From positions 1 through 64,000 of the IMG/VR virus record IMGVR_UViG_3300042562_001235: a DNA stretch of 64,000 bases; one strand, written 5' to 3'. Source of the DNA: a virus. Below the pieces are notes generated by a model that saw only the letters and a list, made by a program, of their open reading frames with translations, had not been told where the DNA came from and made no database searches. The position numbers and the translations under genes were made by a program. This document shows positions 1 through 64,000 of this stretch, piece by piece (within the stretch, counting starts at the first letter, position 1; the number at the start of each line of letters is the position of its first letter).

Positions 1-23
1 CGGATACCACATTTAAGGTTTTG

Positions 24-95
24 TACTCTTGGAAGGAATTGAACCTTCTTTTCATTCTTATCAGGAATGTGTGCTAACCATTCTACTACAAGAGC
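24..95 (-). tRNA. tRNA-Ile (anticodon GAU)
   Basis: Reverse-complement folds as a cloverleaf: acceptor GCTCTTG/CAAGAGT, T-arm GAAGG-TTCAATT-CCTTC, anticodon loop CTGATAA. CCA is not encoded. Confidence 0.6.
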
Positions 96-172
96 AATTT
101 TACCCCACTTCACCGGGTTAATGGACCGGCTGCCATATGGGAGTGGGGGTTTCCCGTTATTTCGGGACTCCG

Positions 173-244
173 CTCTTCCGGGTGGACTCGAACCACCATA
201 AATTGATTAACAGTCAACCGTAATAACCTTTATACGACAGAAGA
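173..244 (-). tRNA. tRNA-Asn (anticodon GUU)
   Basis: T-arm GGTGG-TTCGAGT-CCACC, acceptor TCTTCTG/CGGAAGA (one GU pair), anticodon loop CTGTTAA. Confidence 0.5.
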
Positions 245-251
245 ATTTTTG

Positions 252-324
252 TGGGTCCTGTAGGAATCGAACCTACTCCTCTAGTTCTTCAGACTAGCGT
301 ACGCACCAGCTATACAAAAGACCC
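252..324 (-). tRNA. tRNA-Phe (anticodon GAA)
   Basis: Acceptor GGGTCTT/AGGACCC, T-arm GTAGG-TTCGATT-CCTAC, anticodon stem CTAGT/ACTAG with loop CTGAAGA. Confidence 0.65.
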
Positions 325-468
325 AATAATGATAATGTTGGAGTACCCATCTCGCTCCAATCTTAACTGCTTAATCGTAGTTTTACGAGGCCTCGGCAGG
401 GGGTGCAGAATTCTTGATTCTATCTTGGATTGTCGACATCCGATAGATAGAGAAAACCATTATCATAG

Positions 469-549
469 TGGGGCCGGGTGGACTCGAACCACTCCCAAAA
501 GGACGAGATTTACAGTCTCGCTGCCGTATCCGAACGACTTTCCGTCCCC
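469..549 (-). tRNA. tRNA-Tyr (anticodon GUA), class II with long variable arm
   Basis: T-arm GTGG-TTCGAGT-CCAC, anticodon stem CGAGA/TCTCG with loop CTGTAAA. The 81-nt length fits the long variable arm of bacterial Tyr tRNAs. The acceptor stem has one A-G mismatch. Confidence 0.45.
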
Positions 550-555
550 AATTTG

Positions 556-626
556 TACCTCGTAGTGGAATCGAACCACTTCCCTTTGCATGTAAAACAA
601 ATACGCTTCCGTTACGCCAACAAGGT
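556..626 (-). tRNA. tRNA-Val (anticodon UAC)
   Basis: T-arm AGTGG-TTCGATT-CCACT, acceptor ACCTTGT/ACGAGGT, anticodon loop TTTACAT. Confidence 0.5.
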
Positions 627-705
627 AATTTGTACCGAGTAATGGTGTTGAGCCATTCTAAAGTCAGATATGAGCCGTCTTTGGTCCCGGACCACTCGGT
701 GATTG

Positions 706-777
706 AGGTGATAGTAGGATTCGAACCCACGTAACAGATTTTGCAGACCTGTGCCTAAGCCACTCGGCCATATCACC
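706..777 (-). tRNA. tRNA-Cys (anticodon GCA)
   Basis: Perfect 7-bp acceptor GGTGATA/TATCACC, T-arm GTGGG-TTCGAAT-CCTAC, anticodon stem CAGGT/ATCTG with loop CTGCAAA. Confidence 0.6.
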
Positions 778-784
778 ATTTTTG

Positions 785-855
785 TTACCCCTGAGAGAAT
801 CGAACTCCCCCCGCATGGACCAAAACCATGTGTACTAACCGATATACGAAGGGGC
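785..855 (-). tRNA. tRNA-Gln (anticodon UUG)
   Basis: T-arm GGGAG-TTCGATT-CTCTC, anticodon stem CATGG/CCATG with loop TTTTGGT, acceptor TGCCCCT/AGGGGTA. Confidence 0.5.
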
Positions 856-862
856 AAAATTG

Positions 863-946
863 AGGAAGACATGGGAATCGAACCCACAACGGTGTTACCC
901 GCTACTTGTTTTCAAGACAAGCTCCTCGTCCATTCGGCCGCCTTCC
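863..946 (-). tRNA. tRNA-Ser (anticodon UGA), class II
   Basis: 84 nt, acceptor GGAAGGC/GTCTTCC, T-arm GTGGG-TTCGATT-CCCAT, anticodon stem CTTGT/ACAAG with loop CTTGAAA, long variable arm. Confidence 0.55.
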
Positions 947-1030
947 ATTTTGTTTACCAATATTTCAAATAACTTATCCTTTATTTTGACGGGACAAAGG
1001 TAATCCTTTTTTCTTTAATTTTAATTTTTT

Positions 1031-1070
1031 AACAAAAAAAAAATCCTGAACTTTTTGAGTTCAGGATTCT
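1031..1070 (-). terminator. rho-independent terminator (hairpin AATCCTGAAC/GTTCAGGATT)
   Basis: Perfect 10-bp stem flanked by an A-run on the + strand, which reads as a T-run on the minus strand. Lies downstream of the minus gene 1306..2016. Confidence 0.6.
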
Positions 1071-1305
1071 TATTATATTTTATGAGTATTTTGGTTACCC
1101 CCAAATTACGTCATTTAATAAATCATCTGAACTTGTATGCGAAATACGCGGATACGAACAATTACTAAATTGTTGGTTCCAAATCGAGACGTTCATATGT
1201 TTATTAGTGTTTTTCATTTTTCTTTTTTTTTGTGGTATTTCTACCTGTGTTCTTAATAACTATTACAAACTTACGAAAAGTTTATCAAAAGTCAAATATT
1301 TTTTT

Positions 1306-2016
1306 TTAAAAATCTATTTCAAATAAAGTGTTACTTTCACTTTCCTCTATGTTATCAGTGTGGTATAAAGTAATAGTACCATCAGTAAAGTTAAATATAA
1401 AATACCCTTCACCACCTTCATTGTTTTCCCATCCTCCAAAATTACTTGATAGTTGATTATAACAGAAATCTTCCATAGAGCCTGGTAATTGTTGATTAAT
1501 CTCATCAAAACCTCCATCCAAAGAACCGTCATCACCACCACCACTATAACGAGCGGTTAAAATCCCATCACTTGGAATTTCAGCTCCGTTGGATTCTAAT
1601 TGGTCCATCCATTCAACCATCAATTCTTTTTCATCTTCAAATTCAATTTCCCTTTCACTACCAACATCATAATATCCATAGATTTGACTTACCGTTATTG
1701 ATTTACCTGCCGCGTCAATATCAATTAAAAAATCATGATAATTTAAACCATCAATATCAGGAAAGGAATAACGACCTGATTCATCAATATAGTAAAAAAT
1801 CTTTTGTAGTATTTCAATAAATCCTGATGGTATTTCCAAACTACTATTCCAATCAAAATGAGTTACGAGTTCCCACTCAATATCTGATATTTCAGTTTTA
1901 TTATCCCAATCATTAGCTTCGATTCTAATCTCTACTTGTTTTTCTCCCATGGATTGGATATATCGGGCAACCCTCTCCAAATATTTTTTTTCTTCCGGTG
2001 TTAATATTTCATTCAT
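1306..2016 (-). CDS. hypothetical acidic protein
   Basis: 236-aa ORF, D/E-rich, followed by a terminator. Confidence 0.55.
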   Translation of the reverse strand: MNEILTPEEKKYLERVARYIQSMGEKQVEIRIEANDWDNKTEISDIEWELVTHFDWNSSLEIPSGFIEILQKIFYYIDESGRYSFPDIDGLNYHDFLIDIDAAGKSITVSQIYGYYDVGSEREIEFEDEKELMVEWMDQLESNGAEIPSDGILTARYSGGGDDGSLDGGFDEINQQLPGSMEDFCYNQLSSNFGGWENNEGGEGYFIFNFTDGTITLYHTDNIEESESNTLFEIDF

Positions 2017-2027
2017 ACTAATAAATA

Positions 2028-2375
2028 TCAGTCTTCTATTTTAAGTGTCTTTAACATCCATAATGGACGGGTTTTTTCTCTAATATTATCAACCCATTCT
2101 TTCGCAGTTGGGATGTAATTATTACAATCCTCCCTAACGTGTTGTTCCCCAATATATCGGGTATAAACGATTTTACCATCACTATTTACGAATTCCGTAC
2201 CAAATCTTTTTTCCATTTCAAAGATTCCTTCTGAGTGATGTCTCCACATTCTATGTAATGAATCGGCATACCATGATTTAGTTTCATCTAACCATTCATG
2301 TAAGTGGATATAATCTTCTGGCTTACCTCCGTATTTTTTTACGGAGGATTTTGCATGTAAATTAGGGTGTGCCAT
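2028..2375 (-). CDS. hypothetical protein
   Basis: 115-aa ORF tightly packed in an operon with the glucosaminidase gene. Confidence 0.5.
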   Translation of the reverse strand: MAHPNLHAKSSVKKYGGKPEDYIHLHEWLDETKSWYADSLHRMWRHHSEGIFEMEKRFGTEFVNSDGKIVYTRYIGEQHVREDCNNYIPTAKEWVDNIREKTRPLWMLKTLKIED

Positions 2376-2836
2376 TAATTTAAAATTTCTTGATGTTCAC
2401 TAATCACTCTCTTCAATGAGGTGATATATCTTTTGTCTGAGGCGTAAACTCTACCTAATAGAGCGAAGTACTGACTTCTTGTTAAATTACCTTTGTTTTT
2501 TAAGGTGAATTCTTGCCACAATTGGTAATCATCGATACTACTGTCCCAATCATCGTACAGTGCGTATTCTTTTTTCCCCTTATTGATAGCTGTTGTTTCC
2601 CGTTTCTTTGGAGCTCTCATACCAAACAAATTGTTTTGATTGATAAAAAGAGGGGATTTAAAGTGTCCTGACTCTAACACCGCTTGGGCGAAAACTATGT
2701 CAGGAAATTTGATGTTCTTTTGGTTTATCTGTTCGTATAATAACACATGGGTTAATGATACGGACTCTGTCTCTTTTCTCGTTGTAAATGACATTAGCAC
2801 CAACAACAAAGCGAATAAAATTGTTTTTAATTTCAT
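2375..2836 (-). CDS. secreted peptidoglycan hydrolase, N-acetylglucosaminidase (FlgJ/AcmA glucosaminidase domain)
   Basis: N-terminal signal peptide. Motif FAQAVLESGHFKS...NNLFGMRAP matches the glucosaminidase-domain consensus AQAxLESGWGxS...NNLFGIK. Confidence 0.7.
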   Translation of the reverse strand: MKLKTILFALLLVLMSFTTRKETESVSLTHVLLYEQINQKNIKFPDIVFAQAVLESGHFKSPLFINQNNLFGMRAPKKRETTAINKGKKEYALYDDWDSSIDDYQLWQEFTLKNKGNLTRSQYFALLGRVYASDKRYITSLKRVISEHQEILN

Positions 2837-3016
2837 ACTCTCTTTTTTACAGTTTATGAGTCCGGAATACTCCTCGCTCGTGACTTTAACAAGTGGATTT
2901 TGAAAAAGCCAATACGATAATTTAACACCATCGTATTGTTTAGTTATACTTAAATTTACGATAAAATTACCATAAATTCAAGACACCTCTATTCTATAAG
3001 TACCTCAAAAAACGTC

Positions 3017-3271
3017 TTAAAACCTATTTGCGATGTTTTTGATAATCATTTCCTCCTCGTTAGATAAGAATAATCGGGACCTCATTAACTTACCAACTAT
3101 CTTCACCCACTCCTCATCTAATAGGTTGTGGTGAATAGGAGATGTGACTGGTTCTCCGTCTAAATGTCCCTCCTCAAGAAGGATATCAACTAATTCTTTA
3201 ATTTCTCGACTCGAGCAATTTTCAATAAATTCTCCCGGTCCGATGTCAACGTATGTTTCAAAATTTGCCAT
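3017..3271 (-). CDS. hypothetical protein
   Basis: 84-aa ORF. Confidence 0.4.
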   Translation of the reverse strand: MANFETYVDIGPGEFIENCSSREIKELVDILLEEGHLDGEPVTSPIHHNLLDEEWVKIVGKLMRSRLFLSNEEEMIIKNIANRF

Positions 3272-3525
3272 AATAATTTAATTTATTTTTGACAAAAATA
3301 TAAAATAAAATTGATACTCCAAACTTTTTTTAAGATATTTATTAGTATGATTATGACCAATTAATAATTGGGGCTTTTGGAAATCATACAGATATGAGAA
3401 TGATGGTGTCGTAAGGCTCGGAAAAACCTTAAACCATAAACAATCAAAAAAGAAATTAATATTAAAGGGGTTCTTACCCCTTTTTTTATTGAAAAAATTT
3501 ACTAAATTTATAAAAACTTATTTAT

Positions 3526-3861
3526 ATGGAAAATTATACAAACCCTGAACCAGGGGACATGAAACAAGACGTTCAAGATTTATTGAACGCATCATTAATC
3601 TTTGCAAGAGCATTAGGTTTAATCTTTCAACAAGGAGAAGGAATTGTTGTTGATATAAAAGGAGATGTTATTTTAAAAGAAGACACAAAAAAAGTTATTG
3701 TATTTCAACATAACAATCAAATTCATATCTATAAATGTGAAGAAGATTTGGAAGAAGGAACTGCGGTTAACATGAATAATGAAGAAAATCAAGAAAATGT
3801 TGACTCTTCAGATATTGAAGTAAGCGGAGCTGAAGTTGTAACACCAACTGACGAACAATAA
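3526..3861 (+). CDS. hypothetical acidic protein
   Basis: 111-aa ORF; TATTTAT motif abuts the ATG. Confidence 0.5.
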   Translation: MENYTNPEPGDMKQDVQDLLNASLIFARALGLIFQQGEGIVVDIKGDVILKEDTKKVIVFQHNNQIHIYKCEEDLEEGTAVNMNNEENQENVDSSDIEVSGAEVVTPTDEQ

Positions 3862-3880
3862 AAAACAAACAAAAACTTAA

Positions 3881-5545
3881 ATGAGAGTATTAGGATTTTC
3901 GGTAGGACACGATAAAGGTGCGGTTATCATAGAAAATGGAAAAGTTGTGGTGGGTATCACCCAAGAAAGATTATCTAGGATAAAACACGATGGTGCATAT
4001 CAAGGGGGATTAATTCCTTTTGAATCCATAAACTATTGTTTAAATTATTTGAGTATTACTCATAGGGATATAGACTTATTTGTTTATAGTACCACTGAAA
4101 TAACCGATGATGTTGATTCTCAGTTTTTCAACAAATATATCGATTTAAAAAGGAAAAAACTTAAATTTTTACCTCACCATTTGGCCCACGCATATTCAAC
4201 GTTTTTTAGTTCAGGTTTCGAAGAATCAGCAATAATTGTTGCGGACGCATCCGGAAGTATTTTAAGCTACAAAAACAAATTACATGAATGGTATGATGTT
4301 GATAGAACTGATTTAGACCCTGAAGAAGATTGGGCCGAAGGAATTTCATTATTTCATTTTACAAAAAACGGATATAATGAAGTTTATAAAAAATGGATAA
4401 AATATCCTGTTCCTATTGACACCAATGAAGGTGTTTCTGTTGGAACTGTTTATTCAACAGGTTCATTACAATTAATCTACGAACCAAATGAAAACACTTG
4501 GCCAGCAGGTAAATTAATGGGGTTGGCGTCATATGCTGACAAAACAGTTGTTGATGAAGCTCCACAATATGTAAAAGAATTAGACGACGATATATTCATA
4601 CCAAATAATACAATCTACCCAAAAGTAACTTGGAAATCTGATTTTTTCTCAAGAGCATGTGTTGCGGGAATTTACCAAAGGGAACAAGAAAGGTCTTCTT
4701 TAATTTTAGCTAAAATCGCAAAAAATTTAACAAAATCTTCGAATGTATGTGTTGCTGGTGGGTCATTTTTAAATTGTAATTCAAATGAAGTTATTCTAAA
4801 TTCAGGATTATATGACAATTCTTATTTTTTAGCTCCGAGTGATGATAGTGGGATTCCATTAGGATGCGCTTGGTATGCATATCAACAACTTACGGATATT
4901 GTTTCATCTGAACCAATGTCCCCATATTTTGGTAAAACATATTCAAAACAAGAAATTATCACGGCAATTAATAACCACCCTGATTTAAATATTATTGAGT
5001 ATGTTGATGAAAGTGAATTAATTAAAGATGTAACCCATTGGTTAACCCAAAATAGAGTGATTGGTTGGTTTCAGGGAGGGTCAGAAATTGGTCCAAGGGC
5101 ATTAGGTAATCGTTCAATATTAGCATCACCAATTCAAAAATGGATGTCAGGTCATATTAATGGGGATATCAAACATAGAGAATGGTATCGTCCCTTTGCA
5201 CCGGCAGTTTTATTTGAACATCAATCTGAAGTCTTCGAATCAGATGTTTATTCTCCTCATATGTTGGTGACCACGTCAGTTAAAGAAGAATGGAGAGATA
5301 AAATACCTGCAGTTACTCATATTGATTATTCTGCAAGACATCAATCGGTTACCAAAGAGAATAACCCAAAATTTTATTCACTAATCAATTCGTTTTATGA
5401 TGAAACCGGTGTTCCTGTTTTACTTAACACAAGTTTTAATGGTCCACACGAACCAATTGTTGAAACTCCTGAAGAGGCAATTAAAACATTCATTTCAAAC
5501 AAACTTGACATATTAGTAATTGATAATTTTATTATAAGTAGATAA
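3881..5545 (+). CDS. carbamoyltransferase (NodU/CmcH/NovN family), paralogue 1
   Basis: N-terminal domain motif LPHHLAHAYSTFFSSGF. C-terminal Carbam_trans_C motifs GWFQGGSEIGPRALGNRSILASP, RPFAPAVL, PAVTHIDYSARHQSV and LLNTSFNGPHEPIVETPEEAI. Confidence 0.85.
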   Translation: MRVLGFSVGHDKGAVIIENGKVVVGITQERLSRIKHDGAYQGGLIPFESINYCLNYLSITHRDIDLFVYSTTEITDDVDSQFFNKYIDLKRKKLKFLPHHLAHAYSTFFSSGFEESAIIVADASGSILSYKNKLHEWYDVDRTDLDPEEDWAEGISLFHFTKNGYNEVYKKWIKYPVPIDTNEGVSVGTVYSTGSLQLIYEPNENTWPAGKLMGLASYADKTVVDEAPQYVKELDDDIFIPNNTIYPKVTWKSDFFSRACVAGIYQREQERSSLILAKIAKNLTKSSNVCVAGGSFLNCNSNEVILNSGLYDNSYFLAPSDDSGIPLGCAWYAYQQLTDIVSSEPMSPYFGKTYSKQEIITAINNHPDLNIIEYVDESELIKDVTHWLTQNRVIGWFQGGSEIGPRALGNRSILASPIQKWMSGHINGDIKHREWYRPFAPAVLFEHQSEVFESDVYSPHMLVTTSVKEEWRDKIPAVTHIDYSARHQSVTKENNPKFYSLINSFYDETGVPVLLNTSFNGPHEPIVETPEEAIKTFISNKLDILVIDNFIISR

Positions 5546-5548
5546 TTT

Positions 5549-7138
5549 ATGAGTTCAATTTATGGATTCTTTACCGGGTCACATAGTCCATCTATTGCAT
5601 TAATTAGAGACGGTAAAATAACATTTTGTATTGAGGAAGAGAGACTAACCCGAATAAAATCAGGTGATAATTACGATATTAATTGTGAATTATCATGTAT
5701 TGAGGCGGAAAAATATACAGGTCTAAAAATAACAGATGCCGATTACCGAATCTTTGCAAATCCAACACCGGACGAATTTGCCCGTAAAATTACCAACAAT
5801 AATTATGAAAAAGTTAGTCACCATACCGCACACGCATATGGTGCCTACTACACCAGTGGAATGAAAGGTAAATCAATTACTATCACATACGATGGTGGAG
5901 GGGAAAGTACCGTAATGAAAGTTTATCTGTGTGATAATGGAAAAATGACTTTAATCCAAAGTCATCCATTGGCGTCATTTGGAAGTATTTCTCATGTTTG
6001 GGGATTCAGTACATCCTCAATGAGAGGATATGACGAACATGGTGAGGGAATATGGAAAATGTGTAAAGATGAAGGTAAATTAATGGGTATGGGTCCAAAT
6101 GGTCATTACGATGAGACAATTTATAATATGTTGTCCACCGTAATTAATTATAAGGATTTTAGATTTTACCCATCCGGGTCATCAAGTAAAACTATGTTTT
6201 TAGGTGACATGATGAAATTCAATGGATATTTCGATACTCAAGAAAAAATGGAAATCTATTCATTTAATTTACAAAAACGAACAGAAGACCTATTCCTAAA
6301 ATTTATTGACGACTTACATAATTTATATCCTGAATATAAGCAATTATGCTTATCCGGAGGACTATTTGCCAATGTTAAATTAAATCAAAAACTCAACGAA
6401 TTAGAATGGGTTGACGAAATTTATATTTACCCACCAATGGGTGATGAAGGGTTGTCATTAGGAGCTTGTATCTATAAAGCAGTAAAATTGGGTGAGATTA
6501 CAGAACCAATTGAACTAACTAATGTTTATTTTGGAAAGTCATACAATAATGATGAAATACAGGAAATCTCAAAAGATTATAGTTTTAAGAGAGAACCATA
6601 TAATCCGAAAGATATCGCAAATTATATCAATCAAGGAGGAATCGTTGGATGGTTTCAAAATGGTTCCGAATTTGGTCCAAGGTCTTTAGGGGCTCGAAGT
6701 ATTTTAGTTAGACCAACTGAAATCTCAACACATAGACTACTAAATCAAAGATTAAATCGATATGATACAATGCCATTTGCCCCAATTATATTAGAAGAAT
6801 CCTTTGACAATATTTTTACACCATCAAAGTCAAAATACACATCTGAGTTTATGACATTATGTTACAATACAAAAGATGAGTGGATTGATAAGATACCTGC
6901 AGTTATACAAAAGTCAGATAAAACGGCCAGACCACAAATAGTTAAAAGGTCTAAAACACCTAAATTTTGGGAAATATTAAATGAATATTATATGTTATCA
7001 GGAATACCATTATTATTGAACACTTCATTTAATTCTCACAATCAACCAATCATTGAAAACCCTGAGCAAGCATTTGAGTCATTAAAACTTGGGGTTATCG
7101 ATAAACTAATAATTGAAGATTATGTTTATTTCTCTTAA
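5549..7138 (+). CDS. carbamoyltransferase (NodU/CmcH family), paralogue 2
   Basis: HHTAHAYGAYYTSG, GWFQNGSEFGPRSLGARSILVRP, MPFAPIIL and LLNTSFNSHNQPIIENPEQAFE. Shares the same domain order as the upstream gene but has diverged from it. Confidence 0.85.
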   Translation: MSSIYGFFTGSHSPSIALIRDGKITFCIEEERLTRIKSGDNYDINCELSCIEAEKYTGLKITDADYRIFANPTPDEFARKITNNNYEKVSHHTAHAYGAYYTSGMKGKSITITYDGGGESTVMKVYLCDNGKMTLIQSHPLASFGSISHVWGFSTSSMRGYDEHGEGIWKMCKDEGKLMGMGPNGHYDETIYNMLSTVINYKDFRFYPSGSSSKTMFLGDMMKFNGYFDTQEKMEIYSFNLQKRTEDLFLKFIDDLHNLYPEYKQLCLSGGLFANVKLNQKLNELEWVDEIYIYPPMGDEGLSLGACIYKAVKLGEITEPIELTNVYFGKSYNNDEIQEISKDYSFKREPYNPKDIANYINQGGIVGWFQNGSEFGPRSLGARSILVRPTEISTHRLLNQRLNRYDTMPFAPIILEESFDNIFTPSKSKYTSEFMTLCYNTKDEWIDKIPAVIQKSDKTARPQIVKRSKTPKFWEILNEYYMLSGIPLLLNTSFNSHNQPIIENPEQAFESLKLGVIDKLIIEDYVYFS

Positions 7139-7154
7139 CGAAGAAAAAATTGTG

Positions 7155-7751
7155 ATGAATTTTACACCATCACCTTATTTACGAATATCAGGTCCCGATG
7201 AACTTTATTACGTTGAGTTGAGGGAATACCTAAAAAATGATGACCAATCTCTTTACGTTGAAGGTCGTAGAATATCCGGTAATGGTGGTGAGTTTCATAT
7301 CCCAATCGAATTTTATTTTGATTTTGAAATCTCTGTTTCAAAATATATCCCCAATTTTGGTTTAAAAAAAATATTTACTCACCGTTTTAACGATTACGGA
7401 AAACAAGTATTGTTTAATTTGAAGACTAACAATTATGATGAATGTCTATTGTGGGTGTCTCGGGTGGAGGAATATCAAAAAATACATGGATGTAAAATTT
7501 TTTTAAATACCAATTTTGACGATATAAATATCAAGTATCCATCATACTATCAAGTAGATGGTATAGATTATTATAAGTCATATAATATCGGTAGATTTCC
7601 TAAAAATAGTAATGATTGGAGAACAATTGACCCAAGACAAGAAGGGGTTATTTGGTACGGAAATTGGAAAACATTTTGGTCATATCAACATCCGAGATTA
7701 TACTCCAACTTATCAAGTGAGGAAATTATTGATGATATTTTGGCACTTTAA
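7155..7751 (+). CDS. hypothetical protein
   Basis: ORF 7113..7751 trimmed to the internal ATG at 7155 (MNFTPSP) to remove a 26-nt overlap with the upstream gene. Confidence 0.45.
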   Translation: MNFTPSPYLRISGPDELYYVELREYLKNDDQSLYVEGRRISGNGGEFHIPIEFYFDFEISVSKYIPNFGLKKIFTHRFNDYGKQVLFNLKTNNYDECLLWVSRVEEYQKIHGCKIFLNTNFDDINIKYPSYYQVDGIDYYKSYNIGRFPKNSNDWRTIDPRQEGVIWYGNWKTFWSYQHPRLYSNLSSEEIIDDILAL

Positions 7752-7786
7752 TTATTTTTGTATATCTTTGTTGAAAATTAAAACAT

Positions 7787-8533
7787 ATGATGAACGTAGG
7801 ACAAGAATTTCAAAGTTATTACACAAAACATTTAGGTAAACCATCTTTGGATTTACACAACTTCAACAACCACATTCAAAATTCAATGACTCCATACATT
7901 TTGGAAGAAAGAGAAATGAGAGTAACCCAAATGGATATTTTCTCTCGTTTAATGATGGATAGAATATTATGGGCTTCAGGTCCGGTTGATGACAGAATGG
8001 GTGATATCATCCAATCACAACTTATTTTCTTAGACAACTTGGATAAGAAAAAAGATATTAATTTATATCTACAAACTCCGGGTGGGAGTGTTTTAAGTGG
8101 ATTAGGTATTAGAGACACTATGAACTTTATTAATGCCGATGTAGCAACCACAAATATTGGTATGTGTGCGTCAATGGGTTCCGTATTACTTTCTTCGGGA
8201 GCTAAAGGTAAAAGGTCTTCATTAATATTTTCTAAAGTAATGACACACATGGTTTCTCACGGAACACAAGGTAATGTTCAAGACACAAGAATTAATCAAC
8301 TTGAGGCCGAAAAATACAATTATTTATTATTCAAAATATTGGCAGAGAATTGTGGTAAGACATTTGAAGAAATGTTAGAATCATCAAGAAATGATAAATG
8401 GTTCAATTCTGATGAAGCATTACAATTTGGTCTAATTGATAAAATTGTTGGTGTGGAGAAAAATCAATCAATGTCAGATATGATGGTTGGATTTGACGAT
8501 TATTATGAAAAAGAAATTCTTAAAAGAAAATAA
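7787..8533 (+). CDS. ClpP-family serine protease (S14), candidate prohead/processing protease
   Basis: [23 protein letters not shown] versus ClpP [40 protein letters not shown] gives the catalytic Ser context. [14 protein letters not shown] supplies the catalytic His. About 40 aa of N-terminal extension. Confidence 0.8.
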   Translation: [248 protein letters not shown]

Positions 8534-8555
8534 GAATTGTTATTAAATGAAAAAA

Positions 8556-8583
8556 GAAGGTATTACTACCTTCTTTTTTTTTT
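8556..8583 (+). terminator. rho-independent terminator (GAAGGTA...TACCTTC plus T10)
   Basis: Stem-loop followed by a run of 10 T just after the ClpP stop. Confidence 0.65.
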
Positions 8584-8646
8584 AGATAAGATAAACACCC
8601 CCCTTGTTTTAAAAATCTAATTTATATAATAGAGTTTTTAATTCTA

Positions 8647-9300
8647 TTATGCTGCAACTTCAGGTTTTAATTTTTCATAAACATTTGAAGCTTTTTTATT
8701 AAAATTGTTGTACACTCCACAGACAGTATCTTCTAATTTGTCTTGTAATTCAATCACAACTTTAGTATCTTGAATCGCACCTAATAATGTATTTCTTAAT
8801 ATTGTATATCCGGTACCTTGCATACCTTGTTGTTCTTGTACCATCATAACTAATGCCTCAACTAATGCTTCAGAAACTAACGCAGTTAATTCGTTACAAC
8901 TTTTTAAGGCCTTTGCAAGTCTCCTTGGGTCTTTAAGTATAAAGGACATTAAAGCATTTTTAAAAAACCCTGACAATCCAAGTCCTCCTAAAATTGAATT
9001 AACCAATGGTTCAATTGCCGCTTGAAGAATACCACTTAAACTATTTCCGAACATCTTACCCAAGAAATCCATTAATTGTTCATTCAAAATATTGTTTTCG
9101 TCTAAAAATCTAATTTCCTCAATTAAATTTTTAGCGATTTTCATCTTTTTACCTTCAGGTAAAAATTCAAAATTATCAATAACTTCTTTAGACTCAATTA
9201 TTGTAAAAATTCTAGTTTTAACTAAATTTTCTTCAATTAAAATTTTTTCTTTTTGTTCTTTAGTCTCTTTAATTACCTTTTTTATTTTTTTCTCAATCAT
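8647..9300 (-). CDS. hypothetical protein
   Basis: 217-aa ORF, first of a five-gene minus-strand operon (8647-13656). Confidence 0.5.
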   Translation of the reverse strand: MIEKKIKKVIKETKEQKEKILIEENLVKTRIFTIIESKEVIDNFEFLPEGKKMKIAKNLIEEIRFLDENNILNEQLMDFLGKMFGNSLSGILQAAIEPLVNSILGGLGLSGFFKNALMSFILKDPRRLAKALKSCNELTALVSEALVEALVMMVQEQQGMQGTGYTILRNTLLGAIQDTKVVIELQDKLEDTVCGVYNNFNKKASNVYEKLKPEVAA

Positions 9301-9307
9301 TACTTAA

Positions 9308-10375
9308 TTAATTTAATAACCATTTAGAATTATCACCATATGGTAATGGACCACCTGAACCTCCACGTAGAGTCTCAACATAATTGTCAATTTTACTTAG
9401 TGCTCCACCCCATTTACCATCAAATTCATTCACACATGCTTGAACTTTTTCTTTCATAGGTGCAAATGTATTTGGCTCAACTCGTTTTTTGGTTTTCCAA
9501 GCCTCATAGTAAGCTCTAATTGTATCTCTACAATCACTTTTACTTGTTGGAGTTTGATTAGTAACAGCCTCTTTAAATTTTTTGTCAATTTCTGTTGCCA
9601 CTGAACCCGTAACATTATTAGGATTGAAGTACATAACTAAATCTTGAGAGAATATACCTTCACTAGCCGGACTAACAACTTTTGATGTCCAAGTTTTAGC
9701 TTGTTCAGAATCTAATTCTTTTCTTAATTTATATCCTAAATCACTATATTTTTTAATTAGTTTTGTTTGTTCATCGTTTAGTCCTCCAGCGATTCCACTA
9801 CTTGAAACACTTCTATATAATGTAACTCCGTTAACAACTTTTTTCTCAAACATTTTTGGGTTTTCTAAGTTTTCACGAGTTGTTTTAATTTCACTAGCCT
9901 CTTTCCAATCACCTTCTGTTTTAACTAAATTAGTATCTTTAGTGTTTGCATCTTGTTGAGCCTTTAATGCTGCTTGTTGTGTTTTTATTTGTTCGGCTTT
10001 TGAACATTTCCATCTTCCTTTTTCACCTGTTGCAGGTAATAGATAAGTCATATCTGGATAAAAAATAAGAACTTGGTTAGATTTTAGAGTAGTCGTTTGA
10101 TAAGCGGGTTTTTTAGTTCCTTTTATATATTTAATTTTCCCATTTTTAAAACATCCTGCTGCCTCAGAATCCTTAAGAAATTTTCTATCAATTTCATCTT
10201 GATTCACTACAACTTCCTCTTTTTTAGGTTCCTCTTTTTTAGGTTCCTCTATTGTTCCAGGTTTTGCGTCGTTATCAGCATCAGGAGCATTTTGTTCTAA
10301 TATTGGTTTTTTCTTTAACTTAGAGTGCATTTCTAAGATTTTTTGCACTTCGTTTGAGTCTACATTAAATTTCAT
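9308..10375 (-). CDS. hypothetical Lys-rich protein
   Basis: 355-aa ORF. Confidence 0.5.
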   Translation of the reverse strand: MKFNVDSNEVQKILEMHSKLKKKPILEQNAPDADNDAKPGTIEEPKKEEPKKEEVVVNQDEIDRKFLKDSEAAGCFKNGKIKYIKGTKKPAYQTTTLKSNQVLIFYPDMTYLLPATGEKGRWKCSKAEQIKTQQAALKAQQDANTKDTNLVKTEGDWKEASEIKTTRENLENPKMFEKKVVNGVTLYRSVSSSGIAGGLNDEQTKLIKKYSDLGYKLRKELDSEQAKTWTSKVVSPASEGIFSQDLVMYFNPNNVTGSVATEIDKKFKEAVTNQTPTSKSDCRDTIRAYYEAWKTKKRVEPNTFAPMKEKVQACVNEFDGKWGGALSKIDNYVETLRGGSGGPLPYGDNSKWLLN

Positions 10376-10381
10376 CTTGTA

Positions 10382-10425
10382 ATTATTTATCTTGAATATT
10401 ATTTATCTTGAATATTATTTGATTC
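10382..10425. repeat. tandem direct repeat ATTATTTATCTTGAAT x2.6
   Basis: 16-bp unit repeated head-to-tail in the intergenic region between 9308..10375 and 10399..11451. Confidence 0.75.
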
Positions 10426-11451
10426 TTCTGAGTCACTCTCACCATCTTCAAGTCCATAATCATCCGTCTTAGCTGGTGGAGGTGGTGGTGGTGGTGGTGT
10501 TTGATTACCACATATTTTTGAAACATCAGCATCGGTAAATCCATTTGGGAATCCTTTAGCTTCTAATGCCGCTTGAGTTTTCACCCAAAACTTACCATCA
10601 GGAACTAACCCTAAACAAGTCTGTACCGGTTTTATTGCCTCTGATTTACATCCTTTAGTATAAGTACCTGTACAATTACGATATCTATTTGTAACCGGTG
10701 GTGGTGGTGGTGGTGGTGGAGTTTCTTCATTATCATCTGTAACATTCTCAACAGGCTTATCGTTAAAATAAGCGTAAAGAAGTGCAATTGTACCAAGAGT
10801 TAAACCTGCACCTAAACCCCACTTTTTAAGTGCTGACAAAGTAGTTCTATCTTTAATAGGGGTTTTTGTAATATTAGTAATGGCATCATCCACATCTGTT
10901 GGTTTTATAGGTACATTTTTTGGTACGTTTTTATTAGCAACTTTCATAGCAATTTCATCGGCAATTGCTGGGTCATATCCTTTTTTTATCAAGTCATTTT
11001 TAACTTTTGCACCTGACATATTAGGGAACTTCTTAAGTGATATGTTAGCCGCTTTATCAGTTAAAACCGTTCTTAAACTTCCGGTTACTTTACCTTGTTT
11101 TAACAATGCTTTAGCTAGAGGGCCAATTTGGTTAGCCTTTAAAGTACCTTTGGCCATTGCTGTTGCTATTTCATCACCATTTTTAAACCCTACTTGTGCA
11201 GCAACATCGTCTAAAATTTTAATACTTGCTAAGTATTTGGCATTTCCAGCTTTTTTAAGAGATGCGATAAATGCCTCATCAGCGTTCCCAAACAAAGCCT
11301 TTAACAATGTTTTAACAGGTTGTTCAGTTAATAAAGAACCATTAGAAACAAAAGTTTTATTATTTATTAAATTTTCACTTAATGTAACTTTTGTGTTATA
11401 TTTCATTAACAATTTTGCTTTATTAAGTTCTTCAAGAATTATGTTTTTCAT
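10399..11451 (-). CDS. membrane-anchored protein with a peptidoglycan-binding-like module flanked by two poly-proline linkers
   Basis: TPPPPPPPPVTNRYRNC...LGLVPDGKFWVKTQAALEAKGFP...TPPPPPPPPAKT. The LGLVPDGKF...QAAL stretch resembles PG_binding_1. A hydrophobic helix LGAGLTLGTIALLYAYF precedes it. Confidence 0.5.
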   Translation of the reverse strand: MKNIILEELNKAKLLMKYNTKVTLSENLINNKTFVSNGSLLTEQPVKTLLKALFGNADEAFIASLKKAGNAKYLASIKILDDVAAQVGFKNGDEIATAMAKGTLKANQIGPLAKALLKQGKVTGSLRTVLTDKAANISLKKFPNMSGAKVKNDLIKKGYDPAIADEIAMKVANKNVPKNVPIKPTDVDDAITNITKTPIKDRTTLSALKKWGLGAGLTLGTIALLYAYFNDKPVENVTDDNEETPPPPPPPPVTNRYRNCTGTYTKGCKSEAIKPVQTCLGLVPDGKFWVKTQAALEAKGFPNGFTDADVSKICGNQTPPPPPPPPAKTDDYGLEDGESDSEESNNIQDK

Positions 11452-11475
11452 ATTTATTATTTTTTGTTTTTTTTA

Positions 11476-12852
11476 TTACAATTCGAATGTTACTTCATCG
11501 TCCGCAAACGTTTTTGCTAACTCTGCTTCAGCTTTAGCCTGAGCTTGTTTTAATTGTTCATCAGTTATTTCACCACTCCCAACTTTTTGTTGACATCTTA
11601 AACCATCGAGACCTAATGCCGCACATATTCCGGTAGTAAGTAAAAATGATTTACCCATTCTATCAACAATTACACCTCCCGGTGGTATTGGTTTAGGATT
11701 TTTTTTCCAAATATCTTTAACTTTAGATTTAAGACTTGGTTTAGGTGTAGTAGTCTTTGGAGTTGTGTTTTTTGCTGCCGCTGCCATATCATCCACCATT
11801 TGAGACATTTTTTGTTGAACTTTTCCTCCCCAAGATTGTAGAGATTTTATTCCTAATTTTTCTCCTAAGAATTTAGCCGCCTGACCTATTAATTTTGTTA
11901 AAGAACCAATTCCTGATTTTAATAAATTAAATACTTTAAGAAAAATTCCTCCTTTACTTACCGCAGCGGCACCTAATTGTGCGAAAGATTTTATTCCTGC
12001 AAATGCAGTTTTTACTATTTTCCCTAATGAAGGAGCTAATATCGCAATTGCACTGGCGATAATACTTATGTACTCCCAACCTTTACCTGTTAATCCCTTA
12101 TAAATATCCCATAACAACAATGCTCCAAAAATAACTCCATTTGTTATTTGACCAACAACTGGTATTGCGGAAACACCCGTTAATATAGCAGTACCTCCGG
12201 CACTGAAGACCATTTTTCTCATTCCTTCCATGATACATTCAATACCACTTTTAGCACAATTCCATGCGTCAGCAATTTTATCTTTTACGTACCCCCATAC
12301 TTTACCAGCACTTTCTTTCGCCCACTGAGTAAACCCTTTTTGTCTAATCAGTTTATCTTGGTCTTTTACCCATTCAGCACCTTGTTTAACAAGGTCTTTA
12401 CCGTAATTGTAAACATTTTTAGCACCTGATTTAACGGCATCACCTACTTTATTATACCATTCACCTTGTTCAATAATTAATTTTATCGAATTCCATGAAT
12501 CTACAACTCTTTGTTCTATAAGTAATTTATCAACTGACTCGTTAATTAATAATAATTTATTACCATGATTAGTTTCCCATTCTTGGATTATTTTTATTGT
12601 ATTTTCAGGTTTTAAAGTTTCAATTAAAAAATTCAAAAATCTTCTTGGCTCAGATGTATATTCTGTCAATGAAATATTACCGGTTTTATATTTGAAATTA
12701 AAATTTTCATTTATAATATCTAAAGCAATGTTTAATGATTCAAAAGTATAAGGTACAAAGTTCCTTCCATTCAAATCATTTTGTTCAAAAGACATTTTTA
12801 CAACACCTTTATCGGTAAACAAATACCCCATATTTACGGACATTCCTATCAT
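11476..12852 (-). CDS. large membrane protein with multiple hydrophobic helices (tape-measure-like or ejection/pore protein?)
   Basis: 458 aa with Gly/Ala-rich hydrophobic segments (VFSAGGTAILTGVSAIPVVGQITNGVIFGALLLW...), then a Lys/Pro-rich tail. Confidence 0.5.
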   Translation of the reverse strand: MIGMSVNMGYLFTDKGVVKMSFEQNDLNGRNFVPYTFESLNIALDIINENFNFKYKTGNISLTEYTSEPRRFLNFLIETLKPENTIKIIQEWETNHGNKLLLINESVDKLLIEQRVVDSWNSIKLIIEQGEWYNKVGDAVKSGAKNVYNYGKDLVKQGAEWVKDQDKLIRQKGFTQWAKESAGKVWGYVKDKIADAWNCAKSGIECIMEGMRKMVFSAGGTAILTGVSAIPVVGQITNGVIFGALLLWDIYKGLTGKGWEYISIIASAIAILAPSLGKIVKTAFAGIKSFAQLGAAAVSKGGIFLKVFNLLKSGIGSLTKLIGQAAKFLGEKLGIKSLQSWGGKVQQKMSQMVDDMAAAAKNTTPKTTTPKPSLKSKVKDIWKKNPKPIPPGGVIVDRMGKSFLLTTGICAALGLDGLRCQQKVGSGEITDEQLKQAQAKAEAELAKTFADDEVTFEL

Positions 12853-13370
12853 TATATTTTTCCGTATTTTAATTCATCTTCTGTTTTAGGTTTACATAGT
12901 GAAATATTTGGTTTACTAGCACACCACTCCATTAATTGAGTTGCAACTTTAATAACTATTTTATTCATAGAACCTCTACCAAACAATTCTTCATTTAATG
13001 CGTCAAATATAGATTCTCCACCTATTGTTGGGTAATATTTAATAATTGCCATTGAATTTGCAATATTAGTAAACCCGCTTAGTAAAACATAGTCTAACCC
13101 TCCAAATTTGGTTCCTATCCCATCTACGGATTTTTTAATTGCGTTCGATGCGTTTTTAAAATTTATATTCGGATTACCAAAATTAATATTTTTAATTTGG
13201 GTTGGGTTTTTCATTACTGATTTTGTAGCGGTTTCAAAATACTCTAAATCACCAGTATTTTGTTCAAAAATAACAGTTTTATTCTCATTTAAAGTTTTTG
13301 ATGAATCATAACCCATCATTAATTTAACTCTATTTAATGCCTCTCCAGGACTATAGTGTGGTTGTACCAT
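12852..13370 (-). CDS. hypothetical protein
   Basis: 172-aa ORF; its start overlaps the stop of the upstream gene. Confidence 0.5.
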   Translation of the reverse strand: MVQPHYSPGEALNRVKLMMGYDSSKTLNENKTVIFEQNTGDLEYFETATKSVMKNPTQIKNINFGNPNINFKNASNAIKKSVDGIGTKFGGLDYVLLSGFTNIANSMAIIKYYPTIGGESIFDALNEELFGRGSMNKIVIKVATQLMEWCASKPNISLCKPKTEDELKYGKI

Positions 13371-13404
13371 ATTTTAAGTATTTTATTTTATAAATATATC
13401 GTTA

Positions 13405-13656
13405 TTACCAAATCTGATTAGCCGCACCACGATTTAATCCGGTTTGCCATTTTTCACCGGCTTTACCCAACATATTTGCCTTACCTCGTGTTAAGGTATA
13501 AAAGTCAGCCCACTTTGGTACTGACCCTCCACCACCACCTGAAGATGGTGCAGATGAGGCAGGTGCTGCGTCTTGTTCACCAATTTCATCTTTCGATTCG
13601 GTCTGTGGAGTGTATTTTTTGAAAAAATCAATAAGTGCGTTAATATCTGTAACCAT
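13405..13656 (-). CDS. hypothetical protein
   Basis: 83-aa ORF with a Gly/Ser/Ala-rich centre. Confidence 0.45.
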   Translation of the reverse strand: MVTDINALIDFFKKYTPQTESKDEIGEQDAAPASSAPSSGGGGGSVPKWADFYTLTRGKANMLGKAGEKWQTGLNRGAANQIW

Positions 13657-13690
13657 TTTTAATATTTTTTTTTGTTATTTAAATAAATAG

Positions 13691-14242
13691 TTGTACTTTA
13701 GCCGTATGAAAAAAATAATCTTAATATTATCGGTATGTTTCTTACTTTTTTCCTGTGAAGCGTATGTAACAGAAAAAAGTGATGTAACACTTAGTGGGAA
13801 ATATGTGGTTTCCAAATTAGACATTACTAACGTTGACCAAAATCAAACAAGAGATTCTTTATATCTTCTTGGGACAACGTATAACAACTCATCACTACCA
13901 AAACCATTTGATGTAATACCAATTAATCATTTTTACATTCATATGGATTATGCATCTATTAGAATGAAATTAGTAGGAGTTACTCAAGGTGGTCAAGACA
14001 TTTGGGGTTATGGTAATGCCCCCAATGAAATTTTTTACAGAATCTTAAATAACTACGCTTACGACCTTGGTTACTTACAATTTGATTACATTACGGACAA
14101 TGGTTCGTCTAGAAGAATTACATTCCACATTGAACATGACGGATATGAGAGTCTTCAGTTAAAGAGTGTTGGTGGTTGGTTTAATGGTAAGTACGGAGAA
14201 AAACAAGTTATGACAATGTTTTTAACAAGAGTGGGTCCTTAA
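13691..14242 (+). CDS. lipoprotein
   Basis: Signal peptide with lipobox LLFSC. Confidence 0.55.
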   Translation: MYFSRMKKIILILSVCFLLFSCEAYVTEKSDVTLSGKYVVSKLDITNVDQNQTRDSLYLLGTTYNNSSLPKPFDVIPINHFYIHMDYASIRMKLVGVTQGGQDIWGYGNAPNEIFYRILNNYAYDLGYLQFDYITDNGSSRRITFHIEHDGYESLQLKSVGGWFNGKYGEKQVMTMFLTRVGP

Positions 14243-14562
14243 TAGAACTCACTCTTTGGTAATTGAGATGGGTTAATTAAATAGTATTCATTTAAGAATA
14301 CGATTAACTCATCTTCATCCAATTCAATTGTTTCTTCTTCAAAAATACCTCCTTCAAAATCATCATCGTCATCAAAAAAGTCAAATGACTCAGTAACAAG
14401 GTCAAATCCGTATTCCTCAACAATAGTATAATCAATTGTGTCGTTTCTTAACACATCTTCTTCATCTTCAATAGTTCTAAATGAAACCTCAATAATATTT
14501 GTGTCACCATTTAGATAATATGATATAATTTCTTTAATTTCCATAATTAGTTTTATAAACAA
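14239..14562 (-). CDS. small highly acidic protein
   Basis: 107 aa, FDFFDDDDDFEGGIFEEE. Confidence 0.45.
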   Translation of the reverse strand: MFIKLIMEIKEIISYYLNGDTNIIEVSFRTIEDEEDVLRNDTIDYTIVEEYGFDLVTESFDFFDDDDDFEGGIFEEETIELDEDELIVFLNEYYLINPSQLPKSEFY

Positions 14563-14658
14563 ATATATTAAAACTTACAAAAAGACGAGATTTAATCAAC
14601 AAATACAATTTTTTTATTAATATTTATTCTTATATTTTTATTACAAAAACATAATAAA

Positions 14659-15240
14659 ATGAGATTTAATTCATTAACTATCGACGACTTTTACGCTAAC
14701 CCAATGCAGGTTAGAGAATTTGCACTTAAACAAGAATTTAAAGTTAGAGGTAATTATCCCGGACAAAGAACCGTATCGTTCTTAAATGACCCAATTAAAA
14801 AGAAATTAAGGGATATCTTATATCCATTTGCCGGTGAGATTACAAATTGGGGTGGAGAATATACAGGTTCTTTTCAATATACAACAGCATCCGATAGGTC
14901 ATGGATTCATGCGGATTCAACAACTGATTGGGCAGCAGTTTGTTATTTAACCCCTGACGCACCCGCAACTGCAGGTACAGGTATTTTTAGACATAAAGAA
15001 ACCGGATGGATGAATTTTGACTATAAAAAACAAAACGACCCTGAATACATGAAACAAGCACCTCCGGGACATGATATGATGGATTATACAAAATGGGAAA
15101 TGGTGGACCGAGTTGGAAATGTATTTAATCGACTAATAATGTATAGAGCCGACAACTATCACGTATCTTTAGATTATTTTGGGAAAGACCTTAATGACGG
15201 AAGATTATTTCAAGTGTTTTTCTTCAACACTGAACGTTAA
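14659..15240 (+). CDS. hypothetical protein, possible 2OG-Fe(II)-oxygenase-like fold
   Basis: Possible HxD...H triad (WIHAD ... GIFRHK) with YPGQRT upstream. Weak call. Confidence 0.35.
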   Translation: MRFNSLTIDDFYANPMQVREFALKQEFKVRGNYPGQRTVSFLNDPIKKKLRDILYPFAGEITNWGGEYTGSFQYTTASDRSWIHADSTTDWAAVCYLTPDAPATAGTGIFRHKETGWMNFDYKKQNDPEYMKQAPPGHDMMDYTKWEMVDRVGNVFNRLIMYRADNYHVSLDYFGKDLNDGRLFQVFFFNTER

Positions 15241-15665
15241 CATTGATGGTTCAAAATTAAGTCAGGGTTAAGTTCTTTAATAATTTTTAAAACCCCATCA
15301 GTACAATAACAAGTATCTAAAGTTGTTAATATTTTTTCAAATTTTTTGAAACCGATAACTAAAGGATGATATTGAGTGTTTATAGTTTTAAGCATAAAAT
15401 CAAAATTGGGGTCCCATAATTTATTATATGGAATACCTAATTCATGTAAGAAATCAATAGAATCTTCTGTATACGACTCAAAATAAGGTATTTCAATTTC
15501 TTTTAATAAAATATTAAGTTCATTTGTATCATTATTTTCTCCATAGGTTGAGCGTAAAGATAAACCAGTTTCATTTTGGTTTTTTTGCAAAAAATGCCAA
15601 AGAAAATAATCATGTTCTTTGGCAATTTTAATAAAATCTTTATGATTTACTTGAGTATTTGTCAT
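15237..15665 (-). CDS. hypothetical protein
   Basis: 142-aa ORF. Confidence 0.45.
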   Translation of the reverse strand: MTNTQVNHKDFIKIAKEHDYFLWHFLQKNQNETGLSLRSTYGENNDTNELNILLKEIEIPYFESYTEDSIDFLHELGIPYNKLWDPNFDFMLKTINTQYHPLVIGFKKFEKILTTLDTCYCTDGVLKIIKELNPDLILNHQC

Positions 15666-16264
15666 TATCTAAAATTTGCTCCACATAACCAAGTTACTAA
15701 TGACTTCCTAACCCCTGAACTTAATGGTGTCACCCTATGTAATAAAAATGATGGGAAGAAACATAATGTACCTAGTCCTTTTGGAACTTCCATTATATTA
15801 CCACCAGGATTCATTTGTAATACACCACCTTCATATTCTTCAGGTGTTGATAATTGTAATACACACGATAATTTTCTATTTGAAATACCCGGACCTAAAT
15901 CAACATGCCAATCATAGTGACCTCCGTTACCATAATATTTAGTAAATTGTAATTGGTCTTGATAATCCCATATATCAAAATTCCACAATTCTTTATTTGC
16001 AATTTTTGCATAATAGGCGATTTTCTCATAAATCCAAGAAGTTTCTTCTGTCTCATCAATCCAAGAAATTTCACTTTTTCTATAGTCAGAAACAGTGAGT
16101 TCTTGGTCACTCCCAACAGTAGTTGCTTTAATTAGTTGTTGTGTTTCACCTATTTCAATTATTTTAAGAATTTCTTCAGGTGTGAACGCATCCGTAAAAT
16201 AATAATAATTCATGTGATTAATATTACTTCGATGTTCAGGTAAAAAATGATTTGTTAATGACAT
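15665..16264 (-). CDS. 2OG-Fe(II) oxygenase, prolyl 4-hydroxylase-like (P4Hc)
   Basis: HYDWHVDLGPG...RKLSCVLQLS...GGVLQMN...LHRVTPL...RKSLVTWL gives the HxD...H...RxS signature. ORF trimmed to Met24 (MSLTNHF) to remove the 5' overlap with the divergent GT17 gene. Confidence 0.7.
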   Translation of the reverse strand: MSLTNHFLPEHRSNINHMNYYYFTDAFTPEEILKIIEIGETQQLIKATTVGSDQELTVSDYRKSEISWIDETEETSWIYEKIAYYAKIANKELWNFDIWDYQDQLQFTKYYGNGGHYDWHVDLGPGISNRKLSCVLQLSTPEEYEGGVLQMNPGGNIMEVPKGLGTLCFFPSFLLHRVTPLSSGVRKSLVTWLCGANFR

Positions 16265-16321
16265 TTGTGTTTTTTTTATTAAATTAATTATAATTAATAT
16301 TATTAATAATTTCAACACAAT

Positions 16322-17575
16322 ATGAGAAAACATAAAATAATTGACGCTATTTTTTTATACGATGAAATAGAAATGTTGCATTTTAGGTTAACGGAGTTAG
16401 ATGAGTACGTAGACGAATTCGTTATTATGGAATGTGAAATGGATTTTAAGGGTAATCCTAAACCATTGAATTATCTTGAAAATATTGATTTATTTAAAAA
16501 ATGGGAAAATAAAATAACATATCTTCCAACCCCAAAATTAACTTTTGATGATGTATCTCATCTTTATGAATCAGTTAAATTCACACGAAATTCTAATAAC
16601 GAAGACCCAAATTTTTTAGAAAAAAATGATATTAGGTTTTTTCAAATAACAATATTAATTGGTATTTTATTAGAAAAATCAATAGGGTTCGATGATTTAA
16701 TTTTAATTTCAGACGTTGATGAAATTCCAGATTTATCTAAAGTTTCTTTATTTAAACCTCATCTTAAATTTGGTGTTGTTCTTTTAAGACACACTAACTT
16801 TATATGGTCAGTAAAATATTATGATGTAATTCCAACTATAGGAACCATTGGGTTTCAATATACACGGTTAATAACAAATCCTAATATGATTTATCTTGCA
16901 TATTTCAATAAATCAGATTTATCAAAAGATAATTTTGAAATTATAGATAATGGTTATCATTTATCTCATTTTTATGATTTAGAAAAAACAATAAAAAAAT
17001 TGGAATTACTTCACGATAAAAATAGTGAGTATGATTTAAATGAGATGGTTATTAACATGAGGTACGCCTATGAAAATTTAACATCAATAAAAACTAATCG
17101 TTATCAAAAATTTTATAATTTAATTAATTATGATGGAGAATTACCTAAAAACATTGGTTTACTAAAGAATCAAGATATTGGTAGGTCGTGGAATAAAAAA
17201 AATTTAATATTACTTAATCGTACTAGAACCCCAAATGATATTAAAATGGAGGAAATGTTTGACAATATTTGTATAATTAATTTTACCGATAACCCACAAT
17301 TACCATACGAAACTATACTGTCAAAAAAAAGAACTTATTATAACATACTAAAACCTCTTAAAATTTATTATAAAACAGATGATGTTTTAGATTTAGAAAG
17401 TTTTCAAAAAGTATTTTGTATTAATGATATTAAAAAAATTGTTCAAGATTTATTACCAATAAACCAAGATTTGATAGTTTTTACTAATGAAAAAAAAACC
17501 ACAAATAGTGTTACATACTCGTGGGAAGAAATTAAAAATAAATTTATTTATGATTTAGTTAAAGATATTCTATAA
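16322..17575 (+). CDS. glycosyltransferase family 17-like (beta-1,4-mannosyl-glycoprotein GlcNAc-transferase-like)
   Basis: N-terminus KIIDAIFLYDEIEMLHFRLTELDEYVDEFVIMECEMDFKGNPKPLNY matches the GT17 domain start (f.nElDlLeiRl.eL...VD.FvivEs..tFtG.pKpl). Confidence 0.6.
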   Translation: MRKHKIIDAIFLYDEIEMLHFRLTELDEYVDEFVIMECEMDFKGNPKPLNYLENIDLFKKWENKITYLPTPKLTFDDVSHLYESVKFTRNSNNEDPNFLEKNDIRFFQITILIGILLEKSIGFDDLILISDVDEIPDLSKVSLFKPHLKFGVVLLRHTNFIWSVKYYDVIPTIGTIGFQYTRLITNPNMIYLAYFNKSDLSKDNFEIIDNGYHLSHFYDLEKTIKKLELLHDKNSEYDLNEMVINMRYAYENLTSIKTNRYQKFYNLINYDGELPKNIGLLKNQDIGRSWNKKNLILLNRTRTPNDIKMEEMFDNICIINFTDNPQLPYETILSKKRTYYNILKPLKIYYKTDDVLDLESFQKVFCINDIKKIVQDLLPINQDLIVFTNEKKTTNSVTYSWEEIKNKFIYDLVKDIL

Positions 17576-17605
17576 AAAAACCCTCATTATTGAGGGTTTT
17601 GTTTT
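17574..17605. terminator. bidirectional rho-independent terminator (CCCTCA-TTAT-TGAGGG)
   Basis: Hairpin flanked by an A-run and a T-run, sitting between convergent genes. Confidence 0.65.
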
Positions 17606-18585
17606 TAATTATATCTGCTCATTCTGTTAAACATCTCTGAGATTTTATTTTTTTGAGTTTTAAAATCTTCTTGTAGGTCTGTGTCAATTTCTTCCCACTC
17701 ATCTTCATCATTAGTTTCCATATCACCCATAGATTTTGACATTCCCATAAATTCTCCATCTGAAGAAAAACTTGGATATAGTTCTTCACTACTATCCATA
17801 TCTTCGTCCTCATTATAACTAAATCTTTGGTATGGTCCTGCAATGCCAGGTCCATCACTATCAAAATCATATGCTGGGTCCATATCTCCGTAAATTCCTT
17901 GAGAACCTGAAACATCAACTTCAGCTATTTCATCTGAGAACGCAGACTCCATTCTTTCATATTTAACTTCTTCCTCATCATCATATTCGTTAACCGGATA
18001 AACATCAAGAGGACCATTACTGTCAAAATCATATGCCGGTTCAACAGAATCAGTATCCATATCATCGGTGTTTCCACCTTGTTCATCCAATACGTCTGTT
18101 TCTGATTCTTCGTCTTCAAAACCAGTATCATCAATTACATCATCTTCTTTATAAAGATTTTTATGCATTCCTTCAAATGTTCCGTAATCGTTTCCTCCAC
18201 CTTCAACATAGTCAAAATCACCATGAGACAGATTTAAATCTCTTTCTTTATAGATGTCGTCTAATTTACCTGTACCTTCTTCTATTTCTTCGTTTGTACC
18301 ACATTGTTCACAAATACCTTCGGCCATTTGACCTCCACATTGCTCACACATACTTTTAGATTCAACTTGTTCGTTAATTCCAAAGTTTGTATATTTTTTG
18401 ACCTCACCTTTATTATTAACAACAAGACCATCCTTATCACCAGCTGGGTCATATACATATAATGGTTGGGTATTTGATACTTGAGGTTGCATTGTTTGGT
18501 AACCGTTGTATAAACTTCTGTGTTGGTCTAATATATCCGACTTTTCTGCCGCTGACAATTGACCTATTCCATAATTTGTTCTCAT
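17605..18585 (-). CDS. highly acidic protein with a zinc-ribbon and repeated DPAYDFDS(N/D)GP motifs
   Basis: CEQCGGQMAEGICEQCG zinc ribbon; two copies of MDPAYDFDSDGP / EPAYDFDSNGP; D/E-rich throughout. Confidence 0.55.
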   Translation of the reverse strand: MRTNYGIGQLSAAEKSDILDQHRSLYNGYQTMQPQVSNTQPLYVYDPAGDKDGLVVNNKGEVKKYTNFGINEQVESKSMCEQCGGQMAEGICEQCGTNEEIEEGTGKLDDIYKERDLNLSHGDFDYVEGGGNDYGTFEGMHKNLYKEDDVIDDTGFEDEESETDVLDEQGGNTDDMDTDSVEPAYDFDSNGPLDVYPVNEYDDEEEVKYERMESAFSDEIAEVDVSGSQGIYGDMDPAYDFDSDGPGIAGPYQRFSYNEDEDMDSSEELYPSFSSDGEFMGMSKSMGDMETNDEDEWEEIDTDLQEDFKTQKNKISEMFNRMSRYN

Positions 18586-18782
18586 AAATAAGTTTTAATA
18601 TAAATACACACGATTTACCCTTTTTATGTTTGACATATCGAAAATACCTTATTATATTTAATTAAGACAAGTGAAAGGTTGATAATTCATTTGATAGTAT
18701 CTTGGTAATTTACTCTTCGCCTAATTTCAACCTCACTTGTTTTTTTTTTCTTCACTATTTTTTTATTCCATAATATATCAAT

Positions 18783-18790
18783 ACCTTTGT
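18783..18790 (+). promoter_or_regulatory. Bacteroidetes-type -7 promoter box TACCTTTG
   Basis: Matches TAnnTTTG, 3 nt upstream of the ATG at 18794. Confidence 0.4.
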
Positions 18791-18793
18791 CGT

Positions 18794-19291
18794 ATGAATA
18801 TATTTTTCTTGGATGAGAATCCCAAATTATCAGCACAATATCACGTAGACAAACACGTTGTTAAAATGATTTTAGAGACAGCACAACTTTTATGTGGTGT
18901 TCACCATTCTATCAACACATCAAGTACCCTACAAGTACCCTACAAGTTATCACATAAAAATCATCCTTGTGCAATATGGGCTCGTGAGAGTTTATCAAAT
19001 TATTTGTATTTGTGTGAATTGGGGTTAGAACTTGGTAAAGAATACACATACAGATATGGTAAAAAACACAAATCAATTGAGGTTATTGAATGGTGTATTG
19101 TAAACAAACCTAACATAATTGATATTGGATTTACAAAACCAGCGATGGCAATGCCGGATGAATTTAAAGTTGATTCTGTTGTAGAATCTTACAGGAATTA
19201 TTATATGGGGGCTAAAAGTGATTTAGCATCTTGGAAAAATAGAGAGAAACCTTTTTGGTTTGAAAAAAAAAGAATTACATTTGCAGTATGA
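18794..19291 (+). CDS. hypothetical protein
   Basis: ORF 18737..19291 trimmed to MNIFFLDENPK; the first 19 codons are translated poly-T intergenic sequence. Contains an in-frame 12-bp tandem duplication AGTACCCTACAA x2. Confidence 0.5.
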   Translation: MNIFFLDENPKLSAQYHVDKHVVKMILETAQLLCGVHHSINTSSTLQVPYKLSHKNHPCAIWARESLSNYLYLCELGLELGKEYTYRYGKKHKSIEVIEWCIVNKPNIIDIGFTKPAMAMPDEFKVDSVVESYRNYYMGAKSDLASWKNREKPFWFEKKRITFAV

Positions 19292-19950
19292 TTAAAATAG
19301 ATAAAGATAGAAAAGTTTTTATTACTTCCGATACACATTACGGACATAAAAACATTTGCCGTGGGGTGACAAATTGGAGATTACCGGATGGTAGTATTCC
19401 AATAGACCAAACAAGAGATTTCAAAACAATAGAACAAATGAACGAATCTATTGTTAGTGGAATCAATAGTGTTGTTGGTGAAGATGATGTATTAATTCAC
19501 TTGGGTGACTGGTCTTTTGGCGGGTTTGAAAACATCCAAAAGTTCCGAGATAGAATCGTGTGTAAAGAAGTTCACCTTATATTAGGTAATCACGACCACC
19601 ACATTCAAAATAACCGAGGTGAGTGTCAGGAACTATTTGCAAGCGTTACTCGTTCAACAACTATGTCATACAAATTCAAAACATTTGAACTATTCCACTA
19701 CCCAATTGCATCTTGGGAAAACCTAAACAGAGGGGTTATTCACCTTCACGGACACGTTCACTTGCCAACAAACTTAAGATTTGGTAAAGGTAAGAAAATG
19801 GATGTTGGTATGGATGGCCACCCAACTTTTGGAGTATATGATATGGACGATATCATAAGAATTATGGATAAACGTGATATTGTGTCAGATATGTTATTTG
19901 ACCACCACACGGATGAGATTGAAACCGAAGACGGAAAAAAAAGAAAATAA
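19288..19950 (+). CDS. calcineurin-like metallophosphoesterase
   Basis: DTHYGH, GDWSFGG and GNHDHH metallophosphatase motifs. Confidence 0.65.
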   Translation: MIKIDKDRKVFITSDTHYGHKNICRGVTNWRLPDGSIPIDQTRDFKTIEQMNESIVSGINSVVGEDDVLIHLGDWSFGGFENIQKFRDRIVCKEVHLILGNHDHHIQNNRGECQELFASVTRSTTMSYKFKTFELFHYPIASWENLNRGVIHLHGHVHLPTNLRFGKGKKMDVGMDGHPTFGVYDMDDIIRIMDKRDIVSDMLFDHHTDEIETEDGKKRK

Positions 19951-20010
19951 AATTAGGAAGGTAAGTTTTAATCACTTACATTTGTCAAACAAAAATAAAA
20001 ATAGAAATAT

Positions 20011-20232
20011 ATGCAAACATTGATTTTTAACACAACAACAAAAAAAGTTAAGTTGTTGTCAGGTTCACAAGGTGAATCACAAGTATTAGAGACATTTGAT
20101 AATGTATCAACCGTAAAATGTTCAGAACTTGGATTTTACGAAGTAATGCAAAAGGCGGAATCTCAATCCGTTACTTCAATTCCTGTAATGAGATTACCAA
20201 TTTCAAATACCAATATGTTAATTGAAAAATAG
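20011..20232 (+). CDS. hypothetical protein
   Basis: 73-aa ORF. Confidence 0.35.
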   Translation: MQTLIFNTTTKKVKLLSGSQGESQVLETFDNVSTVKCSELGFYEVMQKAESQSVTSIPVMRLPISNTNMLIEK

Positions 20233-20515
20233 TATGAAGAAAATTGCAATTGTTATTGGGATTTTATTAGTAATAATTGGTTTAGTTGAAACAATTGATT
20301 TATCATTTTATTTGATGAACCGTCCAGACACATACCTATTCAATTCAGGTCTTGTATTATTAGGATTACAATTATTAGGGTTTGCCTACATATGTCGTTT
20401 TATGTTTGATTTAGTATCGAAATGGTCTAAAGATAAGGAAACGGAAATAACAACCGAGGAACCTAAAAAACCAAAGAAAAAAAATAAAAATAACTTAAAA
20501 CAAGAAAAAAAATGA
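20222..20515 (+). CDS. small two-TM membrane protein (NfeD-like partner of the SPFH protein?)
   Basis: Two hydrophobic helices plus a Lys-rich tail; overlaps the downstream SPFH gene start by 4 nt. Confidence 0.45.
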   Translation: MKNSMKKIAIVIGILLVIIGLVETIDLSFYLMNRPDTYLFNSGLVLLGLQLLGFAYICRFMFDLVSKWSKDKETEITTEEPKKPKKKNKNNLKQEKK

Positions 20516-21339
20516 GAAGAATTTTAGTAGCAGTAGGAATTGTCGTATTACTTTTTACAATGGCAATGTCGTGTGAAAGAATCGATGCGGGTCACGTAGG
20601 TGTAAAAGTCGATATGTACGGAAGTGGTAAAGGGGTGAACGATGTCACCGAATGTACGGGGGTAGTATTTTATAATCCTATCACCACAAAAATTTATGAG
20701 TTCCCAACGTTTATACAACACAAAGAATACAAAGATGAAAATTCATTTGTGGTAAATAGTAAGGATGGTTCGGAATTTAGTGTTTCTCCAATTATGAACT
20801 ATTCAGTTCAAAGAGAAAAAGTCCCTACAATATTCGCTAAATACAGAAGAAGTTTGGAAGAAATTGAAGAAGGATTCTTAAAAACTGCAGTGTATGACGC
20901 ATTCCGTTTAGCAACTAATAAGTATACTGCAGATGGATTAATCGGAAATAGAGAAATTTTTGAGATTGAAGTTAGACGTTTGTTAGAAGCTCAACTACTT
21001 AAAGAAGGATTCGTAATTAATCAGTTCACATCTAATTTAGTTTATCCGGATTCATTCAAGAAAGCAATTAATGCTAAGAACAACGCGGTACAGTCGGCAT
21101 TGATGGCGGAGAACAAAGTAAAACAGGCTGAGGCTGAGGCAAAAATTAAAGTGGCAACTGCTAATGGTAATGCTGAGGCATTGTTGGCAAACGCAAGAGC
21201 TGAGGCGGAATCTAACAGATTAAGACAACAAACATTAACTCCAATGTTATTACAACAACAATGGATTGAGAAATGGAAAGGTAATGTTCCAACCACTCAG
21301 TTGGGGGCTAACACTCAAGTGTTGTACGGTCTAAAATAA
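20512..21339 (+). CDS. SPFH/band-7 (prohibitin/stomatin-like) membrane protein
   Basis: N-terminal TM, SPFH-core-like region, C-terminal coiled-coil AEAEAKIKVATANGNAEALLANARAEAES. Confidence 0.65.
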   Translation: MRRILVAVGIVVLLFTMAMSCERIDAGHVGVKVDMYGSGKGVNDVTECTGVVFYNPITTKIYEFPTFIQHKEYKDENSFVVNSKDGSEFSVSPIMNYSVQREKVPTIFAKYRRSLEEIEEGFLKTAVYDAFRLATNKYTADGLIGNREIFEIEVRRLLEAQLLKEGFVINQFTSNLVYPDSFKKAINAKNNAVQSALMAENKVKQAEAEAKIKVATANGNAEALLANARAEAESNRLRQQTLTPMLLQQQWIEKWKGNVPTTQLGANTQVLYGLK

Positions 21340-21351
21340 TAAAAAAATAAA

Positions 21352-21390
21352 ATATTTAAAAAATCCTCATTTATTGAGGATTTTTTTTTA
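21352..21390 (+). terminator. rho-independent terminator (ATCCTCA-TTTAT-TGAGGAT plus T9)
   Basis: Hairpin plus T-run after the SPFH gene. Confidence 0.65.
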
Positions 21391-21396
21391 TCTTTG
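21389..21396 (+). promoter_or_regulatory. -7 promoter box TATCTTTG
   Basis: TAnnTTTG 4 nt before the ATG at 21401; implies a leaderless transcript. Confidence 0.4.
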
Positions 21397-21400
21397 CATT

Positions 21401-22480
21401 ATGAAAATTGATATAGAAATAATAAACAGATACGTTAGTGAAGGTTTGATTGAGAAAAACTCTCATCCAACTCTTCCAATCGCGATTTACAACTACTCAA
21501 GAAAAGTTCAATATGAAGGTCTGTGGGATACAATAACCAGAAATTGTCGAGGTCTTGTATTAGATAATGATGGTAATGTTCTTGCAAAACCATTTGGTAA
21601 GTTTTTCAACATGGAAGAACACGACCCAAGTGAAATCCCAAATGAAACTTTTGAGGTATTTGAAAAAATGGATGGCTCGTTAGGTATATTGTTTTGGTAC
21701 CAAGGTAAATGGATTTTTGCAAGTAAAGGTTCATTCACTTCAGACCAAGCAATTAAAGGTCAAGAAATGTTATCAAAATATGATATACAACCAGTTCCAA
21801 AAGGATATACTACTTTGGTGGAAATTATCTATCCGGAGAATCGTATTGTTTGTGATTATGGTGACGAAGAAAGTTTGGTTGCACTTACTATGATTAGTAA
21901 TGTTTCAGGGAAAGAATTTGATTATTCTTCTTTGATTCAAGTTTGTGAAGTTGTGGGATTCCCAGTTGTTAAACGATATGATGGAGTGGAGGATTATAAG
22001 ACCCTTAAATCAATTATTGAGTCAAACCAAGAAGGTTTTGTCATAAGATTCAGAAATGGGTTTAGAATGAAGATAAAAGGGGAAGAATACGTTCGTCTCC
22101 ACAGAATCTTAACCGGATTTTCTAATATAAACATTTGGGAAGTATTAAAAAATGGGGAAGACATAAACACATATTTGGATAAAGTCCCGGATGAATTTGA
22201 CAAATGGGTTAAAAATGTGGTTAAAGATTTGAGATATGGGTATTTTCAAATTAGTGAAAGAGCTGGAAAAACGTTTGATTACTATATGTATGGTAAGTAC
22301 AACGATAAAGAACCGGTTACAGACAGAAAAGTTTTTGCTGAATGGGTTATGACTCAAGAACAATATCTTCAACCAATATTATTTAAAATGTTTGATAAAA
22401 GGGATTATTCTTCATACATTTGGGAGAAGATAAGACCAACATATAGTAAACCATTTTGGCAAAAAGAAAGTGAGTCATGA
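21401..22480 (+). CDS. ATP-dependent RNA ligase (T4 RnlA-like nucleotidyltransferase)
   Basis: KxDG motif I FEKMDGSLGILF, motif IV EGFVIRF, motif V KIKGEEY. About 360 aa, as for T4 Rnl1. Start chosen at MKIDIEI after the promoter box. Confidence 0.55.
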   Translation: MKIDIEIINRYVSEGLIEKNSHPTLPIAIYNYSRKVQYEGLWDTITRNCRGLVLDNDGNVLAKPFGKFFNMEEHDPSEIPNETFEVFEKMDGSLGILFWYQGKWIFASKGSFTSDQAIKGQEMLSKYDIQPVPKGYTTLVEIIYPENRIVCDYGDEESLVALTMISNVSGKEFDYSSLIQVCEVVGFPVVKRYDGVEDYKTLKSIIESNQEGFVIRFRNGFRMKIKGEEYVRLHRILTGFSNINIWEVLKNGEDINTYLDKVPDEFDKWVKNVVKDLRYGYFQISERAGKTFDYYMYGKYNDKEPVTDRKVFAEWVMTQEQYLQPILFKMFDKRDYSSYIWEKIRPTYSKPFWQKESES

Positions 22481-22686
22481 AACAAAAATTAGAAACGATT
22501 TACGAGACAAATATTGTCCATAATTCATTTTTGGATAAAGATTCCATCATTCAAGCAATGGTGGAATCTTATAATTTAGGTAAACAGGAATTAATTAACT
22601 GGTTATCCGAAAAAGATTACTTATCGGATGATAAACAAACTTTATTAAAAGAGTACAATAACCTCATTAACAACATAAAAAAATGA
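22477..22686 (+). CDS. hypothetical protein
   Basis: 69-aa ORF, translationally coupled. Confidence 0.4.
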   Translation: MKQKLETIYETNIVHNSFLDKDSIIQAMVESYNLGKQELINWLSEKDYLSDDKQTLLKEYNNLINNIKK

Positions 22687-22865
22687 CAAACGAAGAATTC
22701 ACTTTAGAAATACTAATGGAAGCCGAATCTTTAGGTATTCGTAAAGAAGTATTGGAATTATCTAATAAAATCAAACAGGAAAATGAATTTATGGATATTA
22801 ACGCATCCATTGAAAGAGCATTTCAACACATGAAAGCTAAATTACAAGAATATAATAACGTATGA
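22683..22865 (+). CDS. hypothetical protein
   Basis: 60-aa ORF, coupled. Confidence 0.4.
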   Translation: MTNEEFTLEILMEAESLGIRKEVLELSNKIKQENEFMDINASIERAFQHMKAKLQEYNNV

Positions 22866-23296
22866 GTATAACAAAAAAATACATAGATTTTATGTTGGAG
22901 AACGTTATTGGTTCCAACATCCGAGTTCAGTTACCTAATCCCCAAGAAGATGGAAAATTGTTTTGGACTAAATTAGGCCCAATCGTTTATATGAATGTTG
23001 AGTTGGAAGTTATTGAAAAATATACCCGGTCGGTTAAGTTTAATTTGAAATTTGATAGATACGAAGTTGAGAAAATTATCTTCATACCAATTGAATCTTC
23101 ACCAATGAGTATTAAAGAAAAATTACACAATACTATTGAAAATTTAGTTAGTAAAACTTTCATCGGTGATGGTAGACAGGAAGATATGAGACAAATGTAT
23201 GAGGATAAAAGAAAGACAATGTTTTCCGGATTAGAGAAGATGGTTGGTAAGATTAAAGAAATTGATAGTAAGGATTCTGATAAAATTGTTGAATAA
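22862..23296 (+). CDS. hypothetical protein
   Basis: 144-aa ORF. Confidence 0.45.
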   Translation: MSITKKYIDFMLENVIGSNIRVQLPNPQEDGKLFWTKLGPIVYMNVELEVIEKYTRSVKFNLKFDRYEVEKIIFIPIESSPMSIKEKLHNTIENLVSKTFIGDGRQEDMRQMYEDKRKTMFSGLEKMVGKIKEIDSKDSDKIVE

Positions 23297-23721
23297 TGGA
23301 ATTATTAAATACACACCCAATTAAAAAATCTGATTTAGGTTTTCACGGAAACTTATTTGGAGGAAAATTGCTTGCATGGATTGATGCCGCAGCTGCGGGG
23401 TATTCTATGCAATTATGTGATACACCAAGAATGGTTACTGTTTCAATAGATAAATGTTATTTTGAAAAACCGGCTAAAGAAGGACAATTACTTAAAATAT
23501 ATGGTAGACCTTCTAAATTGGGTACTACCTCTGTAACATTATACATGGAGGCGAGAGCACATAATGTTTACACCGGTAATCAAGTAATTGTCTTAAAAAC
23601 TAATATACGATTTGTTCGTATTGATGAAGAAGGAAATCCAATACCGATTAACGAAAAAGGTAGAAAAAAAATAGATTTATTAATTGAGGATTATTTGAAA
23701 ACTAACGAAATACAAAATTGA
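23296..23721 (+). CDS. hotdog-fold acyl-CoA thioesterase (4HBT/YbgC-like)
   Basis: FHGNLFGGKLLAWIDAAAAGYSM matches the 4HBT active-site region. Confidence 0.55.
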   Translation: MELLNTHPIKKSDLGFHGNLFGGKLLAWIDAAAAGYSMQLCDTPRMVTVSIDKCYFEKPAKEGQLLKIYGRPSKLGTTSVTLYMEARAHNVYTGNQVIVLKTNIRFVRIDEEGNPIPINEKGRKKIDLLIEDYLKTNEIQN

Positions 23722-23725
23722 GAAA

Positions 23726-23956
23726 ATGACAGAAGATGAATTAGAATATTGGCAATCAGTTCAATACAGAATGGATGCAGAAGGTTTTGACTACTGCTTT
23801 GTAAGTTATAGTGATTGGGATGAAATCAAAGATGAGGAATTCCATCGATTAAGATTGGGTTTCTTACAACATATGAAAGAACTTCGTCAATACATTGATA
23901 GTAAAGTTGAAGAAGGTCAAAACCTTGAATTAGAAGGTGAGTTAGAAGATGAGTAA
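23726..23956 (+). CDS. small acidic protein
   Basis: 76-aa ORF. A further roughly 48-aa acidic ORF (23949..24093) follows; it is not in the ORF track. Confidence 0.4.
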   Translation: MTEDELEYWQSVQYRMDAEGFDYCFVSYSDWDEIKDEEFHRLRLGFLQHMKELRQYIDSKVEEGQNLELEGELEDE

Positions 23957-24116
23957 TACACAATCAACCGACGATGAATTGTGGGACTATTATAGTGGAT
24001 TACCAAATCCAATGTGGTATCAACATATTGAAGAAATAGATGAAGAAGATGATACAAATGATAGTACTGATACTTCAGTTACTACTGAATAAAATAAAAC
24101 GAAAAAGAAAAAGTAT

Positions 24117-25298
24117 ATGGGATTTATGAATAAATTAGACAAAACATACACAGACCTACTTCAAGATATTCTTGATAATGGTGTGGAGAAAAAAGACAGA
24201 ACCGGGACGGGAACAATCTCAGTATTCGGAAGACAAATCAGACATAAAATGTCAGAAGGATTCCCATTACTTACGACCAAAAAGATGCCGTGGAAATCAA
24301 TCGTCACAGAACTTCTTTGGTTCCTTCAAGGGAATACAAACATCAAATGGTTGGTCGATAATGGATGTAACATTTGGAATGGTGATGCTTATAAAAATTA
24401 TCTACTATTAATGATTGGTAATGAACCTGAAAAGATTTTATCAATGGATGATTTTATTAATAAGATAAAGAACGATGATAAGTTTGCCAAGAAGTGGGGT
24501 GATTTAGGTCCAATTTACGGTAAGCAATGGAGGAAATGGGCACCTGAATCGGGTGAGATTAATAAAGGTGGTGTAGACCAAATCGCAAACCTAATCAATG
24601 ACCTTAAATCAAATCCAGACTCAAGACGATTAATGGTTAATGCTTGGAATGTTGGAGAATTAGACCAAATGGTTCTTCCACCTTGTCATTATGGATTTCA
24701 AGTTTATACAAGAGAGTTGAGTTGGGAAGAGAGAGTTCAATGGGTTTTGAAACATACTGATGTTGAATTAGAGAATCTTTATATTGTTGAAGAAATTGCT
24801 AAAAACTCAACTCCAAAAAGAGCAATCTCTTTAATGTGGAATCAAAGAAGTTGCGATTTATTTTTGGGAATTCCATTCAACATTGCTTCTTATGGATTGT
24901 TATTAGAGATTATAGCAAAAGAAGTAAATATGATTCCGGATGAGTTGATTGGGAATCTTGGTGATGTTCATTTGTATTCAAATCATATTGAACAAGCCAA
25001 AGAACAGATTGGAAGAGAATTAACTCACGAAGAAAGAACCGAATTGTTAAAACAGGCAATGGGTGAAGAAAATTATAATAAAGCGGTTGATGAATTAATG
25101 CCGTTTGGTGGTGGATTAACTGAATATTATGATTCATATAAAATTCCTTATACAACAAGAGAACCTTATAAGTTACCGAGATTAAAATTCTCACCTTGTC
25201 CAATAACCGGAATTGATATGGAGTATCAATCAATTGCCCAATTCCAAATTGAGAACTATGAATCACATCCGGTAATTAAAGCACCTTTGAGTAATTAA
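24117..25298 (+). CDS. thyA: thymidylate synthase homologue (ThyA fold; dUMP methylase or hydroxymethylase) with two insertions
   Basis: Near-collinear with E. coli ThyA: DRTGTGT, LLWFLQG, DLGPIYGKQWR, PDSRRLMVNAWNVGELD, PPCH (catalytic Cys), QRSCDLFLGIPFNIASY, GDVHLYSNH, HPVIKAP. The extra roughly 130 aa lie in two inserts. Confidence 0.85.
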   Translation: MGFMNKLDKTYTDLLQDILDNGVEKKDRTGTGTISVFGRQIRHKMSEGFPLLTTKKMPWKSIVTELLWFLQGNTNIKWLVDNGCNIWNGDAYKNYLLLMIGNEPEKILSMDDFINKIKNDDKFAKKWGDLGPIYGKQWRKWAPESGEINKGGVDQIANLINDLKSNPDSRRLMVNAWNVGELDQMVLPPCHYGFQVYTRELSWEERVQWVLKHTDVELENLYIVEEIAKNSTPKRAISLMWNQRSCDLFLGIPFNIASYGLLLEIIAKEVNMIPDELIGNLGDVHLYSNHIEQAKEQIGRELTHEERTELLKQAMGEENYNKAVDELMPFGGGLTEYYDSYKIPYTTREPYKLPRLKFSPCPITGIDMEYQSIAQFQIENYESHPVIKAPLSN

Positions 25299-25900
25299 TA
25301 AAATTTCATGTATAATTCAACAATTTTTTGGGATAGTCTTTTAATAGTTCGATTGACATCATCTAAATCAATTTCTTTACCTTGTGATTCCATCCATTTT
25401 AAAGTACCTTGAATCATTATGTCTTTAGCCTCTTCAGAGCTGTCCAACATTTCTTGGAAATCTTCATTGTCTTCATTATTTTCACCATAATATCGGTCAA
25501 TCCATTTTTTACCTGAATACAATAACGGTCCTGCTTGAAACATATTCACAGGACCGGCTTTTTGAACTTTCTTAAGATATTCGTTTAGGAATCTATAATT
25601 AAAGTTTTCAAAAATGTCAGGATTTTTTTTGAAGAAGTCATACTCTCTACTACCAGTCTGTTCTTCAATTCGTTCTTCAGAAAGTTTTTTCCAAGCGTCA
25701 GTAGCACTAACTAAAGATAATTTACTACCATTTTCCCAATTAACACTGATAATAACATCATCCTCGTTTGGTTCAAATGGGTCCCTTTGAACTTTGGTTA
25801 CAACACCTTTTGTCCCCGGTGGAACGGTTGTTTCGTGTTCCATATGGAAACACATTATATTATCACCAACTTTTAATGGTGGATTTAATTGTCCTTTCAT
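25295..25900 (-). CDS. hypothetical protein
   Basis: ORF trimmed to the internal Met (MKGQLNPP), which sits directly after a TATTTATAAGTATG motif. Confidence 0.45.
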   Translation of the reverse strand: MKGQLNPPLKVGDNIMCFHMEHETTVPPGTKGVVTKVQRDPFEPNEDDVIISVNWENGSKLSLVSATDAWKKLSEERIEEQTGSREYDFFKKNPDIFENFNYRFLNEYLKKVQKAGPVNMFQAGPLLYSGKKWIDRYYGENNEDNEDFQEMLDSSEEAKDIMIQGTLKWMESQGKEIDLDDVNRTIKRLSQKIVELYMKFY

Positions 25901-25921
25901 ACTTATAAATATAATCAATAT

Positions 25922-26552
25922 ATTTATTATTATGGAATTTTTAATCACAGAGACACAACTAAAGACAATTTTAACGGAACAGGACAAATCTAAGATGACG
26001 GAAGATATGAAAACATTATATTCCTTCACCGAAAATATTGTAAATCGAGTAAAAACAATTTACGGAATAAATCTTAAAATGTTGTTAACTTGGGGTACTT
26101 CAGTTGGTGGTCTAATGATGCCAATAGATAATTTTATTAAATCCGGAAACTTTAATTTAAATGAACAACAAGAATCTTTAATCCTTGTTGCCGTTGCATC
26201 AATGTTATTCTTCGAAAATAAACGAGCGATGAGTAGATTGATGGAAAAAATTAATGAGGAAGGTATTTTACCTCAATTTGAACAAATTTCATCTAAAGGA
26301 CAAGAATTAAAATCGGCTTTCATTGGGTTTTTATCATCAATTAATATTACCGTTGGAACTTTATTAGAAATTGCGGCATACAGTTGTTTAGTACCAATTA
26401 TTTTTGACATTTACTCGCTTGGTGAATCATCAACAAATTTACGTCAAACAGCGTTACAAATTACTGAAAGATTATTGGCGTCGGGAGTTATAGCATTGAG
26501 TGCACAAGCGTTGACAGTAACAATCAGAAAAATACTTAAAAGATTTAGATAA
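25922..26552 (+). CDS. hypothetical membrane protein
   Basis: ORF trimmed to MEFLITETQ, divergent from the previous gene; hydrophobic segments. Confidence 0.45.
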
Positions 26553-26553
26553 T

Positions 26554-27528
26554 CTATTTTTCAAAAAGAATTTTTTGAATAACTCTTTCTTGTTGTTCAG
26601 GATTTAAAGTGTGTTTGTGAGGATATTTTTTAAACCAATTTCTTACCAAAGTTTCCATATCATTTTTTTCCCTTCTTGCTCTCCTTTTGAATCCGGCTTT
26701 TTGAGCCCCCAATTCATATTTGTGGGTATAATATTTATATTTGTCTGATACTTCCTTTCTAGCTCTTCTACCTCCTTGATATTGTAATATATGTTCAATT
26801 TCATGTCTAACAACTTCATTCAATTCATTAACTAAATCATTTAATATTTCATTACCTGAATTAGGGTTCACTAAAATTTCAATATCAATTACATCATCTT
26901 TATAATATAAATCACCCTCTACTTCAAAAGTTTCAACATCTTCATTTTCTTTAATTGACAAGTTTAAACTATATCCTTTACCTAATTCAGAATAATCATA
27001 ATAAGATTCCGTCTCTCTCAAATCATCAGGTAGCTGGTAATTTCCAACTTTTTTAGTTTTAAACACACTTAAGATATCATTAACAATTTGTCTAACAATT
27101 CTATCATATTTTCCTTCCATAATTAAACTTTCGTTTATGTTATTATTAGTTTCATTAATTACTTTTGTACAAATCACCGGGTTTTCAATACCCCAATATA
27201 ATAAAAACCTTTGTAATTGGTCACTTATTCGATTATTTAAAACATAAAAAGTTAAATCTTGATTATCAAGTTCAAGTTCTTTGTGACCTCTCATTAATAA
27301 ATCTGTAAGAGTATTCATCATCGGGCTAGAAGGTTGTATAAATGTTGTGTAAGTGATAAATGTCATTTTATCACCAGCACGATACATCTCTTTAGTACCT
27401 GTAAGTTCAACTTTAACAACCGCATACATTTCTCGAGGGGCAACATCACCCAAAGGGTCGTACACCTTGAATGTGTATTCAGATAAAAAATTATTAAGTC
27501 TTGCTATCGGTAATTCTAATTCTTCCAT
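26554..27528 (-). CDS. hypothetical protein (contains an HEIEH motif)
   Basis: 324 aa; HExxH present but no further metalloprotease context. Confidence 0.5.
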   Translation of the reverse strand: MEELELPIARLNNFLSEYTFKVYDPLGDVAPREMYAVVKVELTGTKEMYRAGDKMTFITYTTFIQPSSPMMNTLTDLLMRGHKELELDNQDLTFYVLNNRISDQLQRFLLYWGIENPVICTKVINETNNNINESLIMEGKYDRIVRQIVNDILSVFKTKKVGNYQLPDDLRETESYYDYSELGKGYSLNLSIKENEDVETFEVEGDLYYKDDVIDIEILVNPNSGNEILNDLVNELNEVVRHEIEHILQYQGGRRARKEVSDKYKYYTHKYELGAQKAGFKRRARREKNDMETLVRNWFKKYPHKHTLNPEQQERVIQKILFEK

Positions 27529-27540
27529 TATTCATAAATA

Positions 27541-27966
27541 CTATCGAAATGGAATTACAACACCGACTCCGTATCTAAATCCTTCCATGTAGTTTACACC
27601 AACCACGAAATCAAACCCTCTATCGGTATTGGTTAATATTCTTAATGGGTATGCTTTAACCCACACATCAGGTTTGAACTTAATTTCGTCAATATATGTC
27701 TCCATAAACACTCCACCCATTAAACTTACCTTATGATTAGTTAAGTTAATACCAACACGATTTAAAATTGACATCGGTGTTGTGTAGATGTAAGGTTGTG
27801 GACGGGTCGTTGTGATATACCCACCAACATAATACCCAATTGGAGAGTAATTGCTGTTATAAGTTGCAACAATTGTATTTTGGTCCGGTACATACATTAA
27901 GTCCGCATCCTGAGAGAATCCCATAAATGGAATCAATAAAAATAAAAGTGAGGTTATTGTTTTCAT
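27541..27966 (-). CDS. small secreted beta-rich protein
   Basis: Signal peptide MKTITSLLFLLIPFMGFSQ; ends in an aromatic-rich ...GVVIPFR. Confidence 0.5.
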   Translation of the reverse strand: MKTITSLLFLLIPFMGFSQDADLMYVPDQNTIVATYNSNYSPIGYYVGGYITTTRPQPYIYTTPMSILNRVGINLTNHKVSLMGGVFMETYIDEIKFKPDVWVKAYPLRILTNTDRGFDFVVGVNYMEGFRYGVGVVIPFR

Positions 27967-28078
27967 AATGCAAATATACTACATTTAATCATACGAAAAA
28001 AATTAAAATGTTAAAATTTACATTTGTATTTGACCCATTTAATTAAAAAAATTATAATTTAATCAAACTAAATAACTT

Positions 28079-29260
28079 ATGTCAAAAATCACAGAAATTA
28101 AAAAACAGTATCCTGAGTTAAACATATCAATAATCGATTTGTTTTTAAAAATGGATAGTACCAAAACAAACAAATACTTGCCTTTAATGTGTAAATTATT
28201 TTCATCAAGATTCCAAGTGAATAAATTATGGCACAAACGTGACGAAGAAAATGAAATGAATCATATTAAAGAAAGATTGGACCTTATGGGTTTAAATTAT
28301 AATGGTATGTCAAATAATGAAATTTATGCTCATTATTGTTTATCAGACCATTTTAGTAATGAAGATATGCAACTTTTAGCATCATTTCGAAAATATAATG
28401 AAAGAGGTTTAATACTAAATAATGATGTCACTTCTTACCAAAATTTTGAACAAATCAGGTCATCTGTTGGATTAGCATCTCTAAAAGAAGATGAGAAAGA
28501 ATTGAGGTCTCAAATCGTTAGAGAACACGATGACGAAACTTGGTTGGCATTAAGACCATTAACATTTGGAGCGTCATCCAAATACGGAGCGGCAACTAAA
28601 TGGTGTACAACTTACCAAAATGATAAACAGTATTTTGAAAGATATTGGAAAAGAGGTATTTTAGTTTATTTTATTAATAAAATCACCGGATTAAAATTTG
28701 CCGTATTCAAAGCTCTTGATGGAGATAAAGAATTAAGTTTTTGGAATGCTGCGGACCAAAGAGTCGATTTCTTGGAATTAGATATAGATGATTATATGTT
28801 CCCAATTATTAAACAAATTTTGAAATCGGAAGAAACCAATAGAGATTTGTCTTCAACTAAAATTAGAACACAAGTTCGTAAAGAATGTGGTCGTTCTATG
28901 GAAAAATCATTAGTTCAAGAAGATAGATATGAGGAGGTAGAAAGACCAATGTATGAGGTGGAAACACCAATGATGGAAGAGGCAATTCCACAAATTAATT
29001 TTAACATGGAAGAAAGACGTGTTGAACCTCGAGTTGTTCAATTAAGACCTTTAGGTAGAGAAATTAGAGAAGAAATGAACAATATCATGGAAGAAATTGG
29101 TGAAGATATGACTGAAGAAAATATTTCACCACTTAGAAGACGAATTCAAAATCTTAGAGAATCAATGGGAATAAGATTACAAAACATTGAAATCGGAGGA
29201 GCTCATCAAGTTGGAGAAGAAATCGGTTATGAAGAAGATTGTACCCAAAGTCCAGAATAA
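28079..29260 (+). CDS. hypothetical protein with an E/M-rich repetitive C-terminus
   Basis: 393-aa ORF. Confidence 0.55.
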   Translation: MSKITEIKKQYPELNISIIDLFLKMDSTKTNKYLPLMCKLFSSRFQVNKLWHKRDEENEMNHIKERLDLMGLNYNGMSNNEIYAHYCLSDHFSNEDMQLLASFRKYNERGLILNNDVTSYQNFEQIRSSVGLASLKEDEKELRSQIVREHDDETWLALRPLTFGASSKYGAATKWCTTYQNDKQYFERYWKRGILVYFINKITGLKFAVFKALDGDKELSFWNAADQRVDFLELDIDDYMFPIIKQILKSEETNRDLSSTKIRTQVRKECGRSMEKSLVQEDRYEEVERPMYEVETPMMEEAIPQINFNMEERRVEPRVVQLRPLGREIREEMNNIMEEIGEDMTEENISPLRRRIQNLRESMGIRLQNIEIGGAHQVGEEIGYEEDCTQSPE

Positions 29261-29294
29261 AAAAAAATACCCCAATTACGGGGTATTTTTTTTT
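29261..29294. terminator. bidirectional terminator (TACCCCAATTACGGGGTA)
   Basis: Hairpin flanked by A8 and T10, between convergent genes. Confidence 0.7.
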
Positions 29295-29859
29295 ATAATC
29301 CAAGTTGTTTCGAATATCGTCCAATATTACAAACCCAATAACCTGCAGTTGTTTTATCTTTCTTTTGGTCACATTTGTGTTTCTCTCTAAAAGATTTTAT
29401 ATCACCTTTATAATCATTTTTAATTTTTAATTTAGGGTCACCAAATGTAATTTTCTTAACACCGTTATCAGGTGTTTTAACATATACCGCAAATTTATTA
29501 GTTCCTTCTCTTTCAGGTTTATTTAAAATATTCTTTTCGTCCTCTGTTTCGTATATGTAAGGAGCGTCTAAATAAATCATTTCATCTCCTTTTTTAACCC
29601 TAACTCCCAAATCAGACTCAACCATTAAGGTGTCTTTTTCATTAAGGTCTATTTTACCCTCATTCCATAATGTCCTAACCTCATTAACCAAATCAAAATA
29701 TTTTTGAGAATAGGTTTTAAAAACATTATCGTTTAACGACATACCTTCATTAATGTGGTAAGATAATACTTCAGAAACTTTTACATCTTCTTTTAATATT
29801 AAAGTCTTATCTAAGTGAGACCCTAATGTCTCTTTAATTATTTCCCTTAAATTATTCAT
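29293..29859 (-). CDS. hypothetical protein
   Basis: 188-aa ORF. Confidence 0.5.
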   Translation of the reverse strand: MNNLREIIKETLGSHLDKTLILKEDVKVSEVLSYHINEGMSLNDNVFKTYSQKYFDLVNEVRTLWNEGKIDLNEKDTLMVESDLGVRVKKGDEMIYLDAPYIYETEDEKNILNKPEREGTNKFAVYVKTPDNGVKKITFGDPKLKIKNDYKGDIKSFREKHKCDQKKDKTTAGYWVCNIGRYSKQLGL

Positions 29860-29887
29860 TCTTTTTATTTTATTATAAATACTTCAA

Positions 29888-30346
29888 TTATTTTTGTTTT
29901 AAACTACGATAATACTTAATCATATTTTCACAATGATTAATTAACCAATCTTCAACTAAAGGTATTTGTTTAAGGAAACCCAATTCATATTGATAACATA
30001 AAATTTCTTCATCCCTCTCATCTAAAAATATGTTATTATTCCTATAATATAAATGTTTCGATTCATGAATAATTATGGCCGATAAATTGTTGATATTACC
30101 AGATTGAATGTCTTGTTTAGATATCAATATAACATCATTACCTTCAGTGGTTGAAAACTTATTATTCCAAAACCCTATCCGTTTACATTGTTTAATTACT
30201 ACGTCGTACTTGGATGAATCCACTTTTTGAATCACTTCCAAACTTTTTTCAACATTTTTTTTCCACCCTTCACCAACATCATCAATGATTATTTGTGAAA
30301 ACGATTGAATGGAAAATAACAACATTAATAATATGATAAATCTCAT
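29888..30346 (-). CDS. small secreted protein with an HESKH (HExxH) motif
   Basis: Signal peptide; IIIHESKHLYY. Confidence 0.45.
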   Translation of the reverse strand: MRFIILLMLLFSIQSFSQIIIDDVGEGWKKNVEKSLEVIQKVDSSKYDVVIKQCKRIGFWNNKFSTTEGNDVILISKQDIQSGNINNLSAIIIHESKHLYYRNNNIFLDERDEEILCYQYELGFLKQIPLVEDWLINHCENMIKYYRSLKQK

Positions 30347-30434
30347 GTTTTTTTATAAATAAATACCATAACTAAGGTGCCGAACTTTAATAAGAATATT
30401 TATAGGTAATAAATTACCAAGATATTATTAAACT

Positions 30435-32318
30435 ATGAAAAAACTTTTTATGGCGCTGTCATTCCTTATAATGACTTCACTGGGTTATTCCCAAATTTGT
30501 CCGACACCGACAACTACCGGAGTTTTTGTTACATTAGACGCAACCTATCAATTAGCACCGGCATCTGCTGGTAATACTGAAGTAGGTTTATGTTTTTTTA
30601 ACAATACTACGGAGTTAGTTACGGCTGCTCAGTTTCGAGTGTTTTATGATACCGCAGCATTCACATCAGTGTCTTCTGTTGTATCGTCAAATACATCGTT
30701 TCCTCAATATATTCAATTTCAGGATAGTCCTGCTAATGGATATGTTACGATTACTCTAACTTACACAGGTAATGATTCCAATTTTGAATTATCAGATGGG
30801 TCATTTGTAAAATTAAATTTAGTACACTCAGCAAATTTTGCGAGTTTGTCGTCTGTTCAACCCATGACATTTAGTGGTGTTCAAACATTCCCACAAACTG
30901 CAACAAAACAAAATGGTTCTGACTATACTTTAAATTTACAAAACTTTGGTGGAGCGTTTTTACCTCAACTATTTTCGTTTAGTGGTACATTCACTAACGT
31001 AACAGGAACGGGGTCAAAATTAATTCCGGTTATTTTAGAGAAAAAATTAATGACATCTTCAACTTGGGTTCAAGCGTCAACAACACAAACAAATAACTCT
31101 GGTGTTTTCACATTTACGGATGTACCATTAGATGTTACAAGTTATGACGTTCGTATTAGAGTAGATGGTGAATCACTAACAATTGCGAATATCATTTCTA
31201 CATCTGACTCACAAAAAATCAACAGATTTGTTTTAGGTCAAGATACTCCAACAGGATTTGATTTCTATTCATCTGATGTTAATGGTGACAACAACATATC
31301 AATTTCTGATGTGTATGGTGTGTTTGGTAGAGTATCAGGAAGATTTAGTTCTTGGCCTAATACGGTTAAAGATGTTAAATTCTTCTCAGATTCAGAATAC
31401 ACTTCTATTAATGGAGCAACATCATCTTTACAATCTACAATTCCGGGTGTAACAAATCTTGTTTACAATATTTTACCGGGTACAACAACAGTTACTTTCT
31501 ATGTCTTAGTTAAAGGAGACGCTAATGGTACTGGTTTTAATATGGCTCGTATGACCCCAATTGAAATCGTAAACCCATTAAACGCACCATCAAATATTAT
31601 TGATGTTACAACAACTTATGACAACCCAACATTACAAACAATCGAATTAAACTATCCAAGTTTAACGGTAAATGAAAATAGTAGAGTTGAGGTTCCTGTT
31701 CTTGTAAAAACAAATGGAATTCAATTAGGTTCTTTACAACTAGCACTAAATTACAATAGTAATCTATTAGATTTTACAGGTGTTAGAGCGGAGAATAAAG
31801 TTAGTGGATGGATAACTTATGTTAACACAAATGATAATATTGTTGAGTGGGGTGGTTATGACCCAACAAAAAATACGAAATTATTAAACGACAACGAATT
31901 AGCATTCACGCTACAATTCATAGCGAAAGAAATTCAAAGTCAATGGGGTGTAAGTCCTTTATATGTTACAAAAAAATTCTCAGGAAATTCAATTGCTAAA
32001 GATTTGAAAATAATACCAACAAACGGAATTATTCAAATCATGAGAGTTATGAAACCAACCGATTTAGAATATATGGTGACATATCCAAATCCAACTGATA
32101 ATGAAATCACAGTCAAATTTACAGTAGAAAAAGAAGGTAATGTTTGGTTGTCTTTATATGATTTGGGTGGTAGAGAAATTAAAACAATTGTTCGTACTGA
32201 TTTAAATTCAGGAGAACACAGATATAGTACAAATGTTGGTCACCTTCCTTCAGGGACTTACATCGTTACTCTTAAAAAAGGTACGGGAATAGAATCTAAT
32301 AAGATTATCCGTAAATAA
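30435..32318 (+). CDS. secreted protein with a T9SS (Por) C-terminal sorting domain
   Basis: Signal peptide. The C-terminus LSLYDLGGREIKTIVRTDLNSGEHRYSTNVGHLPSGTYIVTLKKGTGIESNKIIRK fits the T9SS type-A CTD. Internal DVNGDNNISISDVYGVFGRVSGRFSSW motif is shared with 35350..36324. Confidence 0.6.
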   Translation: MKKLFMALSFLIMTSLGYSQICPTPTTTGVFVTLDATYQLAPASAGNTEVGLCFFNNTTELVTAAQFRVFYDTAAFTSVSSVVSSNTSFPQYIQFQDSPANGYVTITLTYTGNDSNFELSDGSFVKLNLVHSANFASLSSVQPMTFSGVQTFPQTATKQNGSDYTLNLQNFGGAFLPQLFSFSGTFTNVTGTGSKLIPVILEKKLMTSSTWVQASTTQTNNSGVFTFTDVPLDVTSYDVRIRVDGESLTIANIISTSDSQKINRFVLGQDTPTGFDFYSSDVNGDNNISISDVYGVFGRVSGRFSSWPNTVKDVKFFSDSEYTSINGATSSLQSTIPGVTNLVYNILPGTTTVTFYVLVKGDANGTGFNMARMTPIEIVNPLNAPSNIIDVTTTYDNPTLQTIELNYPSLTVNENSRVEVPVLVKTNGIQLGSLQLALNYNSNLLDFTGVRAENKVSGWITYVNTNDNIVEWGGYDPTKNTKLLNDNELAFTLQFIAKEIQSQWGVSPLYVTKKFSGNSIAKDLKIIPTNGIIQIMRVMKPTDLEYMVTYPNPTDNEITVKFTVEKEGNVWLSLYDLGGREIKTIVRTDLNSGEHRYSTNVGHLPSGTYIVTLKKGTGIESNKIIRK

Positions 32319-32386
32319 TTTATGGTGTCACAATTTGTGACACCAAAGCCTATAAGAAGGAAATAAACAATTAAAATTAAATTAAA

Positions 32387-32725
32387 ATGTCAGAAGAAAC
32401 GCAAGAAACACAAAATGATGGTACTTGGTCAGGATTAAAGAAAACTATAATAGGTACACTTACCACAGTTATTGGTGGTGGTGGTATATGGTTATCAACA
32501 CAATTATTTGGAGGTCATAGTGATGAAGAAGAAACAAAAACAGAACAAGTTGCACAACCTGCGGCAGCACCTGTAGTTATCAATCTACAAAACAACAACA
32601 CAAACCAACAAAAACAACAAAACAATGGTGGTGGTACTAACACAATCATCAGAGAAAAAGTTGTGGAAAAACCTGCGGCACAACCAGCACCTGCTAAACC
32701 AAAAGAAGAGGAAGACCCTTGGTAG
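32387..32725 (+). CDS. small membrane-anchored Pro/Gln-rich protein
   Basis: TM segment LTTVIGGGGIWLSTQLFGG followed by a low-complexity tail. Confidence 0.4.
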   Translation: MSEETQETQNDGTWSGLKKTIIGTLTTVIGGGGIWLSTQLFGGHSDEEETKTEQVAQPAAAPVVINLQNNNTNQQKQQNNGGGTNTIIREKVVEKPAAQPAPAKPKEEEDPW

Positions 32726-32726
32726 G

Positions 32727-33443
32727 ATGAAGAAGTTAGTATTACTATTACCTTTTTTACTTTTTTCGTGTATTGGATTATCTCAAACTATTGGAACCAT
32801 AAAAACTGAGGACTATAAAGCCGATTTTGAAAAAAAACAATCTTTAGATGTTGTTAGTGATTATAATGGTGACATTGTAATACCAATCCAAATATTAAAA
32901 ATTGGTATTAACGATGAGATATATGAGATGTACCCGGAACTAAAAGATAAACGAGTAGGTCTTGGGGTTGCAAATATTGTATTAGAGTATTTGGAATCAA
33001 CAGATAGGTTTAAATTCACTGAGGATAAAGCGGAAATCAAAAACAAAATGATTGCCCAAGATAAGGCATCTGATAAAGGAATTTCAAGTAATAAAATAGA
33101 AGTTAAAGGTAATGTAATTTTAGCGAACTATTTTGTTTACATAGAAGTTTACGATTTCAGTGTGTCGGAAGACGAAGTGATTAAAGGAAGTGAAGGTGCA
33201 AAAATAACTCAAACAACTCGTTTAGGTTTACAAATTAGATTTGTTGATGCACAAACAGGAGAAGTTATAACCGGTAGTGGGTTAGGTGAATCTAACACAG
33301 TAAAAACATCATCTCTTTTAGATGACGTAGATGAAATTAAATTTAACCAATCAACAATTGGTATATCAACAAAAAAATCTTTAGAAACCGCATCTTCAAG
33401 AGTTGTTTCTAAATTAATTAAAAAAGGGGTTTTTAAAGAATAA
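32727..33443 (+). CDS. lipoprotein
   Basis: ORF trimmed to MKKLVLLLPFLLFSC (lipobox). Confidence 0.5.
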   Translation: MKKLVLLLPFLLFSCIGLSQTIGTIKTEDYKADFEKKQSLDVVSDYNGDIVIPIQILKIGINDEIYEMYPELKDKRVGLGVANIVLEYLESTDRFKFTEDKAEIKNKMIAQDKASDKGISSNKIEVKGNVILANYFVYIEVYDFSVSEDEVIKGSEGAKITQTTRLGLQIRFVDAQTGEVITGSGLGESNTVKTSSLLDDVDEIKFNQSTIGISTKKSLETASSRVVSKLIKKGVFKE

Positions 33444-34900
33444 TGAAGACGATATTCTCATTTTTATTTCTTATATTTACAACTATGGTATTAGGTCAAG
33501 GGTTTACATATTCTTATGCAGACCCTTGTACTTCTAAAACCAAGGAAATTTACATACCAAACCCAAGCCAAAGTGTAGTACTATCATATAATGGTTCTGT
33601 TCAAAGTTTTACGTACGCTCAACTTCAATCAGGTGCCATGGAACAATGGATAAACCAAGTGGATTCTCAAAATCCATCAGGTCCTTGTAGTGGGGTTGGT
33701 TTATTACAAAACACATCAATAAACGCAACTATTGCTGCCAATAACATACAAGTAATAACTACTGTATTGACCTCAATGTCTTCAATATCATCTGCCGGTA
33801 TGTCAAATGTGGAAGGTGTTATTCAAGCGGATGAAAAAGTATCATCCAATAATGAAAGACAGAAGGATAAAACTAAAATAGAAAATAATGCAACAACTAA
33901 TATTAACGGAGGAAGTACAACAACTACTAACACAAATTCAGGAACTTCGCAAAGCGGGGGAAATCAAAACAATGGTTCAGGAGTTGGAAACGGAACTAAT
34001 CCGCAAGGAGGAACGACTTCAAATTCAAATGACCCAACTACAACAGGAGGTCAGTCGTCTCAGTCACCTGTAACTTCCGGTAATAATACAACACCAAATA
34101 CTAATAACTCCACAACACCAAATAATAATAATTCCTCAGGAGCAAGTAATATTACAGGTGGAATTAATTCTGTTAGATTAGATAATACCGAAAAATCTGA
34201 TAAAGAAAAACTTGATGACGCACAATCATCATCATCATCATCCTCTTCGTCAACTAAAAGTAAAGTCGCAGCTGTTAAAAAAGGTAGTTTAATGATGACA
34301 GGTGATATTGTTGTAATAGGGAGTGCCTCCGGTACTGACCCTTCTCAAATAAGAGTAAATACAAGTATTATTTCATCAAACACTAAAAATACGTTTGCAA
34401 AAGGAGCGTTAGTTAACTACACAAGTCAAATTAACAACACAAATATCACATTATTTGCGTCGTATCGTTATAAAAAATCAACAACTATTATCGCAAATTC
34501 ATCTATGATGAATTTTGATAAAGATTTTTTTAACACCACTTCAGTGATGGAGTCTTACCAAATAAAAAAAATCACCACAACGGTAGGGGTTAACTACACA
34601 ACAGGAAATTTAGGAGATTCTAAATTCCAAAGTATCTCAACATTAGGAGGTGGTTTTGGTAGTTTTAATGTTAATAAAAAAATGGGTTTAACAACAATGT
34701 TTGTTGTCGTATACTCACCTTTTGTTTATTACTATGAAGGAATATGGTATCAATCAGGTTTATTAGCGGTCCCATTTGTCGCTGTTGACTATAAACTAAC
34801 TAAAAAATTTAAACTAAACATAAGTTTTAGTGGTGTTCAACAAATAAATGACCAACCACTAAACTACCAAGTATTACTTGGAGCTAAAGCATTTTTATAA
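33443..34900 (+). CDS. secreted Ser/Thr/Asn-rich protein with a C-terminal beta-rich domain (outer-membrane/PorP-SprF-like?)
   Basis: Signal peptide; about 150 aa of N/T/S/G low complexity including a poly-Ser (TCA)n run; a beta-strand-like C-terminal 230 aa ending AKAFL. Confidence 0.5.
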   Translation: MKTIFSFLFLIFTTMVLGQGFTYSYADPCTSKTKEIYIPNPSQSVVLSYNGSVQSFTYAQLQSGAMEQWINQVDSQNPSGPCSGVGLLQNTSINATIAANNIQVITTVLTSMSSISSAGMSNVEGVIQADEKVSSNNERQKDKTKIENNATTNINGGSTTTTNTNSGTSQSGGNQNNGSGVGNGTNPQGGTTSNSNDPTTTGGQSSQSPVTSGNNTTPNTNNSTTPNNNNSSGASNITGGINSVRLDNTEKSDKEKLDDAQSSSSSSSSSTKSKVAAVKKGSLMMTGDIVVIGSASGTDPSQIRVNTSIISSNTKNTFAKGALVNYTSQINNTNITLFASYRYKKSTTIIANSSMMNFDKDFFNTTSVMESYQIKKITTTVGVNYTTGNLGDSKFQSISTLGGGFGSFNVNKKMGLTTMFVVVYSPFVYYYEGIWYQSGLLAVPFVAVDYKLTKKFKLNISFSGVQQINDQPLNYQVLLGAKAFL

Positions 34901-34902
34901 CC

Positions 34903-35349
34903 ATGAAAAAATTATTAATTACATTACTGATGTTAGGTTCATTAACATCATTCTCACAAAATTGTTACACTGTGAAAGACATTAAAAACAACGGAGAAAT
35001 CGAAGGGGTTAACCCAAAAAGATTTACTTTAGGTGTTAAACAAATAACCGAAGAAATATTATCGGTTAACAATACAATATGCGAAGATGGTAAACCTGTG
35101 TCAGTCTTAATCGAAAGTATTGAAGCACCTTCAACGGGTATATCATTAGGACCATTCGAAAGAAAAAGAAAAAAAACAATAGTTACTTTAATTATCACTA
35201 AAGATGGTAAAGAATATAAAGGTGTTGGTGATTCAAATACTGATGTAAAATCAACATTTATAGAATTACAGGATGAAAATCTCCCTTTTGAAAAATCGGC
35301 ATTTTCTTCGGCATTAAAAAAAGCAATACAAAACGCATTAGAACAATAA
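34903..35349 (+). CDS. small secreted protein
   Basis: Signal peptide MKKLLITLLMLGSLTSFSQ. Confidence 0.45.
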   Translation: MKKLLITLLMLGSLTSFSQNCYTVKDIKNNGEIEGVNPKRFTLGVKQITEEILSVNNTICEDGKPVSVLIESIEAPSTGISLGPFERKRKKTIVTLIITKDGKEYKGVGDSNTDVKSTFIELQDENLPFEKSAFSSALKKAIQNALEQ

Positions 35350-36324
35350 ATGACAAAGTTATTCTACATATTACTTTTATTTTCAACAATCTCTTGGAGT
35401 CAAAATTTTACTTACTCGGGTTATATCTATAACTCGGTAGGTGGTGGTATTCAAAATATGGAAGTAAAGTTGTATAAAAGAACAACACCAACTTTAAATG
35501 GGTTTACCTCTCAAAATAATTATAACGGACATTCATATTATCGTTCAACCGGTTCGATGACTTGGACGGATGCAAGACAGGCGTGTTTAAACATGGGAGG
35601 TCATTTAGTTACAGTAACTTCACCCGCTGAGAATAACTTTATATTTAATCTATGGCCAAATGGTTGGATTGGATTAACAGATGAAGTATCAGAAGGTACT
35701 TGGAGATGGGTTACAAATGAACCCTTTTCTTGGTCTAATTGGAATGGTGGGGAACCAAATAACGCAGGTAATGAAGATTATATTCAATTTGTTGGTGGTG
35801 GTAAATGGAATGATTTACCTAATATTTCATTACCATATGTTTTGGAGTTTGAGTATATTGTAACATTTACGGAATGGGCATACGTAAAAAGTGTTTACAC
35901 AGATTCTAATGGGAGATACTCAATTAATGAAGCTTCAAACCCTTCAGTTGAATGGTATTTACAAATTGGTACACCATCCACTCCACCTTTATTAGAAAAT
36001 GTTGATGCACAACAATCAAATACCAAATCAATATCAAGAACATTAACTTCATTAGATTATTATAGATATGACGTTAATAACGATGGTAGAATCAATATAT
36101 CGGATTCATATTACATTTTTATGAAAAAATCCGGTAGATTTTCTTCTTGGGAAACCTCACTTCCTAATTCAAGAATCTTCACACCATCACAATATTCAAT
36201 TCTAAATTCTTCAACTACTGATTTAAGAATTTCGTATCCCGGTGTTCAAAGTTTTACCATTAATTCTCCGATAAATGGGGGGTCTTCAAATTTTTATTTA
36301 ATAAGAACGGGTAAAAAGGACTAA
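35350..36324 (+). CDS. secreted C-type lectin domain protein
   Basis: Canonical CTLD: WTDARQACLNMGGHLVTVTS...WIGLTD...GEPNN...EDYI...WNDL, with EPN and WND Ca/mannose-type motifs. Also carries YRYDVNNDGRINISDSYYIFMKKSGRFSSW, shared with 30435..32318. Confidence 0.7.
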   Translation: MTKLFYILLLFSTISWSQNFTYSGYIYNSVGGGIQNMEVKLYKRTTPTLNGFTSQNNYNGHSYYRSTGSMTWTDARQACLNMGGHLVTVTSPAENNFIFNLWPNGWIGLTDEVSEGTWRWVTNEPFSWSNWNGGEPNNAGNEDYIQFVGGGKWNDLPNISLPYVLEFEYIVTFTEWAYVKSVYTDSNGRYSINEASNPSVEWYLQIGTPSTPPLLENVDAQQSNTKSISRTLTSLDYYRYDVNNDGRINISDSYYIFMKKSGRFSSWETSLPNSRIFTPSQYSILNSSTTDLRISYPGVQSFTINSPINGGSSNFYLIRTGKKD

Positions 36325-36361
36325 AGGTAAAGTATTTATAGTAATAAAAACGTAAATTACT

Positions 36362-37183
36362 ATGATACTAAAAAATGGCTCAAAAGGCGAAGAAGTTAAA
36401 AAACTTCAATCAAAATTAGGGACAACACCTGATGGTGTTTTCGGTCCCGGAACTGAAAAATTGGTTAAAGAATGGCAAACTAAAAATGGATTAACATCTG
36501 ACGGGATTGTTGGTGATGGAACTTGGAAAAAAATGTTTCCGGGGGAAATCATTAAAGAAGATGTCGTTATTCCATCGGGAGGACCATTAAAATTAGAAAA
36601 ATTAAAAGGACACATTCCGGAATCAGTAATTGTTCAAATTCCTGACACTGCAAAAAAATTCAACATCACTAATCCATTAAGATTAGCTCATTTCTTGGCA
36701 CAATGTGGTCATGAATCAGGTGGATTTAAAGCAGTTTCTGAAAATGTAAATTATTCTGCTGATGGTCTTAAAAAAATCTTCCCAAAATACTTTCCGGGCA
36801 ACTTAGCAGAATCTTACGCAAGAAACCCTGAAAAAATTGCATCAAAAGTATATGGTGGAAGAATGGGTAATGGAGATGAGGCATCAAAAGATGGTTTCAA
36901 ATTCAGAGGTCGTGGTTATATTCAATTAACAGGAAAACAAAACTATACAAACTTCGCGAAATTTATCGGTGAAGATACTGTATCAAATCCTGATTTAGTC
37001 GCAACAAAATATCCATTAGCATCAGCAGCATTCTTCTTCGACTCAAACAAACTTTGGTCTATTTGTGATAAAGGAGCTGACGACGCAACAGTAACGGCAG
37101 TAACTAAAAGAGTAAATGGTGGAACTATTGGTTTACCTGATAGAATTAAGCATTTTAAAGAATATTATAATTTATTAAAATAA
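36362..37183 (+). CDS. endolysin: PG_binding_1 domain plus glycoside hydrolase family 19 (lysozyme/chitinase-like) domain
   Basis: N-terminus KGEEVKKLQSKLGTTPDGVFGPGTEKLVKEWQTKNGLTSDGIVGDGTW. The catalytic region FLAQCGHESGGF...YGGRMGNG...FRGRGYIQLTGKQNY matches GH19. Confidence 0.8.
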   Translation: MILKNGSKGEEVKKLQSKLGTTPDGVFGPGTEKLVKEWQTKNGLTSDGIVGDGTWKKMFPGEIIKEDVVIPSGGPLKLEKLKGHIPESVIVQIPDTAKKFNITNPLRLAHFLAQCGHESGGFKAVSENVNYSADGLKKIFPKYFPGNLAESYARNPEKIASKVYGGRMGNGDEASKDGFKFRGRGYIQLTGKQNYTNFAKFIGEDTVSNPDLVATKYPLASAAFFFDSNKLWSICDKGADDATVTAVTKRVNGGTIGLPDRIKHFKEYYNLLK

Positions 37184-37210
37184 TTTTTTGATATTTTATT
37201 TTTTTCATTA

Positions 37211-37218
37211 CCTTTGTA
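37211..37218 (+). promoter_or_regulatory. -7 promoter box TACCTTTG, 16 nt before ATG
   Basis: TAnnTTTG; the same 16-nt spacing to the ATG as at 37613 and 38617. Confidence 0.45.
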
Positions 37219-37234
37219 AAAAAAAAATAAAACT

Positions 37235-37498
37235 ATGGCAATATCTACTAACTTAAAAGTGGCACTTACCAACTATAAATGGGCGGTAAAAGTTTTAGAA
37301 TCTTCTCAAACAAGAGAACATTTAGACTGTGCAGAAAAATGTTTTAATCTTTGGGTTATTAATCATTTGGATACCGGAGTTAATAGTATTGAATCAAAAT
37401 TCTTAAGAAGATTGAGAAATAATTTTTGGAGTAGTTTTCATCAAAAAAGAATTTCTATAACATTCAAAAAAAAGTTCGTTCACAATACGACTAACTGA
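37235..37498 (+). CDS. hypothetical protein
   Basis: 87-aa ORF. Confidence 0.4.
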   Translation: MAISTNLKVALTNYKWAVKVLESSQTREHLDCAEKCFNLWVINHLDTGVNSIESKFLRRLRNNFWSSFHQKRISITFKKKFVHNTTN

Positions 37499-37573
37499 AC
37501 TTTTTTAGAATATTAGTGTATTTATTCATACACACCACTCCTTTGAGAGTGTTCTCATATATCTTTTTCCAAA

Positions 37574-37610
37574 AGACCCGTAAATTTATTTTGACGGGTC
37601 TTATTTTTTT
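37574..37610 (+). terminator. rho-independent terminator (AGACCCGT...ACGGGTCT plus T-run)
   Basis: 8-bp stem plus TTATTTTTTT. Confidence 0.6.
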
Positions 37611-37612
37611 AC

Positions 37613-37620
37613 TATCTTTG
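37613..37620 (+). promoter_or_regulatory. -7 promoter box TATCTTTG, 16 nt before ATG
   Basis: TAnnTTTG. Confidence 0.45.
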
Positions 37621-37636
37621 TAAAAAATATTAAAAA

Positions 37637-38272
37637 ATGGAGCCAGAAAAAGACATATTTGAACAATGGGCGGAAAAACGTGAAAAACAACCATGGATTG
37701 TAAGAAAATTACGGTTTATTCCATTATGGTGGGACCACGAAGGGAAATATTTACATCTTGAATTCAAAAGAGGTGTAAAAAACCTAATTTATTGGTTCCC
37801 AATCATATGGAAAGACCGAAATTGGGATAGTCATTACATCTTTGAGATAATGAAACACAAATTATCGTCTCAAGCCGACTATATTGGTCGTAGAGATTTA
37901 CATACTCGAGCTCAGTTAGACGCAAAAAGAATGAAATTGTGTGTTAAACTAATGAAATTGGTTCAAGATGAGTTTTATTCGTCAGAATACTCAGATTATC
38001 ATAAAACAAAACATTGGTTTGAACCAGTTCCGGGTGACGAAAGATTATCATCTTGGGAATCAAGAACATTAGAGGAAAATTTTGACGATTATTTTAAAAA
38101 ATACCCATTAATTTACAAAAGAGTGTTAAATGGTGAGGGTATTATTAATAGAAAAGGTCGTGAGGATGATAAACAATTAATTGCTATGAATATCGGATAC
38201 ATAAATCACGATAGAGTTAGAAAATTGTTATTCAAAATAATGGAAGAAAACATCGAAGGATGGTGGGATTAG
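37637..38272 (+). CDS. hypothetical protein
   Basis: 211-aa ORF. Confidence 0.5.
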   Translation: MEPEKDIFEQWAEKREKQPWIVRKLRFIPLWWDHEGKYLHLEFKRGVKNLIYWFPIIWKDRNWDSHYIFEIMKHKLSSQADYIGRRDLHTRAQLDAKRMKLCVKLMKLVQDEFYSSEYSDYHKTKHWFEPVPGDERLSSWESRTLEENFDDYFKKYPLIYKRVLNGEGIINRKGREDDKQLIAMNIGYINHDRVRKLLFKIMEENIEGWWD

Positions 38273-38404
38273 TCTGACCGTAATATTTATCAATAAAATT
38301 ATAAATATGGAATCAGAATCTTATATTGGTTTAGTAATTTTTGGAGGATTTATTACCACCTTAATTATATCCGCAATTGTTGAAAAAATTAAAAACAAAT
38401 AGTT

Positions 38405-38605
38405 ATGTGGAAAGTTTATTTATTGATGTTTATTGTGGTTGTTGCTTTATGTATTTTATGGGTTAACTCAATTACAAATATGCAAAAAAACCACCCTGAT
38501 TATAAAGGTGAAGATTGGTTAAATTGGAATGAGGATGACAAATTAGATATTAATCTTTGGGACAAAGAAGAAAAAGAAAATAGAAAAGATTATGACGAAA
38601 ATTAG
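38405..38605 (+). CDS. small membrane protein
   Basis: 66 aa with an N-terminal TM. Confidence 0.35.
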   Translation: MWKVYLLMFIVVVALCILWVNSITNMQKNHPDYKGEDWLNWNEDDKLDINLWDKEEKENRKDYDEN

Positions 38606-38616
38606 AATATTTTTGT

Positions 38617-38624
38617 TATCTTTG
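38617..38624 (+). promoter_or_regulatory. -7 promoter box TATCTTTG, 16 nt before ATG
   Basis: TAnnTTTG. Confidence 0.45.
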
Positions 38625-38640
38625 TAAAAAAATAGAACTA

Positions 38641-39345
38641 ATGAGAATAACACTTATTTCAGACACACACAACAAACACAAACAAATTACCGGTGATTTA
38701 CCGGGTGGTGATTTATTGGTACATAGTGGTGATATCTCTTCAATGGGTTACGAGCACGAAATCAGAGAGTTCTGTAAGTGGTTTAATGGTATTGAAGGTT
38801 ATACTCACAAGGTATTCATTGCAGGAAACCACGATTGGGGATTCCAAGACAACACTGAAGTAGTAAAAGAAATTTTGAAATTTTACTCAGGAATAACCTA
38901 TCTTCAAGATAGTGAATTAGTAATAAAAGTTGGTGATGAGAGAGAAGTTAAAATCTATGGTAGTCCTTGGCAACCTTGGTTTCACGATTGGGCTTTCAAT
39001 TTACAAAAAAATGGTATTGCTCTTTCAGGCAAATGGGAAGGAATTCCTGATGATACTGATATTTTACTAACTCACGGACCGGCCTTTGGAATATTAGACA
39101 CCGTTGATGGTAGAAGATACGATAATTTAGGTTGTGAGTTATTGGTTGAAAGATTAGAGAGATTAAACGTTAAAATTCATAATGTTGGTCATATCCACAC
39201 CGGTTATGGTTATGTTAGAAAAGGCGATACACACCATTTTAACTCAGCGGTTTTAGATGAGAGATATAATTATGCACAAAGACCAATGACTATTGATTGG
39301 AATCCGGATACAAACGAAGTAAATTTTATTGAAGATGGAAAATAA
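38641..39345 (+). CDS. calcineurin-like metallophosphoesterase (paralogue of 19288..19950)
   Basis: LISDTHNKH, LVHSGDIS, AGNHDW, GHIHTGYG. Confidence 0.65.
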   Translation: MRITLISDTHNKHKQITGDLPGGDLLVHSGDISSMGYEHEIREFCKWFNGIEGYTHKVFIAGNHDWGFQDNTEVVKEILKFYSGITYLQDSELVIKVGDEREVKIYGSPWQPWFHDWAFNLQKNGIALSGKWEGIPDDTDILLTHGPAFGILDTVDGRRYDNLGCELLVERLERLNVKIHNVGHIHTGYGYVRKGDTHHFNSAVLDERYNYAQRPMTIDWNPDTNEVNFIEDGK

Positions 39346-39625
39346 AAAAGATTTATTAATTTGTGATTGTCATTCAACTGAACATCAAATGGTTGTTCTA
39401 TACGCTGAGGACGAAATTGAGGGTATAACATATCCAACGGTTTATATTCACACACATTTAACCAAACGCCCATTTTGGCAGAGAGTTGGTTATGGTTTGA
39501 GATATATCTTTGGAAGACAATGTAGATACGGAGCATTTGATGAATTTATCTTTAATCCGGAAGATTCAGACAAATTACAAAATTTGGTTGATTATTTAAA
39601 AAGAGAACATAAAGGTGGTGAATAA
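39329..39625 (+). CDS. hypothetical protein
   Basis: 98-aa ORF followed by a terminator. Confidence 0.4.
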   Translation: MKMENKKDLLICDCHSTEHQMVVLYAEDEIEGITYPTVYIHTHLTKRPFWQRVGYGLRYIFGRQCRYGAFDEFIFNPEDSDKLQNLVDYLKREHKGGE

Positions 39626-39635
39626 CCACCTTTTG
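39614..39635 (+). terminator. rho-independent terminator (GGTGGTGAATAACCACC plus TTTT)
   Basis: Hairpin plus T-run. Confidence 0.55.
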
Positions 39636-39649
39636 TTGTATTTATTAGT

Positions 39650-40285
39650 ATGGCAGACCAAAGTAACTTTTCAAGATTTCCAAAAAAACAATTAGTTTTT
39701 ATTGCGAATAAACTTATCGAAGATGGATTTGAATGGGATGATATTACTCATAACTATGATGCTGTGTATTACGACAATGAAAATATTCTTTCAAAAATAT
39801 CCAAATATTTTGACGAATCAGTCGTAGAAGATGATGTCCAATTTTTTATGAAATTTTTGGAAATTAATAGTGGTTTGCTTTCTCAAATATCTAATGGAGA
39901 TAAGTCAATGATAGAACAACTTATAATCCCACAATCAAAAGATTATTTAGTTGAATATACTACTAATGGTACTTGCACATTTATCGAATATTATGAAACT
40001 CGTTTCTCATGTTACGATAAAGATTGGGTGACAGATTCTTTATATTCACAAAGAAACGATGGTAATTGGGATGTTTATTCCGGTAATTTAAAAAGTACCG
40101 ATTATGATAATTGGGAAATGAATGATTGGGGAATTGATAGAGTTAAAGAGGCTCCAAATAATGTCCAAGAATCTCGTAACCCAAGAAAATTATTAGAAAA
40201 TACCGAAAAACTCATTCCTAAATTAGACAAAGACACTCTTGTTAGTCTAAAATTTCTTATAGACAAACAATTAAGAAATCTTTGA
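39650..40285 (+). CDS. hypothetical protein
   Basis: 211-aa ORF. Confidence 0.5.
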   Translation: MADQSNFSRFPKKQLVFIANKLIEDGFEWDDITHNYDAVYYDNENILSKISKYFDESVVEDDVQFFMKFLEINSGLLSQISNGDKSMIEQLIIPQSKDYLVEYTTNGTCTFIEYYETRFSCYDKDWVTDSLYSQRNDGNWDVYSGNLKSTDYDNWEMNDWGIDRVKEAPNNVQESRNPRKLLENTEKLIPKLDKDTLVSLKFLIDKQLRNL

Positions 40286-40498
40286 TTTTCTTGTAGTTTT
40301 TTTCTTAGCTTCTTTTGCTAAATCTCCTAAAGTTTTCTTTTTAGATGGGTCAGACCATTCATACCCCTTTTTATGCCTAATTTCGACCTCTACAGGTCCA
40401 AAAGTTGTTATAGATGAGTCATATTTCCAAATGGTAGTACTTTGTTCATCCTCGTAAACTACTTGTCTTTTTGTATTTTTAGTAACTTCTATTGCCAT
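40271..40498 (-). CDS. small basic protein
   Basis: 75 aa, Lys-rich C-terminus. Confidence 0.4.
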   Translation of the reverse strand: MAIEVTKNTKRQVVYEDEQSTTIWKYDSSITTFGPVEVEIRHKKGYEWSDPSKKKTLGDLAKEAKKKTTRKSKIS

Positions 40499-40516
40499 AG
40501 GTGCAAAGATATAAAA

Positions 40517-41497
40517 TTATATTAAATCTTTCAATCTGTCACCATATAAATTTATAACTCTTTTTAAAAAAGCGTCAGGATTTTTTCTAATATACTCCAA
40601 AACATCATAACGAATATTTTTTGAATATTTTCCAAATAATTCAGCAATTTTATCAGCTTTTTGACCTCTTTCTTTGTTATACCTAAAGTTATTTATTTTA
40701 TTTACATCTATAATCGGAAAAGTAATAGTTTTTCTATTTCCTGATAGAGCATCATTATGAGATAATGATATCGAAGAACTAACTTTACCTGAATTTGCTT
40801 TTCTCAACAACATATCCATAACTTCTTCGTTATTTTTTACAGTGTATTCAATAACATTTCCCGTTTTAGGTAATACTCCAAATATCCAATTTACATTATT
40901 AAAAGAAACTTGCATCATTTGATTTTTATAAAAATCATATTCAGGTCCTTTTTTCATTAAATCATATGGTTTTTTAATACCTTCAACTGATAATGTATCA
41001 TCTTCTGAAATACCTTGTAACGCAACTTTTAAACCTTTATTTAATGACCCTAGTGAATATCTTTCCCCGGGAATTGTGAGTTTAACAGAATAAGGAACCC
41101 CTTCAATCATAATGTCAGCCATAGTACCTTCTCGATTACCTTCAGTTGTTGGTATTGCAACTCCACCGGTAAATAACCCAGCCATCAAACCTTCAAAGAA
41201 GAACCCACGACCATCAGTTTCCTCTTGTAAACTAATAAAATATTGATAAAATCGAATTCTATCAACCATTTTTTTAACATCTAAATTTAAATTAACGTCA
41301 GTCCCGTCAGTAGAAAAATCATAAGTACCAATACCCTCAGAATTTAATATTTTTGGTATAACCTTAGCCGCTTGTGTTTTACTTTTTGGAATTGGGGAAA
41401 TTGTCGGCATAACAACCTCTAAAGATTTTGCTACATCTACAATATTTTGTTCCTTCAAATATAATTTATATTGAGATTCGGTAATTTTAATTTTCAT
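40517..41497 (-). CDS. TES-leader family protein (N-terminus MKIKITESQYKLYLKEQ)
   Basis: Conserved N-terminal peptide shared with 7 other genes; TATTTATAAATATG motif at the start. Confidence 0.55.
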   Translation of the reverse strand: MKIKITESQYKLYLKEQNIVDVAKSLEVVMPTISPIPKSKTQAAKVIPKILNSEGIGTYDFSTDGTDVNLNLDVKKMVDRIRFYQYFISLQEETDGRGFFFEGLMAGLFTGGVAIPTTEGNREGTMADIMIEGVPYSVKLTIPGERYSLGSLNKGLKVALQGISEDDTLSVEGIKKPYDLMKKGPEYDFYKNQMMQVSFNNVNWIFGVLPKTGNVIEYTVKNNEEVMDMLLRKANSGKVSSSISLSHNDALSGNRKTITFPIIDVNKINNFRYNKERGQKADKIAELFGKYSKNIRYDVLEYIRKNPDAFLKRVINLYGDRLKDLI

Positions 41498-41519
41498 ATT
41501 TATAAATACCTCAATAAAT

Positions 41520-41548
41520 AAAAAACCCCTCGGTTAGGAGGGGTTAGT
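41520..41548 (-). terminator. rho-independent terminator (CCCCTCGGTTAGGAGGGG)
   Basis: Hairpin preceded by A6 on the + strand, which is a T-run on the minus strand. Confidence 0.6.
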
Positions 41549-41552
41549 TAAT

Positions 41553-41804
41553 TTACTCTTCAGTTTCTTCACCTTTGTTTTTGTTAATCCATTTGTCAAC
41601 CGAACCGATTCCAAATGAACCTAAAACTAACCACATAAAGGCGTTGAAGATAAACTCGTTTATTACTAGGTCTTGACCTAAATAACCTGTGACAATATCC
41701 GCAATTGCGAATATACTCATCATGATGAAGGCTAAAAAGCCAACAACACTTTTTTCATTAATTGAGTTCTCATCATTGAATAACTCGCTAAAAAATTTTT
41801 TCAT
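41553..41804 (-). CDS. small two-TM membrane protein
   Basis: 83 aa, hydrophobic. Confidence 0.45.
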   Translation of the reverse strand: MKKFFSELFNDENSINEKSVVGFLAFIMMSIFAIADIVTGYLGQDLVINEFIFNAFMWLVLGSFGIGSVDKWINKNKGEETEE

Positions 41805-41869
41805 AGTATTTGGTAATTTACTTAATAATAAATATCAAAAAAAGACTATTTATCTAAAAAACTTATAAC

Positions 41870-42017
41870 ATGGCAAAAGTTAATACAGGTTCAAATTCAT
41901 CAGTTAAATTAGAGACTTCAAAAGTTAGTCGTCCGGGGGTTCATTCAAAAACTAAGACATCTAAGTTAAAACAATCTAAAAACTACAAGAAATCATATAA
42001 AGGGCAAGGAAAATAAC
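41870..42017 (+). CDS. small basic Lys/Ser-rich protein (48 aa; not in ORF track)
   Basis: ATG at 41870 through TAA at 42015: MAKVNTGSNSSVKLETSKVSRPGVHSKTKTSKLKQSKNYKKSYKGQGK. Confidence 0.3.
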
Positions 42018-42053
42018 CTATCTTAATTATAAAATTTTGTTATATTTCTTATT

Positions 42054-42341
42054 ATGCTAGATAAGAAACGAAGGTTCTTTCGCCTAATAGAAAGTTATAT
42101 TAATGATTTCCGTGGAGACGCAGTTAGGGAATTCTATGGGGATAAGGCACGAATAAAAATTCATACAATGACTCATAGTTTTTCAACAAATGTTTTATTA
42201 TTTGAAATTGTGGTTGTTTTAGGGGAGACAATTAACGAATCTGTTATGGATGACACACTTGCAAGTGTTTTAATTCAAGATTCTATGGTATATTTTTACC
42301 CTGAATCTAAAATACAAACTTATGTAAGGTTTGATTCTTAA
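42054..42341 (+). CDS. hypothetical protein
   Basis: 95-aa ORF. Confidence 0.4.
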   Translation: MLDKKRRFFRLIESYINDFRGDAVREFYGDKARIKIHTMTHSFSTNVLLFEIVVVLGETINESVMDDTLASVLIQDSMVYFYPESKIQTYVRFDS

Positions 42342-42649
42342 ATATTTTTACTACTTTTCAATGTTGCGTGAAGTTCGTTGTTTTCTTTTTGTAAGAATTC
42401 AACTTTAATTGCTAATTGAGCAACTGATTCTGTTAGTTTTAAGATAGTTTCTCTCATAATATCCTTCTCTTTACTACTTTCTTGTAATAATACTTCTAAT
42501 TTACCAATTCTATCTCTACAATCGTGTCTGACAAAATCTTCATCTTTTTCTTTTCTTAACGCTCTTTTTTCGTAAAATCTCCAAGCACTTGCAGAACCTA
42601 ATACGGTCAACGCTGTAATTAAGACGGTCCAAACTGATTCATTTTGCAT
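42338..42649 (-). CDS. hypothetical membrane-anchored coiled-coil protein
   Basis: N-terminal TM followed by a coiled-coil. Confidence 0.4.
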   Translation of the reverse strand: MQNESVWTVLITALTVLGSASAWRFYEKRALRKEKDEDFVRHDCRDRIGKLEVLLQESSKEKDIMRETILKLTESVAQLAIKVEFLQKENNELHATLKSSKNI

Positions 42650-42805
42650 ATTTTAAACTATTTCTAAATAAATATACGATTGTTGATAAAAACATGAAAC
42701 TTTGGTCGGGAAGGGAATAATTATTATTCTTAAAAGAATAATAATATAATAATAAAATATAATAAAAAAGTAAAAAAGAAAAATAAGCACTAGTACTAGA
42801 ACTAG

Positions 42806-43105
42806 TTAGGCGAAATCTACACAACATTCAAAACCTAACACACCCTCCAAAGTTTCTTGGACATTTGTTGGTCTATAAGATTCTCTCGGTAATGGTGATT
42901 TAATTTGGACAAACAATGCAAATGAATCCGGAACCCATTTACTTAAATTTTTATCATACTTAAACGTGGGTGTCATATCAAAATCACATATTGTAACCCC
43001 GCTATATGAAATCCCTAAAACCGTTTCACATAATCGTTTTACTCTATCTTTGTCCATGTCATATCTGAATTTAGAATGACAGAATAAACGTGTTTCTGTC
43101 TCCAC
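42806..43105 (-). CDS. hypothetical protein (overlaps 43039..43422 in the -1 frame)
   Basis: 99 aa; 67-nt overlap with the upstream gene. Confidence 0.35.
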   Translation of the reverse strand: METETRLFCHSKFRYDMDKDRVKRLCETVLGISYSGVTICDFDMTPTFKYDKNLSKWVPDSFALFVQIKSPLPRESYRPTNVQETLEGVLGFECCVDFA

Positions 43106-43422
43106 GTATTGGGTTCGATTAGAGATAAGAACTTATTACCTTTAACATCTTCATAGAGGTGGTAAATTTGACCAATAATGGGTTCAAAACGATAAGATGA
43201 CTCATAGACCTCTTGGTTAAGAATAAATGAATTATAAAGGTTCTCTGCGTCTCGCATGAGTTCTTTATATTTTGTGTCATAAATTTTGTTCACCCGGTCG
43301 GTCCCGTTTTTCTTAAATGATGTTAAGTCGGGTACATCTATCTTTGGGGCACCAACATGGGATGGGTACGAAAGTAAATTCGCCTTTAACTCTACCTTGT
43401 CGATGTGTGATTGTGTTGACAT
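43039..43422 (-). CDS. hypothetical protein
   Basis: 127-aa ORF. Confidence 0.45.
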   Translation of the reverse strand: MSTQSHIDKVELKANLLSYPSHVGAPKIDVPDLTSFKKNGTDRVNKIYDTKYKELMRDAENLYNSFILNQEVYESSYRFEPIIGQIYHLYEDVKGNKFLSLIEPNTWRQKHVYSVILNSDMTWTKIE

Positions 43423-43482
43423 AAAAAAAAAGTGTCCCTAATAGGAACACTAATTATAAATTATATTTTTTGAAAGTTCAAC

Positions 43483-43983
43483 TTATTGACCTTTAATCAT
43501 TGAGATACCGTGTTTCAGGAATTCTTTAGCTCTTGCAGATACATGATTCATCATATAAACCTTTTCGATGTCTTTGACTAACTCTTCACCATGTTCATTC
43601 TCCTTATAAAGTTCAATGATTTTATCCATAGCTTTATTACACTCTTTCTTTGTTTCATCAAAATAGTTGTAAGGTTTGAATCCCTTTAAATGATTCATAA
43701 TTTCAGACGCTAAATGTTCTCCACCATCCGAAACTTTTGGGTGTAATCTAAGAGTTTTCAATAATTCAAGTTTATCAACTAATCCGTTAACACCATTTCT
43801 TCTAATTGTAACACCATCAATATAATCTTCTGATTCATCGTCACCCATTATATCATCCAATGTTTTAACATTTCCACCGTGGCAGAATTTTCTATCTTCT
43901 TTTTCTTCAGATTGTTCAATCATATAAAGTTTCTTGATTGAATCAATTTCTGATTCCGTAATTGTAAATCTTTTAGTTCCCAT
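43483..43983 (-). CDS. TES-leader family protein (MGTKRFTITESEIDSIKKLYMIEQ)
   Basis: N-terminal peptide related to the RLTESDL group; TATTTATAGACATG at the start. Confidence 0.5.
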   Translation of the reverse strand: MGTKRFTITESEIDSIKKLYMIEQSEEKEDRKFCHGGNVKTLDDIMGDDESEDYIDGVTIRRNGVNGLVDKLELLKTLRLHPKVSDGGEHLASEIMNHLKGFKPYNYFDETKKECNKAMDKIIELYKENEHGEELVKDIEKVYMMNHVSARAKEFLKHGISMIKGQ

Positions 43984-44003
43984 GTCTATAAATATATCAA
44001 TAA

Positions 44004-44723
44004 TTATATTATTTCATGAAGAAACCTCATTTTTTCTTCGTTAGTTAGTTCTTCTGTTGTAAAAGAGAATGGGTCATACCCTAAAGTTAGGAAAAATTGT
44101 TTATGATATTCATAAACTTTTTGTGCGGTTTTAAATGTATAAACGGAATTAAATTTAAAAGGATGTGTAGTTATATATTCATTTTTTGTTAAATAATTTT
44201 TAATATAACCTGAAGACCATAATGGACTTCCACTAATAAAATCAATTTTACCCATATCCTCAACAATATTTTCAATACGAATATAATTTTTAGGTATCGT
44301 TGTGTCAAAATTATATTTTGAAATATAATTCTCAATAACTGATTGTCTAGGACCAATATAATTGTTTAATTTCGGTATTATTTTTTTTATTTTAAATAAT
44401 TCGTCAATAAAATTTGAAAATGTAAAAACAGTTTGGTCATGATTATATTTATCATAAACAGAAGATACACCAACATTTACAAACTTTAAATAAATCCCTA
44501 AGATACGGTCATATGGGTTCCTAATACTACTTACAACTTGGTAATCATTAAATTTTTCAGGTGGTAATATTATCTGATGAGATTGATATGAATTCCCAAC
44601 AGTTGATTTTGGGTAGTTAAGAATAAACTCAAAATCGAAATGTTTAAAAATATGTGCGGTCGCTTTAGTGCCACATCTTTCAGGTGCCCACCAAATTGTT
44701 TTATGTTTGTGAGAAATATTCAT
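44004..44723 (-). CDS. hypothetical protein (weak P-loop/sulfotransferase-like N-terminal motif)
   Basis: WWAPERCGTKAT loosely resembles the PKxGTT 5'-PSB motif. Not assertable. Confidence 0.4.
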   Translation of the reverse strand: MNISHKHKTIWWAPERCGTKATAHIFKHFDFEFILNYPKSTVGNSYQSHQIILPPEKFNDYQVVSSIRNPYDRILGIYLKFVNVGVSSVYDKYNHDQTVFTFSNFIDELFKIKKIIPKLNNYIGPRQSVIENYISKYNFDTTIPKNYIRIENIVEDMGKIDFISGSPLWSSGYIKNYLTKNEYITTHPFKFNSVYTFKTAQKVYEYHKQFFLTLGYDPFSFTTEELTNEEKMRFLHEII

Positions 44724-44740
44724 ATTAGGTATTTATTTGT

Positions 44741-45382
44741 ATGAAAAACATTATTTTAACTTTAGGATTTATTCTAATGTCTTCACTATTATTTAGCCAA
44801 GATACTATTAGAATCAAACACACTAATTATACGACAGTATTTAGTAAAACTAAACATTACCCGGTCTTAGTTGAGTGGTGGACGACAAAGTCCATGGTTA
44901 CTTGTAAAACTCCTCTCAAACGAAAAGATAATTTTAAACCGGACCCTCAATTGCCAAAAGAAACAGATTTATTAAAAGATTATGTTGGTAGTGGTACCGA
45001 CCGAGGTCATATGATGCCAGCGGCAGATAATCTTTGTCAAACACCACAAGTTCAAGATGAATGTTTTTACTTTTCAAATATGTCAGCACAATATCACTCG
45101 TTAAATGCTGGTGATTGGAAGTCATTAGAAACATTAACTCGTAAGTTGGCAACTGAACAAGACAGTATTAAAGTTTGGTGTGGGAATGTTGGTGAGATTA
45201 AGAGAATTGGTAGAGTCTCAGTTCCTAAACAATGTTGGAAAGTTGTTTACATTAAAAAAAGTAACACATACTACTCATATCTTTTTGATAACACTACAAA
45301 TAAACCAGATGGGATTGAAAATAATTTAGTTAAAATTGAAGTCATTGAGAAGTTAACCGGATTTAAATTTAATGTAAAATAA
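44741..45382 (+). CDS. secreted DNA/RNA non-specific endonuclease (Endonuclease_NS/NUC family)
   Basis: Signal peptide. Active-site motif GSGTDRGHMMPAADN (Serratia nuclease DRGH) and downstream N...N..W. Confidence 0.7.
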   Translation: MKNIILTLGFILMSSLLFSQDTIRIKHTNYTTVFSKTKHYPVLVEWWTTKSMVTCKTPLKRKDNFKPDPQLPKETDLLKDYVGSGTDRGHMMPAADNLCQTPQVQDECFYFSNMSAQYHSLNAGDWKSLETLTRKLATEQDSIKVWCGNVGEIKRIGRVSVPKQCWKVVYIKKSNTYYSYLFDNTTNKPDGIENNLVKIEVIEKLTGFKFNVK

Positions 45383-45412
45383 AATAACCCCTCTTCGGAG
45401 GGGTTATTTATT
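45383..45412. terminator. bidirectional terminator (AACCCCTCTTCGGAGGGGTT)
   Basis: GC stem with a TTCG loop between convergent genes. Confidence 0.65.
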
Positions 45413-45602
45413 AATATAATTTTTGTGAATCATTAAAGAGTCTTTTCATTTTAGCTTCGATTAAATTGATTTTTTGTTGGTCAGCATCTGAAACCTCAAA
45501 ATTTTCAGCCTTAATTTGTCTTACTTCTTCTTGCATTCTTTGATATCTCATTATCATATCATTATACAATCTTGCTTTTTCGTCTTGGGTTAAATTCGCC
45601 AT
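45411..45602 (-). CDS. hypothetical protein
   Basis: 63-aa ORF. Confidence 0.35.
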   Translation of the reverse strand: MANLTQDEKARLYNDMIMRYQRMQEEVRQIKAENFEVSDADQQKINLIEAKMKRLFNDSQKLY

Positions 45603-45647
45603 ATTTTTGTCTTTTTATTAAATGTATTATTTTTTTTTGGATTGTAA

Positions 45648-45857
45648 CTACTCTTTTGTTTCTTTTTTATGTTTTTTCCATTCCAACCAAAAAGCAACCA
45701 ACACCAAAATATTCATTCCAAATGACGCGATTATTTCATGGATATCTTCATAAACATTCACAGTTAAATGTACGTGACCAACAACCCAAAATGGAACCGC
45801 TAAATTGGAACCCATCCAAACTATTGCAAATTTTAAAAAATCCATATTAAAAATCAT
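45648..45857 (-). CDS. small membrane protein
   Basis: 69 aa, two hydrophobic helices. Confidence 0.35.
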   Translation of the reverse strand: MIFNMDFLKFAIVWMGSNLAVPFWVVGHVHLTVNVYEDIHEIIASFGMNILVLVAFWLEWKKHKKETKE

Positions 45858-46179
45858 TAGTTTTAATCATATCCATATTTGTATTGAACACACTAAACCT
45901 TATTAATGTCTTATCGTTATCGATACCAAGATAAGGTAATAATCTTCTTACATGGTGGTCAACCATCCAATGTTCATCAAATTGGGGAATGTTCCCAAAA
46001 ACATCACCATATTCTATAGGTTGATTCAAATAAATGTTTAGATGTAAAGTATCCTCAAGGACATCTAAAGGTTTATTACTATTGTGAACTTCGATTTTAT
46101 CGACAATAGGATAAATGTTTTTGATAACATCACTATTAAGTAATTTTTCAAGTCCTTTTATTTGTGTGTTCTCTATCAT
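45847..46179 (-). CDS. hypothetical protein
   Basis: 110-aa ORF. Confidence 0.45.
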   Translation of the reverse strand: MIENTQIKGLEKLLNSDVIKNIYPIVDKIEVHNSNKPLDVLEDTLHLNIYLNQPIEYGDVFGNIPQFDEHWMVDHHVRRLLPYLGIDNDKTLIRFSVFNTNMDMIKTNDF

Positions 46180-46538
46180 AAGTAATAATCTATTGTGTTA
46201 ACGGGAATTTTAAACGTTTCGACAAACCACTCTTTAAACCCTTCTTTCCAATTATCATTAAAATAACCTTCTAATGAGTTAAGAAGTCCTTGGTCTTCAA
46301 TATACAACATTGGACTTAGTGGTTTTCGGTAATCTGAAGCTCCGGTCCAATAGTCTTCACCATATAACCTGAACAATGTTTCATCATCCATATAATCACC
46401 AAGATAAAATTCAATAGCGTCTTGTTCGTCTCCATCCTCAGTTAAATGAGTCCAATTAATATTCTCAACATCAAGAGTACTATTTAAATAGTTTTTTACC
46501 GTTTGATTTAATTTACTTTCCGTTATTATGTATTTCAT
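46176..46538 (-). CDS. TES-leader family protein (MKYIITESKLNQTVKNYLNS)
   Basis: Conserved N-terminal peptide. Confidence 0.55.
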   Translation of the reverse strand: MKYIITESKLNQTVKNYLNSTLDVENINWTHLTEDGDEQDAIEFYLGDYMDDETLFRLYGEDYWTGASDYRKPLSPMLYIEDQGLLNSLEGYFNDNWKEGFKEWFVETFKIPVNTIDYYL

Positions 46539-46539
46539 T

Positions 46540-46809
46540 TTAAACTTCTAAATATTGCCAAGTCACGCCTAACCAATAGTCACGCCCTTCTCTTAATCCG
46601 GTATATCCGGTAACAGACTCAATTAACGTGTCCATTTCATTTCCGTTGTTGTAATTACTAGCGTCATAAACCAATTCAAAATAAGGATAATCACCATCAT
46701 AAGTTGACCTCATTTCTTTTATGATATTAAGAACTGGTTGTGGGTGAACAGTACTATGAGCAAAAAAAGCGTCTAATAATTTTTCAACTTTTTTACTATC
46801 CTTTTTCAT
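46540..46809 (-). CDS. hypothetical protein
   Basis: 89-aa ORF. Confidence 0.45.
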   Translation of the reverse strand: MKKDSKKVEKLLDAFFAHSTVHPQPVLNIIKEMRSTYDGDYPYFELVYDASNYNNGNEMDTLIESVTGYTGLREGRDYWLGVTWQYLEV

Positions 46810-46810
46810 G

Positions 46811-47419
46811 TTATGCGATATATGGTGGTTTTGGACTACTTCCTTTTAAATAACCATCTGCAACTTTGGCCAATAAATCACCTGTACCCCAAGTTTTAAG
46901 TCCTTTCATTCTAGATAACTCAAATAGACCTACATCATTTTTAAGACCATCAATAATATCATTATATCTTCCATTTTTTAATGTCTTACAAGTAGATTGA
47001 ATACCATCTCCCTGTGTTTGGTAATTTTTTACACCAACACTATTATAATTTGTTGCCCCAGCCATTTTTTGTGTAGTGTTAAATGGATTATTAGTAGCCT
47101 TACCACCTTCCGCTTGTCTCCAAGCATACATAAATGACATATTATCTTTAGTAGGTTTTGCACCAACACATGATAAAACTTCTTTATAGAAATCATCATC
47201 TGTTGTTGTTATTGATTTTATATCACTTTCTTTATCACCTAACATTGACGGATTGTCCTTAATTTTATCAGTTGAATCTGTAGAAGTGGATGATTTAGGA
47301 TTCAATATTTTACCTACATAATCTTTAATGATGTCAGCAGCATTTTTACCTGTTACTTGTTTTGAAATCATATCAATTAAATCTTGTTCAGTTAACCTAA
47401 CTTTATATTTTTTTCCCAT
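46811..47419 (-). CDS. TES-leader family protein (MGKKYKVRLTEQDLIDMISKQV)
   Basis: N-terminus related to MKKIIRLTESDL; CTATTTATAGATATG at the start. Confidence 0.5.
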   Translation of the reverse strand: MGKKYKVRLTEQDLIDMISKQVTGKNAADIIKDYVGKILNPKSSTSTDSTDKIKDNPSMLGDKESDIKSITTTDDDFYKEVLSCVGAKPTKDNMSFMYAWRQAEGGKATNNPFNTTQKMAGATNYNSVGVKNYQTQGDGIQSTCKTLKNGRYNDIIDGLKNDVGLFELSRMKGLKTWGTGDLLAKVADGYLKGSSPKPPYIA

Positions 47420-47449
47420 ATCTATAAATAGTTTTATTATATAAATATA

Positions 47450-47476
47450 ACAAAACCCCCATACGGGGGTTTTTTT
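47450..47476. terminator. bidirectional terminator (CCCCCATACGGGGG plus T7)
   Basis: Hairpin flanked by an A-run and a T-run. Confidence 0.65.
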
Positions 47477-47909
47477 AATTTAATATGGTAATTGAGTTGA
47501 TTTTATCACCTTGTTGAATTGAATCGACAATTTCTAACCCTTCAGTTACTCGTCCAAAACAAGTATGGTTACCATCTAAATGTTGAGTACCTTGTCTACT
47601 ATGACAAATGAAGAATTGTGAACCACCTGTATTTCTTCCGGCATGTGCCATAGATAATACTCCTCTATCGTGGAATTGGTTTGATGAAGTAACCTCACAA
47701 GGGATGTTATATCCCGGACCACCACTACCGGTTCCGTTTGGGCATCCTCCTTGGATTACAAAATTAGGGATAACTCTATGGAAATTTAATCCATCATAGA
47801 ATTTTTTTTCAATAAGGTCTTTAAAGTTTTTTACGGTAATTGGAGTCTCATTATCGTATAGTTCGGCAATCATGTCGCCTTTGTCTGTAGAAAATTTTAC
47901 TTTAGTCAT
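47475..47909 (-). CDS. cyclophilin-type peptidyl-prolyl cis-trans isomerase
   Basis: FHRVIPNFVIQGGCPNGTGSGGPGY ... GVLSMAHAG ... GSQFFICH matches PpiA/PpiB signatures. Confidence 0.85.
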   Translation of the reverse strand: MTKVKFSTDKGDMIAELYDNETPITVKNFKDLIEKKFYDGLNFHRVIPNFVIQGGCPNGTGSGGPGYNIPCEVTSSNQFHDRGVLSMAHAGRNTGGSQFFICHSRQGTQHLDGNHTCFGRVTEGLEIVDSIQQGDKINSITILN

Positions 47910-47955
47910 ATGTTATTTTTTTGGAAAATATATGAAAAGTATTGTATATTGTCAA

Positions 47956-48222
47956 TTAATAATCAATGTCCGTGTTCTCCATCATTATAACTTCAACATC
48001 TAATCCAATATAATTTTTTATTTTATCACGAATCAATAATTGATATTTTGTTTTTGATTTACTCATTAGATAATTTTTTAATGGAATTAAAACATATATG
48101 GAACCAGTCGATGAAAATATAACTTCAACTTTTATCGCCAATGGGACTTTAATATCTTCAACTATTTCTTTAATTGTGGATATTATTCTTTCTTTTTGTT
48201 TTTCACTGATAATGACATCCAT
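47956..48222 (-). CDS. hypothetical protein
   Basis: 88-aa ORF. Confidence 0.4.
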   Translation of the reverse strand: MDVIISEKQKERIISTIKEIVEDIKVPLAIKVEVIFSSTGSIYVLIPLKNYLMSKSKTKYQLLIRDKIKNYIGLDVEVIMMENTDIDY

Positions 48223-48223
48223 A

Positions 48224-49255
48224 CTATTCAGGATTTAACGAATATAATCTAATGAAATTTCTTCTTAATTTTTCACCCATCTTATTTATTGTTGGTTGGA
48301 AATATTTCATTAAATCCAAGATATTTTTGGTGTTCATTATTTTTTTATTCAAGGGATTGTTGTAACCCGTCTTTTTACTAAATTCATAGTAAGCAATAAA
48401 ATACGTGTGAAGAGTTTCTAAAAGGGTGTTTTGTTCTTCTTGAGGTAAATCCTCAATAAGTTCTAAGATGTATTCATAATAATCGTTAGCATCAAAGTTA
48501 ATCATCCCTTGGCAATATTGCCAATATTTTGTAGTTTTGAATTGTTCAAACGGCATTCTTAATCTTTTACTATAAGCTTCTTGAGACATCGCTCTTACTT
48601 CGTAAGGTTCAGACATATATAATAAAGATAAAAATTGTTTCCACACAGAAAGAACTTCTTTATTTATTCCAGTATCAATCATCTCAAAAGGTTTTTTCAT
48701 AAATGATAATGTAGTATCTAACCCTTTTTCACCTTTTAAAGCTCTGTTGTAATACTCATACATATGATTAAATTCATGTAATACCGCATCCCTAAAATCA
48801 TACAACATCTCGTCAATATCTTCAAAATCTTTATTGATTATAAATTGAAACTCAAAACCTGCAACCAATGACATATGAATCTCATCCGAAAAACTTTTTG
48901 GTAAATATTTGCTAGGTTCTTTTATATAAGAACCATTATCAATCATATCAGCATAAGCTAAAACTTGGAATCCTTCAGGTATTGGATTCTCATCCAATCT
49001 TTCAAAAGAAAATTTAATTATAATCTCTTCAATGGGTAGTTCAATAAAATCTTCCAAATTAGATTTATAAATTGGGAAAATGTCTTTTAGAGATATTTTA
49101 AGTGTTTCCTCTATTTTTTTATCTGAATTAAATAAACTTTTAACTTTTCCACTAACAAAGTCGTAAATTAGATTTGTAAATGGGATAGACGCACGGGAAA
49201 CCCCTAAGTCTTCGTTTAGTAATTTGTATTGTGATTCTGTAATGATATATTTCAT
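48224..49255 (-). CDS. TES-leader family protein (MKYIITESQYKLLNEDLGVS); body contains HEFNH
   Basis: Conserved N-terminal peptide; TATTTATAAAATATG at the start. Confidence 0.55.
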   Translation of the reverse strand: MKYIITESQYKLLNEDLGVSRASIPFTNLIYDFVSGKVKSLFNSDKKIEETLKISLKDIFPIYKSNLEDFIELPIEEIIIKFSFERLDENPIPEGFQVLAYADMIDNGSYIKEPSKYLPKSFSDEIHMSLVAGFEFQFIINKDFEDIDEMLYDFRDAVLHEFNHMYEYYNRALKGEKGLDTTLSFMKKPFEMIDTGINKEVLSVWKQFLSLLYMSEPYEVRAMSQEAYSKRLRMPFEQFKTTKYWQYCQGMINFDANDYYEYILELIEDLPQEEQNTLLETLHTYFIAYYEFSKKTGYNNPLNKKIMNTKNILDLMKYFQPTINKMGEKLRRNFIRLYSLNPE

Positions 49256-49325
49256 ATTTTATAAATACCTAAATAACCATATTTGACTTATTAATCATTA
49301 TTTAATATTATTCTAAAAAAAAACT

Positions 49326-49535
49326 ATGATATACTTAAATGTAATTTTAACCGTCCTTTGTCTTATTTTAATTTCTTTTCTTATATTAGCCATTTATTTA
49401 GTGAAGGAGTATAAAAATAAATTTAAACAATTCCCATCTCAAATGAATCCAACTTGGGGTAATATTCCAAACTCTCCTGAAGATTTAAATGAAATGACCA
49501 CTAAATTAATGAAAGAATTATTTAAAGGTAAATAA
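49326..49535 (+). CDS. small membrane protein
   Basis: 69 aa with an N-terminal TM. Confidence 0.35.
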   Translation: MIYLNVILTVLCLILISFLILAIYLVKEYKNKFKQFPSQMNPTWGNIPNSPEDLNEMTTKLMKELFKGK

Positions 49536-49539
49536 CATT

Positions 49540-49989
49540 ATGAGAAACATAAATAATCACTTATCGGAGGCCATAACGGATATTGAAACAACTAAAGGGG
49601 CAACTAAAGAATTATTTCTATTAAGAGGATTACCGGGAAGTGGTAAGTCAACATTGGCAAAATCAATAAGTGGTATTCATTTTGAAGCGGATATGTATTT
49701 TATGAAAGATGATAAATATCAATTTGATATTACTAGATTAAAAGACGCGCATCAATGGTGTCAAGAAGGTGTTGAAAAAGGTATGACAGTTTTAAATCAG
49801 TCGCGTATTGTAGTGTCAAACACATTTACACAGGAGTGGGAAATTAAACCATATTTTGACTTAGCTGAAAAACACGGATATAGAGTTTATTCTTTAATCG
49901 TTGAAAACAGACACGATGGTGTTAATGAACATGGGGTTCCGGAAGATAAATTGAAAATAATGAAAAATCGTTTTGAGGTAAAACTTTAA
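49540..49989 (+). CDS. P-loop kinase (AAA_33 / polynucleotide-kinase kinase-domain-like)
   Basis: Walker A LLRGLPGSGKSTLAKS. At 149 aa its size and layout are comparable to the T4 Pnk kinase domain. Confidence 0.5.
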   Translation: MRNINNHLSEAITDIETTKGATKELFLLRGLPGSGKSTLAKSISGIHFEADMYFMKDDKYQFDITRLKDAHQWCQEGVEKGMTVLNQSRIVVSNTFTQEWEIKPYFDLAEKHGYRVYSLIVENRHDGVNEHGVPEDKLKIMKNRFEVKL

Positions 49990-49993
49990 TTCA

Positions 49994-50311
49994 TTACATT
50001 ATTGCAATCCCTACTTGAGAACTGAATCCAAAATACGGAAGATATTGTTCTAAGTCTTTTTCAATATCTTTCTTTTTTAGAACATCTTTCCATTTTATCA
50101 TAACATTAGAATCAAATGGATGTCCAACTTTAATATAAATGTAAAATCTTGCTCCCGGAAATAAAGTATCTCCAGCTCCGGTAATTGTTTGAATATCATC
50201 TAATTTAAACCAAATATCATCAGAATATCTATGAGCAATTTCAAGACCTTTTTCAGATTTTAAAAATTTCTCAAACATTTTGAGTGACTGATTTACTTCT
50301 TCTCTTGTCAT
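49994..50311 (-). CDS. hypothetical protein
   Basis: 105 aa; TATTTATAACATATG at the start. Confidence 0.45.
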   Translation of the reverse strand: MTREEVNQSLKMFEKFLKSEKGLEIAHRYSDDIWFKLDDIQTITGAGDTLFPGARFYIYIKVGHPFDSNVMIKWKDVLKKKDIEKDLEQYLPYFGFSSQVGIAIM

Positions 50312-50333
50312 ATGTTATAAATACGATGATAAA

Positions 50334-50370
50334 TAAAAAACCCACCTATTGGTGGGTTCTATTATTTTTT
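50334..50370. terminator. bidirectional terminator (CCCACCTATTGGTGGG)
   Basis: A8 before the hairpin, T-rich after. Confidence 0.65.
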
Positions 50371-50572
50371 TGGATAATACTTTTTACCTTCAAAAAAGAT
50401 AAATTTTGTACCAACGGTGTTTATCAAAGATTTGGAAACTTCCCAAGTTTCTTCGAGACCTTCAAAAGGTTTTAAGATAATTTCATTTTCTTCTACTTGG
50501 ATTGTTCCTACTGTATCACTCATATTTAATTATAATCTTTTTATGAAAATAAGAAATAATGAATTGAGCATT

Positions 50573-50950
50573 TTATATTTTATCAAATGTCAATTCAATG
50601 TCACCACCTTGCTCAAACTCATTCCAAGATAAAAGGGTTTCTCCACCATTAGAATTTTGGGTCCAACTTTTTCCATTTGCAACTGCCGTCATAGAAATTG
50701 TTTGGTCATCACTTGCCATCCATCCTCTATCAACATAAACACCTGCCTCAGGTCCGAAACTAACCCCACCTTGCATATACCATTGATTTGGTACTTTCCA
50801 AAATCTAATTGATGTTGAATTGTTTGGTTCAGTTGTATTCCAACTAAATTCACCTCCATTAGGTTGTATCACCTCTTGCGGTGAATAATTATTTACCGTA
50901 GTTATTGTATAATCGGTATTATTCTTAATTGTTACATTTACGTTCCACAT
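50573..50950 (-). CDS. hypothetical protein
   Basis: Trimmed to MWNVNV to remove the overlap with the upstream ORF. Confidence 0.45.
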   Translation of the reverse strand: MWNVNVTIKNNTDYTITTVNNYSPQEVIQPNGGEFSWNTTEPNNSTSIRFWKVPNQWYMQGGVSFGPEAGVYVDRGWMASDDQTISMTAVANGKSWTQNSNGGETLLSWNEFEQGGDIELTFDKI

Positions 50951-50951
50951 A

Positions 50952-51140
50952 TTAATCGCATTTACAAATGCCGTCTCCACCCTTTTTGGGATTACAAACG
51001 CATTCTTTTTTTTCTTTTTGAGGTCCGGTTAAAAGAGTATATCCCTTAAACGTTTCCATTATTGCTTTTATTTCTTCAACATTACCACCTTCACTAAAAA
51101 TGGTTATTGTTTTGTCTTGACTGTTGATTGTATATTCCAT
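50952..51140 (-). CDS. small Cys-rich protein
   Basis: C-terminus ECVCNPKKGGDGICKCD. Confidence 0.4.
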   Translation of the reverse strand: MEYTINSQDKTITIFSEGGNVEEIKAIMETFKGYTLLTGPQKEKKECVCNPKKGGDGICKCD

Positions 51141-51141
51141 G

Positions 51142-51999
51142 TTAATTACCTACTCTTAATATGTCCGTATTATAACCTAAACCACTCATTAATTCATTAA
51201 CATCTTTAGTAAAATCACTTGAGTTTCTCCATGCATTACTTTTATAAGTTAATGTGATATACCCCCCAACACTATTATGAGATGGTCCAAATTTCACTGA
51301 ATGTAATATATGAGAATTAGGTAGGGCTCTAATTTTCTTTTTTATTTCTTTATTTAATGTTTTTGTAATCCACTCATCAATACCTTCATATACAAATGAA
51401 CCACTTATATTTAAATCTAATTTTCCATGTGTGGGACTACCAAGTTCAACTCCAATAAAATTAGTTAAGGTTTCGGCAAATTCTGCAGATAAAGCGGTTG
51501 CATTATATTTTTCATCTGACTTATCATGAATTGCTTTATCCCAATCGACAATAAAACGACCATACACTGAATAAGGAGATTTTTCGGTTAACTCTAAAGT
51601 TATCCATTCAGGTAAGTTTAACCTATCGGTAAAAAAGGTAATTGCCTTTTTAAACTTATCAGTAAAAAGACCTTCTTTTTTAAGGTTCGGCATTTTGTGA
51701 ACACCTTTTATTGCCAACTCTTTTCCAACATTAGCCATGTTACGATAAGAGCCATAATAACGGGAATTATTTTCAATACCATAATCTTCAATAAATTCAT
51801 TAATATGATTTTTAATCAATAATGAAAGAGGGTATTGTCCTACTTCATCACCGTGTGTTTTCTTAACCCATGGTCTAAAGTAATTAAGGAAAACCTCAAT
51901 AAAGTCTTCATCCTCATATTCACTTGGATTAAAATTTTCCAAAACTGTTTTCACAATTCTCTCAAGGTCAGATTCGGTAAGTGTGTGTATTCTTTTCAT
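51142..51999 (-). CDS. TES-leader family protein (MKRIHTLTESDLERIVKTVLENF)
   Basis: Conserved N-terminal peptide. Confidence 0.55.
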   Translation of the reverse strand: MKRIHTLTESDLERIVKTVLENFNPSEYEDEDFIEVFLNYFRPWVKKTHGDEVGQYPLSLLIKNHINEFIEDYGIENNSRYYGSYRNMANVGKELAIKGVHKMPNLKKEGLFTDKFKKAITFFTDRLNLPEWITLELTEKSPYSVYGRFIVDWDKAIHDKSDEKYNATALSAEFAETLTNFIGVELGSPTHGKLDLNISGSFVYEGIDEWITKTLNKEIKKKIRALPNSHILHSVKFGPSHNSVGGYITLTYKSNAWRNSSDFTKDVNELMSGLGYNTDILRVGN

Positions 52000-52044
52000 T
52001 ACCTATAAATAGATTTATAATTAAAAAACCCTTATAGTTAAGAA

Positions 52045-52230
52045 TTATTTTTTGGTTTGGTTAAATCTTGGTTTTTCTGATTTCTTTTCTTTTGGTAATT
52101 CTATTTCACAACAAGGATTACTATTCCCCGCGAATGAATTAATTTCTCTAAGTAGTGAATCACTTAGAATACTACCATACAAATTATTGTAATATGACAC
52201 TAAATCACCAAATACATATTCATTTTCCAT
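52045..52230 (-). CDS. hypothetical protein
   Basis: 61-aa ORF. Confidence 0.3.
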   Translation of the reverse strand: MENEYVFGDLVSYYNNLYGSILSDSLLREINSFAGNSNPCCEIELPKEKKSEKPRFNQTKK

Positions 52231-52248
52231 ATTTATTTTTTTTTTAAT

Positions 52249-52542
52249 TTACCAATAAACCGGTGAAATCGGTTCTTTGTGATTTTCACTCATTTCTATA
52301 ATCATGTATCCACCATCACTTTCCGTGTAAGTTTGGTGCTCCCACTCTATTCCACAAAATTTTGATAGGCTAACTAATTCGGGGAATAATCCACTACCAT
52401 ATCTAATCTTTAATTTCCAAACATAATTGTAATATTCATAATGATGGTGAGGTCGGGTACACTCTAAAGATAAATTTGTAAAACGTTTATATGATGGTAA
52501 TACACATTTTAGGATATACTCAAATTGTTCCCACTTGTTCAT
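52249..52542 (-). CDS. hypothetical protein
   Basis: 97-aa ORF. Confidence 0.45.
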   Translation of the reverse strand: MNKWEQFEYILKCVLPSYKRFTNLSLECTRPHHHYEYYNYVWKLKIRYGSGLFPELVSLSKFCGIEWEHQTYTESDGGYMIIEMSENHKEPISPVYW

Positions 52543-52544
52543 CT

Positions 52545-52988
52545 CTAAATGTTATCAATTAAAACAAATCCAACAAGACCTTCAATGTATTTTATAACTT
52601 CATCTTCTGAACAAGAAATAAGGGGTTTAAATTCAATTCTATTTTCATCTTCACTCGCGAATGGAATGAATTGTAAATCATCTAACACCTTTCTACAATT
52701 GATTTCAACTCGGTCTTTCTCCATGGTCGGGTCCAAGATGACATCAATTCCATTTGACAATTTTTTTCTAAAATCATCGTATAGGTCAGGGTGTAATAAT
52801 ATCTCAAGTTCCGGATGCATCATTATTGTATCGGCACCTCCTCGTTTTGATGATTGGTGTATCTTATTCGATACTACCATTATTTTGTTGATAAGAGTTT
52901 TATTCCACTCTCGTTGGGCGTGAGGTGTCGGTTCTTCAACTCCCATCCATCCACGTAAATCCCATTCTTCAATATGTGAATTTTCCAT
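52545..52988 (-). CDS. hypothetical protein
   Basis: 147-aa ORF. Confidence 0.5.
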   Translation of the reverse strand: MENSHIEEWDLRGWMGVEEPTPHAQREWNKTLINKIMVVSNKIHQSSKRGGADTIMMHPELEILLHPDLYDDFRKKLSNGIDVILDPTMEKDRVEINCRKVLDDLQFIPFASEDENRIEFKPLISCSEDEVIKYIEGLVGFVLIDNI

Positions 52989-53027
52989 AAATTATCTTTT
53001 GGGTAAAGATATGAAATATTTTTTAAA

Positions 53028-53058
53028 TAAAAAACCCTTCGAGGTGAAGGGTTGTGTA
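53028..53058 (-). terminator. rho-independent terminator (CCCTTCGAGGTGAAGGG)
   Basis: Hairpin preceded by A7 on the + strand. Confidence 0.6.
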
Positions 53059-53060
53059 TT

Positions 53061-53432
53061 TTAACGTTTTGTCGGAATTCTTCGAATTGAAACTGGGACA
53101 TCGAACATATTGACAATCTCGTCCCAAGTATCATCAACCAATCCATCATATTCATCTCTATTAAGAGGTCTTTCAGTATTAACCCAAATTGTGATGGCAT
53201 ATTCATCTCTATCAGTTAACCTATAAACCTTTGCGTCATGTATTAATTCATTTTGTGGTGTTAAAACATTATCCAAATATTTTTGAATTAATTTTAATTT
53301 TCTTTCTTCGGGAGAATATTTGGATTCGGTTTCAATAATATTTGATGTTTTGTTAATCTTATGATGTAACTCCCAATCAATAATTGATTCCTGTAATACT
53401 TTCTTTATGACTTTTTTTAGTTCCATATACAA
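53061..53432 (-). CDS. hypothetical protein
   Basis: 123 aa; GTATTTATTGTATATG at the start. Confidence 0.45.
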   Translation of the reverse strand: MYMELKKVIKKVLQESIIDWELHHKINKTSNIIETESKYSPEERKLKLIQKYLDNVLTPQNELIHDAKVYRLTDRDEYAITIWVNTERPLNRDEYDGLVDDTWDEIVNMFDVPVSIRRIPTKR

Positions 53433-53438
53433 TAAATA

Positions 53439-53723
53439 CTACTCGACGTGCTTTACATCATATTTGTTATTCATCTTGAACCATTTCGATATTAAATTGA
53501 AATAATTATTCTTAATGAATTTTGGACCATATTTTTTACCCAATTCTAATTTAACCCTATCTGATGTATAAATGGTTTCGGTTTTGATGTCAAACAAGAA
53601 ATGTTCGTTAGTCCAAGTTTGTTCGGCTTTATCATATGTCATATAAGGATAACCATATTCATCCTCAATCATTTTTACAATCTGTTTTTCAATCTGTGTC
53701 ATTCCAAAATAATAAGAAAACAA
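53439..53723 (-). CDS. hypothetical protein
   Basis: 94-aa ORF. Confidence 0.45.
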   Translation of the reverse strand: MFSYYFGMTQIEKQIVKMIEDEYGYPYMTYDKAEQTWTNEHFLFDIKTETIYTSDRVKLELGKKYGPKFIKNNYFNLISKWFKMNNKYDVKHVE

Positions 53724-53926
53724 AATGGAATAAAAAACCCCGCCAATTGACGAGGTCGATATTTTAAAGTTCTTTTTTCAAACGACTAAGAATTTCGTTA
53801 TTCTTATCCATTCGTTTTAAATCTTTTAGAGTGTTTGCTCTGTTCTTTTTTGGTTTCCCGGGTTTCTTCGATTTTGACATGTTAAGTATTTCACAATAAA
53901 TACTCACTATTAAATAATTAATTTTA

Positions 53927-54184
53927 TTAGTTTGGCTCGTAAAAAAAAGTTTGTTCTACCATACCCCTGTTATCCAAAATGTATTTTGATAAGTCTTTTA
54001 CCCTATTTTTGATTTCATTACTCTCAAAATCATTCTTAGGTAAATTATCGTACTTTAACCCAATTCCAACCCGATAAAGAATAACATAACCCATATCTGT
54101 TGTTGAAATATGAATATCTTTAATTTCAGGATATTCATCTTTCAACATTGATAGTAAAAATTTCTTTAACGAGGTCTCAATCAT
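53927..54184 (-). CDS. hypothetical protein
   Basis: 85-aa ORF. Confidence 0.4.
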   Translation of the reverse strand: MIETSLKKFLLSMLKDEYPEIKDIHISTTDMGYVILYRVGIGLKYDNLPKNDFESNEIKNRVKDLSKYILDNRGMVEQTFFYEPN

Positions 54185-54192
54185 AATAATTT

Positions 54193-54489
54193 TTAATTGT
54201 AGAATCCTTCTTCAACCGGAGAACCATTAAATATGTGCCAAACAGCACTATATTCAGTTTTAATTGGGTCTATGTAATGGTAGTAACCATTTCCAACCTC
54301 AACAGTTAATTCAGAGTCTGAGTACACCACTTGACTTGTTTGTAAACATGGGTAACAATTCCCTACAATTTGATTACAAGAATCACATAATCCTAAATCC
54401 TCAGCATAAATTGTGAAAGTTGGTTCTAATGTTGCAAATGCATCTTCTTCAGTACTGGCAGATGAAACCACAAAACTTATTGTTGACAT
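54193..54489 (-). CDS. hypothetical Cys-containing protein
   Basis: 98-aa ORF. Confidence 0.4.
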   Translation of the reverse strand: MSTISFVVSSASTEEDAFATLEPTFTIYAEDLGLCDSCNQIVGNCYPCLQTSQVVYSDSELTVEVGNGYYHYIDPIKTEYSAVWHIFNGSPVEEGFYN

Positions 54490-54762
54490 AATATTATATT
54501 TTAATAATAAATATCAAACATAAATCATTTCTTATTCTAAAATTTTCTTCCCTAAAATAAGTGGAGATGCGGTCTCGTGCTTTGCAACCGTGAAATGAGA
54601 GTCGTATTCTTTAATAATCATCGTAGAATCCGTTTTAAATGTTTGACTGTATTTTGATAATACATACTCTCTAACTTTGTTCTGAATTTCTTGTGTCATT
54701 TTATTTTTCTTTTAGGTTATAAATTATTCCACAAAGATATAAAAAGTTTTTGAATAAAAAAA

Positions 54763-55065
54763 TTAAGATTGGGTAAATTTTACATCAACACCATATTTCC
54801 ATTCAAACCATTCAGATATAAATTTATATGCCTCTTCATCGTTAGGGAAAAATAAATCCGAGAATCCACGACCGAATGAACTATTAACATATAGTCTTCC
54901 ATCGGTATGGTCGTACTCCATCATAACCTCATCTTCAATATCATCTACTTCACCAGGATGATAGATAATAATAAACTCTTCGAAGTCAGATTCGGACCCA
55001 ACTCTATTTTCAATATATTCTTTTCTTAGGTCGTTTAACTTACTTTCTTTTATTATGTATTTCAT
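54763..55065 (-). CDS. TES-leader family protein (MKYIIKESKLNDLRKEYIEN)
   Basis: Conserved N-terminal peptide; GTATTTATTAAATATG at the start. Confidence 0.5.
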   Translation of the reverse strand: MKYIIKESKLNDLRKEYIENRVGSESDFEEFIIIYHPGEVDDIEDEVMMEYDHTDGRLYVNSSFGRGFSDLFFPNDEEAYKFISEWFEWKYGVDVKFTQS

Positions 55066-55092
55066 ATTTAATAAATACCACGGGTATTTTAA

Positions 55093-56004
55093 TTATATTT
55101 GTGATTCGGCAACTACCACAACATTTGATAATTCCCAACCTGCATTACATAATTTGTCATTATAACAATCTCCGGTAAACCATGGACTATTATAAGGACC
55201 TTTAGGTGAGTACCCTTCCCAATATGATGGAGTTATCCACCATCCAACTGACATACTTGATTTTAATGAAGACATATTAATAGTAGTTCCATCGGCACCA
55301 CCATTATTTAACACATCGTATATTACAGTACTTTTCCCATTTTGAGAAACGGTGATTGTCATATTAGTATAATCGGAGTTAAAATCAATCTCCATATCAA
55401 ATGGAATAGTTACGTCAATAATATCAACTAAACTATGAGTTCCGTTAGATGAGTTATTAGATAAATTACTTTGAGTGTAACAATCATCATCCATTAATGC
55501 ATCAGTATATGAATATTCAAATCTTTGTTGATTGTTTAAATGAATCGTTTGTTGGAATATTCTATTTCCGTTGGTTTCTAAAAAGTCAATCTCATTACAA
55601 TACGGGGCACCATTATTACCAGCGTCACAATAGTTAGTTCCTTTAGGTTGAGTTGAACTATTCACCATGTAAAACGACGCGTTTAACCAATTGTTTTTTT
55701 GAATTTCAGTTGGTGCCATTCCTGATAGGTCAATTGTTGCGGTAATTCTGGAGATATTTTTAAACCCATGAGTTGAAACAACTCTACCGGCATTAAAGGT
55801 AACAGTTGAATTTTCAATTATTGGAGTTGCGTTACACCAATCACTGGTCCAATCTTCTTCAAATGTAACATTGTAAGTTGTTAATGATGATAATGACGAT
55901 TTTTTATTACAACCAAATAGTTTTTTAATTTGTTCGTAAATTTTAATAATTTTTTCCATTTTTTTTAGTTTATAATAAGTAGTTTCTTTAATAAAAAAAC
56001 CCAC
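55093..56004 (-). CDS. hypothetical Asn/Thr-rich protein
   Basis: 303-aa ORF immediately downstream of the aaRS-like gene. Confidence 0.5.
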   Translation of the reverse strand: MGFFIKETTYYKLKKMEKIIKIYEQIKKLFGCNKKSSLSSLTTYNVTFEEDWTSDWCNATPIIENSTVTFNAGRVVSTHGFKNISRITATIDLSGMAPTEIQKNNWLNASFYMVNSSTQPKGTNYCDAGNNGAPYCNEIDFLETNGNRIFQQTIHLNNQQRFEYSYTDALMDDDCYTQSNLSNNSSNGTHSLVDIIDVTIPFDMEIDFNSDYTNMTITVSQNGKSTVIYDVLNNGGADGTTINMSSLKSSMSVGWWITPSYWEGYSPKGPYNSPWFTGDCYNDKLCNAGWELSNVVVVAESQI

Positions 56005-56027
56005 CGATTAGGGTGGGTTTGTTTTTA
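55990..56027. terminator. bidirectional terminator (CCCACCGATTAGGGTGGG)
   Basis: Hairpin flanked by an A-run and a T-run. Confidence 0.65.
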
Positions 56028-56834
56028 TTTTAACATTTCGTAAGCTCTAGATAATCGTGTTAATCCAATTCCCGCACCAAATCTTGGGAAGAAATCATGA
56101 GATAAAAACTCTTCAAGTTCTTTTTCAACCCTTTCTTTACCAAATAGTTCAAACAACTTGGATGAATAACCTCCACCTTCAATGGTATAAAACATTTCTC
56201 TCATCTTTTCAACATCACAACTTCTCTCAGCAGAACCAATTGTTTCTTGCCCAAACATAATAACATCAACTTTATTAAAAATGTTATCTTCCCCGTGTTT
56301 CATATTCCAAAAGGGGTTAGTTCTTATTGGAAAATTTTGAAGTGATACAATAGGTCCTTTTTCTTTCCACATTCTTGATTCGTGTTCATCTTCCAATATT
56401 CTAACACCACCATATTCCTCACACACATCTTCATAATTAACCTCAATCGGTGTTTCAAATCCAAGATGTTCAAGTAAGTCTTGTTCTAATTTCAACATTG
56501 TGTTCATGTCTCCTTTAGATTCAAATTCAAACATTGGAAAAATCAATTCATGACGACCGGGAATAGGATTTTTCTCTTCTCTATATGAAGTTGAGATACA
56601 AAATACTCCGTCCCATTCAGGATTTTTTAATAATTCATACTCCAACCACATCTGTCCGGTTTGTGGTAATGGCCATATTTCACCACTATATTCGAATGTT
56701 TTTACCGAATGTGGATTTTCACATGCTGCCAAGATTGATAATCTACTTTGTGTAGGGACTTCCTTAAAGTTTCTCTCAAGGAAAAAACTTCTCATTTTTT
56801 GTACCAGTTCGTGGTAAGTTTCTGTGTTTCTCAT
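56025..56834 (-). CDS. class II aminoacyl-tRNA-synthetase-like catalytic core (AsnA/EpmA-like), no anticodon-binding domain
   Basis: Motif 2-like SYREEKNPIPGRHELIFPMFEFE (compare EpmA [20 protein letters not shown]). Motif 3-like GAGIGLTRLSRA (G.G.G..RL). Confidence 0.5.
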   Translation of the reverse strand: MRNTETYHELVQKMRSFFLERNFKEVPTQSRLSILAACENPHSVKTFEYSGEIWPLPQTGQMWLEYELLKNPEWDGVFCISTSYREEKNPIPGRHELIFPMFEFESKGDMNTMLKLEQDLLEHLGFETPIEVNYEDVCEEYGGVRILEDEHESRMWKEKGPIVSLQNFPIRTNPFWNMKHGEDNIFNKVDVIMFGQETIGSAERSCDVEKMREMFYTIEGGGYSSKLFELFGKERVEKELEEFLSHDFFPRFGAGIGLTRLSRAYEMLK

Positions 56835-56875
56835 TTTTTTGTTTTTAATTTATTTATTTATGTTCACATACGGGC

Positions 56876-56906
56876 AAAAAAAATCCCTTCAAATAATGAA
56901 GGGATT
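56876..56906 (-). terminator. rho-independent terminator (ATCCCTTCAAATAATGAAGGGAT)
   Basis: Hairpin preceded by A8 on the + strand. Confidence 0.55.
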
Positions 56907-57283
56907 AAAGACAACCAATATCGGTTGTAATATTATTTGTATTTCTATTTTTTTTCTTTTTATACATTGATAATAAGTATATATGAATTGTCTAAAAATA
57001 CAATACTTTTTTTTATTTTTTATTTTCTTCTTTTACTAATGGTTTTGAGTCACCAAGTTTAGAATTAATTAATTTTGAGAAATTCTCAGTCATAACTTTC
57101 ATTCCTCCTGTGTGTTGTTCACGGATGGCATTTTTTTCTTCTTCAGATAAATTATTCAATATGTGTTTCATATGTTCGTTTTATTATAAATAGTTTGTTA
57201 TGATGGAAAATAATTGTCAAACACCCTATTATAGTGGAAAATAAAGGACAATTAACCTTATTTTTTACTTTTTAATGGAAAAT

Positions 57284-57592
57284 TTAGTAAATTTTGTGAA
57301 CTTTAATCCCATAATTCTCCAAAAACCACTCCTCCATTGTTGTTTTGGTTCTAACCCAACCTAAATCAAAAACATTTTCAAGGTGATTTACAATATGTTT
57401 TTTAAGTCCCGGTATTTCAATATACAAATTACCTGAATCCGTGGAATAATAAAAAATCACTTTATTATTTTCATTAACAAAATGCTTCACATTAATTCTT
57501 GGAGAGTCTATTTCTTTTAATCCACCAAAAAAACCTCCAATGTATTTGGAAATAAACTTATCTAATTGGTTTTCTGTTATAACGTATTTCAT
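57284..57592 (-). CDS. TES-leader family protein (MKYVITENQLDKFISKYIGG)
   Basis: ORF trimmed to Met16. Its start is 1 nt after the stop of the upstream paralogue, so the two are tandem. Confidence 0.5.
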   Translation of the reverse strand: MKYVITENQLDKFISKYIGGFFGGLKEIDSPRINVKHFVNENNKVIFYYSTDSGNLYIEIPGLKKHIVNHLENVFDLGWVRTKTTMEEWFLENYGIKVHKIY

Positions 57593-57593
57593 C

Positions 57594-57917
57594 TTAAGCA
57601 CACATTTTCTTATGATACTTAACCAAGTAATCACCAAACTTGTCTACAAAATAATAGTAGAGAGAATCATTTTCTTCAGGTTTTAAAACGTAATCAAAGT
57701 CATTAACAAAGTAATCGTGATACATTTCAACCAAAGAATCACAGGCATTACTAACAAATTCACCAATATCATCATACTCACATAGGTCGGTCATCTCATC
57801 AAGAATTCCCCACTCCAAATCATTCATCATGTTTTTAAATGGTAATCTTCTTCGTACTTCCGGTGATAACGATTCTGTTAATAAAACGTATTGAGATTCA
57901 GTTATAACATATTTCAT
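57594..57917 (-). CDS. TES-leader family protein (MKYVITESQYVLLTESLSPE)
   Basis: Conserved N-terminal peptide; GTATTTATCATTATG at the start. Confidence 0.55.
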   Translation of the reverse strand: MKYVITESQYVLLTESLSPEVRRRLPFKNMMNDLEWGILDEMTDLCEYDDIGEFVSNACDSLVEMYHDYFVNDFDYVLKPEENDSLYYYFVDKFGDYLVKYHKKMCA

Positions 57918-57935
57918 AATGATAAATACTCAACA

Positions 57936-57968
57936 ATAAAAAAACCCACCTCAATGGGTGGGATAATT
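57936..57968 (-). terminator. rho-independent terminator (CCCACCTCAATGGGTGGG)
   Basis: Hairpin plus A7. Confidence 0.6.
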
Positions 57969-57970
57969 TA

Positions 57971-58489
57971 TTAACCTCGTCTTCCTGATGATGTTCCTCG
58001 TCCACCACTTTGTGGTCTAACTGACGGAATTTCAGTTCTTGTTGATTGTGGTCTAACCGATGGTGTTTCAGTTCTTGTTGATGGTTGTCTAACTGATTCC
58101 GTTCTCACCTGAGGACTTCCTCGATACCCATTATTTCTCGCAACCCTAAATCCTTGATTATAATATACCGGATGTGAATAATAATAGTTATGAATTCTTG
58201 GTCTCCAATAAGGGTCATCAAAATAGAACCACCAATTATTACCAAAATACCAATTATTCCCCCAATAAAATCTCCAATTATTATAATAATATGGGTCTAA
58301 TTGGTTTGAAAAAGAAGATAATGGGACTTGAACTTGTTCTCCTAACTCATTAACCGCCAAGATATGTGTTATTCTTGGTTGATATGACACGTTTTGATAA
58401 TTACCACAAGATGATAATGTTAAAATCAAAAACAATAATGATATAATTTTTTTCATAATATATTTTTTATTATAAATATCAATAATCAT
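57971..58489 (-). CDS. lipoprotein, Tyr/Asn/Trp-rich with Arg/Ser/Thr-rich C-terminal repeats
   Basis: Lipobox LTLSSCGN. Repeats VRQPSTRTETPSVRPQSTRTEIPSVRPQS. Confidence 0.5.
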   Translation of the reverse strand: MIIDIYNKKYIMKKIISLLFLILTLSSCGNYQNVSYQPRITHILAVNELGEQVQVPLSSFSNQLDPYYYNNWRFYWGNNWYFGNNWWFYFDDPYWRPRIHNYYYSHPVYYNQGFRVARNNGYRGSPQVRTESVRQPSTRTETPSVRPQSTRTEIPSVRPQSGGRGTSSGRRG

Positions 58490-58504
58490 TCCAAATAAAA
58501 AAGG

Positions 58505-59560
58505 TTAAGTTTCCTTAACCCCAAATTTAATTGTATCCTCAAGATAATTATAAAACGATTTTGTTCTATCTTCTTTATCGTGATAATAATTACCATAACC
58601 TATTAGTTCTCCACTTTGGTCAGGTAGTGGTTGGGTTTCTTTAATACCGGTTTCAATAATAGTCTCAACATTACCATCAGTAATGTTTTGTCTCAAAATA
58701 GTTTTCTTAATGCCATTTTGTATAGTGTCTTCAACCATTACCTGTGGCATATACTCGGTGTTGAGAGTTTCCTTAACACCATTATCAATAACATCATCAA
58801 TCATTTTTGTGTAACTACTTGAGTTATTTTCATCCATCCATTCAATTGTTGACATAATGTCACCATCTTTACCAAGTGTTTTTGTTTCTTTCACACCATT
58901 TTTAATAACACCCTCAACCCAACTTTTATTTTCGTTATCATTAAATTGTGTCAACTTCACCCCATTTTGAATGGTGTCTTCAATAACTAAAGAACCATCT
59001 ATTCGTAATGATTTATTAGTTTCTTTCACCCCATTTTCAATTATATTTTTAACTGTGAGTTGTTTATGTCCTTGATTAAACATAGTTTCCTTCACCCCAT
59101 CTTGAATAACATCTTCAACAAGGTTTTTAACCCCTTGTTCATAACTGAGGGGGTGTTTTTCATCAAAGTTGAGGGTCTCTTTCACGCCATTTTCAATGGT
59201 GTCTTCAACGCGTTCAATGATTAGGTTATTGGCCAAATTGGTCTGTTTAACCCCCATTTCAATGATTCCTTCAACTTCACCTTCTGTAATATTTTTTTCC
59301 AAAATGGTGTCTTTAACCACATTTATTATATTATCTTCCACCCATTGGGTGATGTAATGTTGATTTTCAACCACATCCATTGAGGCATAATTAAATATAT
59401 TGTTAAAAAAGTTATAGTTATACCACAGAGTTTTGCTCTCGGTTAATTCAATCACCCATTGTTTGGACTCCGTGAATATTAACCAAGTGGAACCATTATG
59501 GGTATAGGTGTCCACACCTTTAACAGATTCATTAATTAACGTATCAACTATTTTTTTCAT
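58505..59560 (-). CDS. repeat protein with at least 9 copies of a roughly 22-aa unit centred on (I/V)xNG(V/I)KET
   Basis: IENGVKETL, IQDGVKETM, IENGVKETN, IQNGVKLTQ, IKNGVKETK, IDNGVKETL, IQNGIKKTI, IETGIKETQ, IKFGVKET. Start trimmed to MKKIVDTL. Confidence 0.55.
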   Translation of the reverse strand: MKKIVDTLINESVKGVDTYTHNGSTWLIFTESKQWVIELTESKTLWYNYNFFNNIFNYASMDVVENQHYITQWVEDNIINVVKDTILEKNITEGEVEGIIEMGVKQTNLANNLIIERVEDTIENGVKETLNFDEKHPLSYEQGVKNLVEDVIQDGVKETMFNQGHKQLTVKNIIENGVKETNKSLRIDGSLVIEDTIQNGVKLTQFNDNENKSWVEGVIKNGVKETKTLGKDGDIMSTIEWMDENNSSSYTKMIDDVIDNGVKETLNTEYMPQVMVEDTIQNGIKKTILRQNITDGNVETIIETGIKETQPLPDQSGELIGYGNYYHDKEDRTKSFYNYLEDTIKFGVKET

Positions 59561-60008
59561 CAACTTTCTTTTTAAATAATTCGAAAAACTTATCTTGGTT
59601 TGTTTTCTCAGGTGGAACAATTAACGATTCAACTTTAAATGAAATAAAATCCATTTCACTACCATAGGTCATTTTGAAATAATCATTAAACAATCCTTCA
59701 TAATGGTCTTTACCACCTTTTGGTACATCGTTCTCATTAAAAAATAAATTAATTGCAACCAAAAAATTAAAAGACGGTTCAAAAGTCATTGGGTCATAAA
59801 CACTTCTACTTTTATAACCAATGGTGACAACCTCCCTAATCTCGGGACACAATTTTAAAACAACCGTATTGAATCTTTCAGGTATATCAATATCGCGTAC
59901 ATACTCATATGTTGTTTCGTGTTCATTCTCTTCTCCCATAATATCTAATTTTTCACAAAGATAAGAAATTATTTTATTAGAAAATAGTAGGCATAAAAAA
60001 ACCCTCAC
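59544..60008 (-). CDS. hypothetical protein
   Basis: 154-aa ORF. Confidence 0.45.
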   Translation of the reverse strand: MRVFLCLLFSNKIISYLCEKLDIMGEENEHETTYEYVRDIDIPERFNTVVLKLCPEIREVVTIGYKSRSVYDPMTFEPSFNFLVAINLFFNENDVPKGGKDHYEGLFNDYFKMTYGSEMDFISFKVESLIVPPEKTNQDKFFELFKKKVDEKNS

Positions 60009-60024
60009 TATGGAGGGGTTAATT
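59994..60024 (-). terminator. rho-independent terminator (CCCTCACTATGGAGGG)
   Basis: Hairpin plus A7. Confidence 0.6.
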
Positions 60025-60033
60025 TATTTAATT

Positions 60034-60399
60034 TCAGTTATCATCATCATCAAAATCTTCATCATCATCAAAATCTTCTTCAACATATTGTGAAAGTATG
60101 TATTCACCAAAATTATCTTTTATTAAGTCAACAAGTTCGTCATAATCGTAAGTATCATAGTCATAATTTGTTAACTCATCAACAACCCAACGAATGATAT
60201 TAGACGCAAACTCAAATTCATCACTAAACCCATATCCTCCTTCATCATTAACCTTTTCAATATTCTTATCAATAAGTTCTTCAATGGTGGATAATCTTCG
60301 TTTCAAAAACATATTATCATTGTCTTCATTTAATAGTCGATTTTCCAATTTTATATTGGATTCTTGTATGTGTCTAATTTTACTATAACTTCTATTCAT
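60034..60399 (-). CDS. NRSYSK-leader protein (MNRSYSKIRHIQESNIKLENRLLNE), acidic repeat C-terminus
   Basis: Trimmed to Met5 to match the paralogue 62220..62597. C-terminus EDFDDDEDFDDDDN is encoded by a 20-bp tandem repeat. Confidence 0.5.
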   Translation of the reverse strand: MNRSYSKIRHIQESNIKLENRLLNEDNDNMFLKRRLSTIEELIDKNIEKVNDEGGYGFSDEFEFASNIIRWVVDELTNYDYDTYDYDELVDLIKDNFGEYILSQYVEEDFDDDEDFDDDDN

Positions 60400-60419
60400 A
60401 TTGATAAACATTATATTTG

Positions 60420-60758
60420 TTATTCAATTTCGGACAAATAATCCATAATATCCGATGTGATATCCAATTGTCGATAATCAGATTGACTACTCGTATCATC
60501 ATTATTAGCATAATTAATCATTTCGGCAACAGATGAAAGTAATTCAGCGGTCTTTTCTCTCCCAATAATTGAAACTGATGTCATAACAAATTTTCCTAAT
60601 TGTGAGGACATTTTATCAAAATACCCAAAATTTTTTCCCCTATTATCCTCATAATTGAAGAATTCTTTTAATTTTTTAGGATTTGATTTTTCTTCTATTA
60701 TCACTTTTTTAACCAAACGACTTAAATCATCTTCGGTTAGTCTTACTATTTTTTTCAT
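60420..60758 (-). CDS. TES-leader family protein (MKKIVRLTEDDLSRLVKKVIIEE)
   Basis: Conserved N-terminal peptide; TGATATATTTATAATAAAAA promoter motif. Confidence 0.55.
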   Translation of the reverse strand: MKKIVRLTEDDLSRLVKKVIIEEKSNPKKLKEFFNYEDNRGKNFGYFDKMSSQLGKFVMTSVSIIGREKTAELLSSVAEMINYANNDDTSSQSDYRQLDITSDIMDYLSEIE

Positions 60759-60791
60759 AAATTATTTGTTTTTATTATAAATATATCACAA

Positions 60792-61220
60792 TTAACCAAT
60801 TTGAGTTGCGTTCGTTCCATATTTTTGATTAAACATATTCAAAAATGATTTACCCCAAACATCAACACCACCAAACATATCGATAAGTCGGTCAATAAGT
60901 TCTTCTTCCAACCATAGGGTATCAAATCGGGATTCGGTGATATCCGGAACATCATGACAAGGTTCAGGTAATTCTCCCATAAGTTCCTCAGGGTAATCCC
61001 CACCATCATCATAGTTCTCACCATCAACCAACTTAAATAAATAATCATCGTGTTCTCTACCGGGAAGAACAAAACCAATTGCATAGATATCACAACATAC
61101 ACCCCACCCACAATCAAAGTCGGCCCAAGTATAATCCATATCCTCAAACCCATCAAAAGATAGATTTAGAAATTTCGAAATAACATTTGTTAATTTAGAT
61201 TCGTCAATAATATATTCCAT
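60792..61220 (-). CDS. TES-leader family protein (MEYIIDESKLTNVISKFLN), acidic
   Basis: Trimmed to Met8; compare MKYIITESKLNQTVKNYLN (46176..46538). Confidence 0.5.
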   Translation of the reverse strand: MEYIIDESKLTNVISKFLNLSFDGFEDMDYTWADFDCGWGVCCDIYAIGFVLPGREHDDYLFKLVDGENYDDGGDYPEELMGELPEPCHDVPDITESRFDTLWLEEELIDRLIDMFGGVDVWGKSFLNMFNQKYGTNATQIG

Positions 61221-61242
61221 AATGATAAATAGTTGTACCAAT

Positions 61243-61275
61243 AAAAAACCCCACTACAATGAGCGGGGTTATTTA
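61243..61275 (-). terminator. rho-independent terminator (CCCCACTACAATGAGCGGGG)
   Basis: Imperfect GC hairpin plus A6, followed by an (ATT)7 microsatellite. Confidence 0.5.
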
Positions 61276-61295
61276 TTATTATTATTATTATTATT
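61272..61295. repeat. (ATT)7 microsatellite
   Basis: attattattattattattatt immediately 3' of the stop of gene 61295..61672. Confidence 0.8.
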
Positions 61296-61672
61296 TATGC
61301 TCTTACATTTCTTGAATTTTCATAAGTGTAATATAGTCCTTCACCCATTTGTTCAACACATTCATACCCTTGTTCTTCAAAATTATTATCGGTTCCGATT
61401 AGATTAACAAACGCTAAAGTTTCAATCCCACAAATGTCAATACCCGAAAAATCGGCATACTCACAATCAAGAATTGCAACAAATCTAATGTCATCTGATA
61501 AATTATTTAGATGTTTACTAACCACATCAGCACTTTTATTACGTAACATAAGTTGACGACGAGTAGTATCTTTTTCTTCATAACCCATAGTCATTTCATC
61601 TTCTTGTTCTTTAATCACTCTTCTAACTAATCTAGTTAAATCTGATTCAGTTAGTCTTATTATTTTTTTCAT
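61295..61672 (-). CDS. TES-leader family protein (MKKIIRLTESDLTRLVRRVIKEQE)
   Basis: Conserved N-terminal peptide; GAAATATTTATAATAAAAATG promoter motif. Confidence 0.55.
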   Translation of the reverse strand: MKKIIRLTESDLTRLVRRVIKEQEDEMTMGYEEKDTTRRQLMLRNKSADVVSKHLNNLSDDIRFVAILDCEYADFSGIDICGIETLAFVNLIGTDNNFEEQGYECVEQMGEGLYYTYENSRNVRA

Positions 61673-61733
61673 ACTAATATCATTTTTATTATAAATATTT
61701 CAATACCCAAAAAAGGGGATGGGATTTAAATCA

Positions 61734-62096
61734 TTATTTAATTTCAATATTCACTAATTCAATTTTACCGGAGCTTGGGTTATTAAAAATAAATTCACAC
61801 TTTCGAGATTGATTATCAATCTTACCCACAGTTCCTTTTGTCCCTGGTTTGATTCTGGAATCATTAGAGTTTGATTGAGTTATAACACTATTCTCATAAT
61901 TACCATATCTCATATTTTCACCAACTTTAATTATGACAAAATCATTAGTTGGTTTTCCTCGTTCACCTGTTTTTGTTGATTTTAGAAAACCCTTAATTGT
62001 TTTAGGTGAACTCTGTTCGGTAAGATTGGATTCATTAACTATCCTTTTAACAATTCTCATTAAATCAGATTCAGTTAATCTTATTACTTTGTTCAT
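61734..62096 (-). CDS. TES-leader family protein (MNKVIRLTESDLMRIVKRIVNES)
   Basis: First 40 nt nearly identical to 62622..63011; TGATATATTTATAATAAAATG promoter motif. Confidence 0.55.
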   Translation of the reverse strand: MNKVIRLTESDLMRIVKRIVNESNLTEQSSPKTIKGFLKSTKTGERGKPTNDFVIIKVGENMRYGNYENSVITQSNSNDSRIKPGTKGTVGKIDNQSRKCEFIFNNPSSGKIELVNIEIK

Positions 62097-62128
62097 TTTG
62101 ATATCATTTTATTATAAATATATCAATT

Positions 62129-62176
62129 ACCAAAAAAAGGGCTGGGATTACACCGAACGAAGTGAGTCCGGTTCGG
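62129..62176. repeat. intergenic repeat element, copy A (CCAAAAAAAGGGCTGGGATTACACCGAACGAAGTGAGTCCGGTTCGG)
   Basis: Shares a GGGCTGGGATT box and a CGAACGAAGTGAG(T/A)CCGG box with the copies at 63048 and 63319. Contains a CCGAAC...GTTCGG hairpin. Confidence 0.6.
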
Positions 62177-62185
62177 AAGAGATAT

Positions 62186-62216
62186 AAAAAAACCCACCTT
62201 TATGGGGTGGGGTTAT
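62186..62216 (-). terminator. rho-independent terminator (CCCACCTTTATGGGGTGGG)
   Basis: Hairpin plus A7 on the + strand. Confidence 0.6.
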
Positions 62217-62219
62217 ATC

Positions 62220-62597
62220 TTACATACCTACTTGTTGTTTGTATCTTTTAAGTAATTGGAAAATATCACTTCTTGTTTTTCCATTATAATATCTACAATA
62301 AGTTTGCACATATTCAGGGGTTTTATTATAATCCTCAAAACCTCCACCAACATTATCACAATTAATATCCATAAAGTTATTAACGATTTCTTCCAACATA
62401 GGAATAACATTGTTTATAAGATTACTTTTTTGTGCATCTTCCTCAGATGGTCTATTCATAGTTTGAGGTTCATCTGATGATGTATCCATAGAAGATGTAC
62501 CCATGTCATCCATATTAAATTGTTCAAATAACATTCTTCTCTCCAATCTACTATTGGATTCTTGTATGTGTCTAATTTTACTATAACTTCTATTCAT
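62220..62597 (-). CDS. NRSYSK-leader protein (MNRSYSKIRHIQESNSRLERRMLFEQ)
   Basis: N-terminal 25 aa conserved with 60034..60399. Confidence 0.5.
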   Translation of the reverse strand: MNRSYSKIRHIQESNSRLERRMLFEQFNMDDMGTSSMDTSSDEPQTMNRPSEEDAQKSNLINNVIPMLEEIVNNFMDINCDNVGGGFEDYNKTPEYVQTYCRYYNGKTRSDIFQLLKRYKQQVGM

Positions 62598-62634
62598 AAT
62601 TTTATTATCTCTTTAATTTTATTATCTCTTTAAT
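62598..62634. repeat. tandem direct repeat TTT(T)ATTATCTCTTTAAT x2
   Basis: 18/17-bp unit duplicated head-to-tail between genes 62622..63011 and 62220..62597. Confidence 0.75.
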
Positions 62635-63011
62635 GATAAGGCATATTGAACAACTTTATTTGCAACAACTTTAGGGTCGTTTGGACCAAGTAGGAATTCT
62701 TTCATACCTTTATTATTTCCAACCCACACATAATAAATTCCTTTCATTTTATCTAATAGGACATTAACACCGTTACTGTGTCCACCATAACTTAAAGAAT
62801 TTTCTGTGCCAATTTGTTTTAACTTTTTATCGTATTCGTCTTTAAAACCCGATTTCAATAATTTTGGTTTAACAATTTTATTATAGTGTTCAAGTTCGTC
62901 AGTTTGTGGGTCACCAGGTCCTTCTTTAAACCCACCTACCTCTTGTTCATTAATAACTCGTCTAACGATACGAATTAAATCAGATTCAGTTAATCTTATT
63001 ACTTTTTTCAT
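62622..63011 (-). CDS. TES-leader family protein (MKKVIRLTESDLIRIVRRVINEQE)
   Basis: Conserved N-terminal peptide; TGATATATTTATTAATAAAGG promoter motif. Confidence 0.55.
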   Translation of the reverse strand: MKKVIRLTESDLIRIVRRVINEQEVGGFKEGPGDPQTDELEHYNKIVKPKLLKSGFKDEYDKKLKQIGTENSLSYGGHSNGVNVLLDKMKGIYYVWVGNNKGMKEFLLGPNDPKVVANKVVQYALSLKR

Positions 63012-63047
63012 ATTTTATTTGCCTTTATTAATAAATATATCAATATA

Positions 63048-63125
63048 GAAAAAAAGGGGCTGGGGATTCCCCCGAACGAAGTGAGACCGGACGACGCGGT
63101 ATACGAACTACCCGTCTCTTCGTTT
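63048..63125. repeat. intergenic repeat element, copy B (extended hairpin variant)
   Basis: GAAAAAAAGGGGCTGGGGATTCCCCCGAACGAAGTGAGACCGG...CCCGTCTCTTCGTTT, with long imperfect inverted repeats. Confidence 0.55.
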
Positions 63126-63278
63126 ACCACTTCTATAATTATAGAAATTCAAAACTATCATCAAAACAAAACAAACATTTGTCATTGTGTATAACATTCT
63201 ACCATTATAAACATAAGATAAAATATTCCCCCCTATAAGAAGAATTAACCCCAAAACCATAAACACCTTATTTACCAT
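63108..63278 (-). CDS. small two-TM membrane protein
   Basis: ORF 63108..63323 uses a non-ATG start; trimmed to MVNKVFMVLGLILLIGG, preceded by a TATCTTTG -7 box 14 nt upstream. Confidence 0.4.
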   Translation of the reverse strand: MVNKVFMVLGLILLIGGNILSYVYNGRMLYTMTNVCFVLMIVLNFYNYRSGKRRDG

Positions 63279-63292
63279 AACTAATTTTTTTA

Positions 63293-63300
63293 CAAAGATA
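63293..63300 (-). promoter_or_regulatory. -7 promoter box TATCTTTG (minus strand)
   Basis: Reverse complement of CAAAGATA; followed by TAAAAAAATTAGTT and ATG. Confidence 0.4.
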
Positions 63301-63318
63301 ATAAATGATTTCCACATT

Positions 63319-63385
63319 ACCAAAAAAAGGGCTGGGATTCCCTCGAACGAAGTGAGTCCGGACGGTCGTTCACGAATATCCCCGC
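63319..63385. repeat. intergenic repeat element, copy C
   Basis: CCAAAAAAAGGGCTGGGATTCCCTCGAACGAAGTGAGTCCGGACGGTCGTTC, with a GAACGA...TCGTTC hairpin. Confidence 0.6.
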
Positions 63386-63793
63386 CTATGACATAGAAAC
63401 AACCATAACCGGAACATCCAAATACTCACACAAAGATTTTATATGACTAATCTTCATATCAGTTGTTGTTTTTGTGGTAAGATAAAAGTTACGCATCTTA
63501 ACAACCTGATTGGCCCCCTTATAAGAATCCGGGAACGAATCATAACTATCCCTTACATAATTCTTCAATACCTTAGAGAATACACCATAACCAACAACAC
63601 CCTCAAAATGACGAATCACATTTAAATAATTCTCATTTGTTGTAGGTTTAGTAAAAAGAGTTCCCCCAACATTAAAACCATATCTCTTGGTCTGTTCCCG
63701 TTGAGGATATTTCTCATTATACAAATTATTAATCATCTCAATTAATTCTCCCTTGTACTCACTATCCATGAGTAATTCTAATTTTTCTTCCAT
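63386..63793 (-). CDS. hypothetical protein
   Basis: 135-aa ORF; a TATTATCTTTATAC box lies upstream. Confidence 0.5.
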   Translation of the reverse strand: MEEKLELLMDSEYKGELIEMINNLYNEKYPQREQTKRYGFNVGGTLFTKPTTNENYLNVIRHFEGVVGYGVFSKVLKNYVRDSYDSFPDSYKGANQVVKMRNFYLTTKTTTDMKISHIKSLCEYLDVPVMVVSMS

Positions 63794-63930
63794 AGTTATA
63801 TTTTTTTGTATAAAGATAATACTAGAAAATTTACCAGTAAAGTATTATTCCATATTTCTATAAAATTTTCCAAAAATTTTTTTTGACGTTGAAGAGGTAA
63901 AATAAAACAAGGGGTCGTGTTTACAGAAAA

Positions 63931-63962
63931 TAAAAAACCCCACCTTGAAGGGAGGGGTTTAT
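63931..63962 (-). terminator. rho-independent terminator (CCCCACCTTGAAGGGAGGGG)
   Basis: GC hairpin preceded by A7 on the + strand. Confidence 0.55.
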
Positions 63963-64000
63963 TTTAATCATTTACTTTTTACACCATCCGAAACATATTC

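What the first reader, a model, noticed from the sequence alone, without database searches (positions are those of the whole stretch)
3881..7138. Tandem pair of divergent NodU/CmcH-type carbamoyltransferases in a phage
Two full-length, mutually divergent O-carbamoyltransferase paralogues with both N- and C-domain motifs intact are translationally coupled. Carbamoyltransferases of this family decorate sugars, antibiotics and nucleoside-like scaffolds. In a phage, paired enzymes suggest carbamoylation of a glycan (capsid, host polysaccharide) or of a modified nucleobase. The same block carries a GT17-like glycosyltransferase, a P4H-like hydroxylase, a possible second 2OG oxygenase and a ThyA homologue. 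Together this looks like a multi-step modification pathway.
Basis: partly seen in the sequence, partly recalled or inferred. Interest (0 to 1): 0.65.

Follow-up and report, generated by a model that had tools for sequence, protein, structure and literature searches.

The report
Paired sugar-carbamoylating enzymes in a jumbo phage
A large uncultured freshwater phage of Bacteroidota carries two intact but only distantly related carbamoyltransferase genes side by side, which most likely decorate sugars on a glycan rather than DNA; such phage genes are already known, but the second one has a previously unnoticed partner resembling half of a protein glycosyltransferase.

Summary
CT1 (3881-5545) and CT2 (5549-7138) are full-length TobZ/NodU-family O-carbamoyltransferases, 29% identical, and both keep their catalytic motifs in more than 30 orthologues each.

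They are not recent duplicates. CT1 groups with the "Nol-like" carbamoyltransferases of cyanophages and pelagiphages. CT2 belongs to a separate, so far virus-only lineage.

The new point is the gene that overlaps the end of CT2 (orf209, 7122-7751). It is a stand-alone N-terminal module of Aah/TibC-type protein heptosyltransferases. CT2 and orf209 are gained or lost together. In distant phages the module is duplicated, or fused to GT9, GT2, FkbM-methyltransferase and carbamoyltransferase domains. There it sits inside sugar-nucleotide clusters next to tail genes.

The DNA reading is disfavoured. The only characterised phage enzyme of this family, the 5hmC carbamoyltransferase, forms a remote clade that is always next to an Asp177 dCMP hydroxymethylase. 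The ThyA here is a canonical thymidylate synthase 17 kb away.

The best reading is O-carbamoylation of a glycoconjugate, possibly a virion-protein glycan. Carbamoyltransferases in phages, including tandem pairs (S-SCSM1), are already known, so interest is moderate.

The parts
3526..3861 (+). orf111: small acidic protein, always immediately upstream of CT1; function unknown
   Evidence: Present before CT1 in all 50 related IMG/VR contigs examined. 44 invariant positions, all within residues 1-83. About 660 homologues, all metagenomic, none with Pfam domains. The AF2 model is low confidence (pLDDT 50).
3881..5545 (+). CT1: O-carbamoyltransferase, TobZ-type YrdC-like pocket (K431-x-R433...R437-PFAP)
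   Evidence: Pfam PF02543 and PF16861. phrog_1601, E 8.5e-104. PDB hits to TobZ, NovN, GdmN and 7xb6 at 181-203 bits. 152 invariant residues in 32 orthologues, including all catalytic motifs. Groups with cyanophage and pelagiphage carbamoyltransferases.
5549..7138 (+). CT2: O-carbamoyltransferase of a different subfamily (R-x3-M-PFAP / SEFM type), in a virus-only lineage
   Evidence: Pfam PF02543 and PF16861. 29% identical to CT1. More than 150 representatives of 50%-identity clusters score closer to CT2 than CT1 does. Catalytic motifs invariant in 34 orthologues. Absent together with orf209 in 5 contigs.
7122..7751 (+). orf209: stand-alone N-terminal module (beta-barrel plus first Rossmann-like half) of Aah/TibC-type protein heptosyltransferases; proposed acceptor-side partner of CT2
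7787..8533 (+). ClpP: co-oriented downstream neighbour, cellular type; probably co-transcribed, no evidence of a functional link
   Evidence: Pfam CLP_protease, E 1.7e-50. Best NCBIfam matches are ClpP (227 bits), against 61 bits for the head-maturation model. No plus-strand terminator-like site between orf111 and the start of ClpP.
14659..15240 (+). DUF6445 protein: tentatively part of the same glycan programme
   Evidence: Pfam DUF6445. Recurs next to carbamoyltransferase genes in divergent phages, directly after the second orf209-like gene in L099-L101 and in the L029 cluster.
15665..16333 (-). P4H/PKHD-like 2OG-Fe(II) oxygenase: tentatively associated
   Evidence: Pfam 2OG-FeII_Oxy_3. NCBIfam Fe2+-dependent dioxygenase, below cut-off. 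A homologue lies inside the sugar cluster of L099 and in L029.
16322..17575 (+). GT17-like glycosyltransferase: tentatively associated
   Evidence: Pfam Glyco_transf_17, E 1.7e-21. Syntenic in most relatives but fast-evolving, 26-47% identity.

Best explanation
The five-gene block orf111-CT1-CT2-orf209-ClpP belongs to an uncultured freshwater jumbo phage (related contigs reach about 320 kb) whose host is probably a member of the Flavobacteriales.

CT1 and CT2 are both active ATP- and carbamoyl-phosphate-dependent O-carbamoyltransferases of the TobZ/NodU family. By analogy with TobZ, the YrdC-like C-domain makes carbamoyl-AMP and the Kae1-like N-domain transfers the carbamoyl group to a hydroxyl. 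This mechanism is inferred, not shown.

The two enzymes come from different subfamilies and most likely carbamoylate different positions or different sugars of a phage-directed glycoconjugate.

CT2 works with orf209, a truncated Aah/TibC-like module. orf209 keeps the acceptor-side half of a GT-B protein heptosyltransferase and lacks the nucleotide-sugar-binding half. I infer that it recruits or presents the acceptor. The DUF6445 protein, the P4H-like 2OG oxygenase and the GT17-like transferase 7 to 10 kb downstream probably belong to the same glycan programme. ThyA does not.

The preferred target, also inferred, is a glycan on a virion protein such as a tail fibre. A host envelope polysaccharide is the close alternative.
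For: Family, architecture and intact catalytic residues in both copies.

CT2 and orf209 overlap by 17 nt and are present or absent together: 45 contigs carry both and 5 contigs carry neither.

The CT-orf209 pairing persists down to 25-31% identity and is duplicated in L099-L101.

The orf209 domain occurs in fusions. In L049 it is fused to GT9, FkbM methyltransferase and a carbamoyltransferase in one 1331-aa protein, and to GT2 and DUF5672 in another. A sulfotransferase and the tail sheath gene lie next to these.

L099 reads: tail-fibre chaperone domain, GT4, radical SAM, CT, orf209-like, N-only CT, orf209-like, DUF6445, sugar epimerase, PfkB kinase, ADH, 2OG oxygenase, TPP enzyme, SDR.

Isolates show the same kind of context. 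In P-SSM2 the carbamoyltransferase is followed by a nucleotidyltransferase, a sugar kinase, phosphoheptose isomerase and an epimerase, all between tail-fibre-like genes. In S-SCSM1 a tandem pair precedes dTDP-glucose 4,6-dehydratase. In HTVC008M the gene sits beside a UDP-glucose dehydrogenase-family gene.

There is a precedent for carbamoyl-heptose chemistry: WapO (PA5005) in the Pseudomonas LPS core (PMC8005017).
Against: No substrate is shown and no biochemistry exists for any member of the CT1 or CT2 lineages.

In this window, no complete TibC-like glycosyltransferase or sugar-nucleotide pathway was found among the ORFs scanned. Only GT17 was found.

The glycan genes lie 7 to 10 kb from the pair and on mixed strands.

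A physical CT2-orf209 interaction is inferred from gene order, co-loss and fusions only.

At 38% identity (L109), the gene downstream of the CT2 relative is not an orf209 homologue.

Adjacency of carbamoyltransferase genes to thymidylate synthase recurs (L029-L032, S-SCSM1) and is unexplained.
Confidence: 0.55

Rival explanations
1. The glycan target is a host envelope polysaccharide (LPS core, O-antigen or capsule), remodelled during infection to block superinfection or to stop progeny from adsorbing to debris, rather than a virion protein glycan.
Confidence: 0.2
2. One or both enzymes carbamoylate a hydroxymethylated base (5hmC or 5hmU) in phage DNA or nucleotides, like the 5hmC carbamoyltransferase of Yang et al. 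2021.
For: This activity exists in the same protein family and in phages (PMC8670742). Carbamoyltransferase genes sit beside thymidylate synthase genes in L029-L032 and S-SCSM1. 2OG oxygenases are nearby.
Against: The 5hmC clade (the eLife enzyme, Xp15, Effie, BF503P2) scores 255-369 bits within itself but only 39-82 bits to CT1 and CT2, and it branches separately. CT1 and CT2 keep W/G/R at TobZ positions 408/421/423, where the characterised enzyme has I/C/T. The partners of that clade are Asp177 ThyA-like hydroxymethylases about 20% identical to E. coli ThyA. The ThyA here and in L029 has N177 and H147, is 50% identical to E. coli ThyA, and passes the TIGR03284 cut-off. No Tet_JBP, C5-methyltransferase, dCTPase or dCMP deaminase was found among the window ORFs scanned.
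Confidence: 0.07
3. The enzymes tailor a small molecule (an antibiotic-like or nucleoside-like metabolite, or a free sugar nucleotide) made during infection, not a polymer-bound glycan.
For: All structurally characterised relatives (TobZ, NovN, GdmN) act on small natural products. A 4HBT thioesterase and kinases occur in the window. The sugar-nucleotide enzymes in relatives would also fit carbamoylation at the nucleotide-sugar level.
Against: No PKS, NRPS or aminoglycoside genes were found. The TibC-like acceptor module and the many glycosyltransferases point to a polymer or protein acceptor.
Confidence: 0.1
4. One copy is a decaying duplicate or pseudo-enzyme ('stuffer DNA').
For: CT2 lacks TobZ K443 and R449. 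The CT2-orf209 cassette is dispensable in 5 contigs.
Against: The 'R-x3-M-PFAP' form of CT2 is the common form across a large part of the family. It also occurs in the biochemically active 5hmC enzyme. 102 residues, including all the other catalytic motifs, are invariant across 34 orthologues down to about 53% identity. The two copies are not recent duplicates.
Confidence: 0.03

Closest known systems
Phage 'Nol-like' carbamoyltransferases (phrog_1601) of T4-like cyanophages and pelagiphages (P-SSM2, S-SSM7, S-SCSM1, HTVC008M)
   Same: Same two-domain enzyme. Full-length HMM match for both copies. CT1 branches with them. Several copies per genome, and even a tandem pair (S-SCSM1), occur. They have sugar-nucleotide or 'LPS cluster' neighbours.
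   Different: At most 33% identity to any isolate. The host phylum differs (Bacteroidota). CT2 lies outside that group. The orf111 and orf209 partners were not annotated in the isolate regions inspected. The function of the cyanophage enzymes is itself untested.
TobZ (PDB 3VEN), NovN, GdmN: antibiotic-tailoring O-carbamoyltransferases
   Same: Kae1-like plus YrdC-like architecture, metal ligands and carbamoyl-AMP site motifs. CT1 keeps K443, R445 and R449.
   Different: 133-203 bits, with most of the score coming from the C-domain. No aminoglycoside, coumarin or ansamycin genes nearby. CT2 has L and M at positions 443 and 449.
5-hydroxymethylcytosine carbamoyltransferase (Yang et al., eLife 2021, PMC8670742)
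   Same: Phage-encoded member of the same Pfam family, using carbamoyl phosphate and ATP.
   Different: A separate clade (44-60 bits, BLASTP and phmmer). Different signature residues. Found in siphovirus-sized genomes of about 48-56 kb (three isolates inspected), next to Asp177 dCMP hydroxymethylase, dCMP deaminase and replication genes. None of that applies here.
Aah/TibC bacterial autotransporter heptosyltransferases (TIGR04414; PDB 4RAP)
   Different: orf209 stops at 209 aa. It has no C-terminal nucleotide-sugar domain and only one invariant cysteine. It scores 37.5 bits against a cut-off of 200. It carries instead a highly conserved tail (residues 160-191) that is predicted with low confidence.
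WapO (PA5005), putative 7-O-carbamoyl-heptose transferase of the Pseudomonas LPS core
   Same: A NodU-family enzyme acting together with GT9 heptosyltransferases on a heptose acceptor (PMC8005017).
   Different: A cellular LPS-core gene. No sequence comparison was made here. It is cited only as a chemical precedent.

Membership tests
TobZ/NodU/CmcH O-carbamoyltransferase family (Pfam PF02543 + PF16861) | Two-domain architecture: Kae1/ASKHA-like N-domain followed by a YrdC-like C-domain | tested here: met
   Both domains score above the gathering thresholds in CT1 and CT2. Alignments to TobZ, NovN and GdmN span both domains.
TobZ/NodU/CmcH O-carbamoyltransferase family (Pfam PF02543 + PF16861) | N-domain metal ligands (HHxxH, Asp, Asp) and the conserved N-terminal His | tested here: met
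   CT1: H10, H99/H100/H103, D122, D322. CT2: H12, H91/H92/H95, D115, D299. All are invariant in 32 and 34 orthologues respectively.
TobZ/NodU/CmcH O-carbamoyltransferase family (Pfam PF02543 + PF16861) | C-domain carbamoyl-AMP site (GPRxLG, R445, M473, R498, NTSFN/S530; K443 and R449 in TobZ) | tested here: met
   All are present in CT1. CT2 has every one except K443 (L) and R449 (M). The active 5hmC enzyme and many family members share these two substitutions. The residue roles are taken from my knowledge of Parthier et al. 2012.
TobZ/NodU/CmcH O-carbamoyltransferase family (Pfam PF02543 + PF16861) | ATP- and carbamoyl-phosphate-dependent O-carbamoylation activity | not testable with these tools
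   Requires an enzyme assay.
NodU proper (NCBIfam NF041651 equivalog) | Score at or above the curated cut-off of 1000 bits | tested here: not met
   153 bits (CT1) and 144 bits (CT2). They are homologues, not NodU orthologues.
Phage 5hmC carbamoyltransferase clade (Yang et al. 2021) | Sequence clustering with the characterised enzyme | tested here: not met
   39-82 bits to the clade members, against 255-369 bits within the clade. The clade forms a separate branch in the NJ tree.
Phage 5hmC carbamoyltransferase clade (Yang et al. 2021) | Altered residues at TobZ W408/G421/R423 | tested here: not met
   CT1 and CT2 have W, G and R. The characterised enzyme has I, C and T. Which residues typify the whole clade is shown only in a figure of the paper that I could not read.
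Phage 5hmC carbamoyltransferase clade (Yang et al. 2021) | Genomic coupling to a ThyA-like dCMP hydroxymethylase (Asp at position 177) | tested here: not met
   The window ThyA has N177 and H147, a C-terminal IKAP motif, is 50% identical to E. coli ThyA, and scores 322 bits on TIGR03284 against a cut-off of 108. The Xp15, BF503P2 and Effie partners have Asp. Only 64 kb of a roughly 320-kb genome was seen.
phrog_1601 'Nol-like carbamoyltransferase' | Full-length match to the PHROG profile | tested here: met
   CT1 residues 1-552 against profile 1-526/528, E 8.5e-104. CT2 residues 6-527 against profile 5-526/528, E 3.7e-88.
Aah/TibC autotransporter heptosyltransferase (TIGR04414), tested for orf209 | Full-length match at or above 200 bits, including the C-terminal nucleotide-sugar-binding domain | tested here: not met
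   37.5 bits, covering only profile positions 56-174 of 374. The protein ends at residue 209.
Aah/TibC autotransporter heptosyltransferase (TIGR04414), tested for orf209 | N-terminal beta-barrel plus Rossmann-like fold of TibC | tested here: met
Thymidylate synthase ThyA, tested for 24117-25298 | Curated equivalog score and catalytic residues (C146, H147, N177, R166, Y94, and others) | tested here: met
   TIGR03284: 321.8 bits against a cut-off of 108. NF002496: 327.5 against 325. All listed residues are invariant with E. coli ThyA.

The most novel reading that the evidence does not exclude
The CT2-type carbamoyltransferase and the stand-alone TibC-like N-terminal module (orf209) form a previously undescribed two-component tailoring system. 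In it, a truncated protein-glycosyltransferase domain targets a carbamoyltransferase to a glycosylated virion protein, for example heptosylated or otherwise glycosylated tail fibres. This would make carbamoylated virion glycans a feature of jumbo phages of Gram-negative Bacteroidota.
Probability: 0.25. Interest if true: 0.65.

Novelty: new variant of a known kind. Interest (0 to 1): 0.4.

Why it matters
Carbamoyltransferases are among the commonest unexplained 'auxiliary' genes of large aquatic phages, and none outside the 5hmC clade has a demonstrated substrate. If the module described here (carbamoyltransferase plus TibC-like acceptor half, embedded in glycosyltransferase and sugar-nucleotide clusters next to tail genes) really tailors a virion or envelope glycan, two things follow. 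It would give a concrete, testable function for this whole gene class. It would also extend virion glycosylation, so far documented mainly in mycobacteriophages and giant viruses, to abundant freshwater phages. The work also gives simple sequence criteria for separating DNA-modifying from glycan-type phage carbamoyltransferases. The DNA-modifying type has a 'GPRALC-NTT'-like motif and an Asp177 ThyA-like neighbour.

Tried and rejected
**Searches that found nothing**
- Megablast of 3500-8600 against GenBank phages gave no match. Only protein-level relatives exist.
- An Rfam scan and an RNA fold of the 3.3-3.5 kb intergenic region gave nothing beyond the tRNAs, and the fold z-score was -1.35.
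- PDB sequence searches for DUF6445 gave nothing.
- The genome-contig scan for orf209 gave a single 6-kb contig in a Crocinitomix MAG. This is useful only as a host hint.

**Results too weak to use**
- The AF2 model of orf111 had pLDDT 50, so no fold search was made.
- The afdb50 fold library was unavailable.

**Ideas rejected**
- I considered that CT2 might be a cousin of the 5hmC enzyme, because both have 'DT-x-MPFAP', 'EFM' and 'RPQ'. A wider alignment showed these are the common state of a large subfamily that includes cellular proteins. CT2 also ranks 143rd of 154 for the 5hmC enzyme.
- The tblastn hits of orf209 in L102-L104 (28% identity) did not appear among the hits (E <= 1e-3) of the family HMM, so I set them aside.
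- The 246-aa gene downstream of the CT2 relative in L109 is not an orf209 homologue.
- I could not establish whether this phage belongs to the 'moraphages' (PMC12619734). That paper does not mention carbamoyltransferases.
- ClpP as a prohead protease was rejected. It scores as cellular ClpP.
Full report
**1. What is there**

ORFs 3881-5545 (CT1, 554 aa) and 5549-7138 (CT2, 529 aa) lie head to tail on the plus strand. Each matches Pfam Carbam_trans_N and Carbam_trans_C well above threshold. Each also matches phrog_1601 'Nol-like carbamoyltransferase' end to end. They are 29% identical to each other.

Their best solved relatives are TobZ, NovN, GdmN and an unnamed carbamoyltransferase (7xb6), at 134-203 bits.

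The block is tightly packed:
- orf111 (3526-3861), then 19 nt.
- CT1, then 3 nt.
- CT2, then a 17-nt overlap.
- orf209, whose true ATG is at 7122, then 35 nt.
- ClpP (7787-8533).

No plus-strand terminator-like site lies between orf111 and the start of ClpP. Co-transcription and coupling are inferred from spacing only.

**2. Both copies look active and are not recent duplicates**

An alignment with the biochemically active 5hmC carbamoyltransferase and with cyanophage and pelagiphage enzymes shows these features invariant: the N-terminal His, HHxxH, the two Asp ligands, GKxMG, GG..N..N, E-GPR-L, R, PxAP, M, RxQ and NTSFN.

Across 32 distinct CT1 and 34 distinct CT2 orthologues recovered from related contigs, 152 and 102 positions are invariant. 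These include all of the motifs above.

CT1 has the TobZ-type 'K-H-R-E-W-Y-R-PFAP / SPxM' pocket. CT2 has 'L-N-R-Y-D-T-M-PFAP / SEFM'. The CT2 form turned out to be the common state of a large subfamily, and it is also present in the active 5hmC enzyme. It is therefore not a sign of inactivation.

In a search of 1.84 billion cluster representatives, the 150 best relatives of CT2 all score at least 211 bits, whereas CT1 scores 180 bits. The pair thus consists of two old lineages placed side by side.

In a rough NJ tree, CT1 groups with the cyanophage and pelagiphage enzymes and with the L029 and L049 relatives. CT2 groups with metagenomic sequences only, on contigs no longer than about 181 kb. 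These include every carbamoyltransferase that is followed by an orf209-like gene.

**3. Whose genome**

There is no nucleotide-level match in GenBank phages. Exact copies of CT1 occur on freshwater metagenome contigs with identical synteny. IMG/VR relatives reach 317-321 kb.

A window protein at 30435-32318 carries a T9SS C-terminal sorting domain. Its only phage relatives are Flavobacterium phages vB_FspM_immuto. The single hit for orf209 among 185,579 species genomes is a 6-kb contig binned in a Crocinitomix MAG.

The element is therefore an uncultured freshwater jumbo phage, probably of Flavobacteriales.

**4. Conservation of the block**

Forty-five distinct IMG/VR contigs carry orf111-CT1-CT2-orf209-ClpP. 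Identities to the window genes are 62-90% for CT1, 53-86% for CT2 and 42-78% for orf209.

Five contigs have orf111-CT1-ClpP and lack CT2 and orf209 together. So CT2 plus orf209 behaves as one cassette, and orf111 travels with CT1.

**5. The partner of CT2**

orf209 has only about 190 relatives among 5.8 billion proteins, none annotated. A 34-sequence alignment gave an AlphaFold model with pLDDT 80 and pTM 0.75. Four lines of evidence connect it to TibC:
- Foldseek agrees, at E 2e-8.
- In BFVD the two significant hits are a 985-aa GT1-domain protein and a 924-aa 'Glycosyltransferase Aah/TibC' of uncultured phages.
- Independently, the sequence matches NCBIfam TIGR04414 (Aah/TibC) at E 1.3e-9, but only profile positions 56-174 of 374, and at 37.5 bits against a cut-off of 200.

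orf209 is therefore homologous to the N-terminal half of these GT-B enzymes (beta-barrel plus acceptor side) and lacks the nucleotide-sugar half. It is not a member of the family.

Its most conserved stretch, residues 160-191, is the only part modelled with low confidence. This would fit a segment that folds on a partner. That is an inference.

**6. The module elsewhere**

In L099-L101 two consecutive CT / orf209-like pairs occur, with orf209 HMM E-values from 1e-17 to 1e-24.

In L049 (and L047) the orf209 domain forms the N-terminus of a 1331-aa protein. It is followed there by a GT9 heptosyltransferase domain, an FkbM methyltransferase and a complete carbamoyltransferase. It also forms the N-terminus of an 812-aa protein carrying GT2 and DUF5672. 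Between these two lie an N-domain-only carbamoyltransferase, a sulfotransferase and a CT2-like gene. The next gene is the tail sheath.

L099 reads: C-terminal tail-fibre chaperone domain (Peptidase_S74), GT4, radical SAM/SPASM, CT, orf209-like, N-only CT, orf209-like, DUF6445, NAD-dependent sugar epimerase/dehydratase, PfkB sugar kinase, Zn-ADH, 2OG-FeII_Oxy_3, TPP enzyme, SDR.

A CT2 relative at 38% identity (L109) follows an FkbM methyltransferase and a GT2.

Isolates show the same pattern:
- In P-SSM2 the carbamoyltransferase is followed by nucleotidyltransferases, a sugar kinase, phosphoheptose isomerase, an epimerase and a PhyH dioxygenase, all between two tail-fibre-like genes.
- In S-SCSM1 a tandem pair of carbamoyltransferases lies between td and dTDP-glucose 4,6-dehydratase.
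- In HTVC008M the gene lies between a methyltransferase and NadE / UDP-glucose-dehydrogenase-family genes.

This is consistent, recurring glycan context. It also places DUF6445 and the P4H-like oxygenase, both present in the window at 14.6-16.3 kb, inside such clusters.

**7. The DNA alternative**

Yang et al. (eLife 2021, PMC8670742) showed that a phage enzyme of this family converts 5hmC to 5-carbamoyloxymethylcytosine. They also showed that such genes co-occur with ThyA-like genes bearing Asp177.

I used their published sequence. Its relatives in isolates are Xp15, Effie/MD-2021a and the Bacteroides phages BF503P2 and BF486P2 (32-39% identity). In the three isolates inspected (Xp15, BF503P2, Effie), the carbamoyltransferase lies in a replication or nucleotide-metabolism module, beside a ThyA-like protein with Asp at position 177, no H147, no C-terminal IKAP motif and about 20% identity to E. 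coli ThyA.

That clade scores 255-369 bits internally but only 39-82 bits to CT1 and CT2. It has I/C/T where CT1 and CT2 keep TobZ W408/G421/R423.

The window ThyA (24117-25298) and the ThyA adjacent to the CT1-like gene in L029-L032 are 50% identical to E. coli ThyA, with every catalytic residue, including H147 and N177, retained. The window protein passes the TIGR03284 equivalog cut-off.

No Tet/JBP enzyme, C5-methyltransferase, dCTPase or dCMP deaminase appeared among the roughly 70 window ORFs scanned. Only 64 kb of a roughly 320-kb genome is visible, however. I put the DNA reading at about 7%.

**8. Mechanism proposed**

Shown:
- There are two intact enzymes of different subfamilies.
- The CT2-orf209 coupling is conserved.
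- orf209 is homologous to the N-terminal half of TibC.
- Relatives sit in glycan-gene contexts.

Inferred:
- Each enzyme makes carbamoyl-AMP from ATP and carbamoyl phosphate and transfers the carbamoyl group to a sugar hydroxyl, as TobZ does.
- CT1 and CT2 act on different positions or different sugars.
- orf209 supplies acceptor recognition for CT2.
- The acceptor is a glycan on a virion protein. The reasons are that TibC is a protein glycosyltransferase and that tail genes are adjacent in L049, L099 and P-SSM2. A host envelope polysaccharide is the near alternative.

Carbamoyl-heptose has a precedent in the Pseudomonas LPS core (WapO; PMC8005017).

**9. Novelty and verdict**

Phage carbamoyltransferases have been annotated since the first cyanomyovirus genomes. 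Up to three or four copies occur per genome, as in S-SSM7 (PMC3037559), and a tandem pair occurs in S-SCSM1. A DNA-modifying branch is characterised. The pair as such is therefore a new, distant member of a known kind.

Three things are not described in what I could search:
- the CT2 lineage;
- its stand-alone TibC-like partner;
- the recurrent fusion and duplication of that module.

On that basis I rate the finding a new variant of a known kind, with moderate interest (0.4). The substrate remains untested.

Noticed in passing
window 23-946 (- strand): Array of eight tRNA genes (Ile-GAT, Asn-GTT, Phe-GAA, Tyr-GTA, Val-TAC, Cys-GCA, Gln-TTG, Ser-TGA) at the window edge, about 3 kb upstream of the carbamoyltransferase block.
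   Followed up: partly
window 30435-32318 (+), 35350-36324 (+): A 627-aa protein with cohesin-like domains and a T9SS C-terminal sorting signal, followed nearby by a C-type-lectin protein. Its only phage relatives are Flavobacterium phages vB_FspM_immuto, at about 32% identity. This suggests a phage-encoded cargo for the host type IX secretion system, and it is a clue to a Bacteroidota host.
   Followed up: partly
window 24117-25298 (+): A canonical thymidylate synthase that carries insertions relative to E. coli ThyA (about residues 88-127, 200-238 and 303-348). The ThyA next to the CT1-like gene in L029-L032 also carries insertions relative to E. coli ThyA. Adjacency of carbamoyltransferase and thymidylate synthase genes recurs in L029-L032 and S-SCSM1 and is unexplained.
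   Followed up: partly
window 7122-7751, residues 160-191 of orf209: The most conserved stretch of orf209 (GRFPKxSxDxRTxDPRxEGxIWxGNWKTFWSYQHPR) is the only part that AlphaFold models with pLDDT below 50. It may be a partner-binding segment.
   Followed up: no
window 7787-8533 (+); L029 6280-8304: The ClpP here scores as a cellular ATP-dependent ClpP, not as a prohead protease. The distant relatives L029-L032 encode a ClpB/ClpA-like double-AAA ATPase about 1.5 kb upstream of their carbamoyltransferase.
   Followed up: partly
window 56025-56834 (-): A 269-aa protein with a class II aminoacyl-tRNA-synthetase catalytic core (Pfam tRNA-synt_2, E 7e-14). It has weak similarity to EF-P lysine aminoacylase EpmA/GenX and to Asn/Asp-tRNA ligases, and it is too short to be a full synthetase.
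   Followed up: no
window 47475-47909 (-), 44741-45382 (+), 23296-23721 (+), 21374-22480 (+), 20512-21339 (+): Other auxiliary genes: a cyclophilin-type prolyl isomerase, a non-specific DNA/RNA endonuclease, a 4HBT thioesterase, a T4 Rnl1-like RNA ligase and an SPFH/band-7 protein.
   Followed up: no
window 3464-3483: A bidirectional terminator-like hairpin (AAAGGGGTTCTTACCCCTTTTTTT) sits in the divergent intergenic region between orf84 (-) and orf111 (+). A sigma-70-like site lies at 3289-3318. No Rfam match was found and the region has no significant fold.
   Followed up: partly
L099 6602-7690; L049 4797-6086: Carbamoyltransferase genes that have only the Kae1-like N-domain and no YrdC-like domain occur inside the distant CT/orf209 clusters. 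This suggests that carbamoyl-AMP synthesis and carbamoyl transfer can be split between proteins.
   Followed up: no
L107 (S-SCSM1) 5175-8757: The two tandem carbamoyltransferases of the isolate S-SCSM1 are each annotated as two CDS, split into an N-terminal and a C-terminal piece. This is either a genuine split or a frameshift or annotation artefact.
   Followed up: no

Follow-up and report, generated by a model that had tools for sequence, protein, structure and literature searches.

The window analysed here, the first 64,000 nucleotides of the virus record IMGVR_UViG_3300042562_001235, is likely to carry, in rearranged form, a conserved phage module for healing and sealing RNA, made up of three separate enzymes (a ligase, a kinase and the phosphoesterase MPE1; Table 1), for which we infer the substrates, the order of steps and a role in counter-defence. 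Modules of this kind have already been predicted in phages by the surveys of the Aravind laboratory (2021, 2022), and the window is a further example; the same repair logic is predicted by comparative genomics in jumbo and medium-sized phages (PMC7824862, PMC9503650). The probable function of the trio is the repair of cleaved RNA, tRNA for example. The cut, most plausibly in the anticodon loop of a tRNA, would be made by a ribonuclease of the host or of a competitor and leave a 2′,3′-cyclic phosphate and a 5′-OH; the kinase would phosphorylate the 5′-OH end, MPE1 would open and remove the 2′,3′-cyclic or 3′-phosphate to give a 3′-OH, and the Rnl1-type ligase would seal the ends with ATP via a lysyl-AMP at K98. 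In most relatives the genes of the module are adjacent, often accompanied by cREC, a predicted cyclic-phosphate opener, and by the small gene g27.

Table 1. Features of the window considered in this study
Feature	Position	Strand	Description
tRNA array	23..946	-	Eight tRNAs found with ARAGORN: Ile-GAT, Asn-GTT, Phe-GAA, Tyr-GTA, Val-TAC, Cys-GCA, Gln-TTG, Ser-TGA
X (g25)	18794..19291	+	165 aa; upstream partner of MPE1 conserved in one subclade
MPE1	19288..19950	+	Stand-alone binuclear metallophosphoesterase, aq_1665 clade; proposed 2′,3′-cyclic/3′-phosphate end-healing enzyme
g27	20011..20232	+	Conserved 73-aa protein; usually directly upstream of the ligase in relatives
Hairpin	21358..21386	+	Terminator-like, in the gap between the Band_7 and ligase genes; 12-bp stem, then a T run
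Ligase	21401..22480	+	Rnl1-family ATP-dependent RNA ligase; proposed sealing enzyme
T9SS Por_Secre_tail protein	30435..32318		
MPE2	38641..39345	+	MPPED2-like metallophosphodiesterase; judged not to belong to the module
s96 (g54)	39329..39625	+	Small ORF, here relocated beside MPE2
Kinase	49540..49989	+	Stand-alone P-loop kinase of the PNK-like clade, 149 aa; proposed RNA 5′-OH kinase

The three enzymes

The four ORFs singled out by the original prediction (the trio and MPE2) are all present, with the domains that it had given them. The presumed RNA ligase matches Pfam RNA_lig_T4_1 (E 1e-19; 71.5 bits for a Pfam cut-off of 28.3), phrog_562 over its full length (E 1e-67; residues 23-360 of the protein against 21-367 of 377) and the structures of T4 Rnl1 (E 3e-15), while its score against the NCBIfam equivalog, 82.7 bits, is far below the cut-off of 242. 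R59, K76, F78, K98-x-D100-G101, E150, E220-G221 and K233/K235, counted from TTG 21374, are kept across 85 relatives. Judged by its sequence, this is a catalytically intact enzyme of the T4 Rnl1 family, all the Rnl1 catalytic residues checked being present. Two starts are possible, TTG 21374 and ATG 21401; the latter, as originally proposed, is favoured because the hairpin overlaps the upstream TTG, and relatives align from residue 10. The hairpin itself is weak evidence, terminator-like sites being no more numerous in the region than in shuffled controls.

The kinase matches Pfam AAA_33 (E 1e-9) and phrog_2071 (E 4e-42) and, weakly, the polynucleotide kinase family phrog_505 (E 6e-6). It has a GSGKST P-loop and an invariant D51, which aligns with D35 of T4 Pnk, the catalytic-base Asp (PMC11571804). 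The Arg of the D-x-x-R motif of T4 and Cth Pnk is absent, and an invariant F54 aligns with R38 of the T4 enzyme. Among PDB entries, the family profile finds best a Mucorales tRNA-splicing RNA 5′-OH kinase (9d8a, E 3e-5), with further matches to T4 Pnk (3e-4), PSTK (5e-4) and CthPnk (1e-3) and weak ones to nicotinamide riboside kinase (E 0.03) and uridine kinase. RNA or polynucleotide 5′-OH kinases are thus, at the level of sequence profiles, its closest solved relatives, in keeping with the resemblance to Pnk first noticed. An AF2 model (pLDDT 79) matches T4 Pnk, CthPnk, PSTK and the PFK-2 kinase domain, and in the fold search small-molecule kinases (PFK-2, gluconate kinase) score about as well as Pnk. 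Of 80 loci carrying the kinase family in cellular genomes, 75 have the kinase on its own, in Vibrio among housekeeping genes, and the family therefore is not exclusively a repair component.

MPE1 matches Pfam Metallophos (E 5e-8) and phrog_547 (E 1e-44), and conservation across 102 relatives is at least 95% for its metal-ligand motifs D15-x-H17, G73-D74, G100-N101-H102-D103 and G155-H156-x-H158. The family profile has a sole match in the PDB, aq_1665 (1xm7, E 1e-6), which is also closest to the AF2 model (pLDDT 81; TM 0.71), lambda phosphatase being only distant. From these motifs and matches, MPE1 is assigned as an intact metallophosphoesterase of the uncharacterised aq_1665 clade, not close to the Clostridium Pnkp and lambda phosphatases in profile and fold comparison. 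Clostridium Pnkp provides a precedent for a metallophosphoesterase as a 2′,3′-phosphate healing enzyme (PMC3675462, PMC2190708).

Gene neighbourhoods in relatives and in the window

Neighbours within 5 kb of the ligase were counted in 52 distinct viral loci, each flanked by 3 kb or more on either side. The kinase was present in 46 of them and MPE1 in 40, always on the same strand as the ligase, against 22 (up to 42%) for the best control neighbour. In 40 loci retrieved independently with MPE1 as the anchor, the kinase was near in 29 and the ligase in 21. Median gaps are short, 453 nt between kinase and ligase and 518 nt between kinase and MPE1, and the genes occur in many orders, among them MPE1-KIN-LIG (27), KIN-MPE1 (15), cREC-MPE1-KIN-LIG (12), KIN-LIG-cREC (11) and LIG-MPE1-KIN-cREC (8), the ligases of the rearranged loci being 43-68% identical. 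cREC co-occurs in 19/52 ligase-anchored and 17/40 MPE1-anchored loci. The small gene g27, whose product has no significant match in Pfam or PHROG, lies within 5 kb of the ligase and on its strand in 26/52, typically in the order KIN-g27-LIG. Part of this linkage is inherited synteny, since a single broad group of related phages supplied most of the loci. Two unrelated cultured phages, PaP1 (Pakpunavirus) and VPG01 (Demerecviridae), also have the trio clustered and co-directional. Because the cluster is conserved in relatives, the joint presence of kinase, MPE1 and ligase goes beyond chance. The functional link first proposed for all four flagged genes is thus supported for these three and not for MPE2, whose conserved partner is another gene, g51.

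The window shows a derived arrangement: the trio is scattered, the kinase now lies 27 kb away from the ligase, and cREC, frequently a partner in relatives, is missing. MPE1 and the ligase are separated by a Band_7 gene and g28, the kinase sits in a small plus-strand islet, and the four flagged genes span 30 kb among unrelated genes (Band_7, thioesterase, ThyA, lectin, endolysin, cyclophilin). The window has none of the partners cREC, sirtuin, MazG, Nudix, 2H, KptA and HAD.

Comparison with known repair systems

The three activities proposed for the trio are those of T4 Pnkp and Rnl1, a tRNA repair pathway that counters the anticodon nuclease PrrC. The window ligase and T4 Rnl1 belong to the same family with conserved catalytic residues, the kinase shares with T4 Pnk the PNK-like fold, the P-loop and the catalytic Asp, and in T4, too, the repair genes need not be adjacent. 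In contrast, the kinase of T4 Pnk is fused to a phosphatase, whereas that of the window is a separate 149-aa protein, about 18% identical and with Phe in place of R38; 3′-end healing in T4 is carried out by a DxDxT (HAD) phosphatase, and a binuclear metallophosphoesterase is proposed for this role here. The Pnkp/Hen1 system of Clostridium thermocellum and Pnkp1-Rnl-Hen1 of Capnocytophaga gingivalis combine, as in the window, a metallophosphoesterase, a P-loop 5′-kinase and an ATP-dependent ligase, and our kinase has the CthPnk kinase domain among its best matches in both sequence and fold. But these systems carry the three modules on a single polypeptide that acts together with a Hen1 methyltransferase, while the window has three proteins and no Hen1 was found in it; moreover, the CthPnkp phosphatase is of the lambda-phosphatase/CthPnkp clade, unlike MPE1, and the bacterial enzyme has a Pnkp ligase domain instead of an Rnl1-type ligase.

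The neighbourhoods predicted by Iyer, Burroughs, Aravind et al. comprise a T4-like tRNA ligase, cREC and a nucleotide kinase (with MazG, sirtuin and an occasional calcineurin-like phosphoesterase) together with phage tRNAs (PMC7824862, 2021; PMC9503650, 2022). Component families and logic are the same in the relatives of the window, with ligase-kinase-MPE-cREC clusters sometimes beside tRNA arrays; yet there the phosphoesterase is occasional and the hosts are Proteobacteria, whereas here it is constant, the hosts are plausibly Bacteroidota and the window genes are dispersed. The trios of PaP1 (gp026-gp022-gp021) and VPG01 (038-036-035), labelled ‘phosphoesterase’, ‘RNA ligase 1’ and ‘putative ATPase’ by their depositors, are of the same three families (family-HMM E 1e-20 to 1e-52), but are only 24-51% identical to the window proteins and adjoin the NAD+ salvage genes PRS and NAMPT, absent from the window. 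No experimental study of these proteins is known to us. The Mucorales kinases RazKIN and MciKIN resemble the window kinase in being small and stand-alone, with a GSGKST P-loop, an essential downstream Asp and a separate ligase; they differ in being eukaryotic, GTP-specific and devoted to tRNA splicing with a Trl1-type ligase requiring a 2′-phosphate (PMC11571804), and their similarity to the window family is weak and mostly N-terminal.

tRNA array and host

The array of eight tRNAs in the original prediction is real, seven of the eight being confirmed by Rfam, and lies outside the range there given; it touches the edge of the window and may extend beyond. Lys tRNA is the classical target of PrrC, and a Lys anticodon is not among the eight. 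In the window 18 kb separate the array from the module genes, while relatives of architecture A have 8-14 tRNAs arrayed immediately upstream of the module and co-directional with it, and the four tRNAs of a group in Flavobacterium phage immuto stop 11 nt short of the MPE1 homologue. In other subclades, however, arrays do not abut the module, and many carriers of the module have no tRNA within 10 kb. The association is no more than suggestive, with the tRNAs as possible substrates of the module or supplements. A Bacteroidota host, as first proposed, is plausible, because the window encodes a T9SS Por_Secre_tail protein and the nearest cultured relatives of the phage are Flavobacterium and Cellulophaga phages.

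Alternative explanations

It is unlikely that these genes serve nucleotide, NAD+ or signal metabolism, with the kinase acting on small molecules (nucleoside, nicotinamide riboside), MPE1 (with cREC) degrading immune signals derived from cyclic nucleotides or ADP-ribose, and the ligase as a neighbour with a separate role. Such functions would agree with the position of the kinase just upstream of PRPP synthetase and NAMPT in PaP1 and VPG01, with its weak profile matches to nicotinamide riboside and uridine kinases, its fold matches to PFK-2 and gluconate kinases and its solitary state in cellular genomes, and processing of ADPr derivatives has also been proposed for cREC by its definers (PMC7824862, PMC9503650). 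But only 3-4 of 249 viral loci have PRS and NAMPT alongside the module, the kinase is linked most tightly to the RNA ligase and MPE1, and in the profile search the scores of polynucleotide kinases are about 100-fold better than that of nicotinamide riboside kinase. Repair of DNA ends appears slightly less probable still: damaged DNA would be nicked by X, acting as a DenV-like glycosylase/lyase, blocked 3′ ends cleaned by MPE1, 5′-OH DNA phosphorylated by the kinase and the ends sealed by the ligase. The ligase, however, is Rnl1-type and not a DNA ligase, and both cREC as a partner and the tRNA arrays next to the module speak for RNA. X has a sub-threshold match to Pyr_excise (E 0.004), a homologue labelled ‘putative endonuclease V’ by one depositor and a stop that overlaps the MPE1 start at 19288..19291, yet it is near MPE1 in only 14/40 loci and near the ligase in 6/52, whereas the core of kinase, MPE1 and ligase is far more constant. 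Two further points in favour of DNA are the weak match of MPE1 to NCBIfam PdeM, a ‘ligase-associated DNA damage response’ phosphoesterase (E 6e-4, far below cut-off), and the activity of polynucleotide kinases of this class on DNA too (PMC11571804).

To a similarly small extent we would credit RNA healing and sealing as housekeeping, e.g. in the maturation, splicing or quality control of phage tRNAs or other transcripts, rather than counter-defence. The large arrays that immediately precede the module in one subclade and in immuto, the use of a stand-alone kinase and ligase in Mucorales tRNA splicing (PMC11571804) and the fact that no host anticodon nuclease is known here would fit; against this, neither ARAGORN nor Rfam reported intron-containing tRNAs in the window, the module often occurs far from any tRNA, and the only precedent in phages established by experiment, that of T4 Pnkp/Rnl1 against PrrC, is counter-defence (PMC2610378). 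Chance co-presence of four unrelated accessory genes in one large phage genome would explain their dispersal in the window, and Rnl1-like ligases are common, with more than 2,100 phage records, but clustering of the trio that survives rearrangement in relatives and recurs in unrelated cultured phages contradicts it and leaves it very improbable. It does hold for MPE2.

MPE2 and accessory genes

MPE2 matches Pfam Metallophos (E 1e-10) and MPPED2 in the PDB (3rl4, E 2e-39). The two metallophosphoesterases had been described as paralogous; they are not close paralogues, since their clades differ and they share only a motif-level match of 66 residues (BLASTP E 1e-3). As a candidate member of the module MPE2 was rejected: in 42 eligible relatives its conserved partner is g51 (30/42), with the kinase near in four, MPE1 in one and the ligase in none.

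Whether X is a module member is uncertain. Its sequence matches phrog_624, ‘DNA binding protein’ (E 6e-60), and nothing in the PDB, and it is possibly DenV-like; it shares 80-84% identity with the gene that precedes MPE1 in two relatives (L006, L008). The s96 ORF is 68-74% identical to ORFs between MPE1 and the kinase in the same two loci, and its counterpart holds that position in relatives of the order cREC-X-MPE1-...-KIN-LIG.

Linkage of the kinase, phosphoesterase and ligase genes in related phages

The four genes that the original prediction had gathered into an RNA-repair toolkit, a T4 Rnl1-type ligase, a kinase and two metallophosphoesterases (MPE1 and MPE2), are all present in the window and carry the claimed domains according to Pfam and PHROG (see the table). 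Comparison with relatives shows that the kinase, MPE1 and the ligase constitute a widespread and conserved putative module. On long metagenomic contigs, close kinase homologues lie in a tight co-directional cluster made of cREC (a predicted cyclic-phosphate opener), gene X, a Metallophos protein of 220 aa, two small ORFs, the kinase, DUF3307 and RNA_lig_T4_1. Gene-by-gene identity to the window (80-84% for X versus g25, 73-90% for the phosphoesterase versus MPE1 and 58% for the ligase) shows this cluster to be the counterpart of the 18794..22480 block, with the kinase still inside.

Loci were sampled independently, 80 viral ones via MPE1 and 80 via the ligase, and all candidate components were mapped onto them; linkage was counted over distinct loci flanked by 3 kb or more on either side, a neighbour being a gene within 5 kb. 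Next to the ligase, and always on the same strand, the kinase was found in 46 of 52 loci, MPE1 in 40, g27 (a gene following MPE1 in the window) in 26 and cREC in 19, while the controls, genes flanking this block in the window, reached 22/52 at most (thymidylate synthase, ThyA). Loci anchored on MPE1 had the kinase in 29 cases out of 40, the ligase in 21 and cREC in 17. Kinase and MPE1 are a median of 518 nt apart, kinase and ligase 453 nt; the corresponding distances in the window are 29.6 and 27.1 kb. The trio is retained in many different gene orders, and at 43-68% ligase identity we find MPE1-KIN-LIG, cREC-MPE1-KIN-LIG, KIN-LIG-cREC, LIG-MPE1-KIN-cREC and KIN-MPE1 (KIN, kinase; LIG, ligase). 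Clusters of the three families also occur in cultured phages that belong to unrelated lineages, with family-HMM E-values of 1e-20 to 1e-52: Pseudomonas phage PaP1 (gp026 phosphoesterase, gp022 RNA ligase 1 and gp021 'putative ATPase') and Vibrio phage VPG01 (038 RNA ligase, 036 and 035). Comparative clustering thus excludes coincidence as an explanation of the trio. An apparent cREC-kinase fusion in one relative (L136, a 273-aa apparent ORF) proved to be two adjacent genes separated by a stop codon.

The kinase family is represented in 626 cultured-phage records. Of 80 loci from cellular genomes, 75 have it on its own among housekeeping genes; such homologues say nothing on partners, and linkage to the ligase and MPE1 is therefore a phage feature. 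Many Vibrio chromosomes have a homologue of the kinase, 38-50% identical, as a conserved single gene (L263-L323, Vibrio and other bacteria; match at ~6001..6390 in most loci), with metA, a TPR protein, an RlmF-type RNA methyltransferase and an ABC-2 transporter as neighbours, and no ligase or phosphoesterase partner was seen in the Vibrio loci examined.

Features of the window discussed in the text (strand and annotation as reported)
Feature	Position	Strand	Annotation
tRNA array	23..946	-	eight tRNA genes (ARAGORN)
tRNA-Tyr(GTA)	468..549	-	82 nt (ARAGORN)
Carbamoyltransferases, two in tandem	3881..5545, 5549..7138	+	Carbam_trans_N/C
ClpP-family protease	7787..8533	+	
2OG-Fe(II) oxygenase	15665..16333	-	
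Family 17 glycosyltransferase	16322..17575	+	
X (g25)	18794..19291		
MPE1	19288..19950	+	Metallophos; phrog_547
g27	20011..20232		
Band_7/SPFH protein (275 aa) and putative membrane protein (97 aa)	20222..21339	+	
Ligase	21401..22480	+	RNA_lig_T4_1; phrog_562 'RNA ligase and tail fiber protein attachment catalyst'
Thymidylate synthase (ThyA)	24117..25298	+	393 aa
Cohesin-domain protein	30435..32318	+	type IX secretion (T9SS) C-terminal sorting signal
C-type lectin domain protein	35350..36324	+	
Endolysin-like protein	36362..37183	+	PG_binding_1/glycoside hydrolase 19
g51	37637..38272	+	211 aa, no Pfam match
MPE2	38641..39345	+	Metallophos
s96 (g54)	39329..39625		
DNA/RNA non-specific endonuclease	44741..45382	+	
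Cyclophilin-type peptidyl-prolyl isomerase	47475..47909	-	
Kinase	49540..49989	+	AAA_33; phrog_2071; weak match to polynucleotide kinase phrog_505
Class II aminoacyl-tRNA synthetase catalytic core	56025..56834	-	269 aa; Pfam tRNA-synt_2, E 7e-14

Active sites and structural relatives of the three enzymes

The ligase matches PF09511 over all 227 profile positions with 71.5 bits (Pfam gathering cut-off 28.3). Residues K98-M-D100-G101, E220-G221, K233/K235, R59, K76, F78 and E150 (numbered from the TTG at 21374) show at least 95% conservation across 85 relatives, and its catalytic residues align with the T4 Rnl1 motifs KEDGSL, EGYV and FKIK. In T4 Rnl1, mutagenesis has assigned roles to motif I, K-x-D-G, with the adenylated lysine, motif IV, E-G, motif V, K-x-K, and an Arg and a Lys/Phe pair contacting ATP. 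The Rnl1-specific C-terminal domain, which in T4 is implicated in tRNA specificity, may or may not be shared: the pairwise alignment with T4 Rnl1 ends at residue 252, and the profile matches go on beyond this point (TIGR02308 positions 51-358 of 373; phrog_562, the T4 gp63/Rnl1 family, positions 21-367 of 377). With 82.7 bits the protein falls far below the cut-off of 242.25 bits of the NCBIfam equivalog TIGR02308 (T4 RnlA orthologue). By these matches it is a member of the T4 Rnl1 family and not an equivalog, with a putative preference for RNA such as broken tRNA over nicked DNA.

The kinase has a P-loop, G30-L-P-G33-S-G35-K36-S37-T38, that fits G-x-x-G-x-GK(S/T), and its GSGKST is identical to the P-loop motif given for an RNA 5'-OH kinase, in which an Asp downstream of the P-loop is essential (PMC11571804). 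The invariant D51 (38 diverse relatives) aligns with D35, the general base of T4 Pnk. The Arg of the D-x-x-R motif (R38 in T4, R41 in Cth) is absent, an invariant F54 occupying the position of T4 R38. One defining feature of T4-type Pnk, an arginine contacting the acceptor's phosphate, is therefore missing. Searched against the PDB, the family profile matched best RazKIN (9d8a; E 3e-5), T4 Pnk (3e-4), PSTK (5e-4) and CthPnk (1e-3), and Foldseek matched the AlphaFold model (pLDDT 79) to T4 Pnk (3.6e-5) and CthPnk (5.6e-5), with a TM score of ~0.57, as well as to PSTK. RazKIN is the stand-alone tRNA-splicing RNA 5'-OH kinase of Mucorales, whose function has been demonstrated (PMC11571804). The kinase domain of PFK-2 scores equally to T4 Pnk and CthPnk in the Foldseek search, so that the fold is compatible with a polynucleotide kinase and leaves the substrate undecided. 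Model and closest solved relatives agree on a PNK-like protein, with putative 5'-OH kinase activity on RNA or DNA. A comparison with a sequence taken as human N4BP2L1 gave 36% identity and E 1e-23, a lead rather than a verified relationship.

In MPE1 the metal motifs D15-x-H17, G73-D74, G100-N101-H102-D103, H137 and G155-H156-x-H158 are conserved in 102 relatives; judged by these residues, the set of predicted binuclear metal ligands is complete. The only PDB match to the family profile is the uncharacterised protein aq_1665 of Aquifex (E 1e-6), which is also the closest Foldseek match of the AlphaFold model (pLDDT 81; TM 0.71); lambda phosphatase is distant (TM 0.39, E 4e-3) and the CthPnkp phosphatase does not appear among the 50 Foldseek matches listed. 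Neither approach thus revealed specific relatedness of MPE1 to these two phosphatases. The best 120 of more than 7,800 homologues are stand-alone proteins of ~217-259 aa with Metallophos-type domains only; none of these 120 is fused to kinase or ligase modules and their labels go no further than 'calcineurin-like phosphoesterase'.

MPE2 is a different matter. Described in the original prediction as a paralogue of MPE1, it shares with it only a motif-level match of 66 residues (E 1e-3), so that the two are not close paralogues. It matches MPPED2 (PDB 3rl4) with E 2e-39 over residues 2-219, the DTH, GD, GNHD and GHIH motifs being in the alignment, which clearly makes it a predicted MPPED2-like metallophosphodiesterase of the class III cyclic-nucleotide type. 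In 42 eligible MPE2-anchored loci its conserved partner is g51, located upstream, in 30 cases, against 4 for the kinase, 1 for MPE1 and none for the ligase. Hence the idea of a toolkit of linked genes survives for the kinase, MPE1 and ligase, which cluster in relatives, but has to be given up for MPE2, whose presence coincidence does describe. MPE2 could be a phage cyclic-nucleotide phosphodiesterase acting against host nucleotide signalling. Immediately downstream of it in the window is a small ORF, s96, whose place is between MPE1 and the kinase in the relatives with the order cREC-X-MPE1-...-KIN-LIG (architecture A).

A candidate RNA heal-and-seal pathway

Cleavage of tRNA by host defences (PrrC, RloC, PARIS, retron-linked nucleases) is a growing theme in phage-host conflict, and T4 Pnkp/Rnl1 is, to our knowledge, the only experimentally established phage repair pathway. 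Linked as they are, and with intact active sites, the three enzymes may form another one; their substrates, the order of steps and a role in counter-defence are what we infer. We give roughly even chances to the proposal that the kinase, the aq_1665-type phosphoesterase and the Rnl1 ligase make up a distinct, never characterised three-protein pathway of RNA healing and sealing, common to unrelated phage lineages (Bacteroidota phages, Pakpunavirus, Demerecviridae), in which both domains of T4 Pnkp would be replaced, one by a kinase that lacks the Pnk Arg (apparently of N4BP2L1 type), the other by an orphan clade of metallophosphoesterases. In the many relatives that have it, cREC may help at the 3' end. 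If true, the proposal would provide the first function for the aq_1665 family and for a kinase family that many bacterial chromosomes also carry singly and that animals apparently have too. The subject is of moderate interest in that, as far as we know, both healing enzyme families are uncharacterised though the trio is widespread in cultured phages; it offers a specific candidate for a phage RNA repair pathway of a second type, one that can be put to the test in the cultured carriers available.

Other roles may be considered. A function in small-molecule or NAD+/signal metabolism is brought to mind by PRS and NAMPT genes adjoining the module in PaP1 and VPG01, but these accompany it in only 3-4 of 249 viral loci and are absent from the window; a linkage to NAD+ salvage was thus discarded and we hold such a function to be unlikely. 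As for DNA repair, the stop codon of X overlaps the start of MPE1, X has a sub-threshold match to a pyrimidine-dimer glycosylase (Pyr_excise) and MPE1 a weak one to PdeM. However, the ligase is of the Rnl1 type and X, for which we found no PDB match and otherwise only inconsistent depositor labels, is an inconstant partner, so that DNA repair appears quite improbable. We would likewise give little credit to a housekeeping role in RNA processing.

The proposed heal-and-seal pathway has precedents. T4 Pnkp/Rnl1 acts against PrrC (PMC2610378), and 2',3'-cyclic phosphates are removed by the Mn2+-dependent metallophosphoesterase module of Clostridium Pnkp (PMC3675462) and also by lambda phosphatase (PMC2190708). 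Large phages have been predicted to combine, for RNA repair, tRNAs, Rnl1, Rnl2 or RtcB ligases, polynucleotide kinases and HAD, calcineurin-like, HD, 2H or cRec phosphoesterases (PMC7824862), and a neighbourhood with a T4-like tRNA ligase, cREC, a nucleotide kinase, MazG and an occasional calcineurin-like phosphoesterase was described (PMC9503650). Because these Aravind-lab surveys already predict such combinations, the window is a dispersed, cREC-less instance of a computationally predicted kind, and this Bacteroidota-phage variant is all that it contributes by itself. Contrary to the cREC neighbourhood of PMC7824862, no cREC is linked to the ligase or kinase in the window, while relatives have it (19 of the 52 ligase-anchored loci). 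Sirtuin, MazG, Nudix, 2H, KptA and HAD genes, partners known from published neighbourhoods, were also absent from Pfam scans of ~78 window ORFs.

Dispersed arrangement in the window

The window belongs to a sub-lineage together with its nearest relatives, L010, L015, L016, L028, L090-L095 and L111. Here MPE1 and the ligase are separated by g28 and a Band_7 gene, and the kinase is found at another place. The Band_7/SPFH protein and the 97-aa putative membrane protein between MPE1/g27 and the ligase are found there in this sub-lineage only, many relatives having no Band_7 gene at that position. In the window a long minus-strand block is interrupted by a small plus-strand islet, which consists of the kinase and a 69-aa ORF; the syntenic loci L003-L005 have the same islet, with the kinase followed by cREC. 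Searches of the entire window by tblastn and with unfiltered family HMMs revealed neither cREC (PF20274; best E 0.2) nor DUF3307. The cREC gene could reside elsewhere in the genome, outside the 64 kb.

tRNA array, host and accessory genes

An array of eight tRNA genes, as originally predicted, is present (seven were confirmed by Rfam), albeit outside the interval assigned to the toolkit. It touches the edge of the window and may therefore be longer. Lys is absent among the eight anticodons seen. The tRNA-Tyr(GTA) was not reported by the Rfam tRNA model at gathering score. The array is 18 kb away from the module in the window; in architecture-A relatives the module is immediately preceded, on the same strand, by arrays of 8-14 tRNAs, and Flavobacterium phage immuto has four tRNAs, the last ending 11 nt before its MPE1 homologue. 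In other subclades there is no tRNA within 10 kb of the module. The connection between array and module is suggestive only. In four related phages (L008 3035..3111, L017 4886..4962, L022 6989..7065 and L036 4739..4815), ARAGORN also reported a recurrent tRNA-like gene whose anticodon has four bases, gaaa; its place in the arrays preceding the module is the same in all four. Another, with tagt, was reported in L006 (131..208). These could be tRNAs with an 8-nt anticodon loop or artefacts of the caller.

The window comes from a large phage genome that is AT-rich, its GC content being ~31%. When close cultured relatives were sought at the DNA level, only short ThyA matches to phage immuto were returned. 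A Bacteroidota host, as the original prediction had it, fits the sequence and is plausible because a phage protein carries a T9SS sorting signal and because there is protein-level similarity to Flavobacterium and Cellulophaga phages. Scans for sigma-70 promoters and for terminators gave counts not above those of shuffled controls, and the consensus is not appropriate for Bacteroidota.

The cohesin-domain protein with the sorting signal is encoded in one plus-strand block with the C-type lectin domain protein and the endolysin-like protein. The Pfam match of ThyA extends over residues 9-310 yet covers only 234 of 266 profile positions, so that the protein must have insertions and be extended at its C-terminus relative to the profile; phage immuto likewise has a long homologue. 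The 269-aa protein that consists of nothing but the catalytic core of a class II aminoacyl-tRNA synthetase matches EpmA/GenX, AsnA and Asp/Asn-tRNA ligases weakly, every match being far below cut-off. The two tandem carbamoyltransferase genes adjoin the tRNA array and are followed by a 212-aa ORF and the ClpP-family protease gene, an unusual accessory set. Other accessory genes encode a DNA/RNA non-specific endonuclease, a cyclophilin-type peptidyl-prolyl isomerase, a 2OG-Fe(II) oxygenase and a family 17 glycosyltransferase.

What the first reader, a model, noticed from the sequence alone, without database searches (positions are those of the whole stretch)
30435..36324. Phage-encoded T9SS cargo and canonical C-type lectin sharing a dockerin-like GRFSSW motif
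The 627-aa protein at 30435 ends in a textbook Bacteroidota type-IX-secretion C-terminal domain. A phage product would therefore be exported and surface-attached by the host T9SS. It shares a roughly 30-aa motif (D(V)N(G/N)D..I(S)ISD.Y..F....GRFSSW) and an upstream beta-rich module with the 324-aa protein at 35350. That second protein carries an animal-type C-type lectin domain with intact EPN...WND Ca2+/mannose-binding residues. Between them lie two lipoproteins, a Ser/Thr-rich protein with a beta-barrel-like C-terminus and another secreted protein, all immediately upstream of the endolysin. This looks like a host-surface remodelling, adhesion or superinfection-exclusion cassette.
Basis: partly seen in the sequence, partly recalled or inferred. 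Interest (0 to 1): 0.65.

Follow-up and report, generated by a model that had tools for sequence, protein, structure and literature searches.

The report
Phage cohesin-dockerin lectin display cassette
A large phage of Flavobacterium-type bacteria carries a conserved block of six exported proteins, apparently a Lego-like kit that uses the host's own secretion system to mount swappable sugar-binding heads on the infected cell's surface; the parts are recognisable, but the purpose is untested.

Summary
The 627-aa protein ends in a type-A T9SS sorting domain that passes curated cut-offs. The 324-aa protein has a C-type lectin domain with EPN and WND motifs. The two proteins share about 165 aa, not 30.

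Across 101 sequences examined (100 related loci plus the window), 85 have exactly 2 cohesins, 2 dockerins and 1 CTD. In 28 loci, including cultured Flavobacterium phage immuto, the scaffold is split into two secreted proteins.

The lectin "head" is swappable: CTLD, CTLD+LamG, PA14, GEVED or Ig.

The genes between are:
- a bitopic inner-membrane protein;
- a divergent CsgG/LpoB-superfamily protein;
- an autotransporter-like 12-stranded barrel on a Ser/Thr stalk;
- a small secreted protein of unknown fold.

The "two lipoproteins" claim is mostly wrong.

The cassette is essentially phage-only, under purifying selection, and usually adjacent to an endolysin. It is best read as a T9SS-anchored, cellulosome-like glycan-binding display on infected cells. 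Function is inferred only. Phage-encoded T9SS cargo was already reported in 2020, so this is a new variant of known kinds.

The parts
30435..32318 (+). Scaffold protein w627. Layout: signal peptide, cohesin 1, CarboxypepD_reg-like sandwich, dockerin, Ig-like domain, GDANGTG linker, cohesin 2, T9SS type-A CTD.
   Evidence: ORF. Pfam and NCBIfam hits. Family alignment A4 of 19 diverse members: Por_Secre_tail 19/19, Cohesin 16/19, Dockerin_1 13/19. dN/dS 0.13.
30519..30965 (+). Cohesin domain 1 (about aa 29-177 of w627)
   Evidence: Pfam Cohesin aa 56-156, whole-protein 34.0 bits against cut-off 24.1. Own COH1 HMM E=5.6e-64.
31152..31379 (+). Dockerin module of the scaffold (about aa 240-315). 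The first Ca loop is degenerate and the second is intact (DVNGDNNISISD).
31611..32051 (+). Cohesin domain 2 (about aa 393-539 of w627)
   Evidence: Second Pfam Cohesin stretch. Own COH2 HMM E=2.3e-64. It is a separate secreted protein together with the CTD in phage immuto gp015. No BLASTP similarity to cohesin 1.
32082..32309 (+). T9SS type-A C-terminal sorting domain (aa 550-625)
   Evidence: PF18962 42.6 bits (cut-off 27). TIGR04183 41.4 bits (cut-off 23).
32387..32725 (+). w112: bitopic inner-membrane protein. Short acidic N-terminus, one TM helix, then a low-complexity Pro/Ala/Gln/Asn tail ending in Trp.
   Evidence: Sequence. A homolog with a highly conserved N-terminus and TM helix lies between the scaffold and w238 genes in at least 79 of 91 loci. 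Immuto gp016 is 66% identical over the N-terminal 50 residues.
32727..33443 (+). w238: divergent CsgG/LpoB-superfamily envelope protein, and the most conserved gene of the cassette
   Evidence: JGI names it CsgG. No Pfam hit for the window protein itself. 17 of 39 distant relatives found with its profile hit Pfam CsgG and 10 of 39 hit LpoB. hhalign against E. coli CsgG gives 91.8% probability, E=7e-07. dN/dS 0.055.
33443..34900 (+). w485: autotransporter-like outer-membrane protein. Signal peptide, 2-Cys N-terminal domain, S/T/N/G stalk of hypervariable length, then a C-terminal barrel of about 12 strands.
34903..35349 (+). w148: small secreted protein with a conserved Cys pair and unknown fold
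   Evidence: Alignment A2. No convincing PDB or Pfam match in 27 members. Immuto gp019 is 50% identical.
35350..36324 (+). w324: head protein. Signal peptide, split CarboxypepD_reg-like sandwich with an inserted C-type lectin domain, dockerin, Ig-like domain. No CTD.
   Evidence: Lectin_C 61.3 bits. In relatives the head is exchanged for CTLD+Laminin_G_3, PA14, GEVED or Ig_7 while the base stays conserved.
35554..35820 (+). C-type lectin domain (aa 69-157) with EPN135 and WND153 and a single Cys
   Evidence: EPN and WND are present in all 22 family members that hit Lectin_C.
35944..36168 (+). Dockerin module of the head protein (aa 199-273), with a canonical DVNNDGRINISD loop
   Evidence: Own DOC HMM E=3.3e-32. 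Pfam Dockerin_1 14.3 bits, below the cut-off. Homologous to the modelled scaffold dockerin.
29888..30346 (-). Accessory, frequently linked gene: a 152-aa secreted zincin-like protein with an HExxH motif (HESKH)
   Evidence: Within 300 bp of the cassette in 60 loci. HExxH is invariant in 35 of 35 unique sequences. Only weak Pfam hits, most of them to zinc-metallopeptidase families.
36362..37183 (+). Neighbouring endolysin (PG_binding_1 + GH19) with no signal peptide. It is linked to the cassette but is not part of the display machine.
   Evidence: It lies a median 385 bp from the cassette edge in 60 loci, in three different arrangements.

Best explanation
This is a conserved, phage-specific operon of six envelope-targeted proteins. 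I read it as a cellulosome-like display system built on the infected Bacteroidota cell.

Shown by computation:
- Five of the six proteins carry host-type Sec signal peptides, and the sixth (w112) is a bitopic inner-membrane protein.
- The scaffold has two divergent cohesins, one dockerin and a type-A T9SS sorting domain.
- A second protein carries a homologous dockerin under a swappable glycan-binding head, here a C-type lectin with the EPN/WND sugar site.
- The cassette keeps a 2 cohesin : 2 dockerin : 1 CTD ratio.
- In one clade the scaffold is split at its linker into two secreted proteins.

Inferred mechanism:
- The host T9SS exports the scaffold and attaches it to the cell surface through its CTD.
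- Cohesin 2 holds the scaffold's own dockerin. This happens in trans in the split form, which would give an anchor plus an adaptor.
- Cohesin 1 holds the head protein's dockerin, so the lectin ends up on the surface.
- Because the head has no CTD, it either rides out bound to the scaffold or meets it at lysis.
- The other four proteins are co-installed in the envelope with unknown roles: the inner-membrane protein, the CsgG/LpoB-like protein, the autotransporter-like barrel with a stalked N-terminal domain, and the small secreted protein.

Most speculative step: the fast turnover of head domains and the persistent link to the endolysin suggest the heads bind strain-specific host surface glycans late in infection. 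That would cap receptors so that superinfecting phages and newly released progeny are not wasted on infected cells and debris.

My confidence by layer: anatomy about 0.85, cohesin-dockerin display about 0.6, receptor capping about 0.3.
For: - CTD, cohesin and CTLD all pass curated cut-offs.
- Stoichiometry is 2:2:1 in 85 of 101 sequences examined, with nearly all exceptions cut by contig ends.
- The scaffold is fused in 68 loci and split in 28, each half with its own signal peptide. This is a gene-fusion argument that the two halves interact.
- Head swapping on a conserved base.
- Q-rule signal peptides in 82 of 93 family members (rule described in PMC5837995).
- Five of the six genes are detected in 94-101 of 102 loci at roughly 25-100% identity, and the w112 gene in at least 79 of 91.
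- dN/dS is 0.05-0.17.
- Only 3 MAG contigs among 185,579 species genomes carry the cassette.
- No other cohesin or dockerin is found in the 64-kb window or elsewhere in phage immuto.
- An endolysin lies within a median 385 bp in 60 loci.
- w485 has a barrel fold. w238 belongs to the CsgG/LpoB superfamily.
Against: - No expression, localisation or binding data exist.
- Both AlphaFold models have only moderate confidence: pLDDT 59 for the dockerin and 60-79 for the barrel.
- The dockerin fails Pfam's cut-off and has only one intact Ca loop.
- Which cohesin binds which dockerin, or whether they bind at all, was not tested.
- The head lacks any known route across the outer membrane, and piggyback export through T9SS is unprecedented to my knowledge.
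- Four of the six proteins have no assigned role in the model.
- Linkage to the endolysin fits a lysis role equally well.
- In immuto itself the endolysin is not adjacent.
Confidence: 0.45

Rival explanations
1. Same display machine, different purpose. The lectin heads make infected cells stick to neighbouring host cells, to polysaccharide particles or to algae. Progeny are then released next to new hosts, or the infected cell stays on its food source.
For: - All head types are glycan- or surface-binding modules: CTLD, LamG, PA14, GEVED, Ig.
- A scaffold with two cohesins allows multivalency.
- The autotransporter-like protein with a stalked N-terminal domain has the layout of an adhesin.
- Hosts are surface-associated Flavobacterium- and Sediminibacterium-type bacteria.
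Against: Nothing distinguishes this from receptor capping. Proximity to the endolysin suggests late expression, which would leave little time for adhesion to matter, but timing was not measured.
Confidence: 0.2
2. Lysis accessory module. The inner-membrane protein w112, the CsgG/LpoB-like w238, the barrel w485 and w148 form an envelope-spanning complex. It would disrupt or time disruption of the outer membrane in Bacteroidota, as a spanin or holin equivalent, with the lectin and scaffold as add-ons.
For: - A GH19 endolysin without a signal peptide lies a median 385 bp from the cassette in 60 loci across three arrangements.
- No holin or spanin is otherwise evident next to it.
- w112 has an i-spanin-like or holin-like topology.
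- w238 carries a lipobox in about half of its family.
- Extra small TM ORFs are inserted in the cassette in some relatives.
- Genes overlap or abut, which suggests one transcription unit with the endolysin.
Against: - This does not explain cohesins, dockerins, the T9SS CTD or swappable lectin heads.
- w238 is 238 aa and not consistently a lipoprotein, unlike small o-spanins.
- The w112 tail is low-complexity rather than coiled-coil.
- In phage immuto the cassette is kept although the endolysin is 6 kb away and of another type.
Confidence: 0.15
3. Virion-associated proteins. The scaffold and lectin are tail-fibre or decoration components, or they bind particles after lysis, giving the virion a glycan-binding adhesin.
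For: - Domain-swapping heads on a conserved base resemble receptor-binding proteins.
- BFVD contains a phage 'tail protein' with a dockerin-like segment.
- C-type-lectin folds occur in some phage receptor-binding proteins (own knowledge: Bordetella phage Mtd).
Against: - Sec signal peptides obeying the Bacteroidetes Q-rule are found on five of the six proteins, and there is a T9SS CTD. Virions assemble in the cytoplasm.
- No structural PHROG hits.
- The cassette lies among replication and nucleotide-metabolism genes in immuto.
- No further cohesin or dockerin that could sit on a virion protein is found in the window or in immuto.
Confidence: 0.07
4. Passenger genes recently captured from a host (morons), with no role in the phage life cycle.
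For: All domains (CTD, cohesin, dockerin, CsgG-like, barrel) are typical bacterial envelope modules.
Against: - The cassette is found in more than 150 viral contigs but in only 3 MAG contigs among 185,579 species genomes.
- It is kept as a unit from about 160-kb to over 300-kb phages at roughly 25-100% identity.
- It is under purifying selection.
Confidence: 0.03

Closest known systems
Cellulosome cohesin-dockerin assemblies (e.g. Clostridium thermocellum CipA/OlpB with type I dockerin enzymes)
   Different: - Encoded by a phage of Gram-negative Bacteroidota.
- Anchoring would be through a T9SS CTD rather than SLH or sortase.
- The docked subunits are lectin or other binding modules, not enzymes.
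- Only two cohesins.
- The dockerin has one intact Ca loop and fails Pfam's cut-off.
- The dockerin is embedded between a CarboxypepD_reg-like domain and an Ig-like domain.
Phage-encoded T9SS cargo in 'Cryophage' (Bellas et al. 2020, PMC7468147)
   Same: Phage genes carry type-A T9SS sorting domains, including a PA14 protein. They are highly variable between phage variants. The authors proposed secretion by the host system, with roles in competition or superinfection.
   Different: There the CTD sits directly on enzymes or on a PA14 protein. Here the CTD is on a cohesin scaffold and the variable head is attached indirectly through a dockerin. No conserved multi-gene envelope cassette was described there.
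Flavobacterium phage vB_FspM_immuto gp013-gp019 (NC_055915)
   Same: Orthologous cassette: lectin 61% identical, CsgG-like 74%, barrel 35%, small protein 50%, scaffold 31-35%. GenBank already labels gp013 'lectin C-type domain-containing' and gp015 'cohesin domain-containing'.
   Different: The scaffold is split into two genes, the lectin comes first, and the endolysin is not adjacent. The papers found that mention the phage deal with DNA modification and polymerases; I did not open them to check for the cassette.
Receptor-masking and superinfection-exclusion proteins of lytic phages (e.g. T5 Llp lipoprotein blocking FhuA; own knowledge)
   Same: A phage-made envelope protein that would neutralise the phage's receptor on the infected cell and its debris. 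This is the purpose proposed here.
   Different: Llp is a single small lipoprotein acting on a protein receptor. Here it would be a multi-protein, lectin-based system acting on glycans. This is an analogy of function only, and nothing was tested.
Type Va autotransporters (NalP, EstA, AaaA, EspP)
   Different: No Pfam Autotransporter hit in any of 27 members. The passenger is only about 100 aa on a low-complexity stalk. The linker helix is short and of low confidence.
CsgG curli channel / LpoB family
   Same: w238 aligns to E. coli CsgG residues 4-189 at 91.8% hhalign probability. Its distant relatives hit Pfam CsgG and LpoB.
   Different: - The window protein itself does not reach any Pfam threshold.
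- The segment matching CsgG's first transmembrane hairpin is charged.
- The lipobox is not conserved.
- No curli subunits or CsgE/F are present.

Membership tests
T9SS type-A C-terminal sorting domain (TIGR04183 / PF18962) | HMM score at or above the curated cut-off | tested here: met
   PF18962 42.6 bits against 27. TIGR04183 41.4 bits against 23, model positions 2-72 of 72. 19 of 19 family members hit.
T9SS type-A C-terminal sorting domain (TIGR04183 / PF18962) | Domain at the extreme C-terminus of a protein with an N-terminal Sec signal peptide | tested here: met
   The domain spans aa 550-625 of 627. The N-terminus reads MKKLFMALSFLIMTSLGYS|QICPT, with a Q-rule site.
T9SS type-A C-terminal sorting domain (TIGR04183 / PF18962) | T9SS-dependent export, CTD removal by PorU, and surface attachment | not testable with these tools
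   Needs infected-cell proteomics in wild-type and T9SS-mutant hosts.
Cohesin (PF00963) | HMM score at or above the gathering cut-off | tested here: met
   34.0 bits against 24.1, two stretches. 16 of 19 family members hit, best E=1.4e-12.
Cohesin (PF00963) | Binds a dockerin | not testable with these tools
   Only indirect support is available: a constant 2:2 ratio of cohesins to dockerins, and the fusion/split pattern.
Dockerin type I (PF00404) | HMM score at or above the gathering cut-off | tested here: not met
   w324 scores 14.3 bits against 22.9, and w627 gives no hit. Best family member E=7.8e-05. Sub-threshold hits occur in 26 of 47 members.
Dockerin type I (PF00404) | Three-helix dockerin fold | tested here: met
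Dockerin type I (PF00404) | Two duplicated Ca-binding F-hand loops (DxNxDGxxxxxD) | tested here: not met
   Only the second loop is intact (DVNNDGRINISD in w324, DVNGDNNISISD in w627). The first is degenerate (LTIANIISTSD in w627).
C-type lectin domain (PF00059) | HMM score at or above the gathering cut-off | tested here: met
   61.3 bits against 22.6.
C-type lectin domain (PF00059) | Ca/sugar-site motifs EPN (or QPD) and WND | tested here: met
   EPN135 and WND153. Both motifs are present in all 22 Lectin_C-positive family members.
C-type lectin domain (PF00059) | Conserved cysteines forming the two core disulfides | tested here: not met
   The whole 324-aa protein has a single Cys, C79.
C-type lectin domain (PF00059) | Ca-dependent carbohydrate binding | not testable with these tools
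   Needs a glycan array or binding assays.
CsgG (PF03783) / LpoB (PF13036) superfamily | HMM hit for the protein itself | tested here: not met
   No CsgG hit for the window protein. 1 of 15 close family members hits at 8.5e-05.
CsgG (PF03783) / LpoB (PF13036) superfamily | Homology by profile or transitive search | tested here: met
   17 of 39 relatives retrieved with the w238 profile hit CsgG (best 1.9e-17) and 10 hit LpoB. hhalign against verified E. coli CsgG gives 91.8% probability, E=7.3e-07, over 174 columns.
CsgG (PF03783) / LpoB (PF13036) superfamily | Lipoprotein anchoring and oligomeric transmembrane channel | tested here: inconclusive
   The lipobox is present in the window protein (LLFSC) but in only 8 of 15 members. 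The hairpin-equivalent segment is charged. Oligomerisation cannot be tested here.
Type Va autotransporter (PF03797) | HMM hit to the autotransporter beta-domain | tested here: not met
   No Pfam hit in 27 family members.
Type Va autotransporter (PF03797) | C-terminal 12-stranded barrel preceded by passenger and linker | tested here: met
Two-component spanin (rival reading) | Small outer-membrane lipoprotein plus a type II inner-membrane protein with a coiled-coil periplasmic domain | tested here: not met
   w112 has the topology, but its tail is low-complexity. No small lipoprotein partner is present, and w148 lacks a lipobox.

The most novel reading that the evidence does not exclude
The phage runs a natural 'hitchhiker' secretion and display system. 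A glycan-binding head protein with no secretion tag of its own docks in the periplasm, through its dockerin, onto a cohesin scaffold that carries the T9SS sorting domain. The two are co-exported as a folded complex through the host T9SS. This would give a viral, cellulosome-like surface array whose specificity is changed simply by swapping heads. It would be the first piggyback export through T9SS and the first functional cohesin-dockerin system of a virus.
Probability: 0.2. Interest if true: 0.8.

Novelty: new variant of a known kind. Interest (0 to 1): 0.6.

Why it matters
If the reading is right, an abundant lineage of large freshwater and brackish Bacteroidota phages re-tools the surface of the cell it is killing. 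The most conserved cassette protein alone has thousands of 90%-identity clusters in metagenomes.

The phage would do this with a modular kit made of three known parts:
- the host's type IX secretion system for export and anchoring;
- cohesin-dockerin pairs as connectors;
- interchangeable lectin-type heads for specificity.

That would extend cohesin-dockerin biology beyond polysaccharide degradation and into viruses. It would also give a concrete, genetically tractable case of phage-encoded T9SS cargo, and it could reveal how phages of these bacteria handle superinfection, debris or cell-cell contact.

It is directly testable, because a cultured phage-host pair with the cassette exists: phage immuto on Flavobacterium sp. 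LMO8. The cohesin-dockerin pairs might also serve as orthogonal connectors for surface display in Bacteroidota.

Tried and rejected
1. Nucleotide search of the region against 50,697 phage records found only a 504-nt endolysin match to a 634-kb uncultured phage. The protein-level search was needed to find immuto.

2. PHROGs gave nothing for the cassette proteins, apart from weak, implausible hits for w112 (Zot-like, hol-like).

3. w238 profile against PDB sequences gave 0 hits. hhalign of the shallow family profile against E. coli CsgG gave only 1.4% probability. It became convincing only after the profile was widened with distant relatives.

4. w148 gave only spurious hits: ribosomal protein S1 in PDB, and DUF903 and NodA in Pfam. 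Its fold remains unknown. It could not be modelled with a useful alignment because no accepted homolog set was available.

I worked around this by recovering cluster representatives.

6. The sigma-70 promoter scan gave no more hits than in shuffled sequence (40 against 39), and it is not appropriate for Bacteroidota promoters.

7. The lipoprotein reading of w148 is rejected, and that of w238 is downgraded.

10. I did not attempt a mirror-tree co-evolution test of cohesins against dockerins, because shared phylogeny and physical linkage would confound it.

11. Literature searches found no paper on a phage cohesin-dockerin or T9SS cassette.

Full report
**1. What is there**

They form a tight, co-directional block:
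- 30435-32318, 627 aa (w627)
- 32387-32725, 112 aa (w112)
- 32727-33443, 238 aa (w238)
- 33443-34900, 485 aa (w485)
- 34903-35349, 148 aa (w148)
- 35350-36324, 324 aa (w324)
- an endolysin at 36362-37183

Most junctions overlap or are 0-2 nt apart. The exceptions are a 68-nt gap after w627 and a 37-nt gap before the endolysin.

The window is a phage:
- It carries phage-type carbamoyltransferases, an RNA ligase, a thymidylate synthase and an endolysin, plus eight tRNA genes.
- It is syntenic with cultured Flavobacterium phage vB_FspM_immuto, 160 kb.
- The same genes sit on IMG/VR viral contigs of up to 308 kb and on a 320-kb JGI contig.

**2.

*T9SS sorting domain.* This is confirmed by both curated models. 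PF18962 scores 42.6 bits against a cut-off of 27. TIGR04183, the type-A model, scores 41.4 bits against 23. The match covers the whole model and lies at aa 550-625 of 627.

*C-type lectin domain.* Lectin_C scores 61.3 bits against 22.6, with EPN135 and WND153. The domain is not fully canonical, however. The whole protein contains one cysteine, so the two core disulfides are missing.

*Shared motif.* It is real and larger than described. BLASTP aligns aa 197-364 of w627 with aa 161-324 of w324 at E=3e-18. The shared block comprises a CarboxypepD_reg-like sandwich, the motif itself, and an Ig-like domain.

**3. The motif is a dockerin, and its partner is present**

Pfam Dockerin_1 is sub-threshold in the window proteins: 14.3 bits against 22.9 for w324. 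It recurs, though, in 13 of 19 scaffold-type and 13 of 28 head-type family members, with a best E-value of 7.8e-05.

A profile of the 76-aa segment from both families was searched against PDB sequences. It returned 18 sequences at E up to 10, and 11 of them are dockerins.

Only the second Ca-binding loop is intact, so this is a dockerin fold but not a canonical two-loop dockerin.

Pfam Cohesin scores 34.0 bits against 24.1 in two stretches, and 16 of 19 family members hit. The two cohesins share no BLASTP-detectable similarity with each other.

**4. Comparative anatomy**

I compared the window with 102 related loci.

- *Conservation as a unit.* Five of the six genes were detected in 94-101 loci at roughly 25-100% identity. 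The short, low-complexity w112 gene was found by position and transmembrane motif in at least 79 of 91 loci.
- *Module counts.* HMMs built from the families give exactly 2 dockerins, 2 cohesins and 1 CTD in 85 of 101 sequences examined (100 loci plus the window). Nine sources with one dockerin are cut by contig ends before the head gene, five more are truncated, and two carry a third dockerin-bearing protein.
- *Fused and split scaffolds.* The scaffold is fused in 68 loci and split in 28, including immuto. The split falls at the GDANGTG linker. It yields cohesin 1 + sandwich + dockerin + Ig (gp014) and cohesin 2 + CTD (gp015), each with its own signal peptide. By the gene-fusion argument these two halves interact. 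The obvious wiring is dockerin(gp014) to cohesin 2 (gp015), which leaves cohesin 1 for the head protein's dockerin.
- *Swappable heads.* The head proteins keep a conserved N-terminal strand and C-terminal base, but the domain inserted between them changes. It is a CTLD in 22 of 28 representatives, of which 6 also carry a Laminin_G_3 insert; the others have PA14, GEVED or Ig_7 heads.

**5. The other genes**

*w112* is a bitopic membrane protein. Its N-terminus and TM helix are very conserved, and it has a low-complexity tail.

*w238* is the most conserved gene of the cassette (dN/dS 0.055).
- JGI calls it CsgG.
- It has no Pfam hit of its own, and a shallow profile matched E. coli CsgG only weakly.
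- After a search of 1.84 billion representatives, 17 of 39 distant relatives hit Pfam CsgG and 10 hit LpoB.
- The widened profile matches E. coli CsgG at 91.8% probability. I had recalled that sequence from memory and verified it against the PDB.
- It is therefore a divergent CsgG/LpoB-superfamily protein. Whether it forms a channel is open.

*w485* has a 2-Cys N-terminal domain, a Ser/Thr/Asn/Gly stalk whose length varies from about 0 to 300 residues, and a conserved C-terminal domain of about 215 aa.
- No Pfam hit appears in 27 members.
- In the AlphaFold model the C-terminal domain forms 12 long strands at pLDDT 60-79.

*w148* is a small secreted protein with a Cys pair and no detectable relatives of known fold.

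*Signal peptides.* In all five secreted families the signal peptide ends with a small-x-small-Gln site in 82 of 93 members. This is the Bacteroidetes-specific "Q-rule" for signal peptidase I substrates (PMC5837995). A lipobox occurs in 8 of 15 w238 members and 1 of 27 w148 members, so "two lipoproteins" is not supported.

*A seventh linked gene.* A secreted 152-aa HExxH protein at 29888-30346 on the minus strand lies within 300 bp of the cassette in 60 loci. Its HExxH motif is invariant.

**6. Phage-specific and functional**

A pattern scan of one genome for each of 185,579 species found w238 relatives on only three contigs. All three are from MAGs: an uncultured Bacteroidetes bin, Flavobacterium and Sediminibacterium. 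They are probably binned phage DNA.

All six genes are under purifying selection, with dN/dS of 0.05-0.17 against a relative at dS of about 0.6-1.4.

No further cohesin or dockerin exists in the 64-kb window or elsewhere in immuto.

**7. How it most likely works**

*Shown.* Five proteins carry host-type export signals, and the sixth is a bitopic inner-membrane protein. One protein has a T9SS tag and two cohesins. Two proteins have dockerins, and one of those carries a variable glycan-binding head.

*Inferred.* The host T9SS exports and anchors the scaffold. The cohesins capture the two dockerins, so the head is displayed on the infected cell. The head has no outer-membrane route of its own, so it either hitchhikes on the scaffold or meets it at lysis.

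*Purpose.* The rapid head turnover points to a variable target such as host surface glycans. The GH19 endolysin stays a median 385 bp from the cassette through three different arrangements, which points to action around lysis. I therefore favour receptor capping: superinfection exclusion and protection of progeny from debris, by analogy with T5 Llp (own knowledge). Cell-cell or particle adhesion is nearly as good an explanation. A lysis-accessory role for the four unassigned proteins remains a live rival. A virion-structural role is unlikely.

**8. Novelty**

Several elements are already known:
- Phage-encoded T9SS cargo, including a variable PA14 protein, was reported in 2020 with similar speculation (PMC7468147).
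- Q-rule signal peptides on phage proteins were noted in 2023 (PMC10367356).
- GenBank already labels immuto gp013 and gp015 as lectin- and cohesin-domain proteins.
- UniProt/BFVD holds a 55%-identical scaffold named after its sorting domain, plus a few phage "dockerin" proteins.

The following appear to be new:
- recognising the shared motif as a dockerin matched by two cohesins in a fixed 2:2:1 ratio;
- the fused and split scaffold forms;
- the head-swapping;
- the conserved six-gene envelope cassette with an autotransporter-like barrel and a CsgG/LpoB-like protein.

No paper on this was found.

I rate it a new variant of known kinds. It is interesting and directly testable, but its function is not established.

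Noticed in passing
window 29888-30346 (-): A 152-aa secreted protein with a Q-rule signal peptide and an invariant HExxH motif (HESKH). Homologs lie within 300 bp of the cassette in 60 related loci. Pfam gives only weak hits, most of them to zinc-metallopeptidase families. It is possibly a seventh cassette member.
   Followed up: partly
window 23-946 (-): A cluster of eight tRNA genes (Ile, Asn, Phe, Tyr, Val, Cys, Gln, Ser) at the start of the window.
   Followed up: no
window 3881-5545 and 5549-7138 (+): Two tandem Nol-like carbamoyltransferase genes (phrog_1601, E=8.5e-104 and 3.7e-88).
   Followed up: no
window 32323-32345: A perfect 10-bp inverted repeat (TGGTGTCACA-ATT-TGTGACACCA) in the 68-nt gap between the scaffold gene and w112. 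It could be a terminator, an attenuator or a protein-binding site.
   Followed up: no
window 27541-27966 (-): A 141-aa protein with a signal peptide (MKTITSLLFLLIPFMGFS|QD) and a beta-rich, Tyr/Gly-rich sequence. It is found in only 8 related loci.
   Followed up: no
L046 5437-5703; L050 6743-7012; L066 7720-8001; L062 7517-7876: In some relatives, extra small ORFs with transmembrane segments (holin-like in size) are inserted between the w112 and w238 homologs.
   Followed up: no
L076 ORF from 3470 (422 aa); L101 ORF from 8926 (391 aa): Two loci encode a third dockerin-bearing protein next to the cassette, apparently a second head for the same scaffold.
   Followed up: no
L001 (phage immuto) 9935-10513: Directly upstream of the cassette, immuto encodes an annotated NUC1/endonuclease G-type nuclease that has an N-terminal signal peptide (MKKIFLLLLLPLLSFSQ). 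It appears to be another exported phage protein.
   Followed up: no
window about 36680-37183: The 3' half of the endolysin gene is 75.5% identical at the nucleotide level to a 634,780-bp uncultured phage record (LR745206.1). This was the only nucleotide match of the 12-kb region in the phage collection.
   Followed up: no
L002 (320,782-bp contig) 1537-3172, 3681-4106, 17173-17886, 18662-20590: Cassette neighbours on the jumbo-sized contig include two SLT-domain proteins, an FKBP-type protein, a Tad6-family protein and a 642-aa HSP70/MreB-like protein. There is also an extra 115-aa gene inside the cassette at 13005-13352.
   Followed up: no
proteins P0616, P0623, P0624, P0628, P0635, P0637, P0652: Among these longer distant relatives of w238, Pfam finds the CsgG/LpoB-like domain together with caspase (Peptidase_C14, 3 members) or protein kinase (2 members) domains.
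   Followed up: no
cluster of P0716: A scaffold homolog about 51% identical to w627 is recorded on a contig of 477,274 bp. This suggests the cassette also occurs in very large phage genomes, or in a mis-assembled or host contig.
   Followed up: no
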